Assembly (NCBI GenBank): GCA_964426845.1
Contig: CAYRSA010000003.1
Location: 70,751-134,750, forward strand
Direction of reading: 5' to 3'
Length of the DNA: 64,000 bases
From: an uncultured Candidatus Saccharibacteria bacterium
Lineage (GTDB): Bacteria > Patescibacteriota > Saccharimonadia > Saccharimonadales > JAGQNJ01
Both the position numbers and the translations under genes were made by a program. The notes under the pieces were generated by a model. It was not told the DNA's origin, did no database searches, and saw nothing but the letters and a program-made list of their open reading frames with translations. How positions within the stretch are numbered: the stretch's first letter is position 1; each line of letters begins with the position of its first letter. Shown piece after piece: positions 1 to 64,000 of the stretch.

Positions 1-1
1 T

Positions 2-661
2 GACTCACCTAAAGATAAAACCAAGCAAGAAATTTTGCTTACCAGCGTAACCAACGAATTTATTGAGAAACAACTCGATATGTTGGAGTCAATTGGCCTC
101 AATGTTATTGCCTTCGAGCCGGATAACCTGGCCCTAGTGCGTGCCATGATAGCTCCAGAGTCGACCACGCCTCAAGTAGTGCTGGATATCGGCTATAAGA
201 CTACCGACTTAGTCATCACCATGAACGGAGCTCCACGCCTGACCCGTTCCATTCCAACCGGAACAGAGGCGATCTTACGGGCGGCAACCCAGAACCTGGC
301 TATCGACCAAAAACAGGCCGAGCAATTCGTCTTCAAATTTGGACTTAACGAGGCCAAGTTGGAAGGTCAAATTCATAAAGCCATCATCGGTACCATAGAC
401 ATTATCGTCAATGAGATTGAGAAGTCTCTGAAATTCTTCCGGACTCGCTATGTCGGCGTGACCCTGGACCGCATTGTCGTGACCGGCAGTGCCGCTACTT
501 TGCCAGAATTCCCGCTGTATATTGCTAACAAAACCGGCCTAAAAGTAGAGATCGGCAATGCTTGGCGCAATATTACCTATTCTAAGGATAAACAAAACGA
601 ACTACTAGGAGCCAGCAGTAGCTTTGGTGTGGCCGCAGGTTTGGCGGAGAGGGTAGAATAA
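2..661 (+). CDS. pilM: Type IV pilus assembly protein PilM (5' end outside window)
   Basis: The frame is open from nt 2, so the gene starts upstream of the window and the Met at 35 is internal. It shows the actin/FtsA-like C-terminal half (DIGYKTTDL, VVTGSAATLPEF). pilN/O-like genes and pilB, pilT, pilC, pilD follow directly. Confidence 0.75.
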   Translation, partial: DSPKDKTKQEILLTSVTNEFIEKQLDMLESIGLNVIAFEPDNLALVRAMIAPESTTPQVVLDIGYKTTDLVITMNGAPRLTRSIPTGTEAILRAATQNLAIDQKQAEQFVFKFGLNEAKLEGQIHKAIIGTIDIIVNEIEKSLKFFRTRYVGVTLDRIVVTGSAATLPEFPLYIANKTGLKVEIGNAWRNITYSKDKQNELLGASSSFGVAAGLAERVE

Positions 662-1353
662 TGGTTCAGTTCAACCTATTACCATCAGTTAAACAGGAAT
701 ATATCAAAGCCGTACGCACCAAGCGCTTGGTAACCACAGTGTCGATCATTGCCTCGCTAGCGGCTCTAGCCGTCATGGTTTTGTTGTACGTGAACGTGAA
801 CTTTGTTCAGAAACGTCACATTGCCAATCTAACTACCGACATCGACCAGAAGGTAACCGAGCTAGAGGCGATTGAGGATATTGATAAGGTCTTGACCGTT
901 CAAAACCAACTAGGGGCCTTAACGGCGTTGCATGAGCAAAAGCCGGCTACCGAACGGGTTCTGCCTCTACTCAGCAAAGTCACGCCGCAGTCAGCTAGCA
1001 TTGCCCAGACGACGGTTAGCTTTACCGACAGCACCATGAGCATTAATGGTACGGCCGACTCATTAGTTACTGTTAATAAGTTTGTTGATACCTTGAAGTT
1101 CACCAAATACAAAGTTGCCCAGGAAGGTGATGAGTTACCAGCTTTTTCGGCCGTAGTGTTGAGTTCATTTAGTGTCACCAACAACGAGGCTACTTACCAA
1201 ATCGACTTCAAGTTTGATCCAAAAATCTTTGACAACACGCAACAGATAGAATTTATCATTCCCAGTATTATTTCCACTCGCTCACAAACCGAAAAACCAT
1301 CTGACTTATTTAAGCCCAAACCGACGCCACCTAACCCAACAGAGGGGCAATAA
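661..1353 (+). CDS. PilN-like pilus alignment protein
   Basis: 230 aa with a single N-terminal TM helix (VTTVSIIASLAALAVMVLLYV). TAATG overlap with the pilM stop. The call rests on position and size; the sequence itself is weakly diagnostic. Confidence 0.55.
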   Translation: MVQFNLLPSVKQEYIKAVRTKRLVTTVSIIASLAALAVMVLLYVNVNFVQKRHIANLTTDIDQKVTELEAIEDIDKVLTVQNQLGALTALHEQKPATERVLPLLSKVTPQSASIAQTTVSFTDSTMSINGTADSLVTVNKFVDTLKFTKYKVAQEGDELPAFSAVVLSSFSVTNNEATYQIDFKFDPKIFDNTQQIEFIIPSIISTRSQTEKPSDLFKPKPTPPNPTEGQ

Positions 1354-1364
1354 AGGACAAGATT

Positions 1365-2033
1365 ATGGCAAAAACTCGACAATCCCAAAAACGTAGTCAG
1401 CTCGACAAAGCCAATGCGCGCATGGTAATTACCGTGGCAGTAGCGGCTTTCGTGGTAGTCTTCTCGCTAGTAGCGTCTCGAGCCTTGTGGGTGCGCATGT
1501 CTCATCAGGCCGAAGTCATCAACCAGAAAGAGATAGCCCGTGACCAACTGGAAACCAACTTAGAAACTATTGATGAATTGCAGACGTCTTACAACACCTT
1601 TGTCGAGACTAATCAAAACGTCATCGGTGGCAATCCAGCCGGTTCGGGCGATAAAGATGGCAACAACGCTAAGATTGTCCTGGACGCCCTGCCTAGCAAA
1701 TACGATTTCCCAGGCTTAGCCACTAGTCTAGAAAAGGTCATCAAGGCTAACGGCAGTAACATCAACAGCATTAGTGGTATTGATGATGAAGTCGCTCAAT
1801 CGGGCGATCAGCAATCAAGTGGACCGATCGAGGTGCCCTTCGAGATGTCAGCGGCTGGCAACTACCAGTCTACTCAGGACCTGCTCACCTTATTGCAACG
1901 CTCGATTCGCCCAATCCAAGTCCAGACCTTAGAAGTCTCGGGCAGCAACAGCGAATTAGTATTAAACCTGACCGCTTTGACTTACTATCAGCCCGAGCGC
2001 GCGCTTAGAGTCCAAACAAAGGTGGTCGAGTAA
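1365..2033 (+). CDS. PilO-like pilus alignment protein
   Basis: 222 aa with an N-terminal TM helix, a coiled-coil-like segment and a C-terminal domain. It occupies the third position of a pilMNO-type block. Confidence 0.45.
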   Translation: MAKTRQSQKRSQLDKANARMVITVAVAAFVVVFSLVASRALWVRMSHQAEVINQKEIARDQLETNLETIDELQTSYNTFVETNQNVIGGNPAGSGDKDGNNAKIVLDALPSKYDFPGLATSLEKVIKANGSNINSISGIDDEVAQSGDQQSSGPIEVPFEMSAAGNYQSTQDLLTLLQRSIRPIQVQTLEVSGSNSELVLNLTALTYYQPERALRVQTKVVE

Positions 2034-2281
2034 TGAAACAAAAAGATATAGCTATCATTATCGTTGTAGTCTTCGTTAGCGGCTTGCTGTCTTACTTCAT
2101 TTCTAATGCTTTGTTTGCTTCGCCCGATAATTTGACGACTGAAGTGGAAGTGGTTGAGCCAATCACTGCCGATTTCCCAGAGCCCGATACTCGATACTTC
2201 AACACGAACTCAATTAACCCCACCCAAACCATTACAATCGGCGATGGGCAAAATCAACAGCCATTCCAGACAGATAATTAG
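2033..2281 (+). CDS. Small membrane-anchored protein of the pilus operon (function unknown)
   Basis: 82 aa with an N-terminal TM helix (IAIIIVVVFVSGLLSYFISNALF). Start overlaps the previous stop (TAATG). Confidence 0.4.
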   Translation: MKQKDIAIIIVVVFVSGLLSYFISNALFASPDNLTTEVEVVEPITADFPEPDTRYFNTNSINPTQTITIGDGQNQQPFQTDN

Positions 2282-2293
2282 GGGGCACCAGGC

Positions 2294-4090
2294 GTGAGTG
2301 TCTTATCCGAAGAGGTCCAAAATAAGGTAGAAGCAGCTTTAGTTGACCGCAAGTTATTGAAACCAGACGACGCCAAACGGCTACGCCAAAAATCTAAGGA
2401 CCAGAGTACGCCCTTCTTGCAACTGCTGGTGTCAGAAGGTGGTATTTCAAACGAGGTTTTGACTAAAACCATCGCTAATGTTACCAACGTGCCTTATGTA
2501 AATCTCAGCAATGCCAAAGTTGACTCAGATATACTGGCGCTTTTGCCCCAAGAAACCGCCGAACTATATATGGCCGTACCCTTAGGGGAGATGCAGCATC
2601 GCCTGGTGGTGGCTATGCTGGATGCTGATAACATTCAGGCTGTAGATTTCTTGTCAAACAAAATTGGGCGGCCCCTTAAAGTTTATGCCGCCTCAGAAGA
2701 GGGAATCCGCCGAGTTCTTAGTCAATACAACGCTAAAATCGATCAGTCTGTGGCTCAGGCTTTTACAGAAGGTGAAGTTGATGAAATTACTCCCACAGCA
2801 AAAGAAGCCGATAATTTGCAGGCCCAGAACAAGATCGAGACCGTGGTCGCCGACTCGCCAATTAGTAAAGCTCTATCAGCCATCTTGGAATACGCCGCCA
2901 ACAACCGAGCCAGTGATGTGCACATCGAACCTATGGAAAAAGAACTTAAAATCCGGGCACGTATCGACGGGGTTCTACGAGAAATCATGCGTTTGCCAAA
3001 GAGTACCGAGGCTCCGCTGGTGTCGCGAATAAAGATTTTGTCCAACCTGAAAATTGACGAGCATCGCATTCCACAAGACGGCCAATTTACCGTTCGGGTA
3101 GCTCGCCGGGACATTGATTTACGAATCGCTATAGCGCCGGTGGTATGGGGCGAGCAGGTGGTTATTCGTCTACTGGATAAATCTGGCACCAGTCTAAAAC
3201 TGGAGGAGATGGGCTATACAGGCCGGGCATTAAAGAGCATCCGAGCGGCTCTAAAGTTCTCTAACGGCATGGTGCTGACCTCGGGTCCAACTGGCTCAGG
3301 AAAATCGACTTCCATGTACGCCTTGCTACAAGAAGTGAAGAGTGATGAAGTCAACATTGTCACCCTGGAAGATCCGGTCGAGTACAAGATGCCCGGCATT
3401 AATCAAATCCAGGTTAACAATGATGTTGGACTGACTTTTGCCAGTGGCCTGCGGTCTGTCCTGCGCCAAGACCCCAATATTGTCATGGTTGGTGAGATTC
3501 GTGATAAAGAAACTGCTCAGCTGGGCGTTCAGGCGGCCCTAACCGGACACCTCGTGTTCTCGACTTTGCACACCAATTCAGCCGCCGGTATCTTGCCACG
3601 TTTGCTTGATATGGGTATTGAACCTTTCTTGATTGCCAGTACTGTGCGGGCCGTAATCGGCCAGCGTTTGGTTCGCCGAATCGGTGAAGACAAGGAAGAG
3701 TACAAGTCCGATGCGGCCGAAACCGCTGCCATTCAAGCCACTATTGGCCATCTACTACCAGAGAAAGACGAAGATGTGGCCAAAGTGGCGGCCGAACTTG
3801 GCTATAAAAGCTTGCCTCTAAAGGGGCAAAGCGCTTATACTTTATTCAAGGGCAAGGATAGCCCCGATGCGCCCGGTGGGTACAAGGGACGAATGGGCTT
3901 GTATGAAGTCTTCAGTATAAGTGATGACATACAAAATCTGATTCTTAAAAGAGCCACCAGCGCCGAGATACAAAAAGCGGCTGTTGCCAAAGGCATGGTC
4001 ACAATGCGCCAAGATGGCTATCTAAAAGCCTTAGCTGGACAGACCACTTTGGCTGAAGTAAACCGGGTGGCCGGCACAGAAAGCGCATAA
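2294..4090 (+). CDS. pilB: Type IV pilus extension ATPase PilB (GspE family)
   Basis: 598 aa, GTG start. Walker A is SGPTGSGKSTS and the His box is TGHLVFSTLHTNSA. An N-terminal GspE-N-like domain is present. Confidence 0.9.
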   Translation: MSVLSEEVQNKVEAALVDRKLLKPDDAKRLRQKSKDQSTPFLQLLVSEGGISNEVLTKTIANVTNVPYVNLSNAKVDSDILALLPQETAELYMAVPLGEMQHRLVVAMLDADNIQAVDFLSNKIGRPLKVYAASEEGIRRVLSQYNAKIDQSVAQAFTEGEVDEITPTAKEADNLQAQNKIETVVADSPISKALSAILEYAANNRASDVHIEPMEKELKIRARIDGVLREIMRLPKSTEAPLVSRIKILSNLKIDEHRIPQDGQFTVRVARRDIDLRIAIAPVVWGEQVVIRLLDKSGTSLKLEEMGYTGRALKSIRAALKFSNGMVLTSGPTGSGKSTSMYALLQEVKSDEVNIVTLEDPVEYKMPGINQIQVNNDVGLTFASGLRSVLRQDPNIVMVGEIRDKETAQLGVQAALTGHLVFSTLHTNSAAGILPRLLDMGIEPFLIASTVRAVIGQRLVRRIGEDKEEYKSDAAETAAIQATIGHLLPEKDEDVAKVAAELGYKSLPLKGQSAYTLFKGKDSPDAPGGYKGRMGLYEVFSISDDIQNLILKRATSAEIQKAAVAKGMVTMRQDGYLKALAGQTTLAEVNRVAGTESA

Positions 4091-4112
4091 AGGGGAAAGA
4101 ACAGAGGAAAAT

Positions 4113-5198
4113 ATGGCAGACGCACCAGCACCAACCCAGGGCATTCGTATAGAACCCCTGCTGGATGAAGTTATCAAGAAAAAAGGTTCGGACTTACACC
4201 TTCAAGTAGGCCTACCACCGATTATTCGTGTCGACGGAAAGCTAGGCCCAGTTTCCGGTGCCGATGCTTTGACCGAAGAGAGCATCGAATCACTGATTTT
4301 TGCAATATTAGACGATGATCAAAAGCAGATTTTGCTTAAAGATAAAGAATTCGACTTTAGCTTTGCTTACGGCGACCTGGGAAGATTTCGGGTAAACGCC
4401 TTTCATGAGAGAGGTAACCTGGCAGCGGCCCTGCGTTTGATCCCTAACGAAGTATTAAGCGTCGAACAACTGGGACTGCCACAAATTGTTAATAAGTTCG
4501 CCGATTATCCGCGTGGTTTGGTGTTAGTGACTGGACCGACTGGCTCTGGTAAGTCAACAACTCTAGCCGCTCTTGTCGATCGTATCAACAACGAGCGGGC
4601 CGACCATATCGTGACTATCGAAGACCCGATCGAATTTACCCATAAATCCAAGAAATCAGTAGTCGTCCAACGTGAAGTCCACTACGATACCTACTCATTC
4701 TCGGCAGCTCTGCGTAGTTCACTACGTCAAGACCCGGACGTGGTGTTGATTGGTGAAATGCGCGATTTGGAAACTATCGCTGCGGCTATTACTATCGCCG
4801 AAACTGGACACTTGGTGTTTGCTACGCTGCATACCAACTCGGCGGCACAGTCGATTGATCGTATGATTGATGTTTTTCCACCACATCAACAGCCACAGAT
4901 TCGTTCACAATTGGCTAATATTCTGATGGCTATTTGTTCACAGCGCTTGGTACCGGCCATTGGCGGTGGACGCCAGGCCGCGGCTGAAATTTTGATTGCC
5001 ACCCCGGCCGTACGCAACATTATCCGCGAGGGCAAAAGCCACCAGTTGGAAGCTGTTATCCAAACCGGTGCCGAATTCGGTATGCAGTCTATGGATAAGA
5101 CTTTGGTCGGTATGGTTCAAAAGGGTTCTATCACTTACGACGAAGCCCGAACCTTTGCTGTTGATATTGATGAGCTAGATCGAATGATGAGGAGCTAA
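4113..5198 (+). CDS. pilT: Twitching-motility retraction ATPase PilT
   Basis: 361 aa. Walker A is TGPTGSGKSTT; TGHLVFATLHTNSA is present. Length and motifs are typical of PilT. Confidence 0.9.
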   Translation: MADAPAPTQGIRIEPLLDEVIKKKGSDLHLQVGLPPIIRVDGKLGPVSGADALTEESIESLIFAILDDDQKQILLKDKEFDFSFAYGDLGRFRVNAFHERGNLAAALRLIPNEVLSVEQLGLPQIVNKFADYPRGLVLVTGPTGSGKSTTLAALVDRINNERADHIVTIEDPIEFTHKSKKSVVVQREVHYDTYSFSAALRSSLRQDPDVVLIGEMRDLETIAAAITIAETGHLVFATLHTNSAAQSIDRMIDVFPPHQQPQIRSQLANILMAICSQRLVPAIGGGRQAAAEILIATPAVRNIIREGKSHQLEAVIQTGAEFGMQSMDKTLVGMVQKGSITYDEARTFAVDIDELDRMMRS

Positions 5199-5200
5199 GC

Positions 5201-6421
5201 GTGCTCGCCTTTAAATACACCGCTCGTGACCCAGTAACCGGCAAGAAGGTGACTGCTGAAGTGTCGGCTGAAAATGAGCAGGCGGCCACTAAGCTTATTA
5301 AAGCCCAGGGCTTATCACCAATTGAGCTGAGTGTAAAATCTGGTGACCAAGGTGTCGTCGGGCGCTTTAGGCACCGCATCAAGGCTAAAGATAAAGTTCT
5401 TTTCGCTCGGCAGTTGTCAACTTTGATTAATGCTGGCTTACCGCTAGTCCAGAGCCTCAGGAATGTCTCGGCTCAAACCCAGAACAAATATTTGCAGGTT
5501 GTTATTAACGACGTAATAACTAGCGTTGAATCGGGTATGGCTTTCTCGGCCGCCTTGGCTAAGCACCCGCAAGTCTTCGACGAGGTGTTTGTTAACTTGG
5601 TAGCCGCTGGGGAAGCCTCGGGAACGCTTGATAAAACCCTCGAGCGTATTGCCAATCAGAAGGAAAAAGACGCTGAAATTCTTAGTAAAGTCCGAGGCGC
5701 CATGGTCTATCCAATAATCGTTTTGGTGGTCATGTTGGGCGTGGTAACTTTCATGATTGTACAGGTGCTTCCGGCAGTCGAAGAGGTCTACACCGGTATC
5801 CCTGGGGCAACTCTGCCACTAGTAACTAGGATATTGCTGGCCATTGCACACTTCACCATCAAGTTTTGGTGGTTAGAACTGATTATTATCGCTCTGCTAA
5901 TAGTTGGTACTAGTCGCTGGGCTAGAACTCTTGGGGGCAAACGGGTGATTGATAAGATGAAAATGCGTGCATGGCCAATTGGTCGGCTGTTCATGAAGGT
6001 CTACATGGCTCGTTTTACCCGCGTCGGCGCCACATTGGTAGCCAGTGGCGTTCCATTGATTCAAATGCTGGATATTACCGGTCGCTCTATTAACAATATC
6101 CATATCAAAGAGTCAATTGATAGAGCTGCCGAGAAAGTTAAGGGCGGCAAGGCCTTGTCGGACTCTTTGAAGGGGGACCCCAACTTCCTAGAACTGGTTC
6201 CCGACATGTTGCACATCGGCGAGCAGTCTGGCTCGGTCGAGCAAATGCTATCTAAAACCGCTGATTACTACGAACGAGAAGTCGATAACGAGATTCGAGC
6301 TATCTCGACAACTATCGAACCTGTCTTGATGATTCTTATGGGTGCCATGGCTATATTCATAGTTGTGGCCATATTACTGCCGGTTTACAGCCTGGTTGGT
6401 AGTGATATCCTAAGCGTATGA
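5201..6421 (+). CDS. pilC: Type IV pilus platform protein PilC (GspF family)
   Basis: 406 aa, GTG start. Two GspF-type repeats and polytopic TM segments. Confidence 0.9.
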   Translation: MLAFKYTARDPVTGKKVTAEVSAENEQAATKLIKAQGLSPIELSVKSGDQGVVGRFRHRIKAKDKVLFARQLSTLINAGLPLVQSLRNVSAQTQNKYLQVVINDVITSVESGMAFSAALAKHPQVFDEVFVNLVAAGEASGTLDKTLERIANQKEKDAEILSKVRGAMVYPIIVLVVMLGVVTFMIVQVLPAVEEVYTGIPGATLPLVTRILLAIAHFTIKFWWLELIIIALLIVGTSRWARTLGGKRVIDKMKMRAWPIGRLFMKVYMARFTRVGATLVASGVPLIQMLDITGRSINNIHIKESIDRAAEKVKGGKALSDSLKGDPNFLELVPDMLHIGEQSGSVEQMLSKTADYYEREVDNEIRAISTTIEPVLMILMGAMAIFIVVAILLPVYSLVGSDILSV

Positions 6422-7233
6422 TTTTTGTTGTCCTTGGTGTGCTGGGACTGTGTATGGGCAGTTTTGTTAACGCTTTGGTTTGGCGCCTACACCACCAAGA
6501 GACTTCAAAAAGACAATCAAAAAAATTTTCAATCGCTCATGGTCGTTCAATGTGCCCACATTGCCAACATGAGCTAGCAGTCAAAGATTTAATACCAGTG
6601 TTGAGCTGGTTATGGCTAGGTGGGAAGTGTCGTTACTGTCGTCGGCCAATCGGCTGGCAGTATCCACTGGTTGAATTATCAACCCTAGGCTTGTATCTCA
6701 TCAGTTATGTTTACTGGCCATACGGCTTTGACGCCTTCGGCATAGCCCTGTTGGTTATATGGTTAATCTTGTTGATTGGCCTGGTAGCCTTGTTGGTCTA
6801 TGATTTGCGCTGGATGATTTTGCCCAATCGCCTGGTCTACCCGCTGTATAGCCTGGCACTTGCCCAAATTGTGGTACTCATAGTCCAAGCCGGTTCGCTT
6901 AAGCCCTTGCTTGGCGCTGCAGGCGGCATTTTGGTAACCAGCGGGGTGTTTTACGCCCTGTTTCAGATATCCAAAGGCCAGTGGATTGGTGGTGGTGACG
7001 TCAAGCTGGCAGTCATCCTAGGGGTTTTTGCGGGAGGTTTTATAGAGGGAGTTATACTAATCTTTATGGCTTCACTGCTAGGGACGATTGTCTCGTTGCC
7101 GCTATTTATTATGGGCAAGGGCCGAGGTAAGCAAATACCATTTGGGCCATTTTTGATAATTGCTACCATTATTGTCTACCTATTTGGAGCCAGTATTATA
7201 GCCGAATATAAACAGCGGTTTCTTCTCATATAA
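6418..7233 (+). CDS. pilD: Prepilin peptidase PilD (A24 family)
   Basis: 271 aa. Cys pairs CPHC...CRYC, a polytopic membrane topology and the second catalytic Asp motif GGGDVKL. 4-nt overlap with pilC. Confidence 0.88.
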   Translation: MIFVVLGVLGLCMGSFVNALVWRLHHQETSKRQSKKFSIAHGRSMCPHCQHELAVKDLIPVLSWLWLGGKCRYCRRPIGWQYPLVELSTLGLYLISYVYWPYGFDAFGIALLVIWLILLIGLVALLVYDLRWMILPNRLVYPLYSLALAQIVVLIVQAGSLKPLLGAAGGILVTSGVFYALFQISKGQWIGGGDVKLAVILGVFAGGFIEGVILIFMASLLGTIVSLPLFIMGKGRGKQIPFGPFLIIATIIVYLFGASIIAEYKQRFLLI

Positions 7234-7246
7234 AAGACAAAGCTTA

Positions 7247-7255
7247 TGCTATACT
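7247..7255 (+). promoter_or_regulatory. Extended -10 box TGcTATACT, 7 nt before ATG 7263 (leaderless-type start)
   Basis: tgctatact at 7247-7255. The same 9-mer recurs upstream of other genes in the window. Confidence 0.45.
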
Positions 7256-7262
7256 TATAGCT

Positions 7263-8111
7263 ATGAAAGAGGGCAGGTCCGGCAGGCTTACTGGCGGGTT
7301 CACGATTTTAGAGGTGATGATTTTTTTAATCATCACTGGCGTGTTGCTCGTCGCCGCCATGTCTCTATTGAGCGGTCAGCATAATAGAACGGCCTTTAGG
7401 CAATCAATCCGCGAGAACGAATCACAGTTTAAGACTACTATCAACGAGGTGGCCAGTGGTTTTTATCCCAACAACGGCAATTTTAGTTGCACAGTCAGCC
7501 CGGGCGGCATACCGACTTTTACCAGCGCTACAGCAACCGAACAAGGCCAAAACGAAGACTGTCTTTTCCTGGGCAAAGTAGTCAGGGTTAATCCTGGAGG
7601 CACGAGTTATAGTATTTATACCATCGCCGGACGCCGACTAGTCAGTGGTACAGAGGTGACGCAACTACAAGACGCTAATCCCAGGCCAGTGGCCCGGTTT
7701 AGTGGTGATCCGGTAAATACACCGGATGTAACTCAGACGGTAAATCTGCCATCCGACATCCAGATAACTAAGGTAGTCAGCATAAGTACGGCCGGCGTGC
7801 AAACAACAATTGACGCTTTTGGGTTTATGATGTCGGTCGGCAAGACCTCTGGTGGTGACTTGGTTTCCGGGGCTCAGGCTATCAGTCTGGTGCCACTGCC
7901 TAATCCAGCTCCTAACGATAATGACTTCAAAACCGGTATAAGCGGGATGCAGCAAGTTCACGTTGGCAGTGCTAAAACGATCGTCTTATGCGTAAGACAA
8001 GGTGGGACCGGCGGTGCCCAAGGAGCAATTGTATTTGGGTCGCAAGGCCGACAACTTAGTACGGAAGTAATAATAGGAGCTCCGCCCAGCGGATATACGT
8101 GCCCAGCATGA
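7263..8111 (+). CDS. Prepilin-like protein (minor pilin candidate), copy 1
   Basis: Class III signal RLTGG/FTILEVMIFLIITGVLLVAAMSLL with Gly-1, Phe+1 and Glu+5. 282 aa. Confidence 0.7.
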   Translation: MKEGRSGRLTGGFTILEVMIFLIITGVLLVAAMSLLSGQHNRTAFRQSIRENESQFKTTINEVASGFYPNNGNFSCTVSPGGIPTFTSATATEQGQNEDCLFLGKVVRVNPGGTSYSIYTIAGRRLVSGTEVTQLQDANPRPVARFSGDPVNTPDVTQTVNLPSDIQITKVVSISTAGVQTTIDAFGFMMSVGKTSGGDLVSGAQAISLVPLPNPAPNDNDFKTGISGMQQVHVGSAKTIVLCVRQGGTGGAQGAIVFGSQGRQLSTEVIIGAPPSGYTCPA

Positions 8112-8611
8112 AACAACTAGATAGAAACCACCACATCAACAATCAACGAGGCGATACCATCGTCGAAGTTCTAATATGCCTGATGATTATCGGGCTGGCT
8201 ATAGGCATTGGCTACGGCATCGCCTCGCGTAGTCTAAAAGCCGCTCGCCAAGCTCAAGAGCGCACCGAGGCAGTTAAAATCGCTGAAGGCCAAGTCGAGA
8301 GGATTAAAGGTGTGTTGGCTGGAGTTAACACGGCTGAAAAGGATAAGATTACAGACCAGTCCACCAACGTTTTTTGTATGAATAGCTCTGGCGCAGTCGT
8401 CACCTTTCCTGGTGCCTACGGCACCACCATCAAGAATTTAGACAGCGACGATCTTACCAACTATCCAGCTGACTGTACTCAAGGGCTTTACAAGGTAATT
8501 ATTGACCAGGACACGGCAACCCCTAACCAGTTTGCTGTTGTGGTGCGCTGGGAAAGCCTTGGTGCCGGCAAACGTGAGGAAGTAAAAATTAAGTACAAGG
8601 TTTATCAATAG
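8099..8611 (+). CDS. Prepilin-like protein (minor pilin candidate), copy 1
   Basis: N-terminus NQRG/DTIVEVLICLMIIGLAIGIGYG with Glu+5. 170 aa. Overlaps the previous gene by 13 nt. Confidence 0.65.
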   Translation: MPSMKQLDRNHHINNQRGDTIVEVLICLMIIGLAIGIGYGIASRSLKAARQAQERTEAVKIAEGQVERIKGVLAGVNTAEKDKITDQSTNVFCMNSSGAVVTFPGAYGTTIKNLDSDDLTNYPADCTQGLYKVIIDQDTATPNQFAVVVRWESLGAGKREEVKIKYKVYQ

Positions 8612-9241
8612 ATGAAAAAGAACCAGGCCGGTTTTACTCTAGTTGAGCTACTAATCGCTACGTCCATCTTTGCCGTAATATTATTAGCGGCTACAGCCAC
8701 CTTGATTCAGGTTGGACGCATGTACTACAAGGGTGTGATTGCTTCCAGGACCCAGGATACAGCTCGAACTCTTACCGATGACATCAGCCGAAGTTTACAA
8801 TTTAGCGGCGGTACCGTACCAACTCTAAACCTGGGTGGCAGCCCTCCCGTATCAGCAATTTGCTTTGCTGACACCCGGCTTACCTTTGTCGTGAATGTCC
8901 AGGCCCCGGAAAATATTGCCCATGCCTTGTGGCAGGATACTATCGCTGGACCGGGCAGCTGTGCGGCTAGCCCAATCAGCCTGACGGCGCCGAATCCAGG
9001 CGGGCTTGACGGCAAGGATTTGCTCGACCCGCATATGCGTCTGACTAAGCTGTCGGTGACTCCGTCGGCAGGTAGCCCAGACGTTTACGACGTAGAAGTA
9101 GGCGTGGCCTACGGTGACACCGACCTTTTCAACCTTGATGGTATGGGCAAGCCAGTTTCTTGTAAGGGCTCGGTTCTTGGCGGTCAATGGTGCGCGATAT
9201 CGGAAATTAAAACGCAAGTGTTTAGAAGGGTAGAGGATTAA
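8612..9241 (+). CDS. Prepilin-like protein (PilW-type minor pilin candidate), copy 1
   Basis: Canonical N-methylation motif KKNQAG/FTLVELLIATSIFAVILLAA. 209 aa. Confidence 0.7.
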   Translation: MKKNQAGFTLVELLIATSIFAVILLAATATLIQVGRMYYKGVIASRTQDTARTLTDDISRSLQFSGGTVPTLNLGGSPPVSAICFADTRLTFVVNVQAPENIAHALWQDTIAGPGSCAASPISLTAPNPGGLDGKDLLDPHMRLTKLSVTPSAGSPDVYDVEVGVAYGDTDLFNLDGMGKPVSCKGSVLGGQWCAISEIKTQVFRRVED

Positions 9242-9242
9242 T

Positions 9243-10484
9243 ATGAGCAAGCAATCAACCAATAAACTCAGGGCTAATCAAAGCGGTCTAGTGTCAATCC
9301 TGGTCTCTATGGTATTCATTATCATACTGACCTTGATAACCACTAGCTTTGCTTTGCTTATGCGACGTGAACAACGCCAAGCTCTGGACCGTCAACTCAG
9401 CGCCCAAGCCTTCTATGCCGCCGAGAGCGGAATCAATGATGCCATCGAGAACATTAGTGCTGGCACGGCCGTAAGTCAGGACTGCAGCAACACGACTTCT
9501 GTAATAGGCGGATCAACCGACCTTGGTGACGGTTTATCAATCAGTTGTGTGCTGATTGATAAGACCCCGAGCTCACTTGAGTATTCTGTCCCTAAAAACG
9601 AATCTAGAGTCGTACCAGTCTTGACGTCAGAACCTATAAGTAAGATTAGAATTAGCTGGCAGGCGGAAAGCGGTCAAACGGCCTTTGCCGCCACTAGTTC
9701 TACTTTCAATTTTCCCCAGGGAGCATATGGCTCTAATGTCAACGTTGGCGATGTTGGAGTACTTCGGGTTTCGGCCATGCCAATTACTAGCGATGTCAGT
9801 CGGTCCACTCTAACCAATAACACTCAGACAATGTTTTTATACCCGCAAACCGGAAGCGGCTCACCAAACACGCGTAACTATAATGCTAGCCCCGCTGCGC
9901 AGGGAGACATCATCAACGGTAAGTGTAATTCTGCCAATACCCCATACTGCTCGGCGGAGATCACCAACCTGCCGGGTACAAACAACTACTACCTTCGAGT
10001 TAAGTCAATCTACAAAGATAGCAATGTATCTATCAAGGCTTACAATGCTGGTGGGACGGAGCTGCCATTACTGGGGACCCAGGCCAAAATTGACTCTACC
10101 GGCAAAGCCAACGATGTTTTACGCCGTATACAGGTTAGGGTACCGATTAACAACCAGTTTATGTATCCAGAATTTGCGGTGGAAACCGCTGACGACATCT
10201 GTAAGTTGCTGCTAGCCATTCCTCCCGATACCGTCCAGGACGGCGAATGCTATACCGATTCCGATACCCCACCACCACCGCCACCACCAGCAGCCGTAGA
10301 CGTCTGCTCAAACATTGCCGGAATTCAGACAACTGTGCCCGCAGGCTATGTCTCTAACGGTAGTGGTGAATGTACGGTACCACCACCGCCACCACCAGTT
10401 TTACCCCCTTGTGAACCCGCACCTGCTTGGTGGTTGCCAGCCTATGGTACGTGGCCGCAATATCCAAGTCCTTGCACTCCATGA
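9243..10484 (+). CDS. PilX/GspK-like minor pilin candidate with poly-Pro C-terminus, copy 1
   Basis: Pilin-like hydrophobic N-terminus NQSG/LVSILVSMVFIIILTL without Glu+5, followed by AQAFYAAESG. The C-terminal PPPPPPP tracts flank a Cys-bracketed 23-aa loop. Confidence 0.55.
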   Translation: MSKQSTNKLRANQSGLVSILVSMVFIIILTLITTSFALLMRREQRQALDRQLSAQAFYAAESGINDAIENISAGTAVSQDCSNTTSVIGGSTDLGDGLSISCVLIDKTPSSLEYSVPKNESRVVPVLTSEPISKIRISWQAESGQTAFAATSSTFNFPQGAYGSNVNVGDVGVLRVSAMPITSDVSRSTLTNNTQTMFLYPQTGSGSPNTRNYNASPAAQGDIINGKCNSANTPYCSAEITNLPGTNNYYLRVKSIYKDSNVSIKAYNAGGTELPLLGTQAKIDSTGKANDVLRRIQVRVPINNQFMYPEFAVETADDICKLLLAIPPDTVQDGECYTDSDTPPPPPPPAAVDVCSNIAGIQTTVPAGYVSNGSGECTVPPPPPPVLPPCEPAPAWWLPAYGTWPQYPSPCTP

Positions 10485-10578
10485 TAAGGCGGGTTAGGAG
10501 ATTGAAGAATATGACTGTAGAAGATGATAACATTAAGGTATAATCAAAGCATAAGAAGTTACGGGGCTAACAAGAAAA

Positions 10579-11169
10579 ATGGTTAAGAAGTTACCAGACC
10601 TGGAAAAACATAAACACTCTCGGCTGAGTCAGGTGTTTGGTTCAAAGCGCAATCGGATGCTAGTGATCGTTGGCGTACTTGTCTTGGCTATAGTTGTAGC
10701 GGCCGCCATAATTATCAGTCAGCCTTCTCAAGACGAGCAAGACATAGCTGATATGAATGCCCTCAGTGAACAATCGGCTGCTTTGGTGGCGGACTATAAG
10801 TATGGTCAAGCTATAGCCCTGTGGCAGGCATTCTTAAAGAAACCACTCAGCCCAGACGTAAAGTGTGAGGCTAATTTGCGCTATGGCATAACCCTTTTAG
10901 ATAGCTTTAAGTACAATGATGCCTACGATAACCTCGTCGGCCTGCAGGAATCATGCAAAAATGTCGATCAGTACACTTTGACCTTAGGCTTAGCTAAGAG
11001 CGCCGATGGCGGGGCCCGAATTGTTCCAGCTATCGACAATTACAAAAAGGTCATTGACCAATTGAAACAAAGGCAAGAAAATCCACCCAAAGATTTCAAC
11101 GCTGAAGAGAATCAAAAGATGATTGCCGATTACCAAGAGACAATAAAGATTTTGGAGAGCAACTTATGA
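10579..11169 (+). CDS. Membrane-anchored helical-repeat (TPR-like) protein, copy 1
   Basis: 196 aa with an N-terminal TM anchor and then alpha-helical repeats (YKYGQAIALWQAFLKK). A TATAAT box lies at 10539-10544. 4-nt overlap with the next gene. Confidence 0.5.
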   Translation: MVKKLPDLEKHKHSRLSQVFGSKRNRMLVIVGVLVLAIVVAAAIIISQPSQDEQDIADMNALSEQSAALVADYKYGQAIALWQAFLKKPLSPDVKCEANLRYGITLLDSFKYNDAYDNLVGLQESCKNVDQYTLTLGLAKSADGGARIVPAIDNYKKVIDQLKQRQENPPKDFNAEENQKMIADYQETIKILESNL

Positions 11170-13496
11170 TCGCCCGAAAGCTAAAACGCCTAGTTCTGCT
11201 TGCTGCGGTGAGTTTATTATTTTTGACAGGTGTGGCTGGCTCGCTGCTGTTCCAGGCTAGCAAGGCTTTTGCCCAGGCGCCAGGCCTTAGGTTCCAGGTA
11301 CTGAAGAACGGTTCTTGTACTACTTCGGTAAATTCCGGAGACTTTGTAAATGTCAAAATATTTCGTGACGCCACCAGCGGTACTATAAGTAGCCTACAAG
11401 TTAAAGTTAATGGTGCCAATGTGACTACAAATCCCAGCTCAATTACCGGTTCGGCTAGCAACTTAGAAATTGCTGCGCCGACGCTGTCACAAAACCCCAG
11501 CACTATAACCGTCACCGGTTGGAATAACAACCAAAGCCAATCTGTAACATTTACCGCCTATTGCCAAGCTTCTGGTGTCAATTATGGCACTAACGGCTGG
11601 GGAGTGACAGTTAACACCAATACCAGTGGCGGCAGTAGCGGAACCGTCAATACAACTGCCTGCACGCCAACAGCCTGGTTTCAGCAGGGTAATTCTAGCT
11701 CGGCCAGCAGAATGTCCTATCTAGACTTGTCCCAGTCGAGTGCGACAGTTGTGAATAGCGGAGCCGCCTATACAGCCCAATTAAACGGCTCTGGTTATAA
11801 TAAGACCGACCAATACTTCTATGGCTTTACGCCTAGTTCTGGTTACGGTACGCCCGGTACTTTGTACCAATTCGATAGTCAAGGTGGCTCTAGAAGTCTG
11901 GGAATAGTCCTGCCTTCAGCAACCTACGGTGATGGTTGGTTTGCCGGTGATGTTCGAGGAGCTGGCATTCCTGGCCAAGATAACTACCTGTACGTAGTTC
12001 AATTAAACAGCAACAAGATCTACAAGATTAATCTGGGAACTGTAAGCGGCGCAGCCACCAACAGAATAGCTGCAACCGTTACTACTAGCAGAACTACCAG
12101 GCTTAACGATGTCGCCTTTAGTCCCCAGGACGGCAAGCTTTACGGATTTGATCAGAACCAAGGGGTTTTTGTAAGAGTTGACCCAAGTAGCGGCACAGTA
12201 ACTAATATTAGCCAGCCCTATACAGCCAATCCTCACGGTGTAGCCTGGTTCTACCAAACTAGCAGTGGCACCGCTTTTTACTCCTATGACAACACAGGAC
12301 AAATATACAGGTTTCTAGGTATCGAAAACTACGGTCCTGGCAATCTTTTGCCAGTCCAGCCACCTTGGAAATCGGCTACCTCAACCCAACAAAACGATGG
12401 TTCAGTCTGTGCCACTACTGGAGACCCGTTCTGTACGGCTCCTGATGGCTCCACCTGGCCCATTGGCCACGCCAATTGTAATCCTCCACCACCGGACGTT
12501 TGCCCTAACATAGCCGGCAGCCAGACGGCTGTGCCAACTGGCTACGTCAAGAACTCCGCTGGAGACTGTGTCATACCAGCTACGCCTTATCTAAGAGCCT
12601 ACGGCAACGATTTGGCGGTGGGTAGTGCTTTTGGGGCTAGTTGTGACGTTCGTGATAATGATGCTACATTCCGAGCTCGCGCTAGGTCAGTAACTAGTAA
12701 TACTTGGTCTGGGGCCTCCGGCCAATTTGCGCTCTTGGCTTTGGGCCAAATTGACGGCTTCTATAGCTCGAACCTGCGCAATCCGCCCACAGGTCCTCCT
12801 AATCCGCGAGTCGGTTTAACTTTCGGTAACTTCAACGGCTCGGCCCAGGTTACTGACTACGGGGGCTCAGGTGCTCAAAGCCGCTGTTTACCAGATTTCA
12901 TGAACAAGGCTTTTGCTGGTCAGTTAGAGACGGGCAATCGTACAATCAACACCACATCAGTCCCCGAATGCACAACTGCTACAGCAGCAACCTGTAGACA
13001 GGCTAGATTCATCCGCGGCGACGTCTATATCAATGGCAATATCACCTTTGATAACGCGGGTGGCTGGTCATCACCGAATAAGATCCCTAGTTACTACTTG
13101 GTCGTGGAGGGAAATATCTACATAGCTCCGGGAGTTACTCAATTAGACGGCGTGTTCATAGCCCAACCTAAGTTCACCGGTGGGGTAATGGACGCCAACA
13201 CCGGACAGATCCGCACCTGCGCCAGCTCGACGGGTGGAAACTTCACAACCATAAGCGCCTGTAACAATACATTGACAGTTAATGGAGCATTTATTGCTCA
13301 CCGCGTACTTTTCCAGCGCACAAAAGGTGACTCTAACGCCGCCAGCGCCACTGAAGGAGTCAATGATACTGGCAATGTGGCTGAGGTATTCAAGTTTAGC
13401 CCCGAGACTTATCTGGCGACACCGCCAGCAAATTTCCAAACCGGTCAGTCTCTCAAGAAGTACGATTTCATCACCAGTCTGCCGCCAGTCCTGTAA
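11166..13496 (+). CDS. Large secreted protein, putative pilus-tip adhesin (PilY1-position), copy 1
   Basis: 776 aa with a signal peptide ending AFAQA. It has a beta-rich Thr/Ser/Gly composition and propeller-like repeats (DVAFSPQDGKLYGFDQNQGVFVRVDPSSG). The functional call rests on its position after the minor pilins only. Confidence 0.5.
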   Translation: MIARKLKRLVLLAAVSLLFLTGVAGSLLFQASKAFAQAPGLRFQVLKNGSCTTSVNSGDFVNVKIFRDATSGTISSLQVKVNGANVTTNPSSITGSASNLEIAAPTLSQNPSTITVTGWNNNQSQSVTFTAYCQASGVNYGTNGWGVTVNTNTSGGSSGTVNTTACTPTAWFQQGNSSSASRMSYLDLSQSSATVVNSGAAYTAQLNGSGYNKTDQYFYGFTPSSGYGTPGTLYQFDSQGGSRSLGIVLPSATYGDGWFAGDVRGAGIPGQDNYLYVVQLNSNKIYKINLGTVSGAATNRIAATVTTSRTTRLNDVAFSPQDGKLYGFDQNQGVFVRVDPSSGTVTNISQPYTANPHGVAWFYQTSSGTAFYSYDNTGQIYRFLGIENYGPGNLLPVQPPWKSATSTQQNDGSVCATTGDPFCTAPDGSTWPIGHANCNPPPPDVCPNIAGSQTAVPTGYVKNSAGDCVIPATPYLRAYGNDLAVGSAFGASCDVRDNDATFRARARSVTSNTWSGASGQFALLALGQIDGFYSSNLRNPPTGPPNPRVGLTFGNFNGSAQVTDYGGSGAQSRCLPDFMNKAFAGQLETGNRTINTTSVPECTTATAATCRQARFIRGDVYINGNITFDNAGGWSSPNKIPSYYLVVEGNIYIAPGVTQLDGVFIAQPKFTGGVMDANTGQIRTCASSTGGNFTTISACNNTLTVNGAFIAHRVLFQRTKGDSNAASATEGVNDTGNVAEVFKFSPETYLATPPANFQTGQSLKKYDFITSLPPVL

Positions 13497-13613
13497 GTAT
13501 TTTTCCACAACGGGGTAAACGGACCTTAAAAGAGCCTTGCAATTCAAAGTGTTTATGGTTACCATACAAGTATCAATCTATAAACGGGCATCGAATAAAG
13601 GGGTAAAATAACA

Positions 13614-14093
13614 ATGAAAAAACTACAAAAAGAGCAAAAAGGCTTCACAATCATCGAAGTTATGATCGTCTTGGTCATCGCTGCGGTGATCATCCTGATC
13701 GTTTTCTTGGCGGTTCCAGCCTTGCAACGTAACGCTCGAAACAACCAACGTAAGAGCGACGCCGCTCGTATTAGCGCAGCTGTTAGTGAGTATACCAACA
13801 ATACTAACGGTAGCCTGCCAACTACTTGGGGTAACATCAAGCCTTACCTAGGTAACATGGCTTTCTATACCACCCTGCCAGCAGACGGTGACGCAATTGG
13901 TAACGCGACAGCCAACCAAACAGTTGCTACCGCTGACACCGCTCCAGCTGTGGCCAAAAGGGCAACCTGCAACACTACGGCCGGCGACGTTAACATCGGT
14001 AAAGCCGTAACCAGTACTCAAGATAGACAATTTGTCGTTCTCTACAAAACTGAAGGTGGATCAACCGAACCTTCTCAGTGTATTGCTGGCTAA
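13614..14093 (+). CDS. pilA: Major type IV pilin, copy 1
   Basis: KEQKG/FTIIEVMIVLVIAAVIILIVFLAV with Glu+5. 159 aa with a C-terminal Cys pair. It has its own upstream spacer and RBS and is followed by a strong terminator. Confidence 0.8.
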   Translation: MKKLQKEQKGFTIIEVMIVLVIAAVIILIVFLAVPALQRNARNNQRKSDAARISAAVSEYTNNTNGSLPTTWGNIKPYLGNMAFYTTLPADGDAIGNATANQTVATADTAPAVAKRATCNTTAGDVNIGKAVTSTQDRQFVVLYKTEGGSTEPSQCIAG

Positions 14094-14112
14094 TAGCTAA
14101 CAACTAGTACTT

Positions 14113-14136
14113 AAACAGCCCTTCGGGGCTGTTTTT
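14113..14136. terminator. Bidirectional intrinsic terminator between pilA and xer, copy 1
   Basis: aaacagccc-ttcg-gggctgttttt: a 9-bp stem and UUCG loop, with an A-tract on one side and a T-tract on the other. Confidence 0.7.
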
Positions 14137-14144
14137 GATTGGCT

Positions 14145-15059
14145 TTATTCAGCTTTGCGGTGATATTGGTCGTGAACTTTTTTGAGGTGGGGGTCAGTGA
14201 CATGAGTGTATATCTGGGTAGTAGCCACGTTGCTGTGGCCCAGCATGGCCTGGACGGACCGCAGATCGGCTCCATTCATAAGCAAGTCAGTGGCGAAAGA
14301 GTGGCGCAGGGTGTGCGGGGAGACGTGTTTGGTGATGCCGGCTAGCTTGGCGTAGCGGGCCACCATCCGCTGGATGCTGCGGGCAGTTAGGCGTTTATAG
14401 TTGCCGCTATTATCAGCAGTTGAGCGGCCACCATAGCTAATAAACAGGGGTGGCAGACTATCCTCACGTCGGTTTAAATAGCCCTGAACCCAATCAGCCG
14501 CGGTAGGGCTTATGAAAATCGGCCGGTCCTTCTGGCCCTTGCCTCGGACCATGAACTCCCGGCGTTGCATGTTTACATGGTCGCGGTTGAGATTGACCAG
14601 TTCCGAGACCCGCAAGCCACTGGAGAATAGCAATTCCAAGATGGCTCGGTCGCGCAGTCCGCTGATTTCTTGGATCTTGGGTTGGGCGAACAGGCGTTCT
14701 AGCTCTTCAGGGTTAAGGAAGGTTACTTGCTTTCGTCGAGTGCGGGCTAGTTCAATTTTGTCAGCTGACAGGGCAGGGATGCTCCGCCGAGCACAGAATT
14801 TCAGAAATGAACGGAGGGCAATTAGATGATAGTTTTGGGTAGTTTTGTCCAACTCATCAGAGGTGTTGGTGCCCAGGCGGTTCAGCCACAGGCGCCATTT
14901 TTGGATAAGTTCAGGAGTGATATCCGAAACGTTGATATCGCCGGCATAGTCTTCTAGACGGGTGAGGTAGTGGTCGTAGTTATGAATGGTTTTTCCGGAG
15001 CGGTTTTGCTCGATCTCTAAGTATTCTAGAAAATCGGTCTTGGCTTTGGAAAAACGCAT
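14145..15059 (-). CDS. Xer-type site-specific tyrosine recombinase, copy 1
   Basis: 305 aa from ATG 15059 (MRFSKAKTDF). Catalytic signature GLRVSEL, HTLRHSFAT, LGHSNVATTQIYTHV. The listed 407-aa ORF is an artefactual upstream extension. Confidence 0.85.
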   Translation of the reverse strand: MRFSKAKTDFLEYLEIEQNRSGKTIHNYDHYLTRLEDYAGDINVSDITPELIQKWRLWLNRLGTNTSDELDKTTQNYHLIALRSFLKFCARRSIPALSADKIELARTRRKQVTFLNPEELERLFAQPKIQEISGLRDRAILELLFSSGLRVSELVNLNRDHVNMQRREFMVRGKGQKDRPIFISPTAADWVQGYLNRREDSLPPLFISYGGRSTADNSGNYKRLTARSIQRMVARYAKLAGITKHVSPHTLRHSFATDLLMNGADLRSVQAMLGHSNVATTQIYTHVTDPHLKKVHDQYHRKAE

Positions 15060-15161
15060 ACTCTTATTGTAATACACTAATGCTTCCAACCGGCATTCTA
15101 ATCTGTTATACTGCCCATAAGAATACAAAATGTATACAATAATCAGCAAAAGGAGACAGCC

Positions 15162-15182
15162 TTGGAACGAACTCTCATTATT
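15162..15182 (+). other. Duplicated ndk 5' end (TTG start + 6 codons) at the duplication joint
   Basis: Matches 23361-23381 except one base at 15179. The ndk frame stops after 11 codons (MERTLIIDWWW*). Confidence 0.85.
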
Positions 15183-15432
15183 GATTGGTGGTGGTGACGT
15201 CAAGCTGGCAGTCATCCTAGGGGTTTTTGCAGGAGGTTTTATAGAGGGAGTTATACTAATCTTTATTGCTTCACTGCTGGGGACGATTGTCTCGTTACCG
15301 CTAGTTATTATGGGCAAGGGCCGAGGTAAGCAAATACCATTTGGCCCCTTTTTGATAATTGCCACCATTATCGTTTACCTATTTGGAGCCAGTATTATAG
15401 CCGAGTATAAACAGCGGTTCCTTCTCATATAA
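15183..15432 (+). pseudogene. pilD: pilD 3' fragment (codons ~189-271) created by the duplication
   Basis: Aligns to 6984-7233 with 12 substitutions. It lacks the N-terminal two thirds of pilD. Confidence 0.85.
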
Positions 15433-15461
15433 AAAACAAAGCTTATGCTATACTTATAGCT

Positions 15462-16310
15462 ATGAAAGAGGGCAGGTCCGGCAGGCTTACTGGCGGGTTC
15501 ACGATTTTAGAGGTGATGATTTTTTTAATCATCACTGGCGTGTTGCTCGTCGCCGCCATGTCTCTATTGAGCGGTCAGCATAATAGAACGGCCTTTAGGC
15601 AATCAATCCGCGAGAACGAATCACAGTTTAAGACTACTATCAACGAGGTGGCCAGTGGTTTTTATCCCAACAACGGCAATTTTAGTTGCACAGTCAGCCC
15701 GGGCGGCATACCGACTTTTACCAGCGCTACAGCAACCGAACAAGGCCAAAACGAAGACTGTCTTTTCCTGGGCAAAGTAGTCAGGGTTAATCCTGGAGGC
15801 ACGAGTTATAGTATTTATACCATCGCCGGACGCCGACTAGTCAGTGGTACAGAGGTGACGCAACTACAAGACGCTAATCCCAGGCCAGTGGCCCGGTTTA
15901 GTGGTGATCCGGTAAATACACCGGATGTAACTCAGACGGTAAATCTGCCATCCGACATCCAGATAACTAAGGTAGTCAGCATAAGTACGGCCGGCGTGCA
16001 AACAACAATTGACGCTTTTGGGTTTATGATGTCGGTCGGCAAGACCTCTGGTGGTGACTTGGTTTCCGGGGCTCAGGCTATCAGTCTGGTGCCACTGCCT
16101 AATCCAGCTCCTAACGATAATGACTTCAAAACCGGTATAAGCGGGATGCAGCAAGTTCACGTTGGCAGTGCTAAAACGATCGTCTTATGCGTAAGACAAG
16201 GTGGGACCGGCGGTGCCCAAGGAGCAATTGTATTTGGGTCGCAAGGCCGACAACTTAGTACGGAAGTAATAATAGGAGCTCCGCCCAGCGGATATACGTG
16301 CCCAGCATGA
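15462..16310 (+). CDS. Prepilin-like protein (minor pilin candidate), copy 2
   Basis: Translation identical to 7263-8111 (offset +8199). Confidence 0.7.
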   Translation: MKEGRSGRLTGGFTILEVMIFLIITGVLLVAAMSLLSGQHNRTAFRQSIRENESQFKTTINEVASGFYPNNGNFSCTVSPGGIPTFTSATATEQGQNEDCLFLGKVVRVNPGGTSYSIYTIAGRRLVSGTEVTQLQDANPRPVARFSGDPVNTPDVTQTVNLPSDIQITKVVSISTAGVQTTIDAFGFMMSVGKTSGGDLVSGAQAISLVPLPNPAPNDNDFKTGISGMQQVHVGSAKTIVLCVRQGGTGGAQGAIVFGSQGRQLSTEVIIGAPPSGYTCPA

Positions 16311-16810
16311 AACAACTAGATAGAAACCACCACATCAACAATCAACGAGGCGATACCATCGTCGAAGTTCTAATATGCCTGATGATTATCGGGCTGGCTA
16401 TAGGCATTGGCTACGGCATCGCCTCGCGTAGTCTAAAAGCCGCTCGCCAAGCTCAAGAGCGCACCGAGGCAGTTAAAATCGCTGAAGGCCAAGTCGAGAG
16501 GATTAAAGGTGTGTTGGCTGGAGTTAACACGGCTGAAAAGGATAAGATTACAGACCAGTCCACCAACGTTTTTTGTATGAATAGCTCTGGCGCAGTCGTC
16601 ACCTTTCCTGGTGCCTACGGCACCACCATCAAGAATTTAGACAGCGACGATCTTACCAACTATCCAGCTGACTGTACTCAAGGGCTTTACAAGGTAATTA
16701 TTGACCAGGACACGGCAACCCCTAACCAGTTTGCTGTTGTGGTGCGCTGGGAAAGCCTTGGTGCCGGCAAACGTGAGGAAGTAAAAATTAAGTACAAGGT
16801 TTATCAATAG
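16298..16810 (+). CDS. Prepilin-like protein (minor pilin candidate), copy 2
   Basis: Translation identical to 8099-8611 (offset +8199). Confidence 0.65.
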   Translation: MPSMKQLDRNHHINNQRGDTIVEVLICLMIIGLAIGIGYGIASRSLKAARQAQERTEAVKIAEGQVERIKGVLAGVNTAEKDKITDQSTNVFCMNSSGAVVTFPGAYGTTIKNLDSDDLTNYPADCTQGLYKVIIDQDTATPNQFAVVVRWESLGAGKREEVKIKYKVYQ

Positions 16811-17440
16811 ATGAAAAAGAACCAGGCCGGTTTTACTCTAGTTGAGCTACTAATCGCTACGTCCATCTTTGCCGTAATATTATTAGCGGCTACAGCCACC
16901 TTGATTCAGGTTGGACGCATGTACTACAAGGGTGTGATTGCTTCCAGGACCCAGGATACAGCTCGAACTCTTACCGATGACATCAGCCGAAGTTTACAAT
17001 TTAGCGGCGGTACCGTACCAACTCTAAACCTGGGTGGCAGCCCTCCCGTATCAGCAATTTGCTTTGCTGACACCCGGCTTACCTTTGTCGTGAATGTCCA
17101 GGCCCCGGAAAATATTGCCCATGCCTTGTGGCAGGATACTATCGCTGGACCGGGCAGCTGTGCGGCTAGCCCAATCAGCCTGACGGCGCCGAATCCAGGC
17201 GGGCTTGACGGCAAGGATTTGCTCGACCCGCATATGCGTCTGACTAAGCTGTCGGTGACTCCGTCGGCAGGTAGCCCAGACGTTTACGACGTAGAAGTAG
17301 GCGTGGCCTACGGTGACACCGACCTTTTCAACCTTGATGGTATGGGCAAGCCAGTTTCTTGTAAGGGCTCGGTTCTTGGCGGTCAATGGTGCGCGATATC
17401 GGAAATTAAAACGCAAGTGTTTAGAAGGGTAGAGGATTAA
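16811..17440 (+). CDS. Prepilin-like protein (PilW-type candidate), copy 2
   Basis: Translation identical to 8612-9241 (offset +8199). Confidence 0.7.
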   Translation: MKKNQAGFTLVELLIATSIFAVILLAATATLIQVGRMYYKGVIASRTQDTARTLTDDISRSLQFSGGTVPTLNLGGSPPVSAICFADTRLTFVVNVQAPENIAHALWQDTIAGPGSCAASPISLTAPNPGGLDGKDLLDPHMRLTKLSVTPSAGSPDVYDVEVGVAYGDTDLFNLDGMGKPVSCKGSVLGGQWCAISEIKTQVFRRVED

Positions 17441-17441
17441 T

Positions 17442-18683
17442 ATGAGCAAGCAATCAACCAATAAACTCAGGGCTAATCAAAGCGGTCTAGTGTCAATCCT
17501 GGTCTCTATGGTATTCATTATCATACTGACCTTGATAACCACTAGCTTTGCTTTGCTTATGCGACGTGAACAACGCCAAGCTCTGGACCGTCAACTCAGC
17601 GCCCAAGCCTTCTATGCCGCCGAGAGCGGAATCAATGATGCCATCGAGAACATTAGTGCTGGCACGGCCGTAAGTCAGGACTGCAGCAACACGACTTCTG
17701 TAATAGGCGGATCAACCGACCTTGGTGACGGTTTATCAATCAGTTGTGTGCTGATTGATAAGACCCCGAGCTCACTTGAGTATTCTGTCCCTAAAAACGA
17801 ATCTAGAGTCGTACCAGTCTTGACGTCAGAACCTATAAGTAAGATTAGAATTAGCTGGCAGGCGGAAAGCGGTCAAACGGCCTTTGCCGCCACTAGTTCT
17901 ACTTTCAATTTTCCCCAGGGAGCATATGGCTCTAATGTCAACGTTGGCGATGTTGGAGTACTTCGGGTTTCGGCCATGCCAATTACTAGCGATGTCAGTC
18001 GGTCCACTCTAACCAATAACACTCAGACAATGTTTTTATACCCGCAAACCGGAAGCGGCTCACCAAACACGCGTAACTATAATGCTAGCCCCGCTGCGCA
18101 GGGAGACATCATCAACGGTAAGTGTAATTCTGCCAATACCCCATACTGCTCGGCGGAGATCACCAACCTGCCGGGTACAAACAACTACTACCTTCGAGTT
18201 AAGTCAATCTACAAAGATAGCAATGTATCTATCAAGGCTTACAATGCTGGTGGGACGGAGCTGCCATTACTGGGGACCCAGGCCAAAATTGACTCTACCG
18301 GCAAAGCCAACGATGTTTTACGCCGTATACAGGTTAGGGTACCGATTAACAACCAGTTTATGTATCCAGAATTTGCGGTGGAAACCGCTGACGACATCTG
18401 TAAGTTGCTGCTAGCCATTCCTCCCGATACCGTCCAGGACGGCGAATGCTATACCGATTCCGATACCCCACCACCACCGCCACCACCAGCAGCCGTAGAC
18501 GTCTGCTCAAACATTGCCGGAATTCAGACAACTGTGCCCGCAGGCTATGTCTCTAACGGTAGTGGTGAATGTACGGTACCACCACCGCCACCACCAGTTT
18601 TACCCCCTTGTGAACCCGCACCTGCTTGGTGGTTGCCAGCCTATGGTACGTGGCCGCAATATCCAAGTCCTTGCACTCCATGA
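17442..18683 (+). CDS. PilX/GspK-like minor pilin candidate, copy 2
   Basis: Translation identical to 9243-10484 (offset +8199). Confidence 0.55.
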   Translation: MSKQSTNKLRANQSGLVSILVSMVFIIILTLITTSFALLMRREQRQALDRQLSAQAFYAAESGINDAIENISAGTAVSQDCSNTTSVIGGSTDLGDGLSISCVLIDKTPSSLEYSVPKNESRVVPVLTSEPISKIRISWQAESGQTAFAATSSTFNFPQGAYGSNVNVGDVGVLRVSAMPITSDVSRSTLTNNTQTMFLYPQTGSGSPNTRNYNASPAAQGDIINGKCNSANTPYCSAEITNLPGTNNYYLRVKSIYKDSNVSIKAYNAGGTELPLLGTQAKIDSTGKANDVLRRIQVRVPINNQFMYPEFAVETADDICKLLLAIPPDTVQDGECYTDSDTPPPPPPPAAVDVCSNIAGIQTTVPAGYVSNGSGECTVPPPPPPVLPPCEPAPAWWLPAYGTWPQYPSPCTP

Positions 18684-18777
18684 TAAGGCGGGTTAGGAGA
18701 TTGAAGAATATGACTGTAGAAGATGATAACATTAAGGTATAATCAAAGCATAAGAAGTTACGGGGCTAACAAGAAAA

Positions 18778-19368
18778 ATGGTTAAGAAGTTACCAGACCT
18801 GGAAAAACATAAACACTCTCGGCTGAGTCAGGTGTTTGGTTCAAAGCGCAATCGGATGCTAGTGATCGTTGGCGTACTTGTCTTGGCTATAGTTGTAGCG
18901 GCCGCCATAATTATCAGTCAGCCTTCTCAAGACGAGCAAGACATAGCTGATATGAATGCCCTCAGTGAACAATCGGCTGCTTTGGTGGCGGACTATAAGT
19001 ATGGTCAAGCTATAGCCCTGTGGCAGGCATTCTTAAAGAAACCACTCAGCCCAGACGTAAAGTGTGAGGCTAATTTGCGCTATGGCATAACCCTTTTAGA
19101 TAGCTTTAAGTACAATGATGCCTACGATAACCTCGTCGGCCTGCAGGAATCATGCAAAAATGTCGATCAGTACACTTTGACCTTAGGCTTAGCTAAGAGC
19201 GCCGATGGCGGGGCCCGAATTGTTCCAGCTATCGACAATTACAAAAAGGTCATTGACCAATTGAAACAAAGGCAAGAAAATCCACCCAAAGATTTCAACG
19301 CTGAAGAGAATCAAAAGATGATTGCCGATTACCAAGAGACAATAAAGATTTTGGAGAGCAACTTATGA
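18778..19368 (+). CDS. Membrane-anchored helical-repeat protein, copy 2
   Basis: Translation identical to 10579-11169 (offset +8199). Confidence 0.5.
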   Translation: MVKKLPDLEKHKHSRLSQVFGSKRNRMLVIVGVLVLAIVVAAAIIISQPSQDEQDIADMNALSEQSAALVADYKYGQAIALWQAFLKKPLSPDVKCEANLRYGITLLDSFKYNDAYDNLVGLQESCKNVDQYTLTLGLAKSADGGARIVPAIDNYKKVIDQLKQRQENPPKDFNAEENQKMIADYQETIKILESNL

Positions 19369-21695
19369 TCGCCCGAAAGCTAAAACGCCTAGTTCTGCTT
19401 GCTGCGGTGAGTTTATTATTTTTGACAGGTGTGGCTGGCTCGCTGCTGTTCCAGGCTAGCAAGGCTTTTGCCCAGGCGCCAGGCCTTAGGTTCCAGGTAC
19501 TGAAGAACGGTTCTTGTACTACTTCGGTAAATTCCGGAGACTTTGTAAATGTCAAAATATTTCGTGACGCCACCAGCGGTACTATAAGTAGCCTACAAGT
19601 TAAAGTTAATGGTGCCAATGTGACTACAAATCCCAGCTCAATTACCGGTTCGGCTAGCAACTTAGAAATTGCTGCGCCGACGCTGTCACAAAACCCCAGC
19701 ACTATAACCGTCACCGGTTGGAATAACAACCAAAGCCAATCTGTAACATTTACCGCCTATTGCCAAGCTTCTGGTGTCAATTATGGCACTAACGGCTGGG
19801 GAGTGACAGTTAACACCAATACCAGTGGCGGCAGTAGCGGAACCGTCAATACAACTGCCTGCACGCCAACAGCCTGGTTTCAGCAGGGTAATTCTAGCTC
19901 GGCCAGCAGAATGTCCTATCTAGACTTGTCCCAGTCGAGTGCGACAGTTGTGAATAGCGGAGCCGCCTATACAGCCCAATTAAACGGCTCTGGTTATAAT
20001 AAGACCGACCAATACTTCTATGGCTTTACGCCTAGTTCTGGTTACGGTACGCCCGGTACTTTGTACCAATTCGATAGTCAAGGTGGCTCTAGAAGTCTGG
20101 GAATAGTCCTGCCTTCAGCAACCTACGGTGATGGTTGGTTTGCCGGTGATGTTCGAGGAGCTGGCATTCCTGGCCAAGATAACTACCTGTACGTAGTTCA
20201 ATTAAACAGCAACAAGATCTACAAGATTAATCTGGGAACTGTAAGCGGCGCAGCCACCAACAGAATAGCTGCAACCGTTACTACTAGCAGAACTACCAGG
20301 CTTAACGATGTCGCCTTTAGTCCCCAGGACGGCAAGCTTTACGGATTTGATCAGAACCAAGGGGTTTTTGTAAGAGTTGACCCAAGTAGCGGCACAGTAA
20401 CTAATATTAGCCAGCCCTATACAGCCAATCCTCACGGTGTAGCCTGGTTCTACCAAACTAGCAGTGGCACCGCTTTTTACTCCTATGACAACACAGGACA
20501 AATATACAGGTTTCTAGGTATCGAAAACTACGGTCCTGGCAATCTTTTGCCAGTCCAGCCACCTTGGAAATCGGCTACCTCAACCCAACAAAACGATGGT
20601 TCAGTCTGTGCCACTACTGGAGACCCGTTCTGTACGGCTCCTGATGGCTCCACCTGGCCCATTGGCCACGCCAATTGTAATCCTCCACCACCGGACGTTT
20701 GCCCTAACATAGCCGGCAGCCAGACGGCTGTGCCAACTGGCTACGTCAAGAACTCCGCTGGAGACTGTGTCATACCAGCTACGCCTTATCTAAGAGCCTA
20801 CGGCAACGATTTGGCGGTGGGTAGTGCTTTTGGGGCTAGTTGTGACGTTCGTGATAATGATGCTACATTCCGAGCTCGCGCTAGGTCAGTAACTAGTAAT
20901 ACTTGGTCTGGGGCCTCCGGCCAATTTGCGCTCTTGGCTTTGGGCCAAATTGACGGCTTCTATAGCTCGAACCTGCGCAATCCGCCCACAGGTCCTCCTA
21001 ATCCGCGAGTCGGTTTAACTTTCGGTAACTTCAACGGCTCGGCCCAGGTTACTGACTACGGGGGCTCAGGTGCTCAAAGCCGCTGTTTACCAGATTTCAT
21101 GAACAAGGCTTTTGCTGGTCAGTTAGAGACGGGCAATCGTACAATCAACACCACATCAGTCCCCGAATGCACAACTGCTACAGCAGCAACCTGTAGACAG
21201 GCTAGATTCATCCGCGGCGACGTCTATATCAATGGCAATATCACCTTTGATAACGCGGGTGGCTGGTCATCACCGAATAAGATCCCTAGTTACTACTTGG
21301 TCGTGGAGGGAAATATCTACATAGCTCCGGGAGTTACTCAATTAGACGGCGTGTTCATAGCCCAACCTAAGTTCACCGGTGGGGTAATGGACGCCAACAC
21401 CGGACAGATCCGCACCTGCGCCAGCTCGACGGGTGGAAACTTCACAACCATAAGCGCCTGTAACAATACATTGACAGTTAATGGAGCATTTATTGCTCAC
21501 CGCGTACTTTTCCAGCGCACAAAAGGTGACTCTAACGCCGCCAGCGCCACTGAAGGAGTCAATGATACTGGCAATGTGGCTGAGGTATTCAAGTTTAGCC
21601 CCGAGACTTATCTGGCGACACCGCCAGCAAATTTCCAAACCGGTCAGTCTCTCAAGAAGTACGATTTCATCACCAGTCTGCCGCCAGTCCTGTAA
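19365..21695 (+). CDS. Large secreted putative tip adhesin, copy 2
   Basis: Translation identical to 11166-13496 (offset +8199). Confidence 0.5.
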   Translation: MIARKLKRLVLLAAVSLLFLTGVAGSLLFQASKAFAQAPGLRFQVLKNGSCTTSVNSGDFVNVKIFRDATSGTISSLQVKVNGANVTTNPSSITGSASNLEIAAPTLSQNPSTITVTGWNNNQSQSVTFTAYCQASGVNYGTNGWGVTVNTNTSGGSSGTVNTTACTPTAWFQQGNSSSASRMSYLDLSQSSATVVNSGAAYTAQLNGSGYNKTDQYFYGFTPSSGYGTPGTLYQFDSQGGSRSLGIVLPSATYGDGWFAGDVRGAGIPGQDNYLYVVQLNSNKIYKINLGTVSGAATNRIAATVTTSRTTRLNDVAFSPQDGKLYGFDQNQGVFVRVDPSSGTVTNISQPYTANPHGVAWFYQTSSGTAFYSYDNTGQIYRFLGIENYGPGNLLPVQPPWKSATSTQQNDGSVCATTGDPFCTAPDGSTWPIGHANCNPPPPDVCPNIAGSQTAVPTGYVKNSAGDCVIPATPYLRAYGNDLAVGSAFGASCDVRDNDATFRARARSVTSNTWSGASGQFALLALGQIDGFYSSNLRNPPTGPPNPRVGLTFGNFNGSAQVTDYGGSGAQSRCLPDFMNKAFAGQLETGNRTINTTSVPECTTATAATCRQARFIRGDVYINGNITFDNAGGWSSPNKIPSYYLVVEGNIYIAPGVTQLDGVFIAQPKFTGGVMDANTGQIRTCASSTGGNFTTISACNNTLTVNGAFIAHRVLFQRTKGDSNAASATEGVNDTGNVAEVFKFSPETYLATPPANFQTGQSLKKYDFITSLPPVL

Positions 21696-21812
21696 GTATT
21701 TTTCCACAACGGGGTAAACGGACCTTAAAAGAGCCTTGCAATTCAAAGTGTTTATGGTTACCATACAAGTATCAATCTATAAACGGGCATCGAATAAAGG
21801 GGTAAAATAACA

Positions 21813-22292
21813 ATGAAAAAACTACAAAAAGAGCAAAAAGGCTTCACAATCATCGAAGTTATGATCGTCTTGGTCATCGCTGCGGTGATCATCCTGATCG
21901 TTTTCTTGGCGGTTCCAGCCTTGCAACGTAACGCTCGAAACAACCAACGTAAGAGCGACGCCGCTCGTATTAGCGCAGCTGTTAGTGAGTATACCAACAA
22001 TACTAACGGTAGCCTGCCAACTACTTGGGGTAACATCAAGCCTTACCTAGGTAACATGGCTTTCTATACCACCCTGCCAGCAGACGGTGACGCAATTGGT
22101 AACGCGACAGCCAACCAAACAGTTGCTACCGCTGACACCGCTCCAGCTGTGGCCAAAAGGGCAACCTGCAACACTACGGCCGGCGACGTTAACATCGGTA
22201 AAGCCGTAACCAGTACTCAAGATAGACAATTTGTCGTTCTCTACAAAACTGAAGGTGGATCAACCGAACCTTCTCAGTGTATTGCTGGCTAA
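21813..22292 (+). CDS. pilA: Major type IV pilin, copy 2
   Basis: Translation identical to 13614-14093 (offset +8199). Confidence 0.8.
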   Translation: MKKLQKEQKGFTIIEVMIVLVIAAVIILIVFLAVPALQRNARNNQRKSDAARISAAVSEYTNNTNGSLPTTWGNIKPYLGNMAFYTTLPADGDAIGNATANQTVATADTAPAVAKRATCNTTAGDVNIGKAVTSTQDRQFVVLYKTEGGSTEPSQCIAG

Positions 22293-22311
22293 TAGCTAAC
22301 AACTAGTACTT

Positions 22312-22335
22312 AAACAGCCCTTCGGGGCTGTTTTT
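22312..22335. terminator. Bidirectional intrinsic terminator, copy 2
   Basis: Same hairpin as 14113-14136. Confidence 0.7.
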
Positions 22336-22343
22336 GATTGGCT

Positions 22344-23258
22344 TTATTCAGCTTTGCGGTGATATTGGTCGTGAACTTTTTTGAGGTGGGGGTCAGTGAC
22401 ATGAGTGTATATCTGGGTAGTAGCCACGTTGCTGTGGCCCAGCATGGCCTGGACGGACCGCAGATCGGCTCCATTCATAAGCAAGTCAGTGGCGAAAGAG
22501 TGGCGCAGGGTGTGCGGGGAGACGTGTTTGGTGATGCCGGCTAGCTTGGCGTAGCGGGCCACCATCCGCTGGATGCTGCGGGCAGTTAGGCGTTTATAGT
22601 TGCCGCTATTATCAGCAGTTGAGCGGCCACCATAGCTAATAAACAGGGGTGGCAGACTATCCTCACGTCGGTTTAAATAGCCCTGAACCCAATCAGCCGC
22701 GGTAGGGCTTATGAAAATCGGCCGGTCCTTCTGGCCCTTGCCTCGGACCATGAACTCCCGGCGTTGCATGTTTACATGGTCGCGGTTGAGATTGACCAGT
22801 TCCGAGACCCGCAAGCCACTGGAGAATAGCAATTCCAAGATGGCTCGGTCGCGCAGTCCGCTGATTTCTTGGATCTTGGGTTGGGCGAACAGGCGTTCTA
22901 GCTCTTCAGGGTTAAGGAAGGTTACTTGCTTTCGTCGAGTGCGGGCTAGTTCAATTTTGTCAGCTGACAGGGCAGGGATGCTCCGCCGAGCACAGAATTT
23001 CAGAAATGAACGGAGGGCAATTAGATGATAGTTTTGGGTAGTTTTGTCCAACTCATCAGAGGTGTTGGTGCCCAGGCGGTTCAGCCACAGGCGCCATTTT
23101 TGGATAAGTTCAGGAGTGATATCCGAAACGTTGATATCGCCGGCATAGTCTTCTAGACGGGTGAGGTAGTGGTCGTAGTTATGAATGGTTTTTCCGGAGC
23201 GGTTTTGCTCGATCTCTAAGTATTCTAGAAAATCGGTCTTGGCTTTGGAAAAACGCAT
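22344..23258 (-). CDS. Xer-type site-specific tyrosine recombinase, copy 2
   Basis: Identical protein from ATG 23258. The listed ORF start at 23327 is an upstream extension. Confidence 0.85.
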   Translation of the reverse strand: MRFSKAKTDFLEYLEIEQNRSGKTIHNYDHYLTRLEDYAGDINVSDITPELIQKWRLWLNRLGTNTSDELDKTTQNYHLIALRSFLKFCARRSIPALSADKIELARTRRKQVTFLNPEELERLFAQPKIQEISGLRDRAILELLFSSGLRVSELVNLNRDHVNMQRREFMVRGKGQKDRPIFISPTAADWVQGYLNRREDSLPPLFISYGGRSTADNSGNYKRLTARSIQRMVARYAKLAGITKHVSPHTLRHSFATDLLMNGADLRSVQAMLGHSNVATTQIYTHVTDPHLKKVHDQYHRKAE

Positions 23259-23360
23259 ACTCTTATTGTAATACACTAATGCTTCCAACTGGCATTCTAA
23301 TCTGTTATACTGCCCACAAGAATACAAAATGTATACAATAATCAGTAAAAGGAGACAGCC

Positions 23361-23873
23361 TTGGAACGAACTCTCATAATTTTAAAACCGGATGCCGTTA
23401 AGCGCGGTATAGTCGGCGAAATCATCAGCCGCTTTGAAAAAGCCGGCCTGAAAATTGTTGGAGCCAAGATGTTACAACCGGATTATGATCATTATCACAC
23501 GCATTACGAGGGTATCAGTAAGATGATTTCTCGCCGAGGGCAGGAGGCTTTCGATGTTACCCTGGAAATGATGCAAGAAGGGCCTGTTATTGCGTTTGTT
23601 CTAGAAGGTGTTAATGCCGCAAGTTTGGTGCGAAAGATGGTAGGTGACACCGAGCCCGAGAAGGCTCTGCCAGGTACGGTTCGTGGCGATTACGCCCACA
23701 TGGGCTTTGCTCACTCCAATAAAGAGAGGATTGGTGTGCCAAATCTGATTCACGCCTCCGGTGATGCTGACGAGGCCAAGGTGGAGATTGCTCATTGGTT
23801 TTCGGAAGCTGAGCTATTTGAATACGAAGCTGTTCACGAAGTTTACACTCAAGCCAGAAGTCGCAAGAAATAA
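23361..23873 (+). CDS. ndk: Nucleoside diphosphate kinase
   Basis: TTG start with AAAGGAG 7 nt upstream. MERTLIILKPDAVKRG and the active-site His motif NLIHASGD are present. 170 aa. Confidence 0.9.
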   Translation: MERTLIILKPDAVKRGIVGEIISRFEKAGLKIVGAKMLQPDYDHYHTHYEGISKMISRRGQEAFDVTLEMMQEGPVIAFVLEGVNAASLVRKMVGDTEPEKALPGTVRGDYAHMGFAHSNKERIGVPNLIHASGDADEAKVEIAHWFSEAELFEYEAVHEVYTQARSRKK

Positions 23874-23876
23874 AGC

Positions 23877-23961
23877 TGGTGCCCCGGGCAGGATAGACGC
23901 CCGTTACCTTCGGTAACGAACGAACCTGCGACTATTGCCTGCTAGCGCAGTCACGTCGCAG
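23877..23961 (-). other. Partial copy of the tRNA-Arg 3' end with a 27-nt hairpin insertion in the T-loop position
   Basis: 23877-23894 and 23922-23932 equal the tRNA-Arg 3' portion (T arm, acceptor 3' strand, CCA). The tc of the T-loop is replaced by agacgcccgttaccttcggtaacgaac (23895-23921). 23955-23961 is complementary to 23926-23932. No 5' tRNA half is present. Confidence 0.5.
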
Positions 23962-23987
23962 AACCGTATCTTACAAGATGACCAACG

Positions 23988-24010
23988 AAAAAACTGGCCT
24001 TTCGACCAGT
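23988..24010 (-). terminator. Intrinsic terminator after tRNA-Arg
   Basis: The minus strand reads ACUGGUC-GAAA-GGCCAGU followed by UUUUUU. Confidence 0.6.
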
Positions 24011-24018
24011 TCTTCCGT

Positions 24019-24095
24019 TGGTGCCCCGGGCAGGATTCGAACCTGCGACGCCCGCCTTAGGACGGCGGCGCTCTAATCCACTGAGCTACCGAGGC
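24019..24095 (-). tRNA. tRNA-Arg (anticodon CCU)
   Basis: Hand-folded cloverleaf, 77 nt. Acceptor GCCUCGG/CCGGGGC, D arm GCUC..GAGC, anticodon arm CCGCC-GUCCUAA-GGCGG, T arm GCAGG-UUCGAAU-CCUGC. CCA is encoded. Confidence 0.9.
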
Positions 24096-24146
24096 GCACC
24101 TCTCTGATGATACCTTAAAATCGCTCGAAAACGCAGTACATAAGGG

Positions 24147-24152
24147 TATAAT
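24147..24152 (+). promoter_or_regulatory. -10 box TATAAT 6 nt before ATG 24159 (leaderless-type)
   Basis: gggtataat-aagctt-ATG. Confidence 0.4.
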
Positions 24153-24158
24153 AAGCTT

Positions 24159-24767
24159 ATGGCAAAGCTGTCAAAAGAAAAACATTCGTCCAAGCATCAA
24201 GAAAAGCCTGAAAAGTTATTCGATGATCAGTTTGACGACGAGGAAGTGCTGTATGTTTTCCGCAAACACCCGGTGGTCATGCGCAAAGGCCTGGTTATTG
24301 CCAGTGTGGCTATATTACTGCCAGTCTTATTTATTGGGGCGCTGACATTCCTAAAGCCTGACAACCCGCCTTCAATACCAGCTTTCTTCAGCAGTTTAGG
24401 ATTTGGTATGGCCTTAGCTTTTATCGTGTTCTTCCCAAGCTGGATAGCTTGGTACTACAGTATTTTCATCGTCACCGACAAACGGCTCATCCAAATTGCT
24501 AGGAAGGGGCTCTTTCACAAGACAGTGGTAGATATGAATCTGAACCAGATCCAGTCTATGAATTACCAAGTCAGCGGAATTCAAGAAACACTGCTTAAGT
24601 TTGGTACAATAATGATACAAACCTACATGGGTGATTTAGTGATTCATGAAGTTCACCACCCGGAAAAGGTCCAAAAAACCATCGCCAACATCCTGCGCGA
24701 TCAAGGGATTAGCACAGCAGCTCTGAGCCCCGAACAGATGGAGCAGATGGCCAATTCAGGAGAATAA
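24159..24767 (+). CDS. Membrane protein with bacterial PH-like domain (YdbS/YdbT-like)
   Basis: 202 aa with two TM helices and then a beta-rich region. The resemblance to DUF304-type proteins is judged by eye only. Confidence 0.45.
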   Translation: MAKLSKEKHSSKHQEKPEKLFDDQFDDEEVLYVFRKHPVVMRKGLVIASVAILLPVLFIGALTFLKPDNPPSIPAFFSSLGFGMALAFIVFFPSWIAWYYSIFIVTDKRLIQIARKGLFHKTVVDMNLNQIQSMNYQVSGIQETLLKFGTIMIQTYMGDLVIHEVHHPEKVQKTIANILRDQGISTAALSPEQMEQMANSGE

Positions 24768-25876
24768 TGAAAAGAGTTTTCAGAAAAGCTAAAAAAACTG
24801 CCGCTGGTGTTAAAGCCAAGGGCGAAGAGTATGTTGAAGCTAAGCGGGTGGAAAATGAACCACCTAAAAAGGTTCCTAACATCACCAATACAGCCATACC
24901 AGAGCACCGCGAAGAGGTGCTATCGTCGGCTCGGAAGTTTATCTATCCTCTGCAGCACTCCAAGCACAAGATTGTTCTAATATCGATCAGCTTAGTCGTT
25001 ATAGCTCTGATTGCCTTCTTCTCTTACGCCACAATTTCCTTGTATCGACTGGGTTCAAGTACTAACTTTATGTACAAAGTCACCCAAATCGTACCATTCC
25101 CGATTGCCCGGGTTGGCCGGGACTTTGTAGCCTATGAAAACTACCTATTTGAACTTCGTCGCTATAAGCATTACTACGAAACCCAGCAAAAACTTGATTT
25201 TGACAGTGAATCTGGCCAACAGCAACTAGAGGAATTCGAACGCCGAGCTCTTGACCGCGTGGTGACCTTGGCCTACGTTAAAAAGCTTGCCAAAGAGAAG
25301 GGGATTACAGTCAGCGACCAAGAGGTTGAAGAGCAAATAACCCTGTTAAAAGACCAAAACCGCCTGGGTAATGGCGACCAGGTTTTCGAAGATGTTCTTC
25401 AGGACTACTTTGGTTGGTCCAGGGCCGACTTCAAACGATATCTGAGTCAAGAGATCCTGATTCAAAAGGTAGTGGCCGCCATGGACACTGAAACGGTGGA
25501 TCGGGCCAATGCCGCTTACGCCGAGTTGCAAGCTGGTGCATCCTTCGAAGACGTGGCTAATAAGTATACTGACGACCAGTCGGGTAAGGGTACGGGCGGT
25601 GCTTACGGCTTTGATATTACTAAGACTAGTCGCGACGTTACCCCTCAGGCTACCAATACACTGTTTAGCCTTCAGCCAGGGCAGTATTCAGCTGTGGTTA
25701 ACACCGGTTACAGCCTAGAAATCTTCAAGCTCATCGAGAAGAAGGGCGAGACCGTTAAGGGTGCTCATATCTTGTTTAACTTCAAAGATCCTAGTAGTTT
25801 TACCAATGACATGAAGGAAAAACAACCTTCACGTGTCTATATTCCGACCACACCGGCTCCAGCGCCAGCTCCATAG
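24767..25876 (+). CDS. Membrane-anchored parvulin-type peptidyl-prolyl isomerase (PrsA/SurA-like)
   Basis: 369 aa with an N-terminal TM anchor, a helical chaperone-like region and a parvulin-like segment (FEDVANKYTDDQSGKGTGGAYGF). Confidence 0.6.
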   Translation: MKRVFRKAKKTAAGVKAKGEEYVEAKRVENEPPKKVPNITNTAIPEHREEVLSSARKFIYPLQHSKHKIVLISISLVVIALIAFFSYATISLYRLGSSTNFMYKVTQIVPFPIARVGRDFVAYENYLFELRRYKHYYETQQKLDFDSESGQQQLEEFERRALDRVVTLAYVKKLAKEKGITVSDQEVEEQITLLKDQNRLGNGDQVFEDVLQDYFGWSRADFKRYLSQEILIQKVVAAMDTETVDRANAAYAELQAGASFEDVANKYTDDQSGKGTGGAYGFDITKTSRDVTPQATNTLFSLQPGQYSAVVNTGYSLEIFKLIEKKGETVKGAHILFNFKDPSSFTNDMKEKQPSRVYIPTTPAPAPAP

Positions 25877-25991
25877 CTTTACTTTACAGAGGCGAAGTGG
25901 TACTATTCGTGCAACAGGTTTTTTACTAGTCACTGTGTGCGATGTAGAAGGGTCGACCTGGAAAGATAAGATAAGAAAAGGTAAGTAAACA

Positions 25992-26261
25992 ATGGCTAGT
26001 AAACTATATGTCGGCGGACTTCCTTATAGCATGGGTGATGACGAACTTTCTGACGCTTTCAAAGAGCACGGAACAGTAGTCTCAGCAACTGTTATTAAGG
26101 ATCGCGATACTGGACAATCCAAAGGTTTTGGATTTGTCGAGATGAGCTCCGACGAAGAAGCACAAGCAGCGATCAAGGCTCTTGATAATCAAGAACTAAG
26201 TGGTCGTCGCATCCGTGTCAACGAAGCGCGCCCTAAAGAAGAGCGCCCACGAAACTACTAA
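25992..26261 (+). CDS. RRM-type RNA-binding protein
   Basis: RNP-2 motif LYVGGL and RNP-1 motif KGFGFVEM. 89 aa. Confidence 0.85.
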   Translation: MASKLYVGGLPYSMGDDELSDAFKEHGTVVSATVIKDRDTGQSKGFGFVEMSSDEEAQAAIKALDNQELSGRRIRVNEARPKEERPRNY

Positions 26262-26276
26262 GAGTACTTCCGTGAA

Positions 26277-26306
26277 CAAAAAGCCCCAGGTTTTCCTGGG
26301 GCTTTT
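26277..26306 (+). terminator. Intrinsic terminator
   Basis: aaaaagccccagg-tttt-cctggggcttttt. Confidence 0.75.
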
Positions 26307-26329
26307 TATATGAGCTATACTATAAGCAT

Positions 26330-27067
26330 ATGCGGAGTAAGTTAAAGGGACTGGTTGCGGCCTTGTTGTGCCTAGTGGTGTTTATGCCAGTGGTGCAAGC
26401 CCAGTCATCGCAATCGCCCAATTATCAGATTGATGAGAGCTTTATAGGACCAGGCGGAACCTTGGAGAGTGGTTCGACAAACTTCCAAACTGCGCCGGGC
26501 GGACAATCGATTGGCAACACCGGTGGAGCAGGCGATAGTGGCTCTACCAACTACCAGGCTCAGTCCGGGGCCACTACTACCAGCGATCCATCGCTGGCTT
26601 GTATCACCAATACTTCGTCTGTTAACTTCGGAGCCTTATCTACCTCTGTAGCTGCCACGGCTACAGCTACTTTCAGTGTACTGAATTACACCTCTTTTGG
26701 CTATGTTGTCCAGACGATTGGCACGGCACCCTCTAACGGTAGCCATACTTTGAATAGTCTGTCATCGAATGCTGGCTCTGTTCCGGGAACCGAGCAATTC
26801 GGCATCAATTTAGTAGACAATACAACGCCGAACATAGGTGCAGATCCTCAACAGGTGCCCAACCCCACTTTTTCCTACGGGGAAGCGGGGGCTAACTATG
26901 ATACAGCCGATAGCTTCCGGTACGTTCAGGGCGAAACCATTGCCCTGGCGCCTAAAACCTCTGGCCAGACCGATTACACCATCTCCTATATAACCAACAT
27001 ATCCAACACCACACCAGGTGGATCGTACACTGGTTCTCAGGTATTAGTTTGCACCGGTACTTATTAG
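26330..27067 (+). CDS. Secreted Thr/Ser/Gly-rich protein, paralog family member 1 (C-terminal module only)
   Basis: Signal peptide ending VQAQ. Three S-x-N-[YF]-Q repeats. The ~150-aa C-terminal module is shared with the next two genes (EQFGINL..YDTAD..GSYTGSQVLVCTGTY). A TATACT box at 26316-26321 lies 8 nt before the ATG. Confidence 0.65.
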   Translation: MRSKLKGLVAALLCLVVFMPVVQAQSSQSPNYQIDESFIGPGGTLESGSTNFQTAPGGQSIGNTGGAGDSGSTNYQAQSGATTTSDPSLACITNTSSVNFGALSTSVAATATATFSVLNYTSFGYVVQTIGTAPSNGSHTLNSLSSNAGSVPGTEQFGINLVDNTTPNIGADPQQVPNPTFSYGEAGANYDTADSFRYVQGETIALAPKTSGQTDYTISYITNISNTTPGGSYTGSQVLVCTGTY

Positions 27068-27148
27068 GGGAAATTGTGGTTGATATATTGTTCTTATGCT
27101 ATACTAAAACGGAATATTACACTTTAATAAGGTAATCAAAAAGTAAAA

Positions 27149-28279
27149 ATGAGAACAACCAAGCAGAGAGGCCTCCGTTTAAGATCTGTATACGCGCTGT
27201 TACAGTCAGCGGTATTTACACTTGTGATCCTAGCAAGTGCTATTTGGATGTTTATTCCTCAAAACGCTAACGCAGCGGCACTTACTCCACGCAAACTGAC
27301 TCTGTCTAACTCGGCTTCGAACGCTAGGAACGTGCATACTTTTAACTTCACGACAGCCTCAACCGCCAACATTGGTTCGATTAGCTTCGAGTATTGCACC
27401 ACGGCCTCTGGAGCTTGTTCGGCACCATCTGGTTTTGACAGTGAAGAGGGGACTCTAGCCATAGGTACGCAAGTTGGAGCTACTGGTTTCACGGTTCATG
27501 CCAACACTACCACCAATAACATCCTTATTACCCGATCGGCCACCAGCTTACCAGCCTCAACGGCTGTGACTATTCCGTTTGGTACGGGCGCAGGAACATC
27601 GAACGGACCGGAGAACCCAACCGCTAACAACACCACGTTCTTTACCCGCATAACTACCTATACAAGCACTGACGGAACTACAGGCGCCACTGACACCGGT
27701 GTTACTGCTGCCTCAACTGCCCAAGCCATTTCACTTACCGGTGTTGTAGCTGAAACTTTGACCTTCTGCACAGGAACTTCGATAACTGGTACCAATTGCG
27801 GCTCAGTAGCTGGCTCTACTATTGATTTCGGAAGCTTTTCATCAAGTACTGCTAGCACAGGAACATCTGTTATGGCGGCATCGACCAACGGCGACAGTGG
27901 TTATGGAATAACTGTCAACGGGGCGACCTTGACCTCGGGTGGGGACACGATTACAGCCCTGACGTCTCCAACCGCTTCTTCGGCAGGAAGCGAACAGTTT
28001 GGTCTTAACTTGATGGACAATACCACTCCCAACGTGGGCGCAGATGTCAACCCGACGCCAAACGGTACGACTTTGAGAGGCCAGCCATCAACTGATTACG
28101 ATACTGCCGATGTCTTTAAATTTGTCACTGGCAACCAAGTTGCGGCCAGCGATAACGGCGGGGCGGGGAGTACCAACGCTCAGACATTTACAGTTAGTTA
28201 TCTTGTTAACATCGGTGGTGCTACGGAGGCTGGAACCTATACGGCCACAATGACTTATATATGCACAGCAACCTTCTAA
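27149..28279 (+). CDS. Secreted Thr/Ser/Gly-rich protein, paralog family member 2
   Basis: 376 aa with a signal peptide ending NANA. Its N-terminal module (LTPRKLTLSNSA.., FEYCTTASGAC) and C-terminal module (LTFCTGTS..C.., EQFGLNL, ..TYICTATF) are both shared with 28296-29360. TGcTATACT lies at 27097-27105. Confidence 0.65.
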   Translation: MRTTKQRGLRLRSVYALLQSAVFTLVILASAIWMFIPQNANAAALTPRKLTLSNSASNARNVHTFNFTTASTANIGSISFEYCTTASGACSAPSGFDSEEGTLAIGTQVGATGFTVHANTTTNNILITRSATSLPASTAVTIPFGTGAGTSNGPENPTANNTTFFTRITTYTSTDGTTGATDTGVTAASTAQAISLTGVVAETLTFCTGTSITGTNCGSVAGSTIDFGSFSSSTASTGTSVMAASTNGDSGYGITVNGATLTSGGDTITALTSPTASSAGSEQFGLNLMDNTTPNVGADVNPTPNGTTLRGQPSTDYDTADVFKFVTGNQVAASDNGGAGSTNAQTFTVSYLVNIGGATEAGTYTATMTYICTATF

Positions 28280-28295
28280 TTGAAATGGCATCAAG

Positions 28296-29360
28296 ATGAT
28301 AAATAACATGCTATTACTTCAAAAAAGACTGACAAGTCTAGCTCTCGTTTTAGCTCTGTTAATGAGTATGCTTATACTACTCGTGCCACACAATGTATCA
28401 GCCGGTCAGCTAACAAGCCGTAAGATTGATCTTAGCACTTCAGCAGGTAACACCTCAGCAACCTGGACCTTCACCTTTACTCCCGATGTAACTACGGCCT
28501 TGAACGGCATTACCTTCCAACCCTGTACTACAGCCTCTGGAGCTTGCACTATACCAACCAGTTGGACTAACGCCGGGTCGGCTTTTAGTACTTTGACCTA
28601 CAATGGTTCTAATCAGACCGGCTGGACTTTAGACAACTCAGCAGGATATCTCAGAGCCAAGAATAACAGCTCGGCAGCCACTGCAACCGGCCCCATTGTG
28701 GCAACTTTTAACACCGTTACAAATCCCAACACTACTAACGAGACTTTCTTCGTTCGGATTCTAACTTACACAGGCGACGACTTCACCGGCCAATTAGACA
28801 GCGGAGTAGTCGCAGCTAGCACAGCCCAGCAAATAACAGTGACTGCCTCTGTTGATGAGACTTTGACATTTTGTAGCGGTACATCGGGAATTACCACCTC
28901 TAGTTGTTCTGGCGCAACCGGTTCGACGGCCGCCTTAGGCACGCTGACCTCAAGTACAACTGGTGCAGCCACTTCTCAGCTAGGAGTGGGAACCAATGCT
29001 GGTAGCGGCTATTCTATTACTATGAATGGTACCACCCTAACTTCTGGTGGTAACACAGTCACAGCCCTGGGTACACCGACAGCTTCATCGCAAGGTAGCG
29101 AACAATTTGGTATTAACTTGCGGGCTAACACTGTACCAGTCATCGGTTCCAACCCCGACGGCTCTGGTACAGGCGCACCGACAACTGATTACAACACTGT
29201 CGACAACTTCAAATTTGTTACTGGTAATAGTATAGCCAGTAACGGTGGAGCAGATCTCTTTCGGCGATTCACTGTCAGCTATATAGCTAACATCACTACC
29301 GCCACCGAACCGGGCAGTTACTCTACAGTTCTGACATATATTTGTACAGCGACTTTCTAG
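28296..29360 (+). CDS. Secreted Thr/Ser/Gly-rich protein, paralog family member 3
   Basis: 354 aa with a signal peptide ending VSAG. It is collinear with the 376-aa paralog (LTSRKIDLSTSA.., FQPCTTASGAC, LTFCSGTS..C, EQFGINL, ..TYICTATF). Confidence 0.65.
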   Translation: MINNMLLLQKRLTSLALVLALLMSMLILLVPHNVSAGQLTSRKIDLSTSAGNTSATWTFTFTPDVTTALNGITFQPCTTASGACTIPTSWTNAGSAFSTLTYNGSNQTGWTLDNSAGYLRAKNNSSAATATGPIVATFNTVTNPNTTNETFFVRILTYTGDDFTGQLDSGVVAASTAQQITVTASVDETLTFCSGTSGITTSSCSGATGSTAALGTLTSSTTGAATSQLGVGTNAGSGYSITMNGTTLTSGGNTVTALGTPTASSQGSEQFGINLRANTVPVIGSNPDGSGTGAPTTDYNTVDNFKFVTGNSIASNGGADLFRRFTVSYIANITTATEPGSYSTVLTYICTATF

Positions 29361-29393
29361 ATTTCTTTGCTATACTAGAGCAAATGGGGATGT

Positions 29394-30344
29394 ATGTTTA
29401 AGAGAATAAGCACTATTGTTCTAGTACTTGCGGTCTTGGCAATTACGCCTATTATTCATGCTCAACAAGCTAGTCAGGGGCAGGGTCTAGAGATCTCGCC
29501 ACCACTAGCCGAACTTAAAGCTGACCCGGGCCAAGTTATTCAAACTACGCTTAAAATCCGTAATGTGACCCAGCAGACACTGGTAGTTAGCTCGGAAGTA
29601 AATGATTTCACAGCTGACGGCGAGGATGGTCAGCCCAAACTGTTGTTAGAAGAAGGCGAGTCTAGCCCTTACTCGGTCAAAGAGTGGATTAGCACGATTC
29701 CAGAAGTGACCTTAAATTCTGGCGAGCAAAAGCCAGTAACCATCACGCTGTCAGTTCCAGGTGATGCTAGCCCGGGTGGACACTATGGTGTAGTTAGATT
29801 TACTGGAACGCCACCAGGACTTGAAGGTACCGGAGTATCACTGTCGGCTAGCATCGGCCAATTAATCTTGGTTAATGTTTCTGGCGACGTGACTGAGAGT
29901 GCCAAGATTGCCGAAATCTTTGCGTCGCAAAATAACGAACGTAGCGGCTGGTTTGAGTATGGGCCGATTACAATAGTTGAACGGATTGAAAACACTGGCA
30001 ACGTACACATCAAACCCTCTGGCACAGTTCGAGTAACTAATATGTTCGGGCAAGAAACCGCCAGCTTTTCTTTAAATGAAAAGGGCGGGAACGTCCTGCC
30101 AAGTAGTATTCGCAAGTTTGAACAGCAACTTGATAAGAAACTGCTGTTTGGGCGGTATACCATTCAAGTTGACGCAGTTTATGGATCAGACAGCAAAATC
30201 ACCACAGGCTCATCTACGTTCTGGGTGATTCCTTACAAATTGATACTAATGGCGACTGCAGCCATTGTGCTGATAATATTCCTGATAAAACGCTACAACC
30301 GCCATATTGTTAAGAAGGCCAGCAAAAAATCCGGCAAGAAGTAG
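29394..30344 (+). CDS. Signal peptide + two beta-sandwich-like domains + C-terminal TM/Lys-rich anchor (DUF916/DUF3324-like by eye)
   Basis: 316 aa. Its pattern resembles the WxL-interacting DUF916/DUF3324 proteins of Firmicutes: PGQVIQTTLKIRNVTQQTLVV..FTADGEDG..WIS..VTLNSGEQKPVTITLSVPGDASPGGHYGVVRF, then ENTGNVHIKPSGTVRVTN...GRYTIQVDAVYG, then a TM helix and KKASKKSGKK. TGcTATACT lies at 29368-29376. Confidence 0.6.
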   Translation: MFKRISTIVLVLAVLAITPIIHAQQASQGQGLEISPPLAELKADPGQVIQTTLKIRNVTQQTLVVSSEVNDFTADGEDGQPKLLLEEGESSPYSVKEWISTIPEVTLNSGEQKPVTITLSVPGDASPGGHYGVVRFTGTPPGLEGTGVSLSASIGQLILVNVSGDVTESAKIAEIFASQNNERSGWFEYGPITIVERIENTGNVHIKPSGTVRVTNMFGQETASFSLNEKGGNVLPSSIRKFEQQLDKKLLFGRYTIQVDAVYGSDSKITTGSSTFWVIPYKLILMATAAIVLIIFLIKRYNRHIVKKASKKSGKK

Positions 30345-30347
30345 GCG

Positions 30348-31448
30348 ATGATACATCGTGACTCACAAAAGAGGGTTCAGCGGCGACAGGCCCGTGCTAC
30401 TAAAATAGTAGTCGCTGTCGAAACATCCAAACAACATCAGCAGCCAAACAGAGCGCATATTAAGCTAAGCCATCGTCGTCATACTGGTCGGAAGCTGCCA
30501 ATTCACAGCACCTCTTATGCAGTCTTATTTTTTCTACTAGTTCTAACAGGGGTATTCCTGTTTGCTATTGGTCAACAGGCAGTTATAGCGGGCCCCCCGA
30601 TAGTTGATCAAGGCAACATAAATATTAGTGGCCTGGTACCCGGGTCGCCGCCAGCCAATCCGGCAGTTATTCTTGTGCCAGCCAACGAGACTCATTTTAC
30701 CAATAGTATTATCACAGTCTCTGGTACCTGTGAAAGTGGATTATTAGTCGAAATAATGCGTAATGGCGCATTTGCTGGTTCTCAGACTTGTGGGGTCGGC
30801 GGTACTTTTTCTTTGGAAATTACCATTATCCCTGGTATAAACACCCTAGTTGCCAGAGTTAGTGACTCACTTGGTCAGTATGGACCAGATTCTGCCCCTG
30901 TTAAGGTCTATTTGGGCTCGGTGACTCCAACAACTCCACCGAGTCCTTCATCTGGCGGGGGTTCGACAGTGGCCGCGTTACCTTTCTTGATTTACACTCA
31001 GCCTGTTCAAAGGGGAGTTTACCCTAAGCAACTCATGTCTCTGGCCTATACAATCGATGGCGGAGTGTCGCCCTATGCCGTATCCATAGATTGGGGGGAC
31101 GGTAGTCAACCAGACATAATTGCCCTGACAAAGAGCGGTATATTTGATAAGACCCATATTTATGATAGCTCCGGACAATTTGTTGTTTCCTTAAGTGGCA
31201 CCGACAGCAGGCAAAACAAAGCTACTATCCAAACTATTGTAGTCGTCAACGGCACAGTCACGCGGACAGTCAACAGTACTTTTGGACCAATAGTTTGTGA
31301 AGAAGGCGAGACCATTATCTGTACAATTATCAGCAGCACCAATATGCTTTGGCCAATCCTAATGCTGGCCACGGCATTGACCATAAGCTTCTGGATGGGC
31401 GAGAGATTAGTGCTTCATAAGTACAAGAATATTATCAAAAGTGCCTGA
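30348..31448 (+). CDS. Bitopic membrane protein with Ig-like and PKD-like domains
   Basis: 366 aa. Basic N-terminal tail plus a TM helix, then an Ig-like region (ITVSGTCESG..), a PKD-like region (YTIDGGVSPYAVSIDWGDGS...) and a C-terminal TM helix. 3-nt gap to the previous gene. Confidence 0.6.
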   Translation: MIHRDSQKRVQRRQARATKIVVAVETSKQHQQPNRAHIKLSHRRHTGRKLPIHSTSYAVLFFLLVLTGVFLFAIGQQAVIAGPPIVDQGNINISGLVPGSPPANPAVILVPANETHFTNSIITVSGTCESGLLVEIMRNGAFAGSQTCGVGGTFSLEITIIPGINTLVARVSDSLGQYGPDSAPVKVYLGSVTPTTPPSPSSGGGSTVAALPFLIYTQPVQRGVYPKQLMSLAYTIDGGVSPYAVSIDWGDGSQPDIIALTKSGIFDKTHIYDSSGQFVVSLSGTDSRQNKATIQTIVVVNGTVTRTVNSTFGPIVCEEGETIICTIISSTNMLWPILMLATALTISFWMGERLVLHKYKNIIKSA

Positions 31449-31673
31449 CATCTGTGGATAAGTAAAAGACTTAAGAATAACCGTTGTATCAAATACAACT
31501 TATAGGTTTTGCATCGTGCTTATGTTTTGTAGTAGCCGAATTTTGGTCCCAGCGGTCAAAAACAAATCGTTGTGTTTACAGCAACGATATTTTGATTGTT
31601 TTAGGATAATGTAAGAGTGGTTATTGGGGCAAAACCCCAAGCAGAGTTTTTGATTAAAAAATGTGTTTGTTGA

Positions 31674-31702
31674 TTGTCTTTTCATCTGTTAGAGCCTATA
31701 AT
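31674..31702 (+). promoter_or_regulatory. Candidate sigma-70 promoter of the giant gene (TTGTCT-17-TATAAT)
   Basis: -35-like box at 31674-31679 and -10 TATAAT at 31697-31702, about 38 nt upstream of the GTG at 31740. Confidence 0.4.
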
Positions 31703-31739
31703 TTAGGTACTAAACAACAAATAAAAACTGAACAAAAAA

Positions 31740-34700
31740 GTGCACATACCTAAACACAAACGAACACCGATATTAAAACTGCTTATTGCAGCGGTTTTGG
31801 TTGGTTTGTTGGGCATAGGCCTTAAGTCTCAGTCGTCAGTCCAGGCCGCCACAGGCATCAACGAGCAGATCAACTACCAGGGAAGACTGCTGACAAGTAC
31901 AGGGGCGGTGGTTCCAGACGGAACCTACAACATGGAGTTCGAGATTATCCAGGACGGCGATGGATGTAATCCGACTTCTGGTACACCTCCTTGCGGAGGA
32001 ACGGTGGAATGGACCGAAACTAGGACAGGAGCTGACAAGGTTACCGTTAAAAACGGTTATTTTTCGGTTTATCTGGGGTCGGTGACGCCGTTTAGTAGCA
32101 GTGTTGATTGGAATCAAGACACTCTGTGGCTGTCAGTAAACATCGGTGGTACTGGTTCGCCCAGCTGGGACGGTGAAATGGAGCCCTTTAATCGCCTAAG
32201 CTCCAGCCCCTATGCCCTAAACTCCAAAGCCTTGGGCGGTTTAACGGCCAACGACTTCGTAAAACTAGCCCAAGGATCGCAAACCGATGCATCACTGGTT
32301 TCCAGTATATTTATCAACAAAACAGGGGCCAGCGGTAATATTCTAGAGCTAGAAAATAACGGTTCCGATGTCTTGTTACTGAACAATACAGGGGCGGTGA
32401 CTTTCCAGAATACGGTTGATTCGACAACCGGCTTCCAGGTTCTTGATGCAGATGGTGGTACATCTATTCTTACAATAGACACAACGAATGAATTTGTAGG
32501 TATAGGCGGGACCCCGACTCAAATATTTGACGTTAATAGTCCGACTTCAAATACCATTAGGCTTAGGGTCGGAACAGCTCTGACTGCTAACCCTTATAAC
32601 TTAGGTACTAACAGCGGAAGTCAAATCGTCCTATCATCAGAGACGGGAACTTATCGTCAGGCTCTGGTTTTCGCAGACACACCCGGTAGTTCTGAAACAG
32701 TTTTCGGTATTGCTAGTAGCAGTAACTCCGGTTCAAACTGGACTCCACTGTTTAAAATTGCTCACAGTGGGCTAACTACGTTCCAAAATGCTACAGATAG
32801 CACGGGTGGCTTTGTTATTAACGATGCCGATGGTGGTACTCCGATACTCAATATAGATACCACTAACGAGAGGGTAGGTATAGGCACAGCCAGTCCGAGC
32901 AACACCCTGAGCGTGAATGGCACGGCTGATTTTCAGGGCCACGTCGCTGTTGGCTCCGGCGCAACTGTAAATGGCGCCTTAACAGTGGTAGATTCATTAA
33001 TAGGTGTATCAAGTCACAGTACAATACTGAGTGTTTACGAAACAACCACTACCACCGGGTCTGCTTCGGTGGGGTATGATGGCCTTTTGGTTAATAACAT
33101 CCTAAATCCATCTGGGACGGCAAGCTATGGTCAGGTTAACGGCCTCAACGGCTTCCTAACAGTGGCCTCGGGAAACGCCCAGAATATTTCAACCGGTGGT
33201 GGCACCAACGGGTTTAATGGAGGTGTTATTCACGCAGGTAGTGGGACAATTAGCGGTAACACATCTGGAGTGAATGGCGCTGTAGTTAATTCCGGCGGTG
33301 GCACACTAGATATAACCAACGGAGTGAATGCTACTATCGTACAAACAAGCGGCACAATTAATGCCGCACGTGGCATCAATATTGCTACTCCGATAAACTT
33401 CGGAACGATTACCGATAATTATGGCCTATACATCAATGACCAGTCTGGCGTTGGTGCTAGTGACAGCTACAACATTTACTCTGCTGGGGCATCCTCGCAG
33501 AATTACTTTGAAGGAGCTATTATTGCCGGCTCCGCCGACACAGTTCTAACCCTGTCTACTGGAAAGATTGACGGTGATGCTCTGACTCTCATTGCTGCCG
33601 CAGACGGCGGAGCCGGTACTTCCTCTGGTTCTGGTCTAACGATCCGCAGTGATGGAGTTGGGCTACTGCAGGGCTGCTCAGATGCCCAAGTCCTAGCCTG
33701 GGTAGAAAGCACGGATACCTGGGACTGCTCCACACCATCTGGTGGTGGTGCAAACACAGCTTTGTCTAACATAGCCAGCACCAATTTAAGCGCTGCCCTA
33801 AACGTCACTTCAGGCAATCTTAACCTAACTACTACAACCAGTGGAAACATCGTACTTAACTCGGCTGGAACCATAGAGCTTCAGGACAACACTACTATAA
33901 CCGGTACGCTGTCTGTTCAGGGAACAACTGCCTCTATCGGGGTTAATGATACAACAGGCGGATTCTTGGACATTTTTGGTAATGGAACAGGTACCGCAGA
34001 GGGCGGAGAAGCTAGACTATACCTGGCGGCAGACTATGACACATCATTTAGTTCATTAGTATTTGACGCGTACGAAGATGACTTAAGGATTCATAACGGA
34101 AGTAGCGTTTTGTTAACACTACAAGGTGATTCTGGTAACGCTGACTTCCTGGGTACGCTAACCGCCGGCTCCGCCGACACAGTTCTAACCCTGTCTACTG
34201 GAAAGATTGACGGCGACGCTTTGACACTAATTGCTGCTGCAGATGGCGGAGCTGGTACTTCCTCTGGTTCTGGTCTAACTATCCGAAGCGACGGGGTAGG
34301 ACTACTACAGGGCTGTAGTGACGGCCAAGTTCTTGCTTGGGTAGAGTCCACCGATACCTGGGACTGTACAACCGGCGGTGGCGGCGGAGCCAACACTGCT
34401 CTATCTAACCTATCTGCAGTAGCCATAAATACATCACTACTACCAGCCTCAGACGATGCTATCGACCTAGGTGACAACACCCATAGATGGCGAGACCTAT
34501 ACTTGGGCGGTGACACTCTACATATCGGTACCAGTACCTCAGACGAGGGAACGCTTTCTTACAACACCACAACCAACGTCCTGCACTTTGGCACTGATTC
34601 AACAACTAACGGCGACATAGCCTTCTTTACCGACGATTTATACCTAGACAAATCAACGGGGTTTGTCGGCGTAGGAGATGCTACACCAAATGCTCGACTT

Positions 34701-37700
34701 GAGATTAACAACGTTGGCTCTGATACTAATCCGCTTGTTGTTAATACAAATGGTTCAGCAGGTAATTACACCCCTACTAATTCCGGTATTTTTATAAAGG
34801 ATGCCTCTGGCAATGAGCTGTTACGCATTTTTGCCTCCGATCCAGACCCCACCTTTGCTAATTACAATACTTGGAATCTATACATTGGGCATGAAGCCGG
34901 CCTTAGTAACCCAACTGCCAACGCTCCGGGCTCCGGGTATGCGAATACTGGTTTAGGGTACGATGCGCTTCGAGCAAATACATACGGATCCTACAACGTG
35001 GCTGTCGGCATAAAGGCGCTAACCCTCAACACAGTAGGCGACGGTGTCACTGCAGTGGGAGCATACGCTCTAGCGGCTAACACATTGGGCGACAGCAATT
35101 CAGCTTTCGGATATGCGGCCCTTGAGGAGAATACAACGGGTGAATACAATACAGCGGTTGGCTACGACGCACTCAATGCTAATATAACTGGCGACAACAA
35201 TGTCGCAACCGGTTATTACGCACTTGCCTATAATGAAACTGGCGACAATAACGCAGCATTTGGTTACGACGCATTGGGTAATACTGGTAAACGGGTTACA
35301 GCTGGTTCGTTCGTGACAGGAGTAAGTTATACTATCCAATCGATTGGTACTACAGACTTTACGCTGATAGGTGCAGCCAGCAACACGGTTGGGCTTGTCT
35401 TTACTGCATCAGGTGCTGGTACGGGTACTGGAACTGCATCTAGTAATAATGGTAACAACGTGGCCTTTGGTTACTATGGACTGGGCGATTTGCTAACAGG
35501 TAGCAACAACACTTCCATCGGCCATAATACCGGGCTAGGCATAACCACTGGTAGCAACAATACGATTCTAGGTGCTAACGTTACAGGTCTTAGCTCGAGT
35601 CTGTCTAATAACATCATCATTGCCGATGGTTCGGGTAACCAAAGAATCAATGTAGATAATAATGGGAACGTAGGTATCGGCGATCAAACACCAGATGCGT
35701 TGTTCAATGTTGATCTGGCGGCAGGAAAACAAGTATTATTCGAGGCCACGGCTGCGCCCACGGTGGATATGGTGGCCATTACCAATAGTGGACAGGGAAC
35801 TACAACAAATGGTGTTGATGGATTATCTATCACATTTGTTAGCGGGGATGACGGCGGGTCTGATACTAACTTTGGCCTTATGGTGAATGCCACATCTGGT
35901 ACAGAAGGGGATAGCTTCGGGGCCGCACAGTTCATGCTGAATAATCAATCTACTGGCGGTGCTCAGGCGGCAGTTACTGTTACGAATGCTGATCATGCAG
36001 CAAATTCAAACACAGGGGCACTTTTATGGCTAAATAACCTAGAAACTACGGCCGATAAAGTGGGGAATTACTTGTTTATAACTACAAGTTCTACTGATAC
36101 TGCTGGTGATGCTATCGATGTGTCTGATAGTGGCCTTTATAACGCCCTCAACGTTGGAGATAACAATATAATCGGTACAACGGCTGTAGTTGATTTTAGT
36201 AACTTCGATGTCTCTTCTGCCGGCAACATCACTGTTGCTGTGGATGAAGGGCTCGATACTAACGCGACAGGCGCTCTGGAGATAGGAAAGGCCAACGCTA
36301 CTTCGCTTGACATCTGTAACTCCTCAGCCTGTGACACTGTAAATATTGGCAACTTAGCAACTGATGACGCTGACACAATAAACATTGGAGGAGATTTGGA
36401 CACTGTCGACATAGTTAGTCACGAATTCACTCGTGCCAGCGGACTCTTGAGTATAAAGAGTACAAACAGCAACGCCGGCTTGTTACTGCAAAGTGATGGC
36501 CTAACCACCGGACTGACTGGTGGTGGATTGCAACTAAGTGGTGGTGGCTACGATGATTCTGCTGACCGCGCATGCATAACTGCCGGGGCCACGAGTGATT
36601 GCGGCACTTTCACTGCCCGTTCTACAGAAGCTTCAGGAATTGCCTTCACAGACGGAAGAATTACATTTAATACAAGAGGAAGCCTAACGATCGGAAATAC
36701 TTTTAGTTTCACTGAACGAATGAGGATCGACAACAATGGAAATGTCGGGATTGGGGACGACACCACCCCCGACGACTACCTGGACGTACAATTTTCGGAA
36801 AATGCCTCGAGGGGAGTCAGAATAGAAAACAATAATGCAGGTAATGCCGCATCAGCAGATCTCCAGGCTATTAACAACTCTGGGTATGGTGCTTCATTTG
36901 CAAAGATGTCTTCAGGACACGCAGGATATAAAACATTTGCTGCAAATGACGCATTAGTATGGAACGATAACAATGCTGGCAACATTGTCATACATAATGA
37001 TTATGCCTCTGGTAACATATTGTTCTCCGCCGGTGGTTCATCAACGGCTCAGATGATCCTAACGTCCGCTGGCAACGTTGGTATAGGTGATAGCACCCCC
37101 GACGGAAAGTTTGAAGTGGAAGATACAGCTGGCTCTCTTATAACCGTCAGCCAAGCCAGCGCCGACAGTTTCGACAGAGCCAGAGTTCAAATAGGTAACG
37201 CCGGCAACGGTTTGGACCAACTGTATGTCAACGGACGATTCAATACAGCTTATCAGATGTTCTTCCAAGATTTCTTGGGTAATATAGCTACCCTTGCGGC
37301 CGACGGCAACTGGGGCAACAGCTCTTTCGATGAAATTGTGGGTACCGGTGGTACATCGCCTTCAGGCTCCATCCAGATCGTAAACACCACAGGTGTTTCT
37401 GGCGCGGCCCGACTTACCTTTACTGGTACGCTTGGCACCGGACCATGGGGAAGCAACTGGGGTACAGCCGGGATACTATTCACCGAGAGATCCCTAAACC
37501 CAGTAATGGAAGCTAGAGTAATAGCTAGCTCCAACACCGACCAGCGGGCTGTAGTAGGCTTTACCGATGTGGCAGCTAATACGACTGTGTCTGCGGACAC
37601 TAACCTATCAGCCAATGAGGCTTTCTTCCGAAAAACTGCTGCCGGTACTCAATGGGAGGCAGTGAGTAGAGCTGGGTCCGGAACGGAACAAGTTACTACT

Positions 37701-38597
37701 AGTGTTGGTAGTACCAGTAGCTACCAACTACTGCGCGTCGAACTGGATGAAGTTAATGATGCGGTTAAATTTTACGTAAATAATTCGATTGTGGCTACAC
37801 ATAGCACCGCCGTACCCGCTACTTCAACACGTCTTGGCTGGAATGTCATGAACACCCCGACGACTACGACATACTCTGGTCGTGTTGTGGATATCGATTA
37901 TGTCCGTGTATGGTCTGATGATCCGCCTAAGTCGCAGAGCAATTCGGGATTGGATTACGAGTTACCAGAAGAACCAGAATCGCCTGACCAAGACGCAGAA
38001 TCATTAGAACTAGATATTGCCGATGACGAGATTCCAGATGCTGAAGATCTGATATCTGACCTTAGCGAACAAGACCCGGTCGCTGACGAAGTTGAAGCCA
38101 CTGGCGAGGAGAGCGGTGTCTTGGGAGTCAGCGATGACCAATCTGGCAATCTAGGGTCGGTTACTATAGACTCGGCAACTATAACCCTAGACCTAAATGT
38201 CACAGGTATGCTATTCGCTAACGGTGGTCTAAAGGTGGCTGGGCCATCAGAATTCATGGGTGATGCCATATTTAACAGCCTAGTCAGCTTTATCGGGCCA
38301 TCGGATTTCACTGGTGATGCTAACTTTGCAGGAAGAGCTACCTTCAACAAAGATAGTGGCGGTTTCGCAGTCATCCAGACCGGCAAACAAGAAGTCAAGA
38401 TTGTCTTCGATCGGCCATACGCTGATGTGCCAGTAGTCACTCTGACCAATAAGAATGGCCAGTTCATAGACTATGCCTACAAGGATCTGACCAAAGACGG
38501 CTTTACTATCATTCTCAAGGATCCAGCTGTTGCTGATGTAGAGATGTCCTGGACGGCTCTGTCGGTCAAGCAGGCCAAGGTTACAGTTTCTCCTTAA
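31740..38597 (+). CDS. Giant (2,285 aa) secreted fibre/adhesin-like protein
   Basis: GTG start with a signal peptide ending VQAA. Five tail-fibre-like N-[VI]-G-[IV]-G motifs and a YadA-head-like repeat block (NVAVGIKAL..NSAFGYAAL..NTAVGYDAL..NVATGYYAL..NAAFGYDAL). A LamG/jelly-roll-like region (LLRVELDEVNDAVKFYVNN...IDYVRVW), an acidic linker and a C-terminal beta domain follow. Confidence 0.8.
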   Translation: MHIPKHKRTPILKLLIAAVLVGLLGIGLKSQSSVQAATGINEQINYQGRLLTSTGAVVPDGTYNMEFEIIQDGDGCNPTSGTPPCGGTVEWTETRTGADKVTVKNGYFSVYLGSVTPFSSSVDWNQDTLWLSVNIGGTGSPSWDGEMEPFNRLSSSPYALNSKALGGLTANDFVKLAQGSQTDASLVSSIFINKTGASGNILELENNGSDVLLLNNTGAVTFQNTVDSTTGFQVLDADGGTSILTIDTTNEFVGIGGTPTQIFDVNSPTSNTIRLRVGTALTANPYNLGTNSGSQIVLSSETGTYRQALVFADTPGSSETVFGIASSSNSGSNWTPLFKIAHSGLTTFQNATDSTGGFVINDADGGTPILNIDTTNERVGIGTASPSNTLSVNGTADFQGHVAVGSGATVNGALTVVDSLIGVSSHSTILSVYETTTTTGSASVGYDGLLVNNILNPSGTASYGQVNGLNGFLTVASGNAQNISTGGGTNGFNGGVIHAGSGTISGNTSGVNGAVVNSGGGTLDITNGVNATIVQTSGTINAARGINIATPINFGTITDNYGLYINDQSGVGASDSYNIYSAGASSQNYFEGAIIAGSADTVLTLSTGKIDGDALTLIAAADGGAGTSSGSGLTIRSDGVGLLQGCSDAQVLAWVESTDTWDCSTPSGGGANTALSNIASTNLSAALNVTSGNLNLTTTTSGNIVLNSAGTIELQDNTTITGTLSVQGTTASIGVNDTTGGFLDIFGNGTGTAEGGEARLYLAADYDTSFSSLVFDAYEDDLRIHNGSSVLLTLQGDSGNADFLGTLTAGSADTVLTLSTGKIDGDALTLIAAADGGAGTSSGSGLTIRSDGVGLLQGCSDGQVLAWVESTDTWDCTTGGGGGANTALSNLSAVAINTSLLPASDDAIDLGDNTHRWRDLYLGGDTLHIGTSTSDEGTLSYNTTTNVLHFGTDSTTNGDIAFFTDDLYLDKSTGFVGVGDATPNARLEINNVGSDTNPLVVNTNGSAGNYTPTNSGIFIKDASGNELLRIFASDPDPTFANYNTWNLYIGHEAGLSNPTANAPGSGYANTGLGYDALRANTYGSYNVAVGIKALTLNTVGDGVTAVGAYALAANTLGDSNSAFGYAALEENTTGEYNTAVGYDALNANITGDNNVATGYYALAYNETGDNNAAFGYDALGNTGKRVTAGSFVTGVSYTIQSIGTTDFTLIGAASNTVGLVFTASGAGTGTGTASSNNGNNVAFGYYGLGDLLTGSNNTSIGHNTGLGITTGSNNTILGANVTGLSSSLSNNIIIADGSGNQRINVDNNGNVGIGDQTPDALFNVDLAAGKQVLFEATAAPTVDMVAITNSGQGTTTNGVDGLSITFVSGDDGGSDTNFGLMVNATSGTEGDSFGAAQFMLNNQSTGGAQAAVTVTNADHAANSNTGALLWLNNLETTADKVGNYLFITTSSTDTAGDAIDVSDSGLYNALNVGDNNIIGTTAVVDFSNFDVSSAGNITVAVDEGLDTNATGALEIGKANATSLDICNSSACDTVNIGNLATDDADTINIGGDLDTVDIVSHEFTRASGLLSIKSTNSNAGLLLQSDGLTTGLTGGGLQLSGGGYDDSADRACITAGATSDCGTFTARSTEASGIAFTDGRITFNTRGSLTIGNTFSFTERMRIDNNGNVGIGDDTTPDDYLDVQFSENASRGVRIENNNAGNAASADLQAINNSGYGASFAKMSSGHAGYKTFAANDALVWNDNNAGNIVIHNDYASGNILFSAGGSSTAQMILTSAGNVGIGDSTPDGKFEVEDTAGSLITVSQASADSFDRARVQIGNAGNGLDQLYVNGRFNTAYQMFFQDFLGNIATLAADGNWGNSSFDEIVGTGGTSPSGSIQIVNTTGVSGAARLTFTGTLGTGPWGSNWGTAGILFTERSLNPVMEARVIASSNTDQRAVVGFTDVAANTTVSADTNLSANEAFFRKTAAGTQWEAVSRAGSGTEQVTTSVGSTSSYQLLRVELDEVNDAVKFYVNNSIVATHSTAVPATSTRLGWNVMNTPTTTTYSGRVVDIDYVRVWSDDPPKSQSNSGLDYELPEEPESPDQDAESLELDIADDEIPDAEDLISDLSEQDPVADEVEATGEESGVLGVSDDQSGNLGSVTIDSATITLDLNVTGMLFANGGLKVAGPSEFMGDAIFNSLVSFIGPSDFTGDANFAGRATFNKDSGGFAVIQTGKQEVKIVFDRPYADVPVVTLTNKNGQFIDYAYKDLTKDGFTIILKDPAVADVEMSWTALSVKQAKVTVSP
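33525..33770 (+). repeat. Internal 246-nt module of the giant gene, copy A
   Basis: Aligns without gaps to 34164-34409 (offset 639). Confidence 0.85.
34164..34409 (+). repeat. Internal 246-nt module of the giant gene, copy B
   Basis: See 33525-33770. Confidence 0.85.
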
Positions 38598-38666
38598 TAA
38601 TCCTTGAACCACTGGGCGTAAATTGCTAGTATACTAAACATAAGTTAGTTAAGAGAGGGGAAATCC

Positions 38667-39125
38667 GTGCACGAAGATCAAATGGGTCAGACAGAGCCTA
38701 AGAAAACCAAGAAACCAGTAGTATCAGCAAAAAATACCAAAATGTTAGTAATCCTGCTGGTAGTTTTGGCCGTCGTAGGTGTTGGCGCCTACTTTGCCTA
38801 TGACTATGTCCAGGACCAGAACGCTAAGATCGAACGATTGTCGGATCCTCAGCAAGCCGCCAAGGACGAAGCTACACGAGTTAAGGACTTAGTAGCCGAA
38901 CTGGCCGATATTCCCGCCGACGAGACTCCAACCATCGCCACTGTTAACGACGCCTCAAAGTTGCAAGGTCAAGCCTTCTTCATTAACGCTCAAAACGGCG
39001 ACAAGGTGCTGATTTTCACCAAGGCTAAAAAGGCCTACTTGTACCGGCCATCAACCAACAAGATTATCGAAGTCGCGCCTATTAATATTGGTGAAGGCGA
39101 GAACGCTGACAAGCCCGTTCAGTAG
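38667..39125 (+). CDS. Membrane-anchored hypothetical protein
   Basis: 152 aa. GTG start with RBS agagagggg. N-terminal TM helix (MLVILLVVLAVVGVGAYFAY). Confidence 0.5.
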   Translation: MHEDQMGQTEPKKTKKPVVSAKNTKMLVILLVVLAVVGVGAYFAYDYVQDQNAKIERLSDPQQAAKDEATRVKDLVAELADIPADETPTIATVNDASKLQGQAFFINAQNGDKVLIFTKAKKAYLYRPSTNKIIEVAPINIGEGENADKPVQ

Positions 39126-39139
39126 TCGCAGATAGCATT

Positions 39140-39167
39140 AAAAAAGACCTCCACTCGGGGGTCTTTT
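39140..39167. terminator. Bidirectional intrinsic terminator
   Basis: aaaaa-gacctcc-actc-gggggtc-tttt. Confidence 0.7.
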
Positions 39168-39259
39168 CATTTATCCTGGCGGGCCCGACCGGATAGACGC
39201 CCGTTGACTTCGTCAACGAACGAATCGGCGATCTGGCTCGCATTCGCTCGCTGATCGCC
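39166..39259 (-). other. Partial copy of the tRNA-Asp 3' end (plus 11-nt trailer) with a 27-nt hairpin insertion in the T-loop position
   Basis: 39166-39194 is identical to 39314-39342. The tc of the T-loop is replaced by agacgcccgttgacttcgtcaacgaac (39195-39221). 39253-39259 is complementary to 39227-39233. No 5' tRNA half is present. Confidence 0.5.
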
Positions 39260-39324
39260 TCGCTTGACTCGATAGGACAGCAGTACAAATAAAAAACCAC
39301 CTATCGGCGGCATTTCATTTATCC

Positions 39325-39402
39325 TGGCGGGCCCGACCGGATTCGAACCGGCGATCTCCTCCGTGACAGGGAGGCGTGTTAGGCCAGCTACACCACGAGC
39401 CC
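39325..39402 (-). tRNA. tRNA-Asp (anticodon GUC)
   Basis: Hand-folded, 78 nt. Acceptor GGGCUCG/CGGGCCC, anticodon arm CCUCC-CUGUCAC-GGAGG, T loop UUCGAAU. CCA is encoded. Confidence 0.9.
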
Positions 39403-39505
39403 ATGACCTAAATCTAACCAAGCAATCTTAGCAGTTTTCTCTGTTGTCGGCAAGATAGGCATAATTAATGATTAGTTAATCAGCATTTGGTAGCCTGGTT
39501 GAATA

Positions 39506-39910
39506 ATGAGTCCCAAACGAAATGCTGGAGAAGTTATCATCCCTCAAGGAGTTACAGTTTGGCATCATGAACTACGAACAGCGAACGCCTTAGCTAGTGT
39601 GGGTTTTGTCGTGAAGTTTTTGGCGACTAGCGACACACGATACGAGAAGTCTCCGGACATTTCGATTAACGGCATTAAGTGGGAGCTGAAATCGCCCAAA
39701 ACAGATAAATTGACAGCTATTGAGCGTAATCTTAAAAGGGCCAGCAAGCAGTCGGGCAATATTATCATTGACTCTCAGCGCATGGTTAAAATACACGACT
39801 CAACCATTCAAAACTTACTTGTACATAAGTATAGGCAGCAAAGAAACATAAGGCGACTGTGGTTCGTCAACCGCAAACGACAAGTTATTGACGTCGGCGA
39901 AATCCCTTGA
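39506..39910 (+). CDS. Small PD-(D/E)xK-like nuclease-fold protein (toxin-domain-like), function unknown
   Basis: 134 aa. Motif spacing is E(22)...SPD(61)ISINGIKWE(70)LK(72)...Q(92). Flanked by tRNA-Asp and tRNA-Thr and followed by a hairpin plus T-tract near 39925-39967. Confidence 0.4.
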   Translation: MSPKRNAGEVIIPQGVTVWHHELRTANALASVGFVVKFLATSDTRYEKSPDISINGIKWELKSPKTDKLTAIERNLKRASKQSGNIIIDSQRMVKIHDSTIQNLLVHKYRQQRNIRRLWFVNRKRQVIDVGEIP

Positions 39911-39983
39911 TAAAATTAATGTGAAGTCACCGCACGGAGCAGTATGTTCCTACCGCGGCGACTTTTTGATTGGACAACTTTGC

Positions 39984-40059
39984 TGGAGCCACCTAGCAGG
40001 ATCGAACTGCTGACCTTATCGTTACGAATGATACGCTCTACCAACTGAGCTAAGGTGGC
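39984..40059 (-). tRNA. tRNA-Thr (anticodon CGU)
   Basis: Hand-folded, 76 nt. Acceptor GCCACCU/AGGUGGC, anticodon loop UUCGUAA, discriminator U. CCA is encoded. Confidence 0.9.
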
Positions 40060-40113
40060 CCGGATAATTTTCGGATAGACTAGCAAAAGCCAAAACCGTA
40101 TACTATTGTACAG

Positions 40114-40473
40114 ATGATGAATGTCCCCGAGAAGTATTTTCACGACCGCCTAATTTTGCTGATTCTCAGCGTAAATACCTTTGTAGTCCTGCTTAATACA
40201 GTGCTGATTTTATTGCGCCTGGACAGCAGTCGTACCGACAGCTATATCGTTCAATACCGGGCGAATCTGGGACTCAGTGGCTTTGAAGTCGGCGGTAGTG
40301 CTACTTTCTGGTCGTTTATCTTGTTCTCAGTTATGGTGCTTGTCGGCAACGCTCTGCTTAGCATGCGGATTTACCCTAGCCACCGCCGTTATGCCGTCAC
40401 TATTTTGGCTCTATCGACACTAGTTATCGTCCTGTCTTTGATCGTGACTAACGCTCTGCTTGTGCTGAGATGA
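40114..40473 (+). CDS. Small polytopic membrane protein
   Basis: 119 aa with 3-4 TM helices. 4-nt overlap with the downstream glycosyltransferase. Confidence 0.5.
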   Translation: MMNVPEKYFHDRLILLILSVNTFVVLLNTVLILLRLDSSRTDSYIVQYRANLGLSGFEVGGSATFWSFILFSVMVLVGNALLSMRIYPSHRRYAVTILALSTLVIVLSLIVTNALLVLR

Positions 40474-42062
40474 CCAATAACAAAATCGAAATACCGCTGA
40501 AATCAGAGAAGTCTCGGCGATACCGGGCTTATGAGATCCTGCCCGGGGCATTGAGCTGGACAATCCTGCTGGCACCGGTGTTGCTGAGCCTGATTAACGC
40601 CAGCATTACGGCTGTGATCATCATTGCCTATTTCCTGCTGTGGTTTGTTCGGGCTATTGGCCTGAACGTGCGGGTTTTACAGGGGTATAAGACTCGACAG
40701 AAACACCAAAAGTTTGATTGGAATAGGATGATCGATGAGCTAGAACGGCTGGACGACTCCTCGCACATCAAGTCCATACCCAAGTGGCACTACGAGATTA
40801 TAGAGCGGTTGAGAGCCAATCCCACTCCGATAAAGCCTAGCCAAGTTATCCATGCCTCGATTATTGCCAACTGGAATGAGGGGCCGGAAATTCTGGAGCC
40901 GACCCTGCAATCGTTGATTGACTCCAGCTATGACTCTAAGAAGATGATCGTCTACATTGCTTACGAAGAGCGGGGCGGACCGAAGATGGTAACCCAAAAT
41001 GAAGCCCTTGTTAAGAAGTATCAGAAGTACTTCCGCTATATGACGGCCACCCAGCACGTTGATCAGGTTAACGAGGTTATTGGTAAGGGCGGAAATATAA
41101 CCCATGCCGCCCGTCAGCTGGAAAAGTATCTGAAACAAGAAGGGATTGACCCCTATAACGTCATAGTTACGACCCTGGACGCCGATAATCGGCCGCACAA
41201 ACATTACTACTCGGCACTAACCTATACGGTGGCTGCCTCTGTTGACCCTTTGCGAGTGTCATATCAGCCCAATATCAGCTATACCAACAACATCTGGGAC
41301 GCTCCAGCGCCGATGCGGGTTATTGCTACTGGTAACACCTTCTGGAACTTGGTGTTGTCTCTGCGACCCCATATGCTCCGCAACTTCTCATCGCACTCCC
41401 AGAGCATGCAAGCCCTAATCGACATGGACTACTGGTCGGTACGTAGCATCGTCGAGGATGGCCATCAGTTCTGGCGCAGTTACTTCAAATTCGACGGCGA
41501 CTACGAAGTCTACCCCATATATGTGCCAATTTATCAGGATGCCGTGCTGTCTGATACTTACGCCAAAACCTTCAAAGCCCAGTTTATCCAACTGAGGCGT
41601 TGGGCTTACGGGGCTTCGGATATTGCTTACGTTGCTGAGAAAGCTTTCTACACCCCTAATAAAGTGCCGCGGATGGATCGCTTTTTCAAGTTCATGAGGT
41701 TATTAGAGGGGCACGTTTCCTGGGCTACTTCGCCGTTAATCTTGGCTTTTGCAGCCTTTGTACCGGTGTTCTTTAACTCCGAGAGCTACACCGCCAACCA
41801 ACTGCCGATCATCGCCAGCCGCATCCAGACCATCGCTCTGGCCGGTATTTTTATCACCTTCTTCCTAAGTTTTAAGACTCTGCCTCCCAAGCCAGCTCGT
41901 TATAAGAGGCATCGGTCGTTTTTCATGATCATTCAGTGGGTATTATTACCGGTGACCACTATCTTGTATAACGCCTTGGCGGCCCTGACATCGCAAACCC
42001 GTTTGATGTTCGGGCGATATCTGGAGAAGTTTGATCTGACCGAGAAGGGCACCCGCAAATAG
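40470..42062 (+). CDS. Processive family-2 glycosyltransferase (membrane-embedded synthase type)
   Basis: 530 aa with TM helices at both ends. Contains TLDADNRP and the QLRRW (QxxRW) motif. Confidence 0.7.
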   Translation: MTNNKIEIPLKSEKSRRYRAYEILPGALSWTILLAPVLLSLINASITAVIIIAYFLLWFVRAIGLNVRVLQGYKTRQKHQKFDWNRMIDELERLDDSSHIKSIPKWHYEIIERLRANPTPIKPSQVIHASIIANWNEGPEILEPTLQSLIDSSYDSKKMIVYIAYEERGGPKMVTQNEALVKKYQKYFRYMTATQHVDQVNEVIGKGGNITHAARQLEKYLKQEGIDPYNVIVTTLDADNRPHKHYYSALTYTVAASVDPLRVSYQPNISYTNNIWDAPAPMRVIATGNTFWNLVLSLRPHMLRNFSSHSQSMQALIDMDYWSVRSIVEDGHQFWRSYFKFDGDYEVYPIYVPIYQDAVLSDTYAKTFKAQFIQLRRWAYGASDIAYVAEKAFYTPNKVPRMDRFFKFMRLLEGHVSWATSPLILAFAAFVPVFFNSESYTANQLPIIASRIQTIALAGIFITFFLSFKTLPPKPARYKRHRSFFMIIQWVLLPVTTILYNALAALTSQTRLMFGRYLEKFDLTEKGTRK

Positions 42063-42467
42063 CTATAAGGGGTGGTAGGCCAGGTATTGGATAGCAGCTG
42101 CTCTGTCAAAGCGCTCTAACACCCCTGTAGTAACAGTGACCACGTGGTGCCTGCGGACAGTTGCCGAGTGTTTAGCACCCACCAACTGCCTAACAACGGT
42201 GTCTGAGAGGTGCCTAGCGTCCTCTGTGGCCGTCTTTCGGTGTCGACAGGCCTCGTAGACGCTTATGTATAACTTATCGCGCGAGAAGGGCTCTGTGTGC
42301 TTTCCAGACCCCTGAAACATCAGAGTGGAGGTCGGATCTATCGATTCGACTGAGGTAAAGATGGCTTTGCAAGATGGGCAGTTGCGCCGACGCCAGACCG
42401 AGTTAGACCGCTTCTGGGGGCGGGAGTTACTAACAGCAAGTTTTGAGCCACAATATATACAAACCAT
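42063..42467 (-). CDS. nrdR: NrdR-like transcriptional repressor
   Basis: 134 aa. Zn-ribbon CIYCGS..CPSCKA followed by an ATP-cone-like region (FSRDKLYISV). Confidence 0.75.
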   Translation of the reverse strand: MVCIYCGSKLAVSNSRPQKRSNSVWRRRNCPSCKAIFTSVESIDPTSTLMFQGSGKHTEPFSRDKLYISVYEACRHRKTATEDARHLSDTVVRQLVGAKHSATVRRHHVVTVTTGVLERFDRAAAIQYLAYHPL

Positions 42468-42594
42468 GACTACATGTTGACATATGGCTGATCAAAAAGC
42501 TAGTGGATAAACTGGCGGGGATCTGCGGGTAAGTTTCCAGGGCAAAATAAAAACTCCTGCTTATTAGGGCAGGAGCTCTATTAAACCACCTCTG

Positions 42595-42726
42595 TTACTT
42601 AACGGCAGTCACTGAACTACGTGGGCGACGTATTCGGTTAGCACGGCGAATGCCGGTAACGAACACGAGCTCCTCATAGAACAGCTGAAAATCTTCTAAA
42701 GAAGACTTACGTCTGTTGTTACTCAC
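42595..42726 (-). CDS. Candidate small basic protein (43 aa), not in the ORF track
   Basis: GTG start with GAGG 7 nt upstream. It translates to VSNNRRKSSLEDFQLFYEELVFVTGIRRANRIRRPRSSVTAVK. A minus-strand hairpin plus U-tract follows (ctcctgc..gcaggag, about 42555-42578). Confidence 0.25.
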   Translation of the reverse strand: MSNNRRKSSLEDFQLFYEELVFVTGIRRANRIRRPRSSVTAVK

Positions 42727-42765
42727 ACATGAGCCTCGTTTAACCTAACAACATTATCAAAGTGG

Positions 42766-43911
42766 GTGATTCATGTCAATAGTCAGTGGGGCGGATGGTA
42801 TACTTATTTGGTGAAACAACCCACAATATCTACCCCTGTTTTTAAGCTATCTGATACCACTAATGGTATAAGGACTGGAGTTTTATCCACACGGGCTGGC
42901 AAAGTCCTGACCCCGACCTTCATGCCCGACGGGACGCGGGGTGCTGTTAAGGGGTTAACACCGGCCCAGGTCACTGAAACAGGCGTTCAAGTGGTGCTAG
43001 CCAATACTTATCACCTGCACCTGAGCCCCGGAGAGAAGGTCGTAAAATCTCTGGGCGGCTTGCATGAGTTTGCTCGACGCTCTGGGCCCATCTTGACTGA
43101 TTCGGGTGGCTTCCAGGTGTTTTCGCTAGCTCATGTTAACAAGATTACCGAGGAAGGGGTGGTCTTTCGCGACCCTTCGAATGGAGATATCGTCACGTTG
43201 ACCCCTGAGAAGTCCATGCAGATCCAGTTGGACCTAGGCGCCGACATGATGGTGGCTTTTGATGATGTGACAGCCCTGGACGCCAAGGGCCGCGGCCGGA
43301 CTCTGGAGGCCTTCGAGCGGACACATCGCTGGCTGGACCGATCGATTGCTGAGTTTCAGCGCCTGACAGCTAAAATACCCGCCCAAGAGCGCCCTCTGCT
43401 GTTTGGAGTAGTCCAAGGCGGCCTAGATAAAGAACTCCGCCGTAAGAGCCTAGAAATGGTCCAGACTTCCGGCGTGGACGGCATTGCCATCGGCGGCCTG
43501 TCTGTGGGCGAGAGTCGCCAGGATTTATATAGCATGCTGAAGTTCCTGGCGCCCTTGTACGACCCCAAGCTAGTCCATTTTCTACTAGGGGTAGGCGACC
43601 CCAAGGATCTGAGACTGGGGATAGCTAATGGAATTGATATGTTTGACTGCGTCTTGCCGACCCGCAATGCTCGGCATGGTTCGGCCTGGATAACTGGTGA
43701 CAAAAAGATTCAGCTGACCAATGCCCAGTTCACTAAAGACACCTCCGTAATTGATCCCGGGTGTGACTGTTATACCTGCCGGGAAGGCTATTCGCGGGGC
43801 TTCCTGCGCCATCAATTCAAGGTCGGCGAGCCGCTGGCTGGCTCGTTAGTATCGATCCACAACCTTCGTTACCTAGAGAGGTTGTGTGAGGAGTATCGGA
43901 AAAACAAATAA
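42766..43911 (+). CDS. tgt: Queuine tRNA-ribosyltransferase
   Basis: TPTFMPDGTRGAVKG, LANTYHL, DSGGFQV and the Zn site CDCYTC are present. The start is uncertain: GTG 42766, or the in-frame GTG 42811. Confidence 0.9.
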   Translation: MIHVNSQWGGWYTYLVKQPTISTPVFKLSDTTNGIRTGVLSTRAGKVLTPTFMPDGTRGAVKGLTPAQVTETGVQVVLANTYHLHLSPGEKVVKSLGGLHEFARRSGPILTDSGGFQVFSLAHVNKITEEGVVFRDPSNGDIVTLTPEKSMQIQLDLGADMMVAFDDVTALDAKGRGRTLEAFERTHRWLDRSIAEFQRLTAKIPAQERPLLFGVVQGGLDKELRRKSLEMVQTSGVDGIAIGGLSVGESRQDLYSMLKFLAPLYDPKLVHFLLGVGDPKDLRLGIANGIDMFDCVLPTRNARHGSAWITGDKKIQLTNAQFTKDTSVIDPGCDCYTCREGYSRGFLRHQFKVGEPLAGSLVSIHNLRYLERLCEEYRKNK

Positions 43912-43912
43912 T

Positions 43913-43990
43913 TGGTGGGCACGGAGGGACTCGAACCCCCGACCTCTTCCACGTCAAGGAAGCGCTACTAGCCAACTGAGCTACGTGCCC
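43913..43990 (-). tRNA. tRNA-Val (anticodon GAC)
   Basis: Hand-folded, 78 nt. Acceptor GGGCACG/CGUGCCC, anticodon arm CUUCC-UUGACGU-GGAAG. CCA is encoded. Confidence 0.9.
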
Positions 43991-44679
43991 GAATCAAGTT
44001 CGGCAACTTTGTCACAGAACAGATTATAAAGGTATATCAATTTTCTTTGAATAGCAATATTACCGCAGGCTATCAGACACACGCCTTTGTAATGGCTATA
44101 GGTTGGCTTACCCTCTGTTCTATGGTCATAAGCGACGTACTTAAATTGCTTCAATGGAACTTTGAGCTCTTTCGACCAATAAGACTTTAACTCCTCTCCA
44201 TTTTGATCCATTCTAAGGTGTAAGTCGCAACGTAACATAGCTGGAGTAACCCCGTAGTTGCGTCGTAGCACAGCAAGCATAAATCGCAACATCTTAGGAT
44301 CCGAGCTACCCAAGGATGTTACGTCTTTTTTTGCACCCTCACCAAAGTAGAGCATGGCAAATGCCAGGTCCAGGACATCGTCATTTAGCTCAATACGGCT
44401 TAAAACTTCGGTTGCTGCTGACTTTGCTTCCAGAAGGCGTAGTGCCTTTTGGGCACGATGAGCCTCCGCCGACTTGATTCGAGCTTTCTGCCATCCATCT
44501 CGACTATTCTGTATTAATCTAGTGCGCTGTGCCTCTGTTAACTGAATGGCTTTAAACCAACCCGAAAGGGTGGATCGGGGGATGCCCAGCTGCCGTTCAA
44601 TAACCGTCATTGACACGCCTGTTTGACGCATAGTCATTGCCTGATTTTTATACTCGAACCACCTGGATTTCATGATCAC
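43981..44679 (-). CDS. HTH + LAGLIDADG-like endonuclease-domain protein
   Basis: 232 aa. N-terminal HTH (MTVIERQLGIPRSTLSGWF) and a LAGLIDADG-like segment (LDLAFAMLYFGEGAK). The stop overlaps the tRNA-Val 5' end by 10 nt. Confidence 0.45.
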   Translation of the reverse strand: MIMKSRWFEYKNQAMTMRQTGVSMTVIERQLGIPRSTLSGWFKAIQLTEAQRTRLIQNSRDGWQKARIKSAEAHRAQKALRLLEAKSAATEVLSRIELNDDVLDLAFAMLYFGEGAKKDVTSLGSSDPKMLRFMLAVLRRNYGVTPAMLRCDLHLRMDQNGEELKSYWSKELKVPLKQFKYVAYDHRTEGKPTYSHYKGVCLIACGNIAIQRKLIYLYNLFCDKVAELDSGT

Positions 44680-44914
44680 TTTAATGGTATCAAGACAAAA
44701 TTAAATCAAGGTTAACTCTGTGAGAAAAACTATCCACACCGATGTGGATAAACTAACACGAAAGTACTAGCATTATAGTACTAGCCTCCGTATACTCTCT
44801 TATTACAGGTGAAGTTTCCAGAGGTGTTAACTTCAGTGGTAACTTCCGAGAAGCCGATGAAAGAATCCGTGTCACATGCGAGATGACAGGGGTTCTTTTA
44901 TTTTGAGGCAGGTT

Positions 44915-44923
44915 TGATATACT
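44915..44923 (+). promoter_or_regulatory. Extended -10 box TGaTATACT for the thrS leader
   Basis: tgatatact at 44915-44923. The predicted transcription start is near 44930. Confidence 0.4.
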
Positions 44924-44929
44924 GTTACT

Positions 44930-45098
44930 AGGCATTGAGGCGGACTCACCACCCGTGGAGCCTCGTGAACAGTCCTGGATCTCACGTTAACAGAGCTAGT
45001 AAGAGTGAAAGATTTCGGTGGAACAGCCTGGAAACGGGCCCGGAACGCGCTACAACTTACATGTATTTGCGAGAATATGTAAGTGGCGCGTTCTTTTT
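44930..45098 (+). promoter_or_regulatory. T-box-like tRNA-Thr-sensing leader with terminator/antiterminator alternative
   Basis: The terminator is GAACGCGC...GCGCGUUC + UUUUU (45043-45098). The alternative antiterminator pairs UUUCG (45013-17) with CGGAA (45041-45) and GCC (45026-28) with GGC (45037-39), leaving a bulge GUGGAACA. UGGA (45019-22) can pair with the UCCA 3' end of a tRNA-Thr with discriminator U. ACC codons sit in the loop of the first hairpin (44948-44953). Confidence 0.5.
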
Positions 45099-45120
45099 AT
45101 TAACTCATTAGGAGACTTTT

Positions 45121-46959
45121 ATGGCCGAAGCCCCAGACAACTTACAAGCAATGCGACACTCACTGGCTCACATTATGGCTACGGCCCTGCAACACCTGTG
45201 GCCGGAGGTCAAACTAGGGGTTGGCCCAGCTATTAATGATGGCTTTTACTACGATATTGACCTTGGTGACGTCACTTTGTCTGAGGAAGATTTCCCGAAA
45301 ATTGAAAAAGCCATGCAAGAGGTGATTGCTGCTGATCAAAAGTTTGAGCAGTTCTATCTGACAATAGAGGAAGCCCTAGCTTGGTCTAAAGAGATGGATC
45401 AGCCCTTCAAGCACGAGTTGCTCAACGACCTAAAAAGGGCCGGCACCACTGTTGCCAAGGACCTAAACGAAGAAGAATTAGGTACAATTACTGACGGCGA
45501 TAGCAAAGTCGACCAAGTCTCTTTTTATAAAAACGGCCCTTTCAGTGATCTATGCCGGGGACCACATGTCGCCAGCACCGGCAAAGTTGGCGCTTTCAAG
45601 TTGATGAGAGTTTCTGGGGCCTACTGGCGCGGCAAAGAAGATAACGCCCAGATGCAGCGCATATATGGGGTGGCGTTTGCTAATGATAAAGAGCTTCGCC
45701 AACATCTGGCTATGCTGGAAGAAGCTAAGAAGCGAGATCATCGCAAGCTCGGGCAGGAACTCGATCTTTTCTTCATGCATCCAACGGCACCGGGCATGCC
45801 TTATTGGCTACCGAAAGGTACGATTCTATATAACGAACTGATTAGATTCTGGCGGGAAGAGCACGCCAAAAGAGACTACCAAGAGACAATTTCACCTCTG
45901 ATAAATAAGAAGGAGCTGTATCAGACCTCTGGACACTTCGACCACTATTGGGAAGAGATGTTTGTGGCCAAGACCGGCGAGGGCGAGGAGTACGGCCTGA
46001 AGGCTATGAATTGCCCAAATGCTATGCTGATTTTCAAGCACAAAAGCCATTCTTACCGCGACCTGCCTCTCCGTTATAGTGATACCGACACTCTGCATCG
46101 TAATGAGCTGTCAGGTACCCTGAATGGGCTTTTGCGAGTACGTGAATTTCGACAAGACGATGCCCATATTTTTGTTACCGAAGACCAGATCAAGGAGGAG
46201 TACAAGAATATTCTCGAGATAACCGAGCTGTTCTATTCGATTTTTGACATGAGCTACTCTTTACGCCTGGGAACCCGACCAGATAAGTTCATGGGAGACC
46301 CTAAATTATGGGACAGAGCCGAGCAGACATTGAAGGAAATCCTGGACGAGAGCGGCAAGGAATACACTATTCTCGAGGGCGATGGCGCTTTTTATGGGCC
46401 CAAGATTGATATCCTGATGACTGATGTACTGGGTCGACCTTGGCAGATGGGCACCATCCAGCTAGACTTCCAACAGCCCCTGAGGTTTGAGCTTAGTTAC
46501 GTCGACTCTGACGGTAGCGAGAAGACCCCAATCGCCATCCATCGAGTAATTTATGGATCGATGGAGCGCTTTATCGGAATATTAATCGAGCATTTTGCCG
46601 GCAAATTCCCAGTTTGGTTAGCCCCAGAACAGATTAGAATAGCCTCAGTTAACCAAGAGGATATCACCGTAAAGTGCGCCGAAGACATCTTGTCCAAAGC
46701 TAAAGAGATGGGTCTGCGGGCCACAGTCGATAACGGCAACGAGTCAGTCGGCAAGAAAATTCGCGATGCCGAAGTCCAGAAAGTGCCCTATACCCTGGTA
46801 ATAGGTGAGAAAGAAGTTGAATCTGGCAATGTCGTGCCGCGGGTTCGCAAAGATCTCTCAGTTCAAGAGGGCAGCCAAGCTATCAGCGTCGATGAGTTCC
46901 TAAAAACAGTGGCCCACGAAGCCAAAGCTCGGGTAACCCACACTTCACTCCATGGCTAA
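45121..46959 (+). CDS. thrS: Threonyl-tRNA synthetase
   Basis: 612 aa with class II core motifs (FRQDDAHIF, GTIQLDF) and a C-terminal anticodon-binding domain. Confidence 0.95.
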   Translation: MAEAPDNLQAMRHSLAHIMATALQHLWPEVKLGVGPAINDGFYYDIDLGDVTLSEEDFPKIEKAMQEVIAADQKFEQFYLTIEEALAWSKEMDQPFKHELLNDLKRAGTTVAKDLNEEELGTITDGDSKVDQVSFYKNGPFSDLCRGPHVASTGKVGAFKLMRVSGAYWRGKEDNAQMQRIYGVAFANDKELRQHLAMLEEAKKRDHRKLGQELDLFFMHPTAPGMPYWLPKGTILYNELIRFWREEHAKRDYQETISPLINKKELYQTSGHFDHYWEEMFVAKTGEGEEYGLKAMNCPNAMLIFKHKSHSYRDLPLRYSDTDTLHRNELSGTLNGLLRVREFRQDDAHIFVTEDQIKEEYKNILEITELFYSIFDMSYSLRLGTRPDKFMGDPKLWDRAEQTLKEILDESGKEYTILEGDGAFYGPKIDILMTDVLGRPWQMGTIQLDFQQPLRFELSYVDSDGSEKTPIAIHRVIYGSMERFIGILIEHFAGKFPVWLAPEQIRIASVNQEDITVKCAEDILSKAKEMGLRATVDNGNESVGKKIRDAEVQKVPYTLVIGEKEVESGNVVPRVRKDLSVQEGSQAISVDEFLKTVAHEAKARVTHTSLHG

Positions 46960-47551
46960 GCCAACCATTGCTATCGATATCGACGAAGTCCTATCACCTC
47001 TGCACGACCTGCTGTTTGCTCATCATAACCAGGTCTACGGTACAGATTACCCCTTAAGAGATCCGGCTGGGAGCTATTTCTTGCACGATTACACCGACGA
47101 GCCCAAAGATAAAGTGCTTGCCAAGATAAAAGACTTTGTCGAGAGCGAAGTTTTTAAGAATGTTTTACCCCTCGAATATGCGGTTGAAGTCTTGGCTAGG
47201 CTACAAAAGCGATTCCGGTTGGTTATCATCACCTCTAGACAGGACTTCTTTGAGGAGGTAACCCACGCCTGGCTGGCTCAGCACTTTCCCTCGGTGTTCG
47301 ATGAAGTTCAGTTCACAGAGTATATCCAGGGCGAGGGTTCTAAAGTGCCCAAGTCTAAGATTTGTCAGAGGGTAGGAGCACAGTACATGATTGAGGACAA
47401 TCTAGAGACGGCTACCGACTGTGCTAAGGCCGGGGTTAAGACCTTATTATTCGGCGACTACCCCTGGAATAAGGCCAAAGTTTTGCCCAAGAATATGGTT
47501 CGAGTTGAGGATTGGCCGGCTGTTGAGGAATACTTTCATGGAATCCGGTAG
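46952..47551 (+). CDS. HAD-superfamily nucleotidase-like hydrolase
   Basis: 199 aa. DxDxV motif (IAIDIDEVL), NT5C-like by eye. 8-nt overlap with thrS. Confidence 0.5.
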   Translation: MAKPTIAIDIDEVLSPLHDLLFAHHNQVYGTDYPLRDPAGSYFLHDYTDEPKDKVLAKIKDFVESEVFKNVLPLEYAVEVLARLQKRFRLVIITSRQDFFEEVTHAWLAQHFPSVFDEVQFTEYIQGEGSKVPKSKICQRVGAQYMIEDNLETATDCAKAGVKTLLFGDYPWNKAKVLPKNMVRVEDWPAVEEYFHGIR

Positions 47552-47843
47552 CTTTAAGGCCCAAATCTACGAGCTGGTTTCCCAGATTCCCAGAGGTAAA
47601 GTCATGACCTACGGCCAGATTGCTTATCTTTGTGGGCGGCCGAGGGCGGCTCGGATTGTTGGTGGAGTGGCTCACTTTGGCGACCCGGATTTGCCCTGGC
47701 AGAGGGTTGTCAAGAAGGATGGCGGCCTGGCCGAGGGTTATCCGGGTGGCACAGAGGGTCACAGGCAGGTTCTAGAGGGTGAAGGTGTCGACATCGACAC
47801 GAATTATCGCGTTGATATGGAGAAGCACCTGTGGCGACCGTAA
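47538..47843 (+). CDS. Alkyltransferase-like (ATL) protein, MGMT fold without the active-site Cys
   Basis: Start at ATG 47538 (MESGSFKAQIY). YGQIAYLCGRPRAARIVG is present, and PWQRV replaces the PCHRV active site. Confidence 0.7.
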   Translation: MESGSFKAQIYELVSQIPRGKVMTYGQIAYLCGRPRAARIVGGVAHFGDPDLPWQRVVKKDGGLAEGYPGGTEGHRQVLEGEGVDIDTNYRVDMEKHLWRP

Positions 47844-48610
47844 ATCCCTTGATTGTCATAGTTGGCGAGACGGCCTCCGGCAAGACGGCTCTGGGCATTC
47901 AGCTGGCTCAGAAATTCGACGGCGAGATTATCTGCGCTGACAGTCGGACTGTTTACCGGGGTATGGACATCGGCACTGCCAAACCAAGTAAGGAAGAGCA
48001 GGCTTTGGTGCCTCACCACCTGTTAGATATCCGCGATCCCGATGAGAACTACAATGTCGCCGAGTTTCAACACGATGCCAAGCAGCTAATAAAAGACATT
48101 GCTAACAGGGGGAAGTTACCCATTATGGTCGGCGGTAGCGGTCTTTATATCGATTCGGTCATTTATGACTATACATTCTCGCCAGAGAAGGCCAGGGATA
48201 CTATCAACCCTCGCCACACCGCTACCGGACTGGCTCCCGAGAACAAAACGCTACGTGCCAAAACCTTGATAGTTGGCGTCCAGCGCGACAAAGAGGATCT
48301 AGAACAACGCATTCGTCAGCGAGTTCAAAACATGCTCGACGCCGGACTCATCAAGGAAGTTCAGGCTCTAGTTCGTAAGTATGGGCAGGACAAGCAGGTG
48401 TTAAGCGGGGTGTGCTATCCATATTTTGCCGACTACCTAGCAGGACGCCTGAGTCTGGAGGAGGCTACCGAAAAATTCGTTCATGGCGATATGTTACTCG
48501 CCAAGAAACAGCGGACCTGGTTCAAGCGCAACAAAAGTATTCAATGGCTGAACGACCCCAGTAAAGTCGTAGCAATTACAACAACGTTTTTGAACAATTT
48601 GTCTAAGTAG
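47831..48610 (+). CDS. miaA: tRNA dimethylallyltransferase
   Basis: GTG start. P-loop GETASGKT and ADSRTVYRGMDIGTAKP are present. 259 aa. Confidence 0.85.
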   Translation: MATVNPLIVIVGETASGKTALGIQLAQKFDGEIICADSRTVYRGMDIGTAKPSKEEQALVPHHLLDIRDPDENYNVAEFQHDAKQLIKDIANRGKLPIMVGGSGLYIDSVIYDYTFSPEKARDTINPRHTATGLAPENKTLRAKTLIVGVQRDKEDLEQRIRQRVQNMLDAGLIKEVQALVRKYGQDKQVLSGVCYPYFADYLAGRLSLEEATEKFVHGDMLLAKKQRTWFKRNKSIQWLNDPSKVVAITTTFLNNLSK

Positions 48611-48612
48611 TC

Positions 48613-48621
48613 TGCTATACT
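48613..48621 (+). promoter_or_regulatory. Extended -10 box TGcTATACT 6 nt before ATG 48628 (leaderless-type)
   Basis: tgctatact-ataggc-ATG. Confidence 0.45.
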
Positions 48622-48627
48622 ATAGGC

Positions 48628-49215
48628 ATGATTGAACAACTGTTTGGGTCCAAAACTCGCGTCAAATTGCTACAGCTTTTTTACACAAACCCTAACCGAT
48701 CTTTCTATGTTCGGGAGATAACCCGCAAGATCGACGAACAAATTAACTCTGTACGGCGCGAGCTAGCTAACTTGCTTAGCATTGGCATAATCTCTTCTGA
48801 GGACAACGCCAACCGCCTGTACTACGAAGTTAATCAGGACTACGACTACTACGAGGCCTTGTCAGCTATATTCGGCGGCAAGAAAGTTTCTCCAGCCAAG
48901 ACAGTTAAGCCTAAAATGGACGACAGCTCGGATATCACCAGTATCGGAAACGTCGAGCTAGCCATCTATACTGGTCAATTTACCAGGGACGAAAGCGCAG
49001 GCATCGATATCCTGATAGTTGGTGACGTCAACCAGACCAAGACCCAGAAGTTCATAGACGAATTAGAAGTCACCGAAGGCAAGGAACTGCGTTTTACCAC
49101 TATGTCACGTAAGGAATTTGAATATCGACGACAGGTAAAGGATCGGTTCATCAATGGTGTCCTGGGCGCCAAAAGCCAAGTCTTAATCGACAAACATAAA
49201 CTGTTAGAAAAATAA
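48628..49215 (+). CDS. Winged-helix DNA-binding protein
   Basis: 195 aa with an N-terminal wHTH-like region (FYVREITRKIDEQINSVRRELANLLSIGII). Confidence 0.45.
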   Translation: MIEQLFGSKTRVKLLQLFYTNPNRSFYVREITRKIDEQINSVRRELANLLSIGIISSEDNANRLYYEVNQDYDYYEALSAIFGGKKVSPAKTVKPKMDDSSDITSIGNVELAIYTGQFTRDESAGIDILIVGDVNQTKTQKFIDELEVTEGKELRFTTMSRKEFEYRRQVKDRFINGVLGAKSQVLIDKHKLLEK

Positions 49216-49228
49216 GAGAGGGAAATAG

Positions 49229-49855
49229 ATGGAATTACAGTACTACGGTGGCAACTGCATCAGAATCAACACTAAAGAGGCTAGTATCGTTATCGACGAC
49301 AACCTGGAGGTTTTGGGACTGAAGTCAATTACTAAGAGTGACGACATTGTTCTGCGCACCACGTATCAAGACAAGCAAGACAAACAAGAGGTTCTGACTA
49401 TTGCTCAGCCAGGTGAATACGAGGTGTCCAAAGTGGCCATCCAAGGAATTCCAGCTCGAGCCCACATGGACGAGGAAGGCAAGCAGACAGCCACTATTTT
49501 CAAACTGACTACCCCTGAAATGCGTATTGCCGTGGTTGGCCACATCCATCCCGACCTAGGCGAAGCCGAGCTAGAGGCTATTGGTACAGTTGACCTACTA
49601 GTTATCCCAGTCGGTGGCGGTGGCTACACCCTGGACGCTACAGGAGCCTTGCAAGTAATAAAGAAGATTGAGCCGAAGGTCATCGTGCCGGTCCACTACG
49701 CCGACGCCAAGATCAAATACGAGGTACCTCAGGCTGAACTAGCCGATGTCCTCAAGAATCTCAGTATGGAAGTCCACGAGACTGTGCCCAAGCTAAAGCT
49801 CAAAGCCAGCGACTTGACCGAGGCAACTCAGCTGATTGTTGTCGAGCGACAATAA
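49229..49855 (+). CDS. MBL-fold hydrolase-like protein
   Basis: 208 aa, UPF0173/UlaG-like by eye (MELQYYGGNCIRI.., VVGHIHPD). Confidence 0.45.
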   Translation: MELQYYGGNCIRINTKEASIVIDDNLEVLGLKSITKSDDIVLRTTYQDKQDKQEVLTIAQPGEYEVSKVAIQGIPARAHMDEEGKQTATIFKLTTPEMRIAVVGHIHPDLGEAELEAIGTVDLLVIPVGGGGYTLDATGALQVIKKIEPKVIVPVHYADAKIKYEVPQAELADVLKNLSMEVHETVPKLKLKASDLTEATQLIVVERQ

Positions 49856-49856
49856 G

Positions 49857-50087
49857 TTATTTTTCTACAGGGTTGAGGTTGGCAACGTTACTGCCGGGTA
49901 CGATAACGCCCTTTTTCTTAAGGGTACGGATAGCTTGGGTGCTAAGCTTCATCTTAACTTTTCGGCCGTCGATAACTAGAGTCTTGGTCTGAAGGTTAGG
50001 CTTCCAGACTTTCTTAGTGCGACGCAAAGAAAAGCTCACATTGTGGCCGTATTGCTTGCCTTTGCCGGTTAGATCACACTTTTGCAT
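49857..50087 (-). CDS. rpmB: 50S ribosomal protein L28
   Basis: MQKCDLTGKGKQYGHNVSFSLRRTKKVWKPNLQ. ATG at 50087 is preferred over the listed start at 50099. Confidence 0.85.
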   Translation of the reverse strand: MQKCDLTGKGKQYGHNVSFSLRRTKKVWKPNLQTKTLVIDGRKVKMKLSTQAIRTLKKKGVIVPGSNVANLNPVEK

Positions 50088-50154
50088 AACGAGAATCAAT
50101 TGTATCTGTTTTTACCTCTAGAGTCAACTCCTATCCGTTGGGCAGATACTTCGC

Positions 50155-50160
50155 TATAAT
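50155..50160 (+). promoter_or_regulatory. -10 box TATAAT 6 nt before ATG 50167 (leaderless-type)
   Basis: gctataat-aggcta-ATG. Confidence 0.4.
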
Positions 50161-50166
50161 AGGCTA

Positions 50167-50796
50167 ATGCTTGAGAGTATAAACTTGTTTCAAATCGCGG
50201 TACTACTAATAAGTTTGTTACTCGCGGTCAGTTTGCACGAAGCCATGCACGGATATGCCGCATATTGGTTAGGGGACACAACTGCTCACCAGGCCGGCAG
50301 ATTGACGCTTAACCCCTTAAAACATATAGACATTTTGACAACAGTTTTACTCCCTTTGGGTCTAATCCTGCTAGGACTACCACCATTCTTCATTGCCAAA
50401 CCGGTGCCCTTCAATCCCTGGAATGTCCGTTATGCTGAGTACGGAGTGGCTATTATTGGCTTGGCCGGTCCTGCCACTAACTTGGTTTTGGCGACTGTGA
50501 CGGCCATTGTCGTTCAATTGTCTGGCATTGCTGTGGGCACAGATGTATTCTTTGCCTTATCTACTTTCATTCAGATCAACATTGCCTTGTTCGTCTTCAA
50601 CCTGATTCCGTTCCCACCGCTAGACGGCTCAAGGGTATTGTATGCTTTCGCCCCCGAGCCAGTCCAAAAGGTGATGCAACAGATTGAAAGCCTAGGCTTG
50701 ACGGCTATCGTCGTTTTCATGTTCCTGCTATTCCCGTTACTCGGGCCGCTTGTGATAAATATCAATGAGTTTTTCTACACTCTACTTTTAGGATAG
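50167..50796 (+). CDS. Site-2 protease family (M50) membrane metalloprotease
   Basis: HEAMH (HExxH) lies in a TM helix, and the second motif is NLIPFPPLDG. 209 aa. Confidence 0.7.
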   Translation: MLESINLFQIAVLLISLLLAVSLHEAMHGYAAYWLGDTTAHQAGRLTLNPLKHIDILTTVLLPLGLILLGLPPFFIAKPVPFNPWNVRYAEYGVAIIGLAGPATNLVLATVTAIVVQLSGIAVGTDVFFALSTFIQINIALFVFNLIPFPPLDGSRVLYAFAPEPVQKVMQQIESLGLTAIVVFMFLLFPLLGPLVININEFFYTLLLG

Positions 50797-50811
50797 GTGT
50801 ATAATTGGGGT

Positions 50812-50958
50812 AGCTGAGTATTAAGCAGCGAGCCAACAATGATTATCTAACACTATCATTGAGGAATCTCAATATCAGATCTTGCCTTAGGCGGGTGAAT
50901 GCGAGGATCCACCTGGGTTAACCAGATTTTCATACGGCTTGCCCACGCTCAGCTTTTT
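50812..50958 (+). ncRNA. Candidate structured small RNA (unknown class)
   Basis: Extended -10 TGTATAAT at 50798-50805. A closing helix pairs AGCUGAG..GCGAGCC near 50813-50835 with GGCUUGC..CUCAGCU near 50936-50954, followed by UUUUU. Internal hairpins are CAAUGAU..AUCAUUG and CUGG..CCAG. No ORF. Confidence 0.35.
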
Positions 50959-51009
50959 ATTCGCTACGCGGAGTTGATATAAGCTATCTAAGATGTTATA
51001 ATACTACAT

Positions 51010-51288
51010 ATGAGTGAGCAACTATCGGCATACGATCACCTACAGCTATGGGCCGGACGAAGGATGTTGCGCGAAAACAACAGGGGGCAGATGCTACGCT
51101 CCGCAACAATTCTTACGGGGATGGTGTTGATGATAACTATAGACACAACAAACACAGACGTTGATATGTGTGCTTACACTATTGAAGGCTCCAGAGATTC
51201 TCTGGTAGAGGCAATCGGTTCGTTTGAGCCAAGCCTAGAAGGCACCAAAGACCTTATGCAACTTGAGTGTACGCCGTCAATTGGCTGA
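51010..51288 (+). CDS. Hypothetical protein
   Basis: 92 aa. TGtTATAAT at 50994-51002 lies 7 nt before the ATG. I recognise no motif. Confidence 0.35.
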   Translation: MSEQLSAYDHLQLWAGRRMLRENNRGQMLRSATILTGMVLMITIDTTNTDVDMCAYTIEGSRDSLVEAIGSFEPSLEGTKDLMQLECTPSIG

Positions 51289-51294
51289 TAACTC

Positions 51295-51370
51295 TGGTCG
51301 GGGTGACAGGACTTGAACCTGCGGTCTCGCGACCCCCAGCCGCGCGCTTTACCAACTAAGCTACACCCCG
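51295..51370 (-). tRNA. tRNA-Pro (anticodon GGG)
   Basis: Hand-folded, 76 nt. Acceptor CGGGGUG/CACCCCG, anticodon loop CUGGGGG. CCA is encoded. Confidence 0.9.
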
Positions 51371-51409
51371 AACCCGTCTACTGTAACAGAGAACATTGCT
51401 GAAGAGAAG

Positions 51410-51652
51410 TTGACAAAAGAAGGTGCTAATGCTAATATACTAGCCATGATTTCAAACATGGAAAGTGCCAATCCTGCCCATACCAGTCAGGTCAGACGTG
51501 TTGCCGCGGGGCTGGCACTTACAGTGGCGACGGCTATATCCGGGCCAGTCTACGATGCTCTGCCAGACCCAAGTCCCTCAGTTGACGATGTCGTCAAAGG
51601 GCTGAGTGACCTTATCTCCCGAGCACCAGATATAGATGAATCGGCTGGCTAA
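51410..51652 (+). CDS. Hypothetical protein
   Basis: 80 aa, TTG start. No recognisable motif. Confidence 0.3.
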   Translation: MTKEGANANILAMISNMESANPAHTSQVRRVAAGLALTVATAISGPVYDALPDPSPSVDDVVKGLSDLISRAPDIDESAG

Positions 51653-51686
51653 ACAATAACCACCGTAGCCGTGATACCATTAAGTA

Positions 51687-52334
51687 ATGGCAATCCAAAA
51701 AGAGATACACAAATCATACGAATTCCAAGATTTTGCCGAGGCCATGCGCTTTGTGGGTAAAGTGGCGGATTTGGCTCAGAAGGTAGATCACCACCCGAGG
51801 ATTCAGATTGATTACAACAAGGTTGAGCTGTGGTTCACGACTCATTCAGCTGGCAAGGTGACCGTCAAAGACAAGAATCTGGCTGAACAAGTAGACGGCC
51901 TAGTCCAAGATCGGGCTCCGACCGGTGATTTGCCAACAGAGGTAAAGTTCTTCGGCGACGGTGGCTCTCGGGGTAATCCTGGCCCGGCCGCCGCCGGCTT
52001 TGTGTTAATGGATATGGACGACCACGTCCTAGAAGAAGGCGGCGAGTTCATGGGTATCACTACCAACAACCAGGCCGAGTATCACTCTCTGGAAATGGGG
52101 CTGGAGCGGGCTCTGGAGGCCGGCGTTAAGAAGATTCACGTCCATATGGACAGTCAGCTGGCCATTAGGCAAATCAGCGGTCAATACAAGGTTAGAAGCC
52201 CTGACTTACTACCCAGGTATAAGAATGTGAAGAGTCTGCTGTCTAAATTTGAAGAAGCAACTTGCGTGCACGTGCCGCGGGAGCTCAACAAGCTAGCTGA
52301 CGGCGAGGTTAACCGCATACTAGACAGCGTTTAA
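51687..52334 (+). CDS. Fusion protein: pterin-4a-carbinolamine dehydratase-like domain + RNase HI domain
   Basis: The N-terminal domain has the PCD signature DHHPRIQIDYNKVELWFTTHSAGKVTVKD. The C-terminal domain has RNase H motifs DGGSRGNPGPAA, NNQAEY, DSQLAIRQ and NKLAD. Confidence 0.75.
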   Translation: MAIQKEIHKSYEFQDFAEAMRFVGKVADLAQKVDHHPRIQIDYNKVELWFTTHSAGKVTVKDKNLAEQVDGLVQDRAPTGDLPTEVKFFGDGGSRGNPGPAAAGFVLMDMDDHVLEEGGEFMGITTNNQAEYHSLEMGLERALEAGVKKIHVHMDSQLAIRQISGQYKVRSPDLLPRYKNVKSLLSKFEEATCVHVPRELNKLADGEVNRILDSV

Positions 52335-52340
52335 CAGAGG

Positions 52341-52349
52341 TGGTATAAT
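52341..52349 (+). promoter_or_regulatory. Extended -10 box TGgTATAAT for rnpB
   Basis: tggtataat lies 5-7 nt before the GGGCCAGG 5' end of the RNase P RNA. Confidence 0.5.
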
Positions 52350-52353
52350 GCTT

Positions 52354-52699
52354 GGGCCAGGTTATCGACTAGCTACCTCGGTAAAACGAGGAGGAAAGTC
52401 CGGGCAACATAGGGAATGGCAGTTGCTAACAGCAACCAGAGGTAACTCTAGGGAAAGTGCCACAGAAACTATACTTCCTGGTTCGCCAGGTAAAGGTGAA
52501 AAGAGTGAGGTAAGAGCTCACGATGCGTGCTGGTGACAGTGTGCGATGGTAAACCCTGTCTGTTGCAAGGAACATATTCTATGAACTTCGGTTCCAGTCC
52601 CCGCTGAGAATGTGTGATCAACCGCTCGATCTTTACGGCGACGTAAAGGCTAGATAGATGGCTAGTGATAACAGAACCCGGCTTATAGATAGGCTGGCA
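52354..52699 (+). ncRNA. rnpB: RNase P RNA (bacterial type A-like)
   Basis: Universally conserved P4 strands GAGGAAAGUCCGGGC (near 52391) and ACAGAACCCGGCUUA (near 52670). P1 pairs GCCAGG.. with ..CUGGC. The end coordinates are approximate. Confidence 0.85.
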
Positions 52700-52708
52700 T
52701 ATGAAAAA

Positions 52709-52731
52709 CCACCCCTAACGGAGTGGTTTTT
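52709..52731 (+). terminator. Intrinsic terminator after rnpB
   Basis: CCACCCC-UAAC-GGAGUGG followed by UUUUU. Confidence 0.6.
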
Positions 52732-52783
52732 CTCTTCATATACTAATCCATGAAGCTGAACTAATTGCAGAAAAATTGAATTT

Positions 52784-53554
52784 ATGATAATATATATGAT
52801 TATGCCTCAAGATCATTCTTTTGAAGAGATGCCAAGGAGAGAATCTACTGCCACAGAAAGGCGAAGAATGCCTTCCGGGTCAGTAAATACCAGCAAAGGG
52901 CTGGGTAAATATATCAACGATCTAGGGGCATTAGCTGGGATGAGTCAGGAAGATATGGCCAGGGGCTTAGGTACTTCTCAGCAAACAATCTCTAGAACAA
53001 TTCGTGGATTATCTAAACCTCGTACTGACTCACCACTTGCGTTGGCTTTACAGAAGGAGCTTGGCATAAGCGCAGAAGAAGTTTGGCACCTTATTCGAAA
53101 TCAAGGGCCGTGGAGTGGTGAAAAACATCAAAAGCGAAAAGGCCCTCGTGCACGACAACAACAGACAGGTAGTTTACAAATTATACCTGGTGCGACCGCT
53201 GATCTGGATCCAAAAGACACTAAGGAGATGTGGTTTGCCAAGGGTGTAGTAGATTTTGATGAGAATCGAAGACTACTAAGTACAGTCTTACGCTTTGCAG
53301 AGATTGATGAAGATACAGAACGTATGGATGAGTTACAGTCCGTGCTTGCAGAGGTGCAAGACCTAAGAATCACAGGCGATAGAATTATTGAAACCACTAC
53401 TCCAGACGAGTATGCTAGCCCAGTCGAGAGGGTATTATCGCTCGACGAAGTCTTTAGAGCAAACGATCTCATAGAATCGGCAATTACATATGGAGAGTTT
53501 CGCAAAGTCGAAGCCCACCGGCGCTTTGCTGCCTTCATGGTTTCAGCTTCATAA
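52784..53554 (+). CDS. XRE-family HTH protein with uncharacterised C-terminal domain
   Basis: HTH MSQEDMARGLGTSQQTISRTIRG. 256 aa. The start is ambiguous among several early ATGs. Confidence 0.55.
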   Translation: MIIYMIMPQDHSFEEMPRRESTATERRRMPSGSVNTSKGLGKYINDLGALAGMSQEDMARGLGTSQQTISRTIRGLSKPRTDSPLALALQKELGISAEEVWHLIRNQGPWSGEKHQKRKGPRARQQQTGSLQIIPGATADLDPKDTKEMWFAKGVVDFDENRRLLSTVLRFAEIDEDTERMDELQSVLAEVQDLRITGDRIIETTTPDEYASPVERVLSLDEVFRANDLIESAITYGEFRKVEAHRRFAAFMVSAS

Positions 53555-53588
53555 CCTAGTTTTAGCAGAGCTTCAAAAAGCTACACGG

Positions 53589-53933
53589 CTATTTTGAAGC
53601 GGCTCTGACGACTTCAGCGAAGGCTTTGGGTTCGTTGACGGCTAGCTCAGCCAGGACCTTACGGTCTAGAGAGATGTTGGCTTTCTTGAGACCAGCAATC
53701 AGCTGGCTGTAGGTAGTCCCATTCTGACGAGCGGCGGCGTTGATACGGGTGTTCCAGAGCTGGCGGAAGGTTCGCTTGCGGTTCTTACGGTCGCGGGTAG
53801 CGTTCTGTAAAGACCTAACCACGGCCTGTTTGCCACGGCGCACACTCGAGGTGTGAGCCCGAGTCATACCCTTGGTGGCTTTACGGATTTTCTGATGTCG
53901 TCGGTGGGTGGTAACCCCGCGCTTTACTCGCAT
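53589..53933 (-). CDS. rplT: 50S ribosomal protein L20
   Basis: [22 protein letters not shown].. is typical of L20. 114 aa. Confidence 0.95.
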
Positions 53934-53936
53934 GTA

Positions 53937-54131
53937 CTAAACTCCTAGTCGTTTCTTTGTTGTCTTAGCTTGCTTGCCGGTTAGGGTTTCCATGCCCGCA
54001 AAGCGTCGCTTGCGTGATTCGCTCTTTTTCTCGAGGTTGTGGTGGCCAGAGGCGTGCCTGAACATGACCTTACCGGTCTTGGTGATTCGAATGCGGTCTT
54101 TGGTTCCGCTATGCGTTTTTTGCTTTGGCAT
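53937..54131 (-). CDS. rpmI: 50S ribosomal protein L35
   Basis: MPKQKTHSGTKDRIRITKTGK.. ATG at 54131 is preferred over the listed start at 54143. Confidence 0.9.
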   Translation of the reverse strand: MPKQKTHSGTKDRIRITKTGKVMFRHASGHHNLEKKSESRKRRFAGMETLTGKQAKTTKKRLGV

Positions 54132-54645
54132 TACTGCTACCACTACTCCTTATTACGAAAATTATCTGTTTGCCGGTCATCTGCGGCGATTGGTCGACAG
54201 CTATTGTATCACCAAATTGGTTAATAATCTTGTCTGCCAGGGCAAATCCCAGATCTTTGTGAGCCAGTTCGCGGCCCCGGAAGAACAAAGTCATCTTAAC
54301 TTTGTGTCCGCCCTCGAGGAAGCCGGCTACTTTTCTGAGCTTTACCTCTAGGTCGTGCTCGCCAATTTTCAGTCCCATCCGCATTTGCTTTAGATCGTGA
54401 GTCTTGACGGCTTTCTTATTCTTTTGTTGCTGTTTTGTGCGCTGGTAGTTGAATTTACCCCAGTCGACAATCTTAGCAACTGGCGGTTTGGCGTTGGGTG
54501 AAATTTCCACCAGGTCCAAGTCCGCATCTTTAGCAAGTTGTAGAGCTTCAGCCCGTGATACCACGCCAAGCTGTTGGCCCTCATCGCCAATAACTCGAAG
54601 TTCTGGTGCCCGAATTTGTTCGTTCAGGCGAACGTGCTTACTGAT
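54109..54645 (-). CDS. infC: Translation initiation factor IF-3 with non-canonical AUC start
   Basis: The conserved N-terminus ISKHVRLNEQIRAPELRVIGDEGQQLG lies upstream of the listed Met. AAGGAG sits 7 nt before ATC at 54645, and an in-frame stop lies at 54703-54705. The listed M at 54564 is an internal GTG. Confidence 0.8.
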   Translation of the reverse strand: MSKHVRLNEQIRAPELRVIGDEGQQLGVVSRAEALQLAKDADLDLVEISPNAKPPVAKIVDWGKFNYQRTKQQQKNKKAVKTHDLKQMRMGLKIGEHDLEVKLRKVAGFLEGGHKVKMTLFFRGRELAHKDLGFALADKIINQFGDTIAVDQSPQMTGKQIIFVIRSSGSSNAKAKNA

Positions 54646-54721
54646 ATCCTTGCTCCTTAGCTCATCTGTTAAACTTGCTTGAACCCAATTGTAGCAAATC
54701 CGTCAACAGAGGTCAACCAGA

Positions 54722-56218
54722 TTATGGCAATATTGGCCGATATTGCAGAGCTTCGGCAATATGTTGAGCCTTAACGGTGTCCGAGTCGTCGATATCAGCA
54801 ATAGTTCGAGCGACCTTCAGAGTGCGCATGTAGGCCCGAGGTGATAGCTCCAGTTGCTGGGCGCCACTGTCCAGGAGACTGCGAGCCTCGTCTTCTAAGT
54901 GGGCTAACCGCTTGACCTCCTTGTTGGTCATGTCGCTATTGTATTTGGAGTGGCCAAAGCGATTGTGCTGATGGGTAATGGCCCGATTGACCTGGTCCAG
55001 GACCTGCCGGGTAGTGACTGGGCCACTGTTCTTGGCCAAGAGCTGGGCGTGCTCGACATTCTCTACGTCAACATAAACATCGATTCGATCTATAATAGGC
55101 CCGGACAATTTACGACGGTAATTGTTCAGCTTAGCCTGCTGGCAAGTGCAAGCCTTAGGAGTGCCATAGTAGCCGCAGGGGCAGGGGTTGGCCGTAGCTA
55201 CCAAGATGAAGTTGGCCGGCAATTGCAAGCTATCGTGGGCTCGTGACAACGTAATTATCCGATCTTCTAGGGGCTGGCGCAGAGATTCGATAACGTTGCG
55301 CTGAAACTCCGGAAACTCATCCAAGAACAACACGCCGTGATGTGCCAGGCTGATCTCGCCGGGCCGTGGTTTAGAGCCACCACCAATGATCGAAGTCTGG
55401 CTGGCGCTGTGATGTGGCGACCTGAAAGGCCGCCTGGTTACTGTCAACTCATAGTTCTTGCCGTGCAGGCTGTGAAGGTGGGTGGCCTCTAGAATTTCCG
55501 CCCGGTTCATCGGTGGCAGGACGGAAATCAGGGCCTTGGCCAGCATGCTCTTGCCAGTGCCCGGCGGACCACTCAGTAAGATGTTGTGTCGACCAGCCGC
55601 GGCAATGGTTAGAGCCCGCTTGGCTTGTTCTTGGCCGATGACATCGGCAAAGTCGACCGGACTGGCAGTAGTCGATTTAGGCAGGACAGACGCGCCGCTT
55701 AAAGCTACCAGGACTTGCTGGCCGTTAAGGTGTAGAAAGACTTGAGACAGCTTTTGGCAAGGGTAAACGTTCAATCCATCTATTAATCGAGCCTGAGCCA
55801 CATTACTTTCTGGAATAAAAGCTGTAGTTAGCCCATTCTGCCTGGCCGACAGTAGCTTGCCAATAAGGCCACGGACCGGTCGAATCGAGCCGTCTAGGCC
55901 CAGTTCCCCGAAGAAACTGGCCTTTCGTGGCACTGGTGGAATGGCTTGGCTGGCCTCTAGAATAGACACGGCAATAGCCAGGTCAAAGCTGGCCTGCTGT
56001 TTGGGAATGTCGGCCGGAGCCAGGTTAATAGTTATTCGTCGCTTTGGGAAGTCCACCGGCAAGCAAGAGAAGGCACTACGAATTCGTTCCTTGGCCTCGT
56101 CGACTGCTTTGCCAGCAAAGCCAACAATGATAATCGATGGCAGGCCACGGGTGGTCTGACATTCAATCTCGGCAACTATGCCATCAAAGCCGTTCTCAAC
56201 AATTGTCTGGACACTCAT
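54722..56218 (-). CDS. comM: Mg-chelatase-like AAA+ protein ComM/YifB
   Basis: 498 aa with an N-terminal Lon-like domain and Walker A GPPGTGKSM. The C-terminal region is typical of YifB. Confidence 0.85.
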   Translation of the reverse strand: MSVQTIVENGFDGIVAEIECQTTRGLPSIIIVGFAGKAVDEAKERIRSAFSCLPVDFPKRRITINLAPADIPKQQASFDLAIAVSILEASQAIPPVPRKASFFGELGLDGSIRPVRGLIGKLLSARQNGLTTAFIPESNVAQARLIDGLNVYPCQKLSQVFLHLNGQQVLVALSGASVLPKSTTASPVDFADVIGQEQAKRALTIAAAGRHNILLSGPPGTGKSMLAKALISVLPPMNRAEILEATHLHSLHGKNYELTVTRRPFRSPHHSASQTSIIGGGSKPRPGEISLAHHGVLFLDEFPEFQRNVIESLRQPLEDRIITLSRAHDSLQLPANFILVATANPCPCGYYGTPKACTCQQAKLNNYRRKLSGPIIDRIDVYVDVENVEHAQLLAKNSGPVTTRQVLDQVNRAITHQHNRFGHSKYNSDMTNKEVKRLAHLEDEARSLLDSGAQQLELSPRAYMRTLKVARTIADIDDSDTVKAQHIAEALQYRPILP

Positions 56219-57154
56219 ACATCCCAGGCTAGCAGGGCAAAATTAAACCATCCTTAACTTGAGCGGGAAATAAAAATAGACGCAGGTCTTTTATGTACTT
56301 GCGCCTATTTTCTTGTGGGTTTTTTGGTTTTGTCTTTTTGTTTGTTCCGTAAGTGTTTGTTATGGAACAACGGCTTGCGAGAAGCCGTTGTTTTTTGTCT
56401 TTTTGTTTTTGAGCACTTTTTTTATTCAAGTGCTGTCCCTATCTTATAAACTGCTTAATTAACTGTCAATAGACTTATGCTTAGATTTTTCATAAAGCTG
56501 TGCATAACTATCGACCTGAATAAGTCTCAAAGGGTAAAAGACCAGGCCAATTTAGTTGTAAACAAGCTCTTTGGAGTGTTGATGAAAGTGCGGATCGACC
56601 GAGCAAACTTTTTATAGGCCCTGATTGTATAAAAGTGACATAAAATAGCTAACCATTAGCCTAAATGTCAGGCTGAGTGCACGATTAGCAGGCAGTAGGA
56701 AATCAGCAGACACCAGACTAGCCGTATAATGCTAGTGCTTAATCCATATGATTATTTGTCATAATTGGCAGGGAATAAGGCGCTTCCTGACATGCTAATG
56801 CAAAGATCTAAATTTTTACAAGTTTAGTACACCGCCAAATAATTCGTGGGACGATCAAAAAAATGTGTCCAGTTTTGTCCGACTTGCTAAGCAGAATAAA
56901 ACACTAGCTGACTTTAAAAAGTCGAGCTTTTAAAATCTTCAAAGGATCCAAACTACAGCATATTTGGGAAATCTGCATGCCACCACAGGAGCCCCGATTT
57001 GACACGGGCAAACAGGCGATTACCCGTATATAAAGACATATAATAACTGCTAGGGCTATAGTTTATTGTTATCTCAACAACGAAACTTATCACCAGAATT
57101 TACTAAAAATTTAGCACTCATATCTGTTAACTGTTAATTGCACAACGATTTTGA

Positions 57155-57183
57155 TTGACAATACACAAGCGGTGTAGTAGTAT
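57155..57183 (+). promoter_or_regulatory. Near-consensus sigma-70 promoter TTGACA-17-TAGTAT
   Basis: TTGACA at 57155-57160 and TAGTAT at 57178-57183. Confidence 0.5.
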
Positions 57184-57189
57184 CTTGGG

Positions 57190-57335
57190 TAGGAGTATAA
57201 AAAACCAAAAGTGTGAAACTTTATAACGCTCAATGCTTGCGAATAGCGGGCTTGAGCGGTCAGTCATAACCAGGACGGTAAGCGCTACAAAAGTAATAAA
57301 TTGTATGAGCGGATTTACCGTCCGGTTTCTTTTTA
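57190..57335 (+). ncRNA. Candidate small RNA bounded by a promoter and an intrinsic terminator
   Basis: Starts about 7 nt after the -10 box. The terminator stem GGACGGUAA (57272-80) pairs with UUACCGUCC (57315-23) and is followed by GGUUUCUUUUU. There is an internal hairpin GCUCAA..UUGAGC and no ORF. The downstream gene has its own TACAAT box after the terminator. Confidence 0.3.
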
Positions 57336-57350
57336 TGTACAATAGTGGTT

Positions 57351-57716
57351 ATGGCTAAGACAGCGAGCAGGGTAATCAGAAAACACCGAAAACAAGTGAT
57401 AATACTAGGTATATTGTATGTTCTCGGCCTGGTTTTTTTTATGAATACCAGCCCAGATGAATTACCGCTGTTACTACTGGTCCTGCCGTTTATCTACATC
57501 TTCCTAGTTTTATATCTGTCGATCTCTTTGGTCTGCCAGATGCTGGCTGTAAAGAGCGCTTTCTTAATCTCGCTGGTGATTGCCGTCTTCGGCGTATTGT
57601 TGTTCGTGCTAGGCTCTCTCCACCAGCTTACGGTTAGAGATATGATTATTAGCCTGGCGCTGACTTGTTTATTAACATGGTACATAACTCGTATCACTGA
57701 TAAGCGAGTTGGATAG
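57351..57716 (+). CDS. Small polytopic membrane protein
   Basis: ATG at 57351 (MAKTASRV) lies 7 nt after TACAAT (57338-57343); the listed GTG at 57345 is an alternative start. 3-4 TM helices. Confidence 0.5.
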   Translation: MAKTASRVIRKHRKQVIILGILYVLGLVFFMNTSPDELPLLLLVLPFIYIFLVLYLSISLVCQMLAVKSAFLISLVIAVFGVLLFVLGSLHQLTVRDMIISLALTCLLTWYITRITDKRVG

Positions 57717-57757
57717 CTGTCGTCTCTGATAGAATCTGATATACTAAATTACAGAGT

Positions 57758-58120
57758 ATGAATCCTCAAAATAACACACCAAACCCAGCTAGCAATCCGG
57801 ACCAAAGTTCGACTGTAACTCCAGTGGATCCTGACCAAACCCAGGCCCAACCAACCGAGCCAGTTTTGGTTGCTCCGCCGCCAGTTTCTCCTAGTCAAGC
57901 ATCCCCAGCGCCAACAGCTAGCCCAGCCGCTCAGACCACCAGTTCGCCACAGATAGCTGACGATAATGACCTGATAGAGAAAGAGTGGGTGGAGAAGGCT
58001 AAGCAGTTAGTAGATAGCACCAAGGCTGATCCCTACACCCAAAATAAAGAAATCAATAAGTTTAAAGCCAGTTATATAAAGAAACGATATAACAAGGATA
58101 TTCAACTTAGCAAAGAATAA
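57758..58120 (+). CDS. Pro/Ser/Thr-rich protein with conserved-looking C-terminal helix region
   Basis: 120 aa with a low-complexity N-terminal half, then DNDLIEKEWVEKAKQLVDSTKADPYTQNKEINKFKASYIKKRY. Confidence 0.45.
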   Translation: MNPQNNTPNPASNPDQSSTVTPVDPDQTQAQPTEPVLVAPPPVSPSQASPAPTASPAAQTTSSPQIADDNDLIEKEWVEKAKQLVDSTKADPYTQNKEINKFKASYIKKRYNKDIQLSKE

Positions 58121-58123
58121 ATC

Positions 58124-61102
58124 ATGGCCGCACTAATCTTTATAATTTTTTCGTTCTTGGCCACGGCTGTAGTTGTCGGTCCAATCATATATTTCCATGC
58201 TCGCAATGTTCTGAGAGAACAGAAGAATTACGAGCGGGGCCTCAAGATGGTCCCCTTGTTGATTCATTTGCCTCCACCTAGTGACGACAAAGAGGCTGGC
58301 CAACGCGATGACCGGGAAGTTGTCGATGAGAATATCTCTAAAGCTCAGATTGTTTACACCATTATCTACAGCACTCTGCAGAAGGGACTAAAAAGCCAGT
58401 TCTACGGACAACGACATTTCTCTTTTGAAATTGTCGGTACTCAAGGGGCAGTCAAGTTATACGCTGCGGTACCCCTTGTCATGGCCGAGGTTGTTACTCA
58501 GGCCATTATCAGCGCCTATCCGGCCGCTCGGCTAGAGGAAGTGCCAGAACATAACATCTTTAGTCCAGTCGGCCACATCAGCGGTACCTCTGGCGGAGAA
58601 TTCACCCTTAAGGAGAACTTTGCATACCCCATCGCAACCTATCAAGATATCAAACGCGACCCCATGCAGTCGCTCTTGAACGCGCTATCAACCCTTGAGA
58701 AAGAAGATGGCGTAGGTATTCAGATCCTGATGCGACCAGCTAATCCTGATTGGCGGAAGGCTGCCTCAGCTGTGGCTAGTAAGAAACGCAAAGGCGGTAA
58801 AGATAAGAAGCCCGGGCAGGTGGCCAGTGGTTGGTTTAAGGAGCTAGTTTGGGCCTTGTGGCAGCCACCAGAAGACAAAAAGAAAGACGGAGAGTCGTCA
58901 AATAGCGACCTGTCTAATCTTGACCAGAACATCCTAGATGCCATAGACGATAAGACCAGGCATGCCGGTTACGAAACTTTAATCCGGGTGGTAGCTTCCT
59001 CTAATGTCACCCAGAAATCCCAGGCCATCCTACGCAGCATTACTTCGGCTTTTGCTTTGTTCGATGCTCCGGGCAAGAATGGTTTCAAGTTCACTCCAGC
59101 TAAAGACATGGAACAGTTCGTGACAGCCTTCATATTGAGGTTTTTTCCACAACAGAATAACCAAAATATCTTGAATGCTGTTGAGCTAGCCACACTTTTC
59201 CACTTCCCAGACCAGAAAAATATCCCGACTTCGCAGCTACAACGACAGGCCTCAAAACAGGTGGACGCTCCTCGTAACATTCCTCAAGAAGGCTTGTTTA
59301 TGGGTTACAACCTTTTCCGGGGTGTTAAGAAGGCTATCAGGATGTCCTTAATGGACCGCCAACGCCACATGTATGTGGTTGGACAAACTGGTACTGGTAA
59401 GTCGACCTTCCTTGAGAATCTGGCTCTGCAAGATATGCTTAACGGCGATGGCTTTGCCTTTATCGATCCCCACGGTGACACGGCTGAGAACTTGCTATCG
59501 ATGGTGCCTAAAGAGCGAACTGAAGATGTAATCTACTTCTGTCCAGCCGATATGGACTATCCGTTAGGACTGAATATGTTCGAGTTTACCAACCACGATC
59601 AGAAGGACTTTATCATTCAAGAGACTCTTAACATGCTGTACAAATTATACGATCCCCAGCGCCAGGGTATTATCGGCCCCCGCTATGAGCAGATTTTTAG
59701 AATGTGTGCGTTGACGGTTATGGCCGATCCTAACGGTGGTACATTCGTAGACATCCCCAAGCTGTTCACAGACAAGCAGTTCGTGGCCGACCGCTTGAAA
59801 TATGTGACCGACCAAAACGTTATCGACTTCTGGCAAAAGGAAATGCCGGCCTCGGAGCGCTCTAACGACTTTGGTGAGCTTAAGGCTTGGTTCGTCAGTA
59901 AATTCGGTGCTTTCTTGTCTAACGAAATGATGCGCAACATTATCGGGCAGTCTAAGAGTTCTTTCAACCTGAGGGAAATCATGGACAACAAGAAAATCCT
60001 GATTGTTAACTTAAGCAAGGGTAAGACCGGTGACTTGAACTCCAAGTTGCTGGGTATGATCTTCGTTATGAAATTCCAGGCGGCGGCCATGAGTCGGGTA
60101 GATACACCAGAGAAGCAGCGTCAGGACTTCTGTTTGTACGTGGATGAGTTCCAAAACTTCTCAACCGATTCGTTTGCTACTATCATGTCTGAAGCCAGGA
60201 AGTTCCACCTTAACCTGATTGTTGCCAACCAGTTTACTACACAGCTAACAGAGGAAATTCGCGACGCCGTCTTTGGTAACGTCGGTACCGTTGTAGCTTT
60301 CCGTATCGGCCAGAATGATATGGAAGCCTTGTCCAAGTACTTTCAGCCGATGTTCGATGCTGACGACTTGCTGCGGGTACCTAACCACAACACCATTGTC
60401 CGCACATTGGTGAACGGTGTGCCAACTAATCCGTTCAGTATGGCCACAGTACCGCCGCTGGGCAACCCTAATCCTAAATTGGGCGATGCTCTTAAACAAT
60501 TATCCGCTGCTAAGTACGGCAAGCCGCGCACCAAAGTTACCGCTGATATCTTTAGCCGTTTGGCGACCAAGACGCCGCCGGCTGCCGCTGGCCGCCCAGT
60601 TCCCGGAGGTCCGGTAGCGCCTGGTGGACTCCAGGCTGGACCCCGTCCGGCTCCAGCTCAAAGATCTTTCCTAGACGATTGGCTAGCCAAGAAGCAGCAG
60701 CCGGCGGCGCCAGGACCTCGGCCACCAGCGCCTAGGCCGGCTCCAGCCCAGTCACCATCGCCGTTGCCGGCTCCGGCTCAACCTATGCCAATGACTCCTG
60801 CTCCAGCCCCGGCTGCCCCAACGCCACCTACGCCGGCTATGCCTAGTGGCTCTGGCGTGCAATATGGGGCCTCTATGGCCGGATCACAGCCAATAACGGC
60901 TTCTGACCAGCAAAAGGTTAATGCCTTGGCTGAGGGGCTTGCAAAGGCCGATAACGGCCAAGTCAGCGACTCGTTAGATAGTGGACATATCAATCTTCGT
61001 ACACAAACACCCGACCAAGATAGTGCTCAAGATACGATCGCCATTGATCATGAAGGAACTCTGTACCATAAAGACGATCAATCAACCCCTACCAAAGAGT
61101 GA
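58124..61102 (+). CDS. VirD4/TraG-family (type IV coupling protein-like) membrane ATPase with Pro-rich tail
   Basis: 992 aa. N-terminal TM helix, Walker A VVGQTGTGKST, FIDPHGD, and the Walker B/TraG-D_C-like region CLYVDEFQNF...RKFHLNLIVANQFTTQL. The last ~200 aa are Pro/Ala-rich. Confidence 0.65.
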   Translation: MAALIFIIFSFLATAVVVGPIIYFHARNVLREQKNYERGLKMVPLLIHLPPPSDDKEAGQRDDREVVDENISKAQIVYTIIYSTLQKGLKSQFYGQRHFSFEIVGTQGAVKLYAAVPLVMAEVVTQAIISAYPAARLEEVPEHNIFSPVGHISGTSGGEFTLKENFAYPIATYQDIKRDPMQSLLNALSTLEKEDGVGIQILMRPANPDWRKAASAVASKKRKGGKDKKPGQVASGWFKELVWALWQPPEDKKKDGESSNSDLSNLDQNILDAIDDKTRHAGYETLIRVVASSNVTQKSQAILRSITSAFALFDAPGKNGFKFTPAKDMEQFVTAFILRFFPQQNNQNILNAVELATLFHFPDQKNIPTSQLQRQASKQVDAPRNIPQEGLFMGYNLFRGVKKAIRMSLMDRQRHMYVVGQTGTGKSTFLENLALQDMLNGDGFAFIDPHGDTAENLLSMVPKERTEDVIYFCPADMDYPLGLNMFEFTNHDQKDFIIQETLNMLYKLYDPQRQGIIGPRYEQIFRMCALTVMADPNGGTFVDIPKLFTDKQFVADRLKYVTDQNVIDFWQKEMPASERSNDFGELKAWFVSKFGAFLSNEMMRNIIGQSKSSFNLREIMDNKKILIVNLSKGKTGDLNSKLLGMIFVMKFQAAAMSRVDTPEKQRQDFCLYVDEFQNFSTDSFATIMSEARKFHLNLIVANQFTTQLTEEIRDAVFGNVGTVVAFRIGQNDMEALSKYFQPMFDADDLLRVPNHNTIVRTLVNGVPTNPFSMATVPPLGNPNPKLGDALKQLSAAKYGKPRTKVTADIFSRLATKTPPAAAGRPVPGGPVAPGGLQAGPRPAPAQRSFLDDWLAKKQQPAAPGPRPPAPRPAPAQSPSPLPAPAQPMPMTPAPAPAAPTPPTPAMPSGSGVQYGASMAGSQPITASDQQKVNALAEGLAKADNGQVSDSLDSGHINLRTQTPDQDSAQDTIAIDHEGTLYHKDDQSTPTKE

Positions 61103-61107
61103 ACCGG

Positions 61108-61692
61108 CTAGGAGCGAGCTTTAGATACAGCCCGGATAATCATCTCGACGATCAAACCGACGAAGAAACCGCCGACTAGCAACGCCAAAAATACGAAGAA
61201 GTTATAGGTGAAGCCGTAGTGGCGGCTGATAATCACTAGGGCTAAAGTGCCGCCGAAAGCGACCAGTCCGCCCCCCAGCAAGCCTGAAGGCCGGGCTACG
61301 GTCTTGCCGCCAACTTCGCTGACTGCCTCTACTGTTCGGGAGTGAATCACTTTGCTAAATGAGCGCTGTGACTTCGGTAAGTGTGACTGAATGCGGTGCA
61401 GCTCTTTTTTGTAGGCCTTACTCTTAAGGTTGCGGTCGACAATGAAAGGGGCGTCGTCGTTCTTGGACTCTGTCTCTTGCTTGTTCTTTACAGCCGCGGC
61501 TTCATCGGCTTCTTTATCGATGCTGGAGCGGATATGCTCTATGGAATCTTTGGCCTCGTGCTTGGCTTTCTCACCAGCTTCAATCGTCTCTCTTAGTTTC
61601 TCATGTTCTTTAGCTTTATTGTGCTTAGCTTCCTGTGATTCATGGTGCTCATGTCGAGCTGGTGCTTTTTCGGCCATCTTAGTTTCCTCCAC
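61108..61692 (-). CDS. Membrane protein with highly charged N-terminal half
   Basis: 194 aa. A Lys/Glu/His-rich N-terminus is followed by two C-terminal TM helices. Confidence 0.5.
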   Translation of the reverse strand: MEETKMAEKAPARHEHHESQEAKHNKAKEHEKLRETIEAGEKAKHEAKDSIEHIRSSIDKEADEAAAVKNKQETESKNDDAPFIVDRNLKSKAYKKELHRIQSHLPKSQRSFSKVIHSRTVEAVSEVGGKTVARPSGLLGGGLVAFGGTLALVIISRHYGFTYNFFVFLALLVGGFFVGLIVEMIIRAVSKARS

Positions 61693-63376
61693 TTGTTGCG
61701 TAGTCGCTACGGACTATATCTAATTCTTTAGCCATTAGGCGAGAGCGGGCCAGGAAATAGCCGGCAATGGTCGTTACCACAAAAGCCACGGCTAGAACTT
61801 CACCAGGGCCAGTATTTGGAAGGGTGGTCGTGGTGACTTGTTCGACGATTTTCTCCGGTGCACAAGGCAGGTTTAGCTCAACGGTATCGCCATAAACATT
61901 GGTCATTTTGCAGTCAAAGGAGCCGGGGTTAGAAGCCGGTGACGGCGTGGAAGGGATGACGGCTTTAACTTTGACGGTGATCTGTTTCTCAACGGTTTGA
62001 CCATGTTTGATGTCGACGGCTGGCCAGGTAACGGTCTTGTTGTCGTCGATTTTGCCGCCGTGAAGGTTTGATACATCGGCATAATCTAGAATGTCGCCGA
62101 TGTTCTCCTGGATAACAAAATCCTTAACTGTAGCCTTATTTTCACTATTGTTGGTGGCCGACAGGGTGTAAGTTATCTCGTCATTCGGGTTAACAGTTGA
62201 GCCATGAGCTTCGCCACCACCTTGTGATTTGTTTATAGCTTTTTTGTGAGCGGTGATACAGACGTTTTGGTCGTCGTCGTCGATATCTTTACATTCAGGT
62301 TCTTCTGGTGGAGGTGGCGGGGTGCAGTCGGGATCACCAGGCTGGCATGGCGGTGGAGGTGGTGGAGGTGGTGTATCGGTTTTGACAGTTACTCGCTTGA
62401 TACAGTCTCCGGTCTTGTTACCGGTAGCAGCTTTAGTACCGCCGTCGTAGTGAACGGCTAGAGTAAATTCGTAGGTACCAGCTTTTGTAACCTTAAAGGG
62501 TCGCCAACTGGGGTCTTGGGCCAGGGTACCCTCAAAGCCAATGCCTTTACCTTCCTTAGTGTCTAGGACACGTCCAGTGGACTTATCGATAAATTCATAA
62601 CGCATTGTAACCTTTTGATTGGCAGCTAAGTTTCTACCAGTCGCTCTACCCCTAACTTCGATAGTAGTGTTGATAGGCACTGTAGTGCCATTGCGGACGT
62701 TCATTAGTAAGTTAGCGCAAGCAATACCGGTAGCTGGCGGTGGAGGTGGCGGAGGCGGTGGAGGTGGCGGGGTGCCGATAATAACAATGTTGGCGCAGTC
62801 CATTAAAACCCAGAAAGCTGTGCCGTCGGCCCGGGTTCCGCGAATAGCTTGATAAGAGGTTGTACCCCAGGCATCCAGTGGTTTCATGAAGAATTCGGTG
62901 CCACCAATAAAGACCGAGCGTTCGCCGGCAAAGTGCGTAGCCGTGCGTCCCAATGAGTACAACCGTCCGCCATTACTGTTGGAGGCTAGGGTAGTTACAG
63001 TTCCATTGTTTAGACGTCCGCAATCAACCCCGAAGTGTGCCAAAATATTTTTGAAGTTTTGAACATTATCATCGCAGGCTTGGACCATCCGGACCTTGGA
63101 ATTACGGCCCCCGTAAATAATGTCGTTATTCGATGCGGCCAGGGTCGGTTCGCTGGGGATAGCGGCAGCGAAGACCTGGACGCCCAGGGCGAGGACTAAG
63201 AACATTACACCCAGCCGCCTAACAGATGACTCAGCTTTAAGTCGTTTAGAGTAAAAAGCTACCTGATTGATAAGGCTAGGGTTGAACGGTAAGTTGGACA
63301 GTAGTTTTTTAAACATTTGTTGATTTTTTATAATTCCTCTTATGCTATTCAACCATGAATTCATGTGTTCAAGCAA
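61679..63376 (-). CDS. LPXTG-type cell-wall-anchored surface protein with poly-Pro linkers
   Basis: C-terminal LPNTG, a hydrophobic helix and RSR. Two poly-Pro linkers (12 and 8+ residues) separate beta-type domains. The true start is probably ATG 63316 (MFKKLLSNLPF). Confidence 0.65.
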   Translation of the reverse strand: MLEHMNSWLNSIRGIIKNQQMFKKLLSNLPFNPSLINQVAFYSKRLKAESSVRRLGVMFLVLALGVQVFAAAIPSEPTLAASNNDIIYGGRNSKVRMVQACDDNVQNFKNILAHFGVDCGRLNNGTVTTLASNSNGGRLYSLGRTATHFAGERSVFIGGTEFFMKPLDAWGTTSYQAIRGTRADGTAFWVLMDCANIVIIGTPPPPPPPPPPPPATGIACANLLMNVRNGTTVPINTTIEVRGRATGRNLAANQKVTMRYEFIDKSTGRVLDTKEGKGIGFEGTLAQDPSWRPFKVTKAGTYEFTLAVHYDGGTKAATGNKTGDCIKRVTVKTDTPPPPPPPPCQPGDPDCTPPPPPEEPECKDIDDDDQNVCITAHKKAINKSQGGGEAHGSTVNPNDEITYTLSATNNSENKATVKDFVIQENIGDILDYADVSNLHGGKIDDNKTVTWPAVDIKHGQTVEKQITVKVKAVIPSTPSPASNPGSFDCKMTNVYGDTVELNLPCAPEKIVEQVTTTTLPNTGPGEVLAVAFVVTTIAGYFLARSRLMAKELDIVRSDYATSGGN

Positions 63377-63486
63377 GACTTTATTAGTTGTATGGGGATA
63401 ACTTTTTGGTTATAATAAGGGTATACACGGAGATCGGTGAGGTTTACCGTAAACAATACAGATTTTAGAGAGGGTACTAGAGACAA

Positions 63487-64000
63487 GTGAGCAAACAAAA
63501 ACCACAGAATTCCGACTATGGCGCTGAGCAAATTCAGGTCTTGGAGGGACTAGAGCCGGTTCGAAAACGCCCTGGTATGTACATCGGTGGCACGGGCTAT
63601 GATGGCCTGCACCACCTAATTAAAGAAATTGCCGATAACTCGGTGGACGAGGCCATTGCCGGACACGCCACCGAAGTGCACGTGACTATGTTGGCCGATG
63701 GTGGTATCTCTGTCAAAGATAACGGTCGCGGTATACCAGTTGATGTTATGAAAAAGACCGGTAAAAGCGCTCTGGAAACTGTGCTAACCGTTCTTCACGC
63801 TGGCGGTAAATTTGGCGGCGGAGGCTACAAAGTCTCGAGTGGATTACATGGTGTAGGTATCAGTGTAGTAAACGCGTTGTCAAAAAAGCTACATGCTGAG
63901 GTTCGCCAAGGCGGGTTTATCTATACCCAAGATTATGAACGTGGCGTACCGCTTACCAAGATTCAAAAAGGCGACAAAACAGCCGAAACTGGGACAACTA
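63487..64000 (+). CDS. gyrB: DNA gyrase subunit B (5' part; continues beyond window)
   Basis: Not in the ORF track because there is no stop codon inside the window. The GTG at 63487 gives [56 protein letters not shown]. Confidence 0.9.

Follow-up and report, generated by a model that had tools for sequence, protein, structure and literature searches.

Saccharibacteria are tiny bacteria that live on other bacteria. Among them, Nanosynbacter lyticus TM7x requires both the propeller-bearing protein PilX2 and its major pilin for host binding, and no tandem copies of its pilus genes are reported in that study (PMC11623550). Segmental tandem duplication is an already known kind of event, and in S. 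pneumoniae M184 a 9.2-kb patAB duplication shares two bases at its joint and was itself transferred by transformation, while 36 of 104 duplication junctions in Acinetobacter lack identity (PMC4432121). All long-read metagenome assemblers, in turn, are on record as producing false duplications and concatenated subpopulation variants (10.1101/2025.04.22.649783). The locus described here carries a pilus operon twice in head-to-tail order within the window, which is the whole stretch of DNA analyzed (64,000 nt). Our preferred reading, with a probability of about 0.55, is that a RecA-independent (illegitimate) segmental tandem duplication spanning pilD codon 189 through ndk codon 7, part of gene duplication-amplification in a sewage Saccharibacteria population, would have doubled a complete operon for minor pilins, a 776-aa propeller protein and the major pilin and, incidentally, a housekeeping xer gene.

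Anatomy of the repeat

The copies were compared base by base at an offset of 8,199, and a repeat search was run across the window. The units and genes are as follows.

6984..15182, + strand: duplication unit, copy 1, 8,199 bp (17 mismatches against copy 2 in the offset comparison)
15183..23381, + strand: duplication unit, copy 2, 8,199 bp (offset comparison)
6418..7233, + strand: pilD, prepilin peptidase, 271 aa, intact (Pfam A24_N_bact 1.5e-28, Peptidase_A24 3.3e-12)
7263-8111, 8099/8108-8611, 8612-9241 and 9243-10484, + strand: four prepilin-like (minor pilin) genes, copy 1 (N_methyl/PilV/GspH-like/PilX_N matches, and N-termini)
15462-18683, + strand: four prepilin-like genes, copy 2 (counterpart of 7263..10484)
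10579..11169, + strand (copy 2, 18778-19368): 196-aa ORF with one N-terminal hydrophobic helix
11166..13496, + strand (copy 2, 19365-21695): 776-aa non-pilin protein, candidate tip adhesin (Pfam DUF6923 5.8e-20)
13614..14093, + strand (copy 2, 21813-22292): major pilin candidate, 159 aa (N_methyl 3.5e-8, ComGC/GspG-like matches)
14145..15059, - strand: xer copy 1, 304 aa from the ATG at 15059 (XerC/XerD NCBIfam 5.8e-75)
22344..23258, - strand: xer copy 2, 304 aa (P0133), in the native position adjoining ndk
23361..23873, + strand: ndk, intact (Pfam NDK 3.4e-39)

A sequence-only reading had described two head-to-tail units with a period of 8,199, broken inside pilD and ndk and identical from 7237 to 15090, and the offset comparison bears this out. 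The units match with 99.8% identity, the 7,854 bp of 7237-15090 contain zero differences, and the edges are sharp, such that 6983 vs 15182 and 15183 vs 23382 mismatch and the periodic match spans exactly one period. The further claim that the two are the same unit holds for this core and fails at the copy ends, where 17 bases near the joint differ. The left break follows base 6983, 6984 being the third base of codon 189 of the 271 in pilD, and the right break follows base 23381, 21 nt into ndk (TTG at 23361) in codon 7. When the two outer breakpoints and the joint between the copies were compared, neither an att-like core nor microhomology emerged. The window contains no Ns and one novel join point, J1, between 15182 and 15183; pilD and ndk each retain one intact copy, the base composition of the unit is native with a GC equal to that of the flanks, and the outer flanks are collinear with the single-copy locus of related assemblies (L001-L004). 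Judged by its sequence, such an anatomy supports an illegitimate segmental tandem duplication and not an island.

The gene content given earlier (four prepilin-like genes, the 776-aa protein, the major pilin, Xer, PilD and NDK) is all present, the 196-aa ORF, which has no family match in a profile search, having been omitted. N_methyl/IV_pilin_GFxxxE matches are found in the 209-aa and 159-aa proteins and, more weakly, in those of 282 and 170 aa, with PilX_N matching the 413-aa protein, and the prepilin N-terminal methylation motifs together with the adjacent PilD identify a type IV pilus operon. The 776-aa protein consists of a signal anchor, a beta-propeller (DUF6923, residues about 210-400) and a conserved C-terminal domain (about 470-776). 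DUF6923 is its sole match in the Pfam scan, which gave no PilY1-family match, there is no PDB sequence match, and the propeller of its AF2 model (pLDDT 65.6) resembles generic YVTN/WD40 folds with a TM-score to target of 0.26-0.44. The recombinase had been counted as part of the module, which was not borne out. In the distant Saccharibacteria L011 and L012, xer is 78-80% identical and likewise adjoins ndk, the order pilD-minor pilins-xer-ndk is kept in distant Saccharibacteria, and a homologue search returned 5,801 Xer homologues, with thousands of close ones across the group. Xer is a conserved housekeeping recombinase that was caught incidentally in the duplicated interval.

The joint and the alleles beside it

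Three features surround J1.

15162..15197, + strand: joint J1, where the ndk TTG plus 6 codons (15162-15182) abut the third base of pilD codon 189 (15183)
15091..15182, + strand: joint-proximal tail of copy 1, comprising the xer-ndk intergenic region and the 5' 21 nt of ndk
15183..15432, + strand: pilD 3' fragment, divergent 'c2' allele, the last 250 nt including the stop, inside a 100-aa ORF

At the joint ATTATT directly precedes GATTGG with 0-nt microhomology, and homology-free joints are common in proven duplications (PMC4432121). The start and first six codons of ndk had been read as fused to pilD, and they are physically joined but not in frame, since translation from the ndk start across J1 gives LERTLIIDWWW followed by a stop; the pilD frame at the joint can be reached only from the ATG at 15130, which yields the 100-aa ORF (15130-15432). 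On the other strand, the ORF of xer copy 1 stays open across J1 up to an ATG at 15368, and a recorded 407-aa product (P0146) from the same 139-kb NCBI contig matches it. That contig, in the source MAG, is the only place where J1 is present. No exact matches to the J1-spanning ORFs were found elsewhere, homologue searches gave no protein covering the joint beyond the source contig, and the J1 38-mer was not found in JGI metagenome or IMG/VR contigs, the organism seemingly being absent from JGI anyway. The two sides of J1 share no k-mer, and J1 is therefore not creatable by a de Bruijn artefact and derives either from reads or from concatenation by the assembler. The balance tips slightly toward a genuine duplication joint.

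The end differences between the copies are the most informative feature of the repeat. Of the 17, thirteen fall within 7032-7236, the other four being 15091, 15118, 15147 and 15179, and all are at most 253 nt to the right or 92 nt to the left of J1. The copies of a tandem duplication are identical at formation, join point included, whereas these differences are allele-like and joint-proximal, and they therefore require later recombination, transfer of the join point or a strain-mosaic contig. Relative to 6984-7233, the pilD fragment has 10 synonymous and 2 non-synonymous differences (pN/pS 0.07, binomial P = 5.5e-5), with a 13th just past the stop (7236/15435); both amino-acid variants are also found in native full-length PilD alleles, and an outgroup has 11 of the 13 states. 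This is a pattern of functional alleles, and hence the divergence was not built up on the spot by a dead fragment. The tail of copy 1 carries the allele C,T,C,T at four sites, unlike the native 23290-23381, and this is the native allele of L003, L004, L028 and L029. Alleles identical or close to the joint-proximal ones thus occur natively in other strains, and because alleles differ beside J1, the DNA that bears the joint has a history separate from that of the outer flanks. The pattern would fit a strain-mosaic contig or a false duplication, and equally a real duplication with subsequent recombination or transfer of the join point. The population is highly recombinogenic: L001, L005 and L002 have mosaic pilD alleles whose end points differ, and genomes that are otherwise 100% identical contain imported tracts of 80-97% identity. 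This makes later allele replacement or join-point transfer plausible.

Near-identical strains from other samples are single-copy. The pilD-module-xer-ndk locus occurs once only in L001-L004, four independent assemblies of the same species; three contigs that are 100% identical to the window (L032, L035 and L036) run unbroken through 6984; and L003, L006 and L007, one base off up to 14846, also pass 6984 unbroken, L003 continuing from xer into ndk as well. The absence of J1 from other assemblies is also compatible with a recent, strain-specific real event. In assembly ERZ3455834, the module contig has a coverage of 6.55 vs 3.31 for the adjoining xer-5'/ndk contig, an ambiguous depth hint that would result equally from a duplication or from two strains sharing the module.

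A second joint and the rival readings

A different, independent joint, J2, was found in three other sewage assemblies (L010, ERZ3455832; L039, ERZ28575448; L040, ERZ3455881) and is absent from the window. It joins xer head-to-tail to pilD, giving a unit of 7,305 bp that encloses the same module and truncates xer, and its two partners in the window are as follows.

7095..7106, + strand: GTTGCCGCTATT, left J2 microhomology partner (also 15294-15305, with SNPs in copy 2)
14400..14411, + strand: GTTGCCGCTATT inside xer, right J2 microhomology partner (also 22599-22610)

Between the 1.26 kb before the module and the 2.2 kb after it, GTTGCCGCTATT is the sole 12-mer in common, and its use by J2 is what biological microhomology-mediated recombination would be expected to give. 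Both L010 and L039 are SPAdes contigs, 7,360 bp long, whose 55-nt identical ends make closed 7,305-bp cycles, and a cycle in an assembly graph is compatible with a circle or a tandem array alike; L040, a linear contig of 661 bp with the joint, is uninformative on that choice. These sequences suggest that amplification or circularization of the pilus module occurs naturally in this species, and the presence of J2 in three assemblies lends indirect support to pilus-module amplification in this episymbiont.

That the locus is single-copy in all genomes of the sample, and that two strain versions of a conserved block with strain-variable flanks (pilD, xer-5'/ndk) were concatenated or looped during assembly, carries real weight as an explanation, short of even odds. 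J1 would then be without read support or rest on a chimeric read. The earlier caveat to this effect was well founded, given that J1 is unique to the source contig while same-strain contigs elsewhere are single-copy, that the breakpoints are blunt and arbitrary, and that matching or similar alleles of all the joint-proximal differences segregate among strains, the expected look of a false duplication due to strain heterogeneity (10.1101/2025.04.22.649783). Against it, a blunt joint cannot come from shared k-mers and there are no scaffolder-type Ns. Moreover, copy 2 is 'other-strain' for 253 nt only and then has the window strain's own alleles, including its rare xer allele X1 (14847-15065) and its base at 11705, which none of L003, L006 and L007 shares; the putative second haplotype would therefore need to be a clone-mate that is almost identical. 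The prior for genuine events is also raised by the real, different joint that this module has in other samples. The closed cycles of J2 bring in a further explanation, an extrachromosomal circle (8,199 bp for J1, 7,305 bp for J2), either popped out of a duplication or arisen by illegitimate circularization, that the assembler threaded into the chromosome as a second copy. This is improbable, as profile searches of both units found no encoded replication function, the J2 unit truncates xer, and a non-replicating circle should not attain assembly-level abundance in three samples.

Two tandem insertions of a mobile pilus island, integrated site-specifically by its own tyrosine recombinase, would account for such a gene at the end of each unit, but this is highly improbable and was rejected. 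The identity is exactly one unit long and leaves no att core, or direct repeat, at the left end, joint or right end, the breakpoints cut the coding sequences of pilD and ndk, the GC of the unit is that of its flanks, and J2 cuts through xer itself, which is not element-specific by its synteny in L011 and L012 and its abundance across the group. The original choice of a duplication over an island accordingly stands on breakpoints, composition and synteny, and it is the assembly artefact that qualifies it.

In the preferred reading of an illegitimate tandem duplication, the alleles beside J1 would be accounted for if a strain with the duplication and the flanks of a second, co-occurring strain were merged in the contig, if recombination or natural transformation brought the join point into this background, or if imports later replaced the outer flanks. 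The immediate effect would be one of dosage, since all coding sequences of both copies are identical, and dosage may have been under selection. The pilin operon of copy 2 would now lie behind the xer-ndk intergenic region (ndk promoter and RBS) in place of pilBTCD, a capture of a promoter with a presumed regulatory effect. More speculatively, and on present evidence doubtfully, the pilin/adhesin operon may be a recurrent target of natural amplification, at least two independent join points (J1 and J2) enclosing exactly the host-contact module, with join points that spread between strains; J1 would be embedded in foreign alleles because of such spread by recombination or natural transformation.

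Comparison with described systems

If J1 is real, the locus is a natural-population gene amplification of the organelle used by an obligate episymbiont to find and hold its host, with the second copy rewired behind a housekeeping promoter, and it offers a testable handle on how host attachment is adjusted in ultrasmall bacteria with very few regulators. If amplification is also recurrent, unstable tandem duplication would tune attachment by dosage in a genome-reduced, regulator-poor episymbiont and would be a first step toward paralogous pilus sets. If J1 is instead an artefact, the locus makes a clear cautionary example, in which a conserved block with strain-variable flanks led to a public MAG falsely gaining eight genes, among them one whose recorded Xer product matches the ORF read through the joint (P0146). 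Either way, the joint-side allele pattern gives a simple diagnostic for use on other MAG duplications.

The repeat resembles tyrosine-recombinase islands in having such a gene at one end of the repeated unit, and differs from them in lacking an att core, in its breakpoints within coding sequence, in its syntenic Xer and in its native composition. With false duplications (10.1101/2025.04.22.649783) it shares a long direct repeat, a conserved block flanked by strain-variable sequence, copies that differ only by strain alleles and a structure missing from other assemblies; unlike them, it has a counterpart elsewhere, in a second joint around the same module that is biologically credible. The patAB duplication is likewise a head-to-tail unit of a few kb with a single novel join point (0 nt shared at J1 vs 2 nt in patAB) and no gene lost, of a kind transferable by transformation, and its second copy also has a foreign region upstream, which in patAB is a tRNA gene and here, as we infer, the ndk promoter region. 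In contrast to patAB, the present duplication is known from assembled sequence, and unlike a fresh in-situ duplication its joint-proximal alleles differ from the outer flanks. The module itself is organized like the fimU-pilVWXY1E locus of Pseudomonas and the T4P loci of TM7x, with prepilin-like genes followed by a large propeller non-pilin near pilD/pilBTC. Unlike in PilY1 systems, the 776-aa protein matches only DUF6923 and generic propellers, and its role as a tip adhesin is putative; in both position and architecture it resembles PilX2 of TM7x (PMC11623550).

The repeat and its joint

When each base is compared with the base 8,199 positions downstream, 6984-15182 and 15183-23381 are identical apart from 17 positions, in agreement with the sequence-only reading, which had described two head-to-tail units of this length and had found the copies identical over 7237-15090. 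No difference exists in that stretch (7,854 bp), 13 of the mismatches being located within 7032-7236 and four at 15091, 15118, 15147 and 15179. The match ends abruptly, with mismatches between 6983 and 15182 and between 15183 and 23382, showing that the periodic identity is exactly one unit long. The window is free of Ns. The joint between the copies (15182/15183), termed J1, reads ATTATT followed by GATTGG and has no microhomology to either of its parental sites. The breakpoints fall at the third base of codon 189 in pilD and at base 21 in ndk. The repeat is built like an illegitimate tandem duplication.

The ndk TTG start plus six codons had been described as fused to the end of pilD. The two do abut at J1, but they are out of frame, the product reading LERTLIIDWWW before a stop, and an ATG at 15130 is the only start in frame with the C-terminal 83 codons of pilD. 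The xer ORF of copy 1, on the minus strand, continues open through J1, and a 407-aa product matching this read-through ORF is recorded from the source NCBI contig (P0146; the copy-2-type product, P0133, has 304 aa). P0146 is a spurious gene model produced by J1. It occupies 14145-15368 (minus strand) and its first ~100 residues are the antisense of the pilD fragment and the intergenic region. The 304-aa Xer allele of the window is on record from the source contig only.

The gene content reported earlier was confirmed by ORFs and family scans.

Genes of the pilus locus
6418-7233, pilD, A24 peptidase
7263-10484, four prepilin-like genes
In the module, 196-aa ORF
11166-13496, 776-aa protein, DUF6923
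In the module, 159-aa major-pilin candidate
In the unit, minus strand, Xer-type tyrosine recombinase
23361-23873, ndk

Prepilin-type N-termini or PilV/PilX-like matches are present in the four prepilin-like proteins, and the 159-aa protein is by its sequence a typical small major-pilin candidate. No repeated core was found at the left end, the joint or the right end of the units, and GC content is flat over the region. The order pilC-(pilin)-pilD-four minor pilins-xer(-)-ndk-bPH-ppiC is kept in two distant relatives (contigs L011 and L012), in which Xer is 78-80% identical, and a query with the Xer N-terminal region returned 5,801 homologues, the best with 83-98% identity. This synteny and the many homologues indicate that Xer is a housekeeping recombinase caught in the duplicated interval, and hence a passenger of the repeat. 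The earlier preference for a segmental tandem duplication over an inserted island is thus upheld by the missing att core, syntenic xer and native composition (flat GC), and a site-specific tandem island was rejected on these grounds. The 196-aa ORF, 776-aa protein and major pilin are located between the minor pilins and xer in the window (10579-14093), which is not so in L011 and L012 (compared at L011 2649-2873 and L012 9427-9654). In these distant Saccharimonadales, the major pilin is found between pilC and pilD and nothing separates the fourth minor pilin from xer; L012 has a homologue of the C-terminal domain of the 776-aa protein elsewhere in the locus.

The locus in a recombining population

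In the GTDB species set, the nearest genomes are MAGs of Saccharibacteria/Saccharimonadales whose PilD is 62% and 53% identical, and a scan of GTDB genome contigs returned only relatives with PilD at most 62% identical, the source species not being among them. Xer homologues with source names are likewise from Saccharibacteria. The exact proteins of the window are on record in NCBI from a 139,050-bp contig of a fragmented MAG, and recur in many sewage and wastewater assemblies. The identical 776-aa protein is encoded on 21 contigs, the four longest of which (L001-L004) carry one copy of pilD, the module, xer and ndk, together with downstream genes. An untrimmed overlap of a circularised genome was rejected as the origin of the repeat, as the source, a 139-kb contig of a MAG, is not a closed genome.

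Long tracts in which strains are 100% identical are broken by imported tracts of 80-97% identity, and the population is, judged from these alignments, a strongly recombining one. Two of the imported tracts are pilD (6100-7236) and the xer 5' half with ndk, and the long identical tracts between imported ones explain why the middle of the unit is uninformative. The module (7237-14846) is nearly invariant across strains; their pilD and xer 5' halves differ by 5-10%. Variable tracts relative to L001, L002, L025, L003 and L030 are at 6100-7236, 14847-15182, 24200-26700, 29700 and 32700, and pilD alleles switch at 6956, 7105 or 7176, depending on the contig.

The 17 differences between the copies are allele-like. 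The pilD fragment has 12 coding differences, of which 10 are synonymous and two are conservative replacements (M>I, F>V), with pS = 0.156, pN = 0.011 and a ratio of 0.07; under neutrality, two or fewer non-synonymous differences among 12 have P = 5.5e-5. Both replacements occur in native full-length PilD alleles (P0004, P0007). In-situ decay of the fragment as the cause of its divergence was rejected from this bias and from the native occurrence of both variants. The copy-2 state is present at 11 of 13 sites in a 94%-identical outgroup contig (L037) and over part of the intact pilD of other strains (the first five sites in L001, the first 10 in L005). The tail of copy 1 has C,T,C,T, exactly the allele that L003, L004, L028 and L029 carry natively at xer-ndk, and the native tail allele of the window is T,C,T,A. 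The synonymous bias and the native occurrence of the alleles together indicate that both sides of J1 are ordinary functional population alleles. They differ from the alleles of the outer flanks, and synonymous divergence of ~16% adjoins 7.85 kb without any difference. On this sequence evidence, drift after a duplication within this genome could not yield such an allele pattern.

J1 itself was found in none of the 30-odd fetched contigs of this species. Three of them (L032, L035, L036) are 100% identical to the window over 5169-11551 and run unbroken through 6984 and 7032-7236, as do L003, L006 and L007, which differ from the window by a single base up to 14846; L003 also passes from xer on into ndk. 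A fixed J1 would branch k=31 Logan graphs in the 48 shared bases 6984-7031, and the same strain is therefore single-copy in these samples. The end of L005 at 23382 was considered as a J1 branch and rejected, as the contig extends beyond the breakpoint by one base, which is the native T at a position with a T/C SNP in the population. The joint ORFs of 100 aa and 407 aa had no exact match on record elsewhere, protein searches with joint-spanning peptides gave nothing that crosses J1, and the J1 38-mer is not in JGI metagenome or IMG/VR contigs. These negatives are weak, as the JGI set does not contain the organism itself, clustering at 90% conceals individual members (P0146 is inside an Xer cluster) and no callable gene would fit on the short joint contigs of a short-read graph.

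Polymorphism and repeats are also seen downstream of the pilus locus, where the RNA genes of the window are located.

RNA genes of the window
52357-52701, RNase P RNA, class A, 237.7 bits
24019-24095, minus strand, tRNA-Arg (CCT)
39325-39402, minus strand, tRNA-Asp
39984-40059, minus strand, tRNA-Thr (CGT)
43913-43990, minus strand, tRNA-Val (GAC)
51295-51370, minus strand, tRNA-Pro (GGG)

A 142-nt presence/absence polymorphism (23876-24018; absent from L019) between ndk and tRNA-Arg(CCT) has at its borders the 3' end of the tRNA as a direct repeat of 18-20 nt. At 39176-39331, a copy with 79% similarity adjoins tRNA-Asp(GTC) and is bounded by the 3' end of that tRNA. Both copies are opened by a hairpin with two compensatory changes (GTTACC-TTCG-GGTAAC vs GTTGAC-TTCG-GTCAAC). 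The segment, which has no Rfam match, looks like a miniature element or an att scar targeting tRNA 3' ends. A 249-nt direct repeat (33525-33773 and 34164-34412, 82% identity, spacing 639) is located inside a very large ORF downstream of the pilus locus, which exceeds 1,700 aa in L025.

A second joint and the origin of J1

A different head-to-tail joint around the same module, termed J2, is found in other sewage assemblies. It is present in L010 (ERZ3455832), a 7,360-bp SPAdes contig that is not collinear with the window: bases 1-206 correspond to 14206-14411 in xer and bases 195-7360 to 7095-14260, the two segments overlapping in the 12-mer GTTGCCGCTATT (window 7095-7106 and 14400-14411). The junction sequence is GGCGTTTATAGTTGCCGCTATTTATTATGGGCAAGG. 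As 55 nt are repeated at the two contig ends, the contig closes into a cycle of 7,305 bp. Two more contigs were found via the chimeric 109-aa ORF across J2 (P0143). L039 (ERZ28575448, 7,360 bp) contains the same 7,305-bp cycle with three bases different from L010, and L040 (ERZ3455881) is a 661-bp linear contig that runs from the major-pilin 3' end through an xer 3' fragment, J2 and a pilD 3' fragment to the first minor pilin. Mismatches in the last 95 nt of L040 were considered as a different haplotype and set aside, as coverage is 1.56 at the contig end and they may be read errors.

The 12-mer at J2 is the sole one that occurs both in the 1.26 kb before the module and in the 2.2 kb after it, and its use is what is expected of microhomology-mediated illegitimate recombination; a random chimera is very unlikely. 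J2 has the topology of J1, with downstream sequence joined to the pilD 3' end, and its unit holds every pilin gene, including that of the major pilin, and the 776-aa gene, with xer truncated. The absence of a replication gene favours an array over a circle. In ERZ3455834, coverage is 6.55 for the module contig vs 3.31 for the adjoining xer-5'/ndk contig, which fits two copies or, equally, two strains sharing the module. As read from the assembled contigs, J2 shows that head-to-tail rearrangement of the module is real in this species, and this raises the prior for J1. The discovery of J2 was favoured by examining only contigs with module proteins.

We give a probability of about 0.55 to J1 being a genuine duplication that some or all of the sampled population carries. 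The real duplication may be that of one strain, the assembler having joined to it the flanks of a co-occurring strain via the shared module, or all of the sequence may belong to one genome, in which either the join point would have been imported by recombination or transformation or the outer flanks replaced later. Import of a join point by transformation was shown experimentally for the 9.2-kb patAB duplication of Streptococcus pneumoniae (PMC4432121). Blunt joints are frequent in proven duplications (36/104 in Acinetobacter; patAB shares 2 nt; PMC4432121), which favours a real duplication in one or other of these forms. The allele pattern beside J1 is also compatible with a less probable reading in which the assembler made the repeat by concatenating or looping two strain versions, with no duplication behind it. 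However, a blunt joint without a shared k-mer is not producible by a de Bruijn graph, and the Ns that a scaffolding gap would leave are absent. Moreover, beyond 253 nt copy 2 has the rare xer allele of the window strain itself, and at 11705, where L003, L006 and L007 differ, it has the base of the window. A circular form or other readings take up the small remainder.

Consequences and the pilus module

If the duplication at J1 is real, no gene is inactivated and eight genes are doubled with identical coding sequence. The copy-2 pilin operon follows 250 nt of pilD and 21 nt of ndk, before which lies the whole xer-ndk intergenic region with the ribosome-binding site of ndk. The plus strand of this stretch has no predicted terminator-like site, promoter and terminator scans being at chance level. 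With the intergenic region retained and no terminator predicted, read-through is plausible, such that a captured ndk promoter would read into the copy-2 pilin operon. Read-through was shown experimentally for the patAB duplication (PMC4432121). Tandem duplication is a well-known type of event, and what is of interest here is that the target is the organelle by which an episymbiont contacts its host, and that J2 hints at recurrence.

The 776-aa protein has a signal anchor, a DUF6923 region and no prepilin motif, and no sequence relative was found in the PDB. Its AlphaFold model, from 75 sequences, has a mean pLDDT of 65.6 (85-95 in the C-terminal domain) and contains, at about 210-400, a beta-propeller whose matches are generic YVTN/WD40/NHL propellers. 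The C-terminal ~300 residues (about 470-776), for which neither a Pfam family nor a PDB relative was found, are common to >1,700 proteins (E <= 1e-10) and are a candidate pilus-docking module. These proteins have 600-1,200 aa in total and very variable N-terminal parts; in the C-terminal domain, several Cys/Gly/Pro are invariant and a ...SLPPxL motif is found at the end. In Nanosynbacter lyticus TM7x, a propeller-bearing PilX2 and the major pilin are required for host binding (PMC11623550). The module in the window resembles this arrangement, and by this analogy it is reasonable to regard the 776-aa protein as a putative tip adhesin.

Follow-up and report, generated by a model that had tools for sequence, protein, structure and literature searches.

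A head-to-tail duplication in the type IV pilus cluster of a sewage Saccharimonadales-like bacterium, with a joint that probably carries alleles of a second lineage

Duplications can pass between bacterial genomes as well as arise within them. In Salmonella, work from the Roth laboratory is reported to show that duplication join points are inherited by transduction. Foreign gene ends can also be delivered by integrative elements, and in Escherichia coli phage 21 and e14 supply a replacement 3' end of icd. Tandem merodiploids are generated by transformation in Streptococcus pneumoniae (PMC3784515). Among the Saccharibacteria, natural competence is known for other members of the group (PMC10633639), and type IV pili serve host attachment and motility (PMC9894109, PMC11623550).

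Here we describe a duplication in the type IV pilus region of a Saccharimonadales-like bacterium from sewage. Like the merodiploids made by transformation or transduction, it is arranged head-to-tail, with a joint of the kind that can be inherited when a fragment pairs at two separated sites. As in transformation merodiploids, it occurs in a competent host group and has what would be donor alleles at the joint and recipient alleles at the outer edges. It differs from the pneumococcal cases in two respects: alternative pairing there uses repeats of hundreds of base pairs, whereas the left arm here would be about 100 nt long with 4-5 mismatches, and the case made here, including the direction of transfer, is drawn from sequence alone.

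The window, by which we mean the whole stretch of 64,000 nucleotides analysed, carries a type IV pilus cluster in its first 24 kb, as judged from the ORF list and from Pfam matches on identical or orthologous proteins. The genes to which we refer below are:

Start of the cluster, before pilB: pilM/N/O-like genes
2294-4090: pilB
4113-5198: pilT
5201-6421: pilC
6418..7233, + strand: intact pilD, encoding a prepilin peptidase of 271 aa, 'alpha' allele (ORF; Pfam PF06750 and PF01478 on the identical protein)
Downstream of pilD: four minor-pilin-like genes, a 196-aa gene, a 776-aa DUF6923 gene and a 159-aa pilin
14145..15089, - strand: xer-type tyrosine recombinase, copy 1 (Pfam PF02899 and PF00589 on orthologues)
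22344-23288: xer, copy 2
23361..23873, + strand: intact ndk with a TTG start, after the divergently oriented xer

Among species representatives, the nearest relatives of the PilD protein belong to Saccharibacteria/Saccharimonadales MAGs at 53-62% identity, and the JGI contigs and GTDB representatives contain only relatives with PilD identity of at most 62%. The close relatives all come from sewage or wastewater metagenome assemblies. Our comparison set consists of about 40 same-species contigs from Logan and ENA assemblies, retrieved by exact-protein look-up. In every retrieved contig that spans the region, the gene order is pilD-pilins-xer-ndk, in single copy. The pilD sequence of the window is found unchanged in ten of them (L001-L010), and the exact 314-aa Xer protein of the window has no match elsewhere on record.

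Several further features of the region were recorded in passing. The pilN/pilO-like genes (751-2000) diverge from L001 by up to 25% per 250 bp while pilB to pilD are nearly identical, and on this comparison the segment is another sharply bounded mosaic tract. A proline-flanked motif is common to a 413-aa minor-pilin-like protein and the 776-aa DUF6923 protein (10300-10420 and 12430-12520), reading DVCSNIAGIQTTVPAGYVSNGSGEC in one and DVCPNIAGSQTAVPTGYVKNSAGDC in the other. A tRNA-Arg(CCT) gene (24019-24095, minus strand) follows ndk; one contig, L037, is without about 124 bp between the two (23895-24018), and a Logan contig breaks inside the tRNA gene at 24050. The segment 26330-29360 encodes three neighbouring paralogous secreted proteins (245, 376 and 354 aa) with a high content of T, S, G and N. 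All three end in a common motif, which reads ...TYICTATF in the second and third and ...VLVCTGTY in the first, and the segment is strongly divergent among strains (up to about 20% in L011-L013). Beyond them lies a giant ORF of 2285 aa (31740-38597) with internal repeats, 33525-33773 and 34164-34412, that are 82% identical; contig L048 terminates at 33554, within the repeat.

An ungapped self-comparison at an offset of 8199 recovers a head-to-tail duplication with a unit of 8199 bp and a single junction, without spacer or indels:

6984..15182, + strand: copy 1, from the pilD 3' end through xer, the xer-ndk spacer and the first 7 ndk codons
15183..23381, + strand: copy 2, from the offset self-comparison
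15182..15183, + strand: the joint, ndk codon 7 fused to the third base of pilD codon 189
7237..15090, + strand: core of 7854 bp, 100% identical between copies; second copy at 15436-23289

The left breakpoint, between 6983 and 6984, falls at the third base of pilD codon 189, and the right breakpoint, between 23381 and 23382, after 7 ndk codons. No pilD-like sequence is present past 23381, where identity falls to about 25%. With 0 bp of microhomology the joint is blunt, an unusual state for a spontaneous duplication, in which a microhomology or repeat at the junction is customary though not obligatory. The 31-mer that spans it occurs once in the window, and the marker sequence of the junction between 15182 and 15183 is GAACGAACTCTCATTATTGATTGGTGGTGGTGACGT.

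The initial annotation had placed all mismatches between the copies within 346 bp at the joint, and the self-comparison reproduced this exactly, with 17 mismatched sites: 13 at the left edge (7032, 7068, 7080, 7098, 7105, 7146, 7149, 7164, 7173, 7176, 7206, 7221 and 7236) and 4 at the right edge (15091, 15118, 15147 and 15179). For 17 uniformly placed differences, the probability that all fall within 346 of 8199 bp is about 4e-24. The third-position bias reported for the pilD fragment is also confirmed. Twelve of the 13 left-edge sites lie in pilD codons 205-268, 11 of these 12 at third positions (binomial P = 4.7e-5) and 10 of them synonymous, the two replacements being M217I (7068) and F230V (7105); the remaining site, 7236, is 3 nt past the pilD stop codon. 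At the right edge, 15091, 15118 and 15147 fall in the xer-ndk spacer, and 15179 is the third base of ndk codon 6, where the change is synonymous. Four edge segments thus have to be compared with other strains:

6984..7236, + strand: outer left edge (A), alpha, continuous with the alpha upstream flank
15183..15436, + strand: joint-side left edge (A'), beta at 13 sites, pilD codons 189-271 plus 3 nt
15091..15182, + strand: joint-side right edge (C), xer-ndk spacer plus 7 ndk codons, common population haplotype
23290..23381, + strand: outer right edge (C'), private haplotype T,C,T,T,A

Two pilD alleles about 5% apart are present in the population: alpha, in the intact gene of the window and in L001-L010, and beta, in L011, L012 and L031-L033. 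Over the whole intact gene they differ by 27 synonymous and 13 non-synonymous changes. The outer left edge shows 0/253 differences from L001-L010, L012, L031 and L033. At the joint side, the intact pilD of L032, from another sewage strain, has the same base as the window at 10 of the 13 sites and that of L011 at 5 of the 13; once translated, the joint-side fragment is the same as the C-terminus of L032 PilD at the protein level. The earlier deduction that the fragment's differences accumulated under coding constraint was therefore right, since the fragment is the 3' end of a beta pilD that is intact in L032 and L011, and its synonymous bias goes back to the divergence of alpha and beta as intact and functional genes. 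The beta alleles at 7206, 7221 and 7236 occur in none of the sampled strains.

The same contigs reveal where beta gives way to alpha in single-copy genomes. The switch lies between 6956 and 7032 in L012, L031 and L033, between 7105 and 7146 in L011, and between 7176 and 7206 in L032. As L012, L031 and L033 are beta upstream and already alpha before 7032, the alpha/beta breakpoints vary among strains, and at least 4 different ones are found at the pilD 3' end. No beta contig has a variant at 6983. L032 ends one base beyond the unit boundary, a suggestive coincidence that we discarded because a 122-nt overlap with L014 accounts for it, in agreement with an assembly k that we infer to be 123 and with branching near 15061.

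The right edge gives a comparable picture. The joint-side segment has the haplotype C,T,C,T,T at 15091, 15118, 15147, 15173 and 15179 and shows 0/92 differences from six single-copy contigs (L002, L015, L016, L031, L037 and L039). The outer segment shows 4/92 differences from every other full-length contig covering 23290..23381. Its T,C,T, at sites 23290, 23317 and 23346, is a private combination, of which contig L035 has the T,C of the first two sites, and this combination is continuous with a private haplotype of the xer 5' part, 'w', which occupies 14907-15065 and is present in both copies. Taken together, the xer 5' part and spacer (14907-15147 and 23106-23346) have 16-22 differences per 244 bp from all other contigs. 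Elsewhere, the w haplotype was found only in the sequencing run SRR14932609, and its combination with C,T,C was seen in no sampled strain. At 15091, 15118 and 15147 the bases of L035 are T,C,C, a combination absent from both window copies. It fits a genome with C,T,C in copy 1 and T,C,C in copy 2 if one bubble was popped during assembly, but this does not account for the T of the window at 23346, where L035, at its position 7911, has C; the discord may reflect conversion between the copies, differences among cells or an error in the consensus.

Thus, by allele matching in the pilD and spacer contigs, common alleles found in other strains flank the joint on both sides, while both outer edges run on into the host genome's own flanking haplotypes. 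We conclude that the 346 bp flanking the joint probably represent alleles of a second lineage of the same species, beta, and not divergence after duplication. Of the three origins that the initial annotation had considered, second-strain ancestry of the joint region is the one supported on both sides, by the 10 of 13 pilD sites of L032 and by the spacer without a difference in 92 bp; the comparison with related pilD and xer-ndk spacer alleles that it had suggested as a check found the joint alleles in single-copy strains.

The identity of the two cores has to be read against the same population. Between the window and full-length contigs, 7237-14846 differs at 0-14 of 7610 bp. In these very contigs pilD is about 5% divergent (37-44 differences in 700-890 bp), the xer 5' part 7-9%, and ndk 0 or 10%. 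On these alignments, the abrupt fall in divergence from about 5% to 0% is a population-wide feature and not one that the duplication created. The two copies are identical over 7.85 kb because the core is almost invariant population-wide, and core identity between copies is no greater than between strains. A further consequence of this near-invariance is that the true length of the foreign tract is hidden, as it may run unseen into the core. The pattern suggests that the pilin cassette may have been swept recently, in a gene-specific manner.

These observations bear directly on the possibility of an old duplication, in which the core is homogenised by gene conversion while the edges diverge in place and the chimeric ORF at the joint is under purifying selection. 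Divergent edges around an identical core are the classical signature of concerted evolution, the third-position bias is compatible with constraint, and the T,C,C of L035 could reflect a small inter-copy conversion. Yet 10 of the 13 left-edge alleles and all right-edge alleles pre-exist in single-copy strains, a match that new mutations would not produce; with the core invariant in the population at large, its identity holds no conversion signal; and the fragment lacks two thirds of PilD, in an ORF that begins out of frame in the ndk leader. Nor is selection on the chimeric ORF needed, given that the protein encoded by the fragment is the intact C-terminus of L032 PilD. This origin, also raised in the initial annotation, is accordingly rejected because the variants are population alleles and the core is invariant everywhere, and we regard it as most improbable.

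The population as a whole is mosaic: SNPs occur in tracts with strain-specific breakpoints, and alleles are matched base for base. The locus therein resembles the mosaic genomes and gene-specific sweeps described elsewhere, which have clustered SNP tracts, shared alleles, variable breakpoints and, here, a near-invariant cassette amid flanks of 5-10% divergence. It departs from them in that the tract sits on a duplication joint, which no single-copy donor supplies colinearly.

Is the joint real? SRR14932609 is a short-read run, possibly from the window's own source sample, for which Logan contigs assembled at k=31 are available, and it holds the window strain at 100% identity over the flanks. 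We reasoned before the look-up that a k=31 graph branching at the left breakpoint would end a contig at 6983+30, i.e. at 7013, while a mixture of single-copy alpha and beta strains would break contigs at the alpha/beta SNPs. The Logan overlap of k-1 = 30 was checked on two contigs from another run. L044, a 20.9-kb contig found via pilC, has its last 7013 bp 100.000% identical to window 1-7013 and ends exactly at 7013, leaving a truncated pilD of 198 aa. It is unbroken across 6103-6956, a stretch with about 45 sites that distinguish alpha from beta, and it follows that beta pilD is present in this run from 6984 onward only, as in the duplication. Its end at 7013 further implies that the sequence starting at 6984 has two different left neighbours in the read set. 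On the other side, the 9.5-kb contig L048 matches window 24050-33554 at 100%. The core is spanned by L035, which covers 7237-15178, has the private w haplotype and equals copy 1 at 7940 of 7942 positions, with 1-2 mismatches against the two copies. The A/A' dimorphism at 7236 is present in the run, again without beta pilD upstream. Contigs of this run end at 7013, 7237 and 15178; the junction k-mer itself was not seen, the joint unitig being only 64 nt long. The duplication thus appears real; the graph branch between 6983 and 6984 supports its left breakpoint and, indirectly, the junction.

Searches for the joint itself were negative: its 36-mer has 0 matches in JGI metagenomes and IMG/VR, and neither the products of the joint ORFs (100, 93, 83 and 407 aa) nor the 174-aa product of the edge-truncated ndk are on record. 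This is weak evidence, as the joint unitig is 64 nt at k=31, a consequence of the 48-bp run at 6984-7031 that A and A' have in common. It nevertheless counts towards an artefact, in which a circular sequence or two contigs whose ends overlap by 8.2 kb were left untrimmed and the tips derive from a few minority-strain reads. A blunt, 0-bp joint at arbitrary points within two genes and foreign alleles confined to its vicinity would also be expected of such an error, and the locus shares with the false duplications of long-read assemblies a blunt joint, an identical core and differences at the joint-proximal ends only. An artefact, however, leaves no trace among read k-mers, whereas a contig of SRR14932609 ends at 6983+30; that is, a separate k-mer assembly of the read set branches exactly at the window breakpoint. 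The dimorphism at 7236 without beta pilD upstream, and an independent real joint at the same locus in another sample (L034, below), also stand against it. The untrimmed-overlap or contig-tip explanation was rejected once the forecast contig end had been matched, and we hold it to be very improbable.

A chimera of strains in the assembly would take a different form, namely a strain with the duplication and beta edges in both copies, accompanied by a near-identical single-copy alpha/w strain from which the consensus took its outer edges. Sewage populations of the species are indeed mosaic and strains often co-occur, as the breaks of Logan contigs at SNPs in many runs indicate; the 31-mer graph cannot connect the upstream flank to the alleles past the 48-bp shared run; and the T,C,C of L035 is a sign of some heterogeneity at 15147. 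Against this, the flanks in SRR14932609 are unbroken contigs of 20.9 kb and 9.5 kb with 100% identity to the window and no alpha/beta breaks in 6103-6956, and the chimera demands two strains that differ at the four edges only, as well as more recombination events than one mosaic genome does. We therefore consider it improbable. This is the assembly chimera of two strains put forward in the initial annotation, and it is made unlikely by a run whose graph branches exactly at the left breakpoint and in which 6984 is preceded by no beta pilD.

If the joint is real and its flanks are beta, how did it come to lie in its present surroundings? The locus around it is alpha on the left and private w on the right. 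Beta alleles come to within 3 nt of the joint on its left side (15179) and start 49 nt away on its right. A single-copy beta donor cannot provide both sides colinearly, so the joint would have formed between two beta-type sequences, as the beta alleles flanking it indicate, and inter-strain homologous recombination would later have parted it from its original flanks. Two routes can be envisaged. Firstly, a fragment carrying the join point may have been imported into an alpha/w genome by transformation. Secondly, the duplication may have occurred in a beta-edged ancestor, with two separate imports then overwriting the outer edges. We lean towards import of the join-point fragment over the overwriting route, with a confidence that falls just short of even, because it takes one event and leaves the private haplotype, w with T,C, whole in copy 2; it needs a switch from w to beta in copy 1 within 25 bp (15066-15090). 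The overwriting of both outer edges is possible, if doubtful. The direction of transfer is inferred by parsimony only. A Campbell-type insertion of a circularised beta fragment was considered less likely, as it predicts a donor-type xer 5' part and copy 1 is w.

A second rearrangement of the same block was found in another sample. L034 (ENA ERZ3455832 NODE_2375) is a SPAdes contig of 7360 bp with identical 55-nt ends, and corresponds to window 7107-14411 closed on itself at a 12-mer:

7095..7106, + strand: 12-mer GTTGCCGCTATT in alpha pilD, also present at 14400-14411 (xer) and 22599-22610

The closure thus joins pilD to xer at 12 bp of microhomology (GTTGCCGCTATT) and truncates xer. Its breakpoints are unlike those of the window, and so is its microhomology, 12 bp as against 0 bp. 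From its ends and breakpoints, we take L034 to be a rearrangement of the pilin block that arose independently and gave a circle or a tandem array, and its joint indicates that the locus does rearrange in nature. Together, the two joints suggest recurrent amplification of the cassette, possibly for gene dosage.

This finding places the locus near the spontaneous, RecA-independent duplications that arise at microhomologies under gene-dosage selection. The 8-kb unit, the breakpoints in unrelated genes and a second joint at the locus with 12-bp microhomology are all in keeping with such events. The window joint itself, however, has 0 bp of microhomology and foreign flanks, and an intragenomic event predicts neither.

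The xer gene beside the joint raises one more alternative, an integrative element that inserted into the pilD 3' end and brought a replacement 3' end, here as a tandem double insertion. As with phage 21 and e14 in icd, a tyrosine recombinase gene adjoins the joint, and the second gene 3' end beside it differs mostly at synonymous sites. The comparison fails on structure: two units come with just two pilD 3' ends and no third copy, the right end lies inside ndk and has none, no core sequence or other att structure is common to the two breakpoints, the cargo would be the core pilus operon, and the L034 joint cuts through xer itself. No empty pilD-ndk site was found among the retrieved contigs spanning the region. 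This reading was rejected for want of a third pilD end, the position of the right end in ndk and the missing empty-site strain, and its probability is in our view negligible.

We then considered what the joint encodes. Of pilD and ndk, it is the outer copies that are intact. The first 21 nt of ndk are duplicated at 15162-15182, where the ndk frame stops after 11 codons, and the PilD fragment (residues 189-271) starts at the GGGD motif, without the N-terminal two thirds. Two chimeric ORFs result:

15130..15432, + strand: chimeric ORF of 100 aa, in which PilD residues 190-271 follow 17 codons that come from the spacer/ndk leader and are not read in the ndk frame
14145..15368, - strand: ORF of 407 aa, xer extended upstream through the joint, antisense to the pilD fragment

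The 407-aa ORF is probably a by-product of the join. A homology search with the chimeric ORF returned distant peptidase fragments only, aligned to the PilD part only, and did not return the known pilD itself. Neither the record of products nor the homology search indicates a function for either chimeric ORF, and a promoter/terminator scan around the joint gave nothing above the shuffled expectation.

As a whole, the case is a new instance of known processes, tandem duplication and inter-strain recombination. A bolder view is that the joint behaves as a horizontally transferred 'allele', which would have been made in one lineage and moved by natural transformation, re-creating the merodiploid in another lineage of this CPR/Saccharibacteria species. 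The driver would be selection for extra copies of a pilin cassette that is sweeping and has been independently amplified or circularised elsewhere. We offer this tentatively and think it rather unlikely to hold in full. What makes the locus of moderate interest is the foreign ancestry of the joint, the independent second joint and a pilin cassette that looks recently swept. More generally, in a recombining population the differing edges of a duplication tell of ancestry rather than of how old the duplication is, and the identity of its core need not be informative. A cassette that is duplicated here, independently rearranged elsewhere and near-invariant throughout is a likely target of selection on the interaction with the host, and if the joint did move between strains, it would represent natural transfer of a duplication by transformation in an uncultured, ultrasmall episymbiont.

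Follow-up and report, generated by a model that had tools for sequence, protein, structure and literature searches.

Two tRNA genes in the window, a 64,000-nucleotide stretch of Saccharibacteria (TM7/CPR) genome DNA, carry at their 3′ ends short structured segments for which close relatives have empty sites. The account we favor, with modest confidence, is that each locus is a miniature, protein-less integrative element that resides in the T-loop of a single-copy tRNA gene and acts as a folded single strand. The segment inserted after tRNA position 57/58 measures about 124 nt at tRNA-Arg and 118-130 nt at tRNA-Asp. Judging from the sequence comparisons, what is new in this analysis is the apparent existence of tiny (~125 nt) structured elements in tRNA genes that seem to be common in Saccharibacteria; our literature searches found no description of such elements, and the nearest paper concerned group I introns at tRNA position 35/36 (PMC13011429).

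The tRNA-Arg locus is arranged as follows, in the order of the tRNA strand.

24019-24095, minus strand: intact tRNA-Arg(CCT) (ARAGORN; Rfam RF00005 at 62.3 bits)
24036-24019, minus strand: tRNA-Arg positions 59-76, probable element-borne replacement (empty site in L017)
23988-24010, minus strand: putative element-borne hairpin CTGGTC-GAAA-GGCCAG with a T6 tail, resembling a terminator and immediately past the regenerated tRNA-Arg (read from the sequence)
23968-23979, minus strand: P1, tentatively assigned small hairpin ATCTT-GTA-AGAT (sequence reading; a hairpin stands at the equivalent place in other family members)
23962-23967, minus strand: ACGGTT, a weaker extension of S′
23955-23961, minus strand: S′, CTGCGAC, complement of tRNA-Arg positions 46-52 (sequence; helix in the minimum-free-energy fold)
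23939-23950, minus strand: tip hairpin CTGC-GCTA-GCAG, inside the S′:S helix (sequence and fold)
23921-23932, minus strand: S, direct copy of tRNA-Arg positions 46-57, 12/12 identical (sequence)
23895-23920, minus strand: P3 of "type W", 26-nt insert (sequence and fold; the motif is also at tRNA-Asp in the window and in L123)
23922-23898, minus strand: 11-bp P3 hairpin with a GAA loop, made of the insert and the preceding CG
23877-23894, minus strand: displaced original 3′ end of tRNA-Arg, positions 59-76 including CCA (sequence; comparison with L017)

The initial annotation had reported that the 3′ end of tRNA-Arg recurs 142 nt downstream on the minus strand, and the two segments are indeed exact: the 12-nt GTCGCAGGTTCG (23932-23921) equals tRNA positions 46-57 and the 18-nt ATCCTGCCCGGGGCACCA (23894-23877) equals positions 59-76, with a start-to-start distance of 142 nt between the two 18-mers. 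An exact 18-nt repeat at this spacing is not attributable to chance. The 26-nt sequence TTCGTTACCGAAGGTAACGGGCGTCT (23920-23895) stands where the tRNA has A58; the replacement had been counted as 27 nt for two T-loop bases, and on our recount it is 26 nt for A58, which is equivalent to 27 nt for GA one base earlier. CTGCGAC, which had been proposed to pair with the tRNA-derived segment, was found at 23961-23955 and forms a helix with it in the predicted fold. The convergent ndk gene has its stop codon 3 nt from the displaced fragment. The terminator-like hairpin at 23988-24010 was missed by a simple terminator scan, which called its equivalent at the tRNA-Asp locus (39311-39296 plus a T run). 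The latter locus has the following parts.

39325-39402, minus strand: intact tRNA-Asp(GTC) (ARAGORN and Rfam)
39342-39325, minus strand: tRNA-Asp positions 59-76, probable element-borne replacement (empty sites in L100-L103 and L119)
39290-39324, minus strand: putative element-borne flank ggataaatgaaa (39324-39313) and intrinsic terminator (sequence; left-end homologues in L120 and L123)
39253-39259, minus strand: S′, GGCGATC, complement of tRNA-Asp positions 46-52 (sequence and fold; identical S′ in L120 and L123)
39234-39252, minus strand: tip region, from S′ to S, in which GC-GAAT-GC forms a small hairpin (sequence)
39221-39233, minus strand: S, direct copy of tRNA-Asp positions 45-57 (GATCGCCGATTCG), 12/13 identical, G53 to A (sequence)
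39195-39220, minus strand: P3 of type W, 26-nt insert TTCGTTGACGAAGTCAACGGGCGTCT (sequence; repeat family D4)
39165-39194, minus strand: displaced original 3′ end of tRNA-Asp (ATCCGGTCGGGCCCGCCA, 39194-39177) and 12 nt of repeated flank (sequence; repeat family D5)
39142-39167, no strand assigned: the host's original terminator, common to a convergent 152-aa ORF (terminator scan; it adjoins the intact tRNA-Asp in relatives with an empty site)

At tRNA-Asp the direct repeat runs 12 nt beyond CCA (ggataaatgaaa, 39176-39165), a point absent from the initial annotation. The tip hairpin of this locus is GT-GAAT-AC in L123, a compensatory difference from the GC-GAAT-GC of the window. The P3 hairpin of the window copies, CGTTCGTTACC-GAA-GGTAACGGGCG, reaches 11 bp by taking the CG of the T-loop into its stem, and the Arg and Asp copies are two compensatory base pairs apart, which bears out the earlier claim of equal architecture with compensatory stem changes. 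Within the window AACGGGCGTCT is present in only two places, the Arg and Asp loci, and the 56-nt block (family D4) is the sole cross-locus repeat of its kind. The window P3 is a plain hairpin that lacks the CGCA/GAGCA internal loop of the commoner P3 types; the two copies form a minimal subtype, which we call type W. Both nonetheless hold every part of the layout by which we define the Saccharibacteria tRNA-linked hairpin family, namely, on the tRNA strand, the 3′ piece, a terminator, P1, S′ (53-65 nt past CCA), the tip hairpin, S, P3 and the displaced 3′ piece. S′ starts 57 and 65 nt after CCA in the two window elements and at 53-64 nt in nearly all members of the family. Seven assemblies of this species, made independently, contain the same sequence, so an assembly error is excluded as its source. 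All six contigs of the Arg locus depart from the window at a single site, 24123, which is upstream of the tRNA and does not belong to the feature.

Comparison with relatives indicates which of the two 3′ ends is the older. In L017, whose neighbouring SurA-like protein is 83% identical, the ndk stop codon is followed by 23 nt and then by an intact tRNA-Arg; between ndk and tRNA-Arg the window is longer by 142 nt. In L100-L103 and L119 (94-95% identity of the neighbouring protein) the terminator AAAAAAGACCTCCAtTCGGGGGTCTTTT lies ~10 nt from an intact tRNA-Asp. The same host terminator abuts the displaced fragment in the window, and we therefore conclude that the 3′ end of the intact gene, together with its terminator, was imported. 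Because close relatives have empty sites, the last 18 nt of the intact tRNA and the new terminator are taken to be imported at both loci. L123 and L120 have occupied tRNA-Asp sites with the element type of the window, so that presence and absence (occupied in these two loci; empty in L017, L100-L103 and L119) are polymorphic with precise boundaries. These sequence comparisons show the window copies to be insertions relative to close relatives, with the tRNA regenerated and the old 3′ fragment displaced. Nevertheless, the element-borne flank and terminator resemble the host's own, with 12 nt identical at tRNA-Asp, and could reflect a local duplication rather than import.

The empty sites alter two points of the initial annotation. 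The partial copy had been described as a tRNA derivative with an insertion in its T-loop, whereas it is the old 3′ end of the gene, which an insertion has pushed away; the hairpin, in turn, is not a T-loop insertion as such but the terminal P3 of the inserted element, adjoining the displaced fragment. That the structure is neither a second tRNA gene nor a simple intron, on the other hand, agrees with our results, as a 5′ half is absent by both ARAGORN and Rfam. A decayed tandem tRNA duplicate, a T-loop intron or a split-tRNA half would account for a P1-to-CCA unit that is roughly tRNA-sized plus the insert, and tRNA introns are known in Patescibacteria (PMC13011429). We regard this family of explanations as extremely improbable and contradicted by the empty-site comparisons: the 5′ half is lacking, what precedes S is a complement of the T-arm without homology to the tRNA, and the host terminator sits beside the fragment instead of beside the intact gene. 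The known Patescibacteria introns are self-splicing group I introns at position 35/36 that were detected with the Rfam group I covariance model (PMC13011429). They share with the present loci the phylum and an interruption associated with tRNA-Asp (PMC13011429); the tRNAs described here are uninterrupted, however, and neither group I nor any other Rfam model matches the window elements at gathering thresholds. A search of the L033 arrays at E values up to 10 returned tRNAs and noise only.

The architecture is not confined to the window. Same-strand 3′ fragments 80-630 nt downstream were found for 16/74 tRNA-Arg, 15/51 tRNA-Asp, 2/20 tRNA-Val, 1/25 tRNA-Gly and 1/32 tRNA-Thr genes, these being raw counts that include same-species duplicates. 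After de-duplication an element is present at at least 23 of 166 distinct tRNA loci, or 28 with five reclassified loci that had first been classed as element-free and have an inverted T-arm match of at least 9 nt (the element was seen in four of them; the fifth is L028). About 25 independent elements measure 97-188 nt, with one outlier of 645 nt, and two contain cargo ORFs (123 aa in L060 and 106 aa in L120). Some loci hold arrays (three units at tRNA-Arg of L033, two and a remnant at tRNA-Val of L038, others at L076/L088 and L120) in which the distal fragments are progressively decayed. Thus, the family is widespread and includes arrays. The recurrence beside other tRNA genes that the initial annotation proposed to look for was seen at about two dozen other Saccharibacteria loci with the same architecture, and its proposed search among relatives yielded an identical hairpin at tRNA-Asp in L123 and a compensated variant in L120. 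Lineage-specific P3 signatures are common to the elements of one genome, as with type W at the Arg and Asp loci of the window and likewise in L004 and L007.

Could the loci be scars left by prophages or genomic islands of kilobase size that entered the T-loop and were then almost wholly deleted? A regenerated tRNA with a displaced 3′ fragment is the classic signature of integration into a tRNA gene, as set out in PMC4383910, and small ORFs are present in two elements. The sizes nevertheless cluster tightly, the spacing from CCA to S′ is fixed, conservation and covariation mark the hairpin modules, and a single architecture is not expected from random deletions; moreover, no element larger than 650 nt and no element-borne integrase was found at 74 tRNA-Arg loci with flanks of up to 6 kb. 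We find this explanation very improbable. The idea of an att-site remnant, raised at the outset, holds insofar as the target is regenerated and a fragment displaced, but the ~125-nt unit is the entity itself and not the remnant of a larger element.

Covariation was examined in the core of the commoner P3 type, using a gap-free alignment of 18 sequences and 10 pairs. In this alignment 93% of cells are paired, both partners vary in every one of the 10 pairs, the internal-loop bases are invariant, and the covariation score is 0.767, compared with 0.27 for shuffles and at most 0.10 for slid controls. Orthologous elements in L004, L006 and L032 also show compensatory differences. The tRNA-sense strand folds better in 21/25 elements, by a mean of 4.5 kcal/mol (p = 1e-4), and its folds contain about twice as many G-U pairs. 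Alignment of whole elements (MAFFT and RNAalifold) recovered a single stem, the hairpin lengths differing too much. Inverted T-arm copies are enriched downstream of element-bearing tRNAs relative to element-free loci (p = 6e-8), and a noisy search found no locus with an inverted T-arm copy that lacked S or P3. On these measures, the hairpins covary and fold best on one strand; together with the recurrence at other tRNA loci and in relatives, the compensatory changes support the earlier suggestion of a conserved single-strand structure as opposed to random decay. A C(GAA)G triloop is characteristic of stable DNA hairpins, a G(CUUG)C tetraloop of RNA. CUUG-type loops are the commonest tetraloops among the elements, and loop composition fails to discriminate DNA from RNA.

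These data bear on a second hypothesis, that the loci encode a structured non-coding RNA family kept by the host downstream of tRNA genes and transcribed by read-through, in which the tRNA-derived segments are functional, the insertion history is incidental and the RNA might possibly be a tRNA mimic, a decoy, or a processing or regulatory RNA. The strong covariation of the P3 core with its invariant internal-loop bases, the folding bias toward the tRNA sense with its G-U pairs, the prevalence of CUUG-type tetraloops and the P3 signatures proper to single genomes are all in keeping with an RNA, as is the small size of these genomes, which have little spare DNA. Compensatory evolution continues at orthologous loci while the 3′ fragment decays, and the older copies, whose hairpins are intact, would also fit a function kept by the host. 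We think this hypothesis unlikely, however. Presence is patchy among relatives at 93-95% protein identity, arrays contain decaying units, and the decay falls on the 3′ piece, where such an RNA would look most like a tRNA; in addition, a scan of the window found no promoter-like site upstream of either copy, a terminator stands between each copy and its tRNA, and no Rfam family matches.

The elements and the scanned window ORFs yielded no recombinase, transposase, HUH enzyme or reverse transcriptase, and the ORFs no Y1 transposase either; no integron integrase was seen within the window. The two window elements are non-coding and contain no integrase. A tyrosine recombinase is encoded near the Arg locus, outside the repeats; it is Xer-like, syntenic in about 50 loci at 73-92% identity (64% for one truncated match), and scores 132 bits against an integron-integrase model with a cut-off of 265 bits. 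It looks like a housekeeping gene, and being conserved, syntenic and Xer-like it was rejected as the mobilising "integrase" of a local island. Neither a free nor a circular form of the element was found, and P3 joined to the element's own left end (GGGCGTCT-ATCCTGCCCGGGGCACCA-ACGGAAGAACTGG) is an arrangement absent from the chromosome. The exact motif TTCGTT-N9-AACGGGCGTCTAT gave 0 matches in genome, viral and metagenome contig collections and is present in relatives held by ENA, which were reached via neighbouring proteins. Viral contigs gave 0 matches to the type-A P3 18-mer, and a full element queried by blastn matched nothing among phage and plasmid records. Eleven viral matches to a degenerate P3-core pattern were dismissed as chance, being phage coding sequence with non-complementary stems.

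Another scenario is that an RNA guides the mobility, P1, S′:S and P3 forming a scaffold and the 18-20-nt tRNA segment a 3′ guide that directs a trans-encoded nuclease or recombinase to T-loops. As with the omega/reRNA of TnpB and the bridge RNA of IS110, a structured module at the element end runs directly into target-identical sequence, here of 17-22 nt; the would-be guide sits downstream of the conserved T-loop TTCGA, a possible adjacent motif, the structure is strand-specific, the target-complementary S′ and the target-identical segments reside in one module, and many different tRNAs are targeted. Yet S′ and S are paired with each other in a closed helix and not exposed in open loops, the guide would also match the regenerated tRNA, and the "guide" is fully accounted for as a displaced, decaying gene fragment. 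No cognate protein of the TnpB, IscB or IS110 type was found in the window or in any element. We consider an RNA-guided element quite improbable.

In the explanation that we favor, a miniature integrative element, the inserted DNA would bring a replacement for tRNA positions 59-76 with a terminator, by which the tRNA would stay intact and expressed, followed by the small hairpin P1, S′ as an inverted copy of the 5′ side of the target T-arm, the tip hairpin, S as a direct copy of a segment of that side, and the terminal hairpin P3. The gene's original 3′ end would remain just past P3 as a functionless displaced fragment. The element would move when an enzyme encoded elsewhere recombines it site-specifically with the tRNA gene. 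The att site may work as a folded single strand, S′ binding S and, where members are fuller, the opening bases of the 3′ piece as well; the duplex so rebuilt would mimic the double-stranded T-arm target, and P3 would form a side branch at the exchange point. In this it would be comparable to the attC sites of integrons and to the attP of CTX phage, which is also folded. Against this explanation stand the negative searches for an enzyme and for a free form, and the recurrence of a given P3 type at different tRNAs while S, S′ and the 3′ piece are re-matched to each target, which is not easily explained by a simple integrase model.

Several known systems share part of this design. In islands and prophages of tRNA and tmRNA genes (Islander-type, with the T-loop as sublocation), as here, the target is split, the element supplies the 3′ end, the displaced fragment lies at the far end, and tandem arrays form at one tRNA gene with the newest unit nearest the gene; the corresponding direct repeats in the window are 18 nt (Arg) and 30 nt (Asp). 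Unlike these islands, which span kilobases and encode an integrase, the Saccharibacteria elements have about 97-188 nt and no integrase, their direct target copy is interrupted by a hairpin, and only they combine a covarying multi-hairpin module with an inverted target copy beside the displaced fragment. Integron cassettes with attC and the attP of CTX phage are similar in that units are protein-less or carry a single ORF, arrays form at one site, and structure is kept while sequence is free to vary; by analogy, a strand-specific hairpin would rebuild a target-like duplex on which an enzyme acts in trans. The target here, however, is the tRNA T-loop and not attI or dif, action on single-stranded DNA is a conjecture, a tRNA 3′ end and a terminator are part of every unit, and no integron integrase was found in the window. 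The attC consensus boxes R″ (RYYYAAC) and R′ (GTTRRRY) are absent from the elements beyond the AAC/GTT of the T-loop, the GAAC...GTTC of the S′-tip-S hairpin being there because the hairpin copies the T-loop. PATEs derived from IS200/IS605 and REP/BIME sequences have a similar size, are non-coding, form strand-specific hairpins and insert by a short conserved target, but they show neither target regeneration nor an 18-30-nt direct repeat; the Saccharibacteria elements show both, and no Y1 transposase was found among the scanned window ORFs. Nor do they resemble MITEs, as the element ends (ATCC...CCA and ...GGGCGTCT) are not inverted repeats and the flanking repeat is 18-30 nt of tRNA sequence.

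A bolder proposal, which we put forward tentatively and think rather less likely to hold than not, is that the elements belong to an unrecognised class of mobile cassette: a folded module of ~110 nt (DNA or RNA) whose T-arm-written helix would be a programmable address, inserting after T-loop position 57/58 and bringing as cargo a tRNA 3′ end with a terminator and, at times, a small gene, and whose P3 would be read by a trans-acting enzyme of host or element. If this is true, Saccharibacteria cassettes use tRNA genes as integron cassettes use attI. The elements break short-read assemblies at tRNA genes, and the tRNA fragments that they create can be mistaken for pseudogenes or att scars; they are also natural insertion sites for genetic tools in culturable, transformable Saccharibacteria. 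The target-matched helix suggests recognition via nucleic-acid structure instead of an element-encoded integrase. Behind it there could be a recombinase-substrate pair not seen before, or a host Xer-type enzyme put to a new use. If active, the elements would be among the smallest site-specific integrative elements known and a rare case of mobile DNA thriving in the ~1-Mb genomes of the CPR.

The 3' end of tRNA-Arg recurs 142 nt away on the minus strand, as the initial annotation had stated; this is the spacing of the two 18-mers of tRNA positions 59-76, and positions 46-57 were found again as well.

Features of the two loci
24019-24095, minus strand: tRNA-Arg(CCT), from ARAGORN and Rfam
39325-39402, minus strand: tRNA-Asp(GTC), from ARAGORN and Rfam
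23932-23921, minus strand: copy of tRNA-Arg positions 46-57 (GTCGCAGGTTCG), from reading of the sequence
23894-23877, minus strand: copy of tRNA-Arg positions 59-76 (ATCCTGCCCGGGGCACCA), from reading of the sequence
23961-23955, minus strand: CTGCGAC at the Arg locus, complementary, as claimed, to the first seven bases of the tRNA-derived copy

In the copy, A58 is replaced by the 26-nt sequence TTCGTTACCGAAGGTAACGGGCGTCT, which folds with the preceding CG into an 11-bp hairpin with a GAA loop. The reported parallel at tRNA-Asp holds: the layout is that of the Arg locus, with one mismatch in the first copied segment and a repeat that extends 12 nt beyond CCA, the upstream complement is altered to fit (GGCGATC), and the two inserts differ solely by two compensatory base pairs. 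The hairpin core motif has no further occurrence within the window. Fifteen nucleotides at 40536-40550, on the plus strand opposite to the tRNA and within a 530-aa ORF (40470-42062), match the tRNA-Arg 3' segment exactly (ATCCTGCCCGGGGCA), probably by chance. The sequence is identical in seven independent same-species assemblies; the six that span the Arg locus show a one-base difference from the window at 24123, which is upstream of the tRNA and not part of the feature. The feature is genuine sequence, neither chance nor an assembly artefact.

Comparison with relatives (L numbers denote the Saccharibacteria contigs and loci compared) showed that the window elements are insertions, with the target regenerated and a fragment displaced. 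The site is empty in L017, the closest relative with an Arg locus (83% identity in the SurA-like protein), where 23 nt separate the ndk stop from an intact tRNA-Arg; in the window, 3 nt separate this stop from the 18-nt fragment, and 124 nt of other sequence come before the remainder of the tRNA. Relatives for the Asp locus were collected via the neighbouring 152-aa protein, and the site is empty in L100-L103 and L119 (94-95% identity), in which about 10 nt lie between the terminator AAAAAAGACCTCCAtTCGGGGGTCTTTT and an intact tRNA-Asp. In the window the same host terminator (39142-39167) adjoins the displaced fragment, and a different terminator (39311-39296) lies downstream of the intact tRNA-Asp. 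Thus, the insertion brought in the last 18 nt of the working tRNA-Asp and its terminator, and displaced the gene's original end, which is now the downstream fragment. The hairpin that had been placed in a copied T-loop is present, but the supposed copy is the original gene end. The motif was also expected beside tRNA genes of relatives, and was found there: L123 (94%) carries the same element at tRNA-Asp with no change in the hairpin, L120 (93%) has a hairpin variant (CGTTCAGC-GAA-GCTGGGCG), and further Saccharibacteria loci have the same order of parts. Beyond the L120 variant, an older layer contains a 106-aa ORF and 9 nt left over from a still older fragment. With empty sites in relatives and no 5' half, a decayed tRNA duplicate, an intron or a split tRNA is hardly credible, in keeping with the earlier view that this is neither a tRNA gene nor a simple intron. 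The known tRNA interruptions of Patescibacteria are group I introns at position 35/36 (PMC13011429) and are distinct from the elements.

An insertion of about 515 nt between tRNA-Thr and tRNA-Asp, in which a 134-aa ORF encodes a CdiA C-terminal toxin domain (39506-39910, plus strand), is also present in L123; L119 and L120 have only about 65 nt between these genes. No displaced tRNA-Thr fragment was found at this insertion, which is therefore of another kind than the hairpin elements. Short-read contigs of the window species and relatives (L001, Logan SRR14932609; L100-L103) often end in or beside tRNA genes. The L001 ends are consistent with duplicated tRNA ends breaking the assembly; the L100-L103 breaks need another cause, because the tRNA sites there are unoccupied.

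In 96 Saccharibacteria loci, all from around this gene neighbourhood, we looked for a same-strand copy of the last 14 nt before CCA, 80-630 nt downstream of a tRNA gene. Raw counts were 16/74 for tRNA-Arg, 15/51 for Asp, 2/20 for Val, 1/25 for Gly and 1/32 for Thr, and after de-duplication the element was present at at least 23 of 166 tRNA loci; the restriction to one neighbourhood biases both the tRNA spectrum and the frequencies. Read in tRNA sense, the order is tRNA, terminator, a small hairpin (P1), an inverted T-arm copy (S'), a tip hairpin, a direct copy (S), a terminal hairpin (P3) and the displaced tRNA end (3' piece). S' begins 53-64 nt after CCA and reproduces at most 16 nt of T-arm sequence (such as GATTTGAACCGGCGAT), S terminates in GGTTCG, P3 is 20-105 nt long, and the match of the 3' piece to the tRNA starts at position 55-60. 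The inverted T-arm copy is the hallmark of element-bearing loci, at which the longest such match has a median of 8 nt versus 5 nt at the others (p = 6e-8). Five more loci, first scored as element-free, have an inverted match of at least 9 nt (L004 Arg, L004 Asp, L006 Arg, L032 Arg and L028 Arg); the four that were inspected, the first four named, all contain an element with a decayed fragment. In old elements the hairpins are intact and the 3' piece is scarcely recognisable.

Arrays were seen at L033 Arg (three units), L038 Val (two and a remnant) and in L076 and L088; the youngest unit lies beside the gene, and distal fragments are increasingly degraded. In the arrays of L035 (7196-7445) and L038 (7073-7500), both of which terminate in a unit without S and P3, about 95 nt comprising 3' piece, terminator, P1 and S' are repeated exactly, and the intervening tip, S and P3 differ by about 18%, mostly through compensatory changes. 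These exact repeats may reflect gene conversion or a unit boundary within the tip hairpin. Small ORFs between the tRNA gene and the displaced fragment, one for a 123-aa predicted membrane protein (L060, 969-1340, minus strand) and one for a 106-aa low-complexity protein (L120, 2063-2383, minus strand), indicate that tRNA-linked units can carry cargo. The largest element among the loci scanned was at most 650 nt. The suggestion that the feature is an att-site remnant stands as regards the regenerated target and displaced fragment; scars of large islands are improbable given the uniform size and architecture.

The hairpin module is under selection, on one strand. In a gap-free alignment of 18 sequences, the core of the commoner P3 types consists of two 5-bp helices that flank an internal loop containing invariant bases; pairing holds in 93% of cells, 10 of 10 pairs change on both sides, and covariation scores 0.767 (shuffles, 0.27; slid controls, at most 0.10). 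The differences between the orthologous elements of L004, L006 and L032 are compensatory, as are those over four versions of the window's plain 11-bp hairpin (type W), so that the view of a conserved structure rather than random decay is upheld. From P1 to P3, the tRNA-sense strand folds better in 21 of 25 elements (mean 4.5 kcal/mol, p = 1e-4) and has about twice as many G-U pairs, and GNA triloops outnumber their complements 8:1. P1 and the tip hairpin of the window copies come from single-sequence folds. The structure acts as a single strand, either RNA or DNA, since double-stranded protein-binding sites would not covary in this way. No promoter-like site was found upstream of either window copy and a terminator separates tRNA and element in both, which counts for DNA or read-through; the loop types give indications both for RNA and for DNA. 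No Rfam family matched the elements, in searches of the window and of the L033 arrays. A non-coding RNA kept by the host would account for the long-term maintenance of the hairpins, but is unlikely in view of the patchy presence among near relatives, the decay of arrays and the lack of a promoter.

Classic tRNA-gene islands (PMC4383910) likewise show a regenerated target and a displaced fragment. Such islands carry their own integrase, whereas the elements tested contain none. The elements resemble integron attC and CTX attP in function alone and do not match the attC consensus. A full-text literature search of incomplete coverage found no published description of the elements, and an earlier one is possible.

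The window encodes mainly housekeeping functions (including ndk, tgt, thrS, miaA, infC and RNase P RNA), and its SurA-like protein retrieves exclusively Saccharibacteria/Saccharimonadia MAGs. The window ORFs scanned yielded no transposase, HUH enzyme or reverse transcriptase. A tyrosine recombinase gene 0.5 kb from the Arg locus was rejected as an island integrase: it lies outside the repeats, is found at the corresponding position of about 50 Saccharibacteria loci (73-92% identity, with 64% for one truncated match) and has XerC/XerD/XerA-like profile scores. In L061 and L064 this Xer-like gene is interrupted by an insertion of about 1.26 kb (~2330-3591; tblastn pieces 4358-3591 and 2330-2184). 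A tandem duplication of 8,199 bp (6984-15182 and 15183-23381; 99.8% identity) contains pilin-like genes, DUF6923 genes and the recombinase gene, and reaches 21 nt into ndk at its end. Because the segment is single-copy in L009 and L010, two other same-species assemblies, the duplication is either strain-specific or an assembly artefact; the first-copy recombinase ORF is lengthened to 407 aa solely because it reads across the junction. Beside the RNase P RNA gene (52357-52701), an ORF at 51687-52334 (plus strand) encodes a pterin-4a-carbinolamine dehydratase domain joined with an RNase H-like domain.

Recurrence at five tRNA species, occasional cargo and the covarying, strand-specific hairpin module incline us, by a little, to the interpretation that the elements are miniature integrative cassettes with the tRNA T-loop as their target; we rate the single-stranded-DNA detail lower. 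Integration would occur by site-specific recombination inside the 18-30-nt repeat, with an enzyme provided in trans and an att site that functions as a folded single strand. S' would pair with S and, in more complete members, would extend this pairing into the 4-5 nt at the start of the 3' piece (in L036, CAGGTTCG plus AATCC is the partner of GGATTCGAACCTG). This pairing would recreate the T-arm 5' side and T-loop as a duplex, from which P3 would branch at 57/58, the putative exchange point. Such an att site would explain why S' follows the sequence of each target, why P1 and the tip are conserved in structure only, why one strand folds better and why units stack like integron cassettes.

No mobilising enzyme was identified for the elements, and no free form was seen in the viral, phage and plasmid collections searched. 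One and the same P3 type can sit at different tRNAs, with every target-matching part adapted to the tRNA concerned (P3 type A at Arg and Asp; type W at both within the window), for which a plain integrase model accounts poorly. One could also envision an RNA-guided element with the 3' piece as guide, which we consider quite improbable. Local duplication may have been part of the origin of the element-borne flank and terminator, as these resemble those of the host. P3 signatures are common to the elements of one genome, which suggests either that they co-evolve with a factor encoded in the genome or that they are exchanged between elements. The elements might represent a new class of structure-addressed cassette, a prospect that we regard as doubtful, though of some weight.
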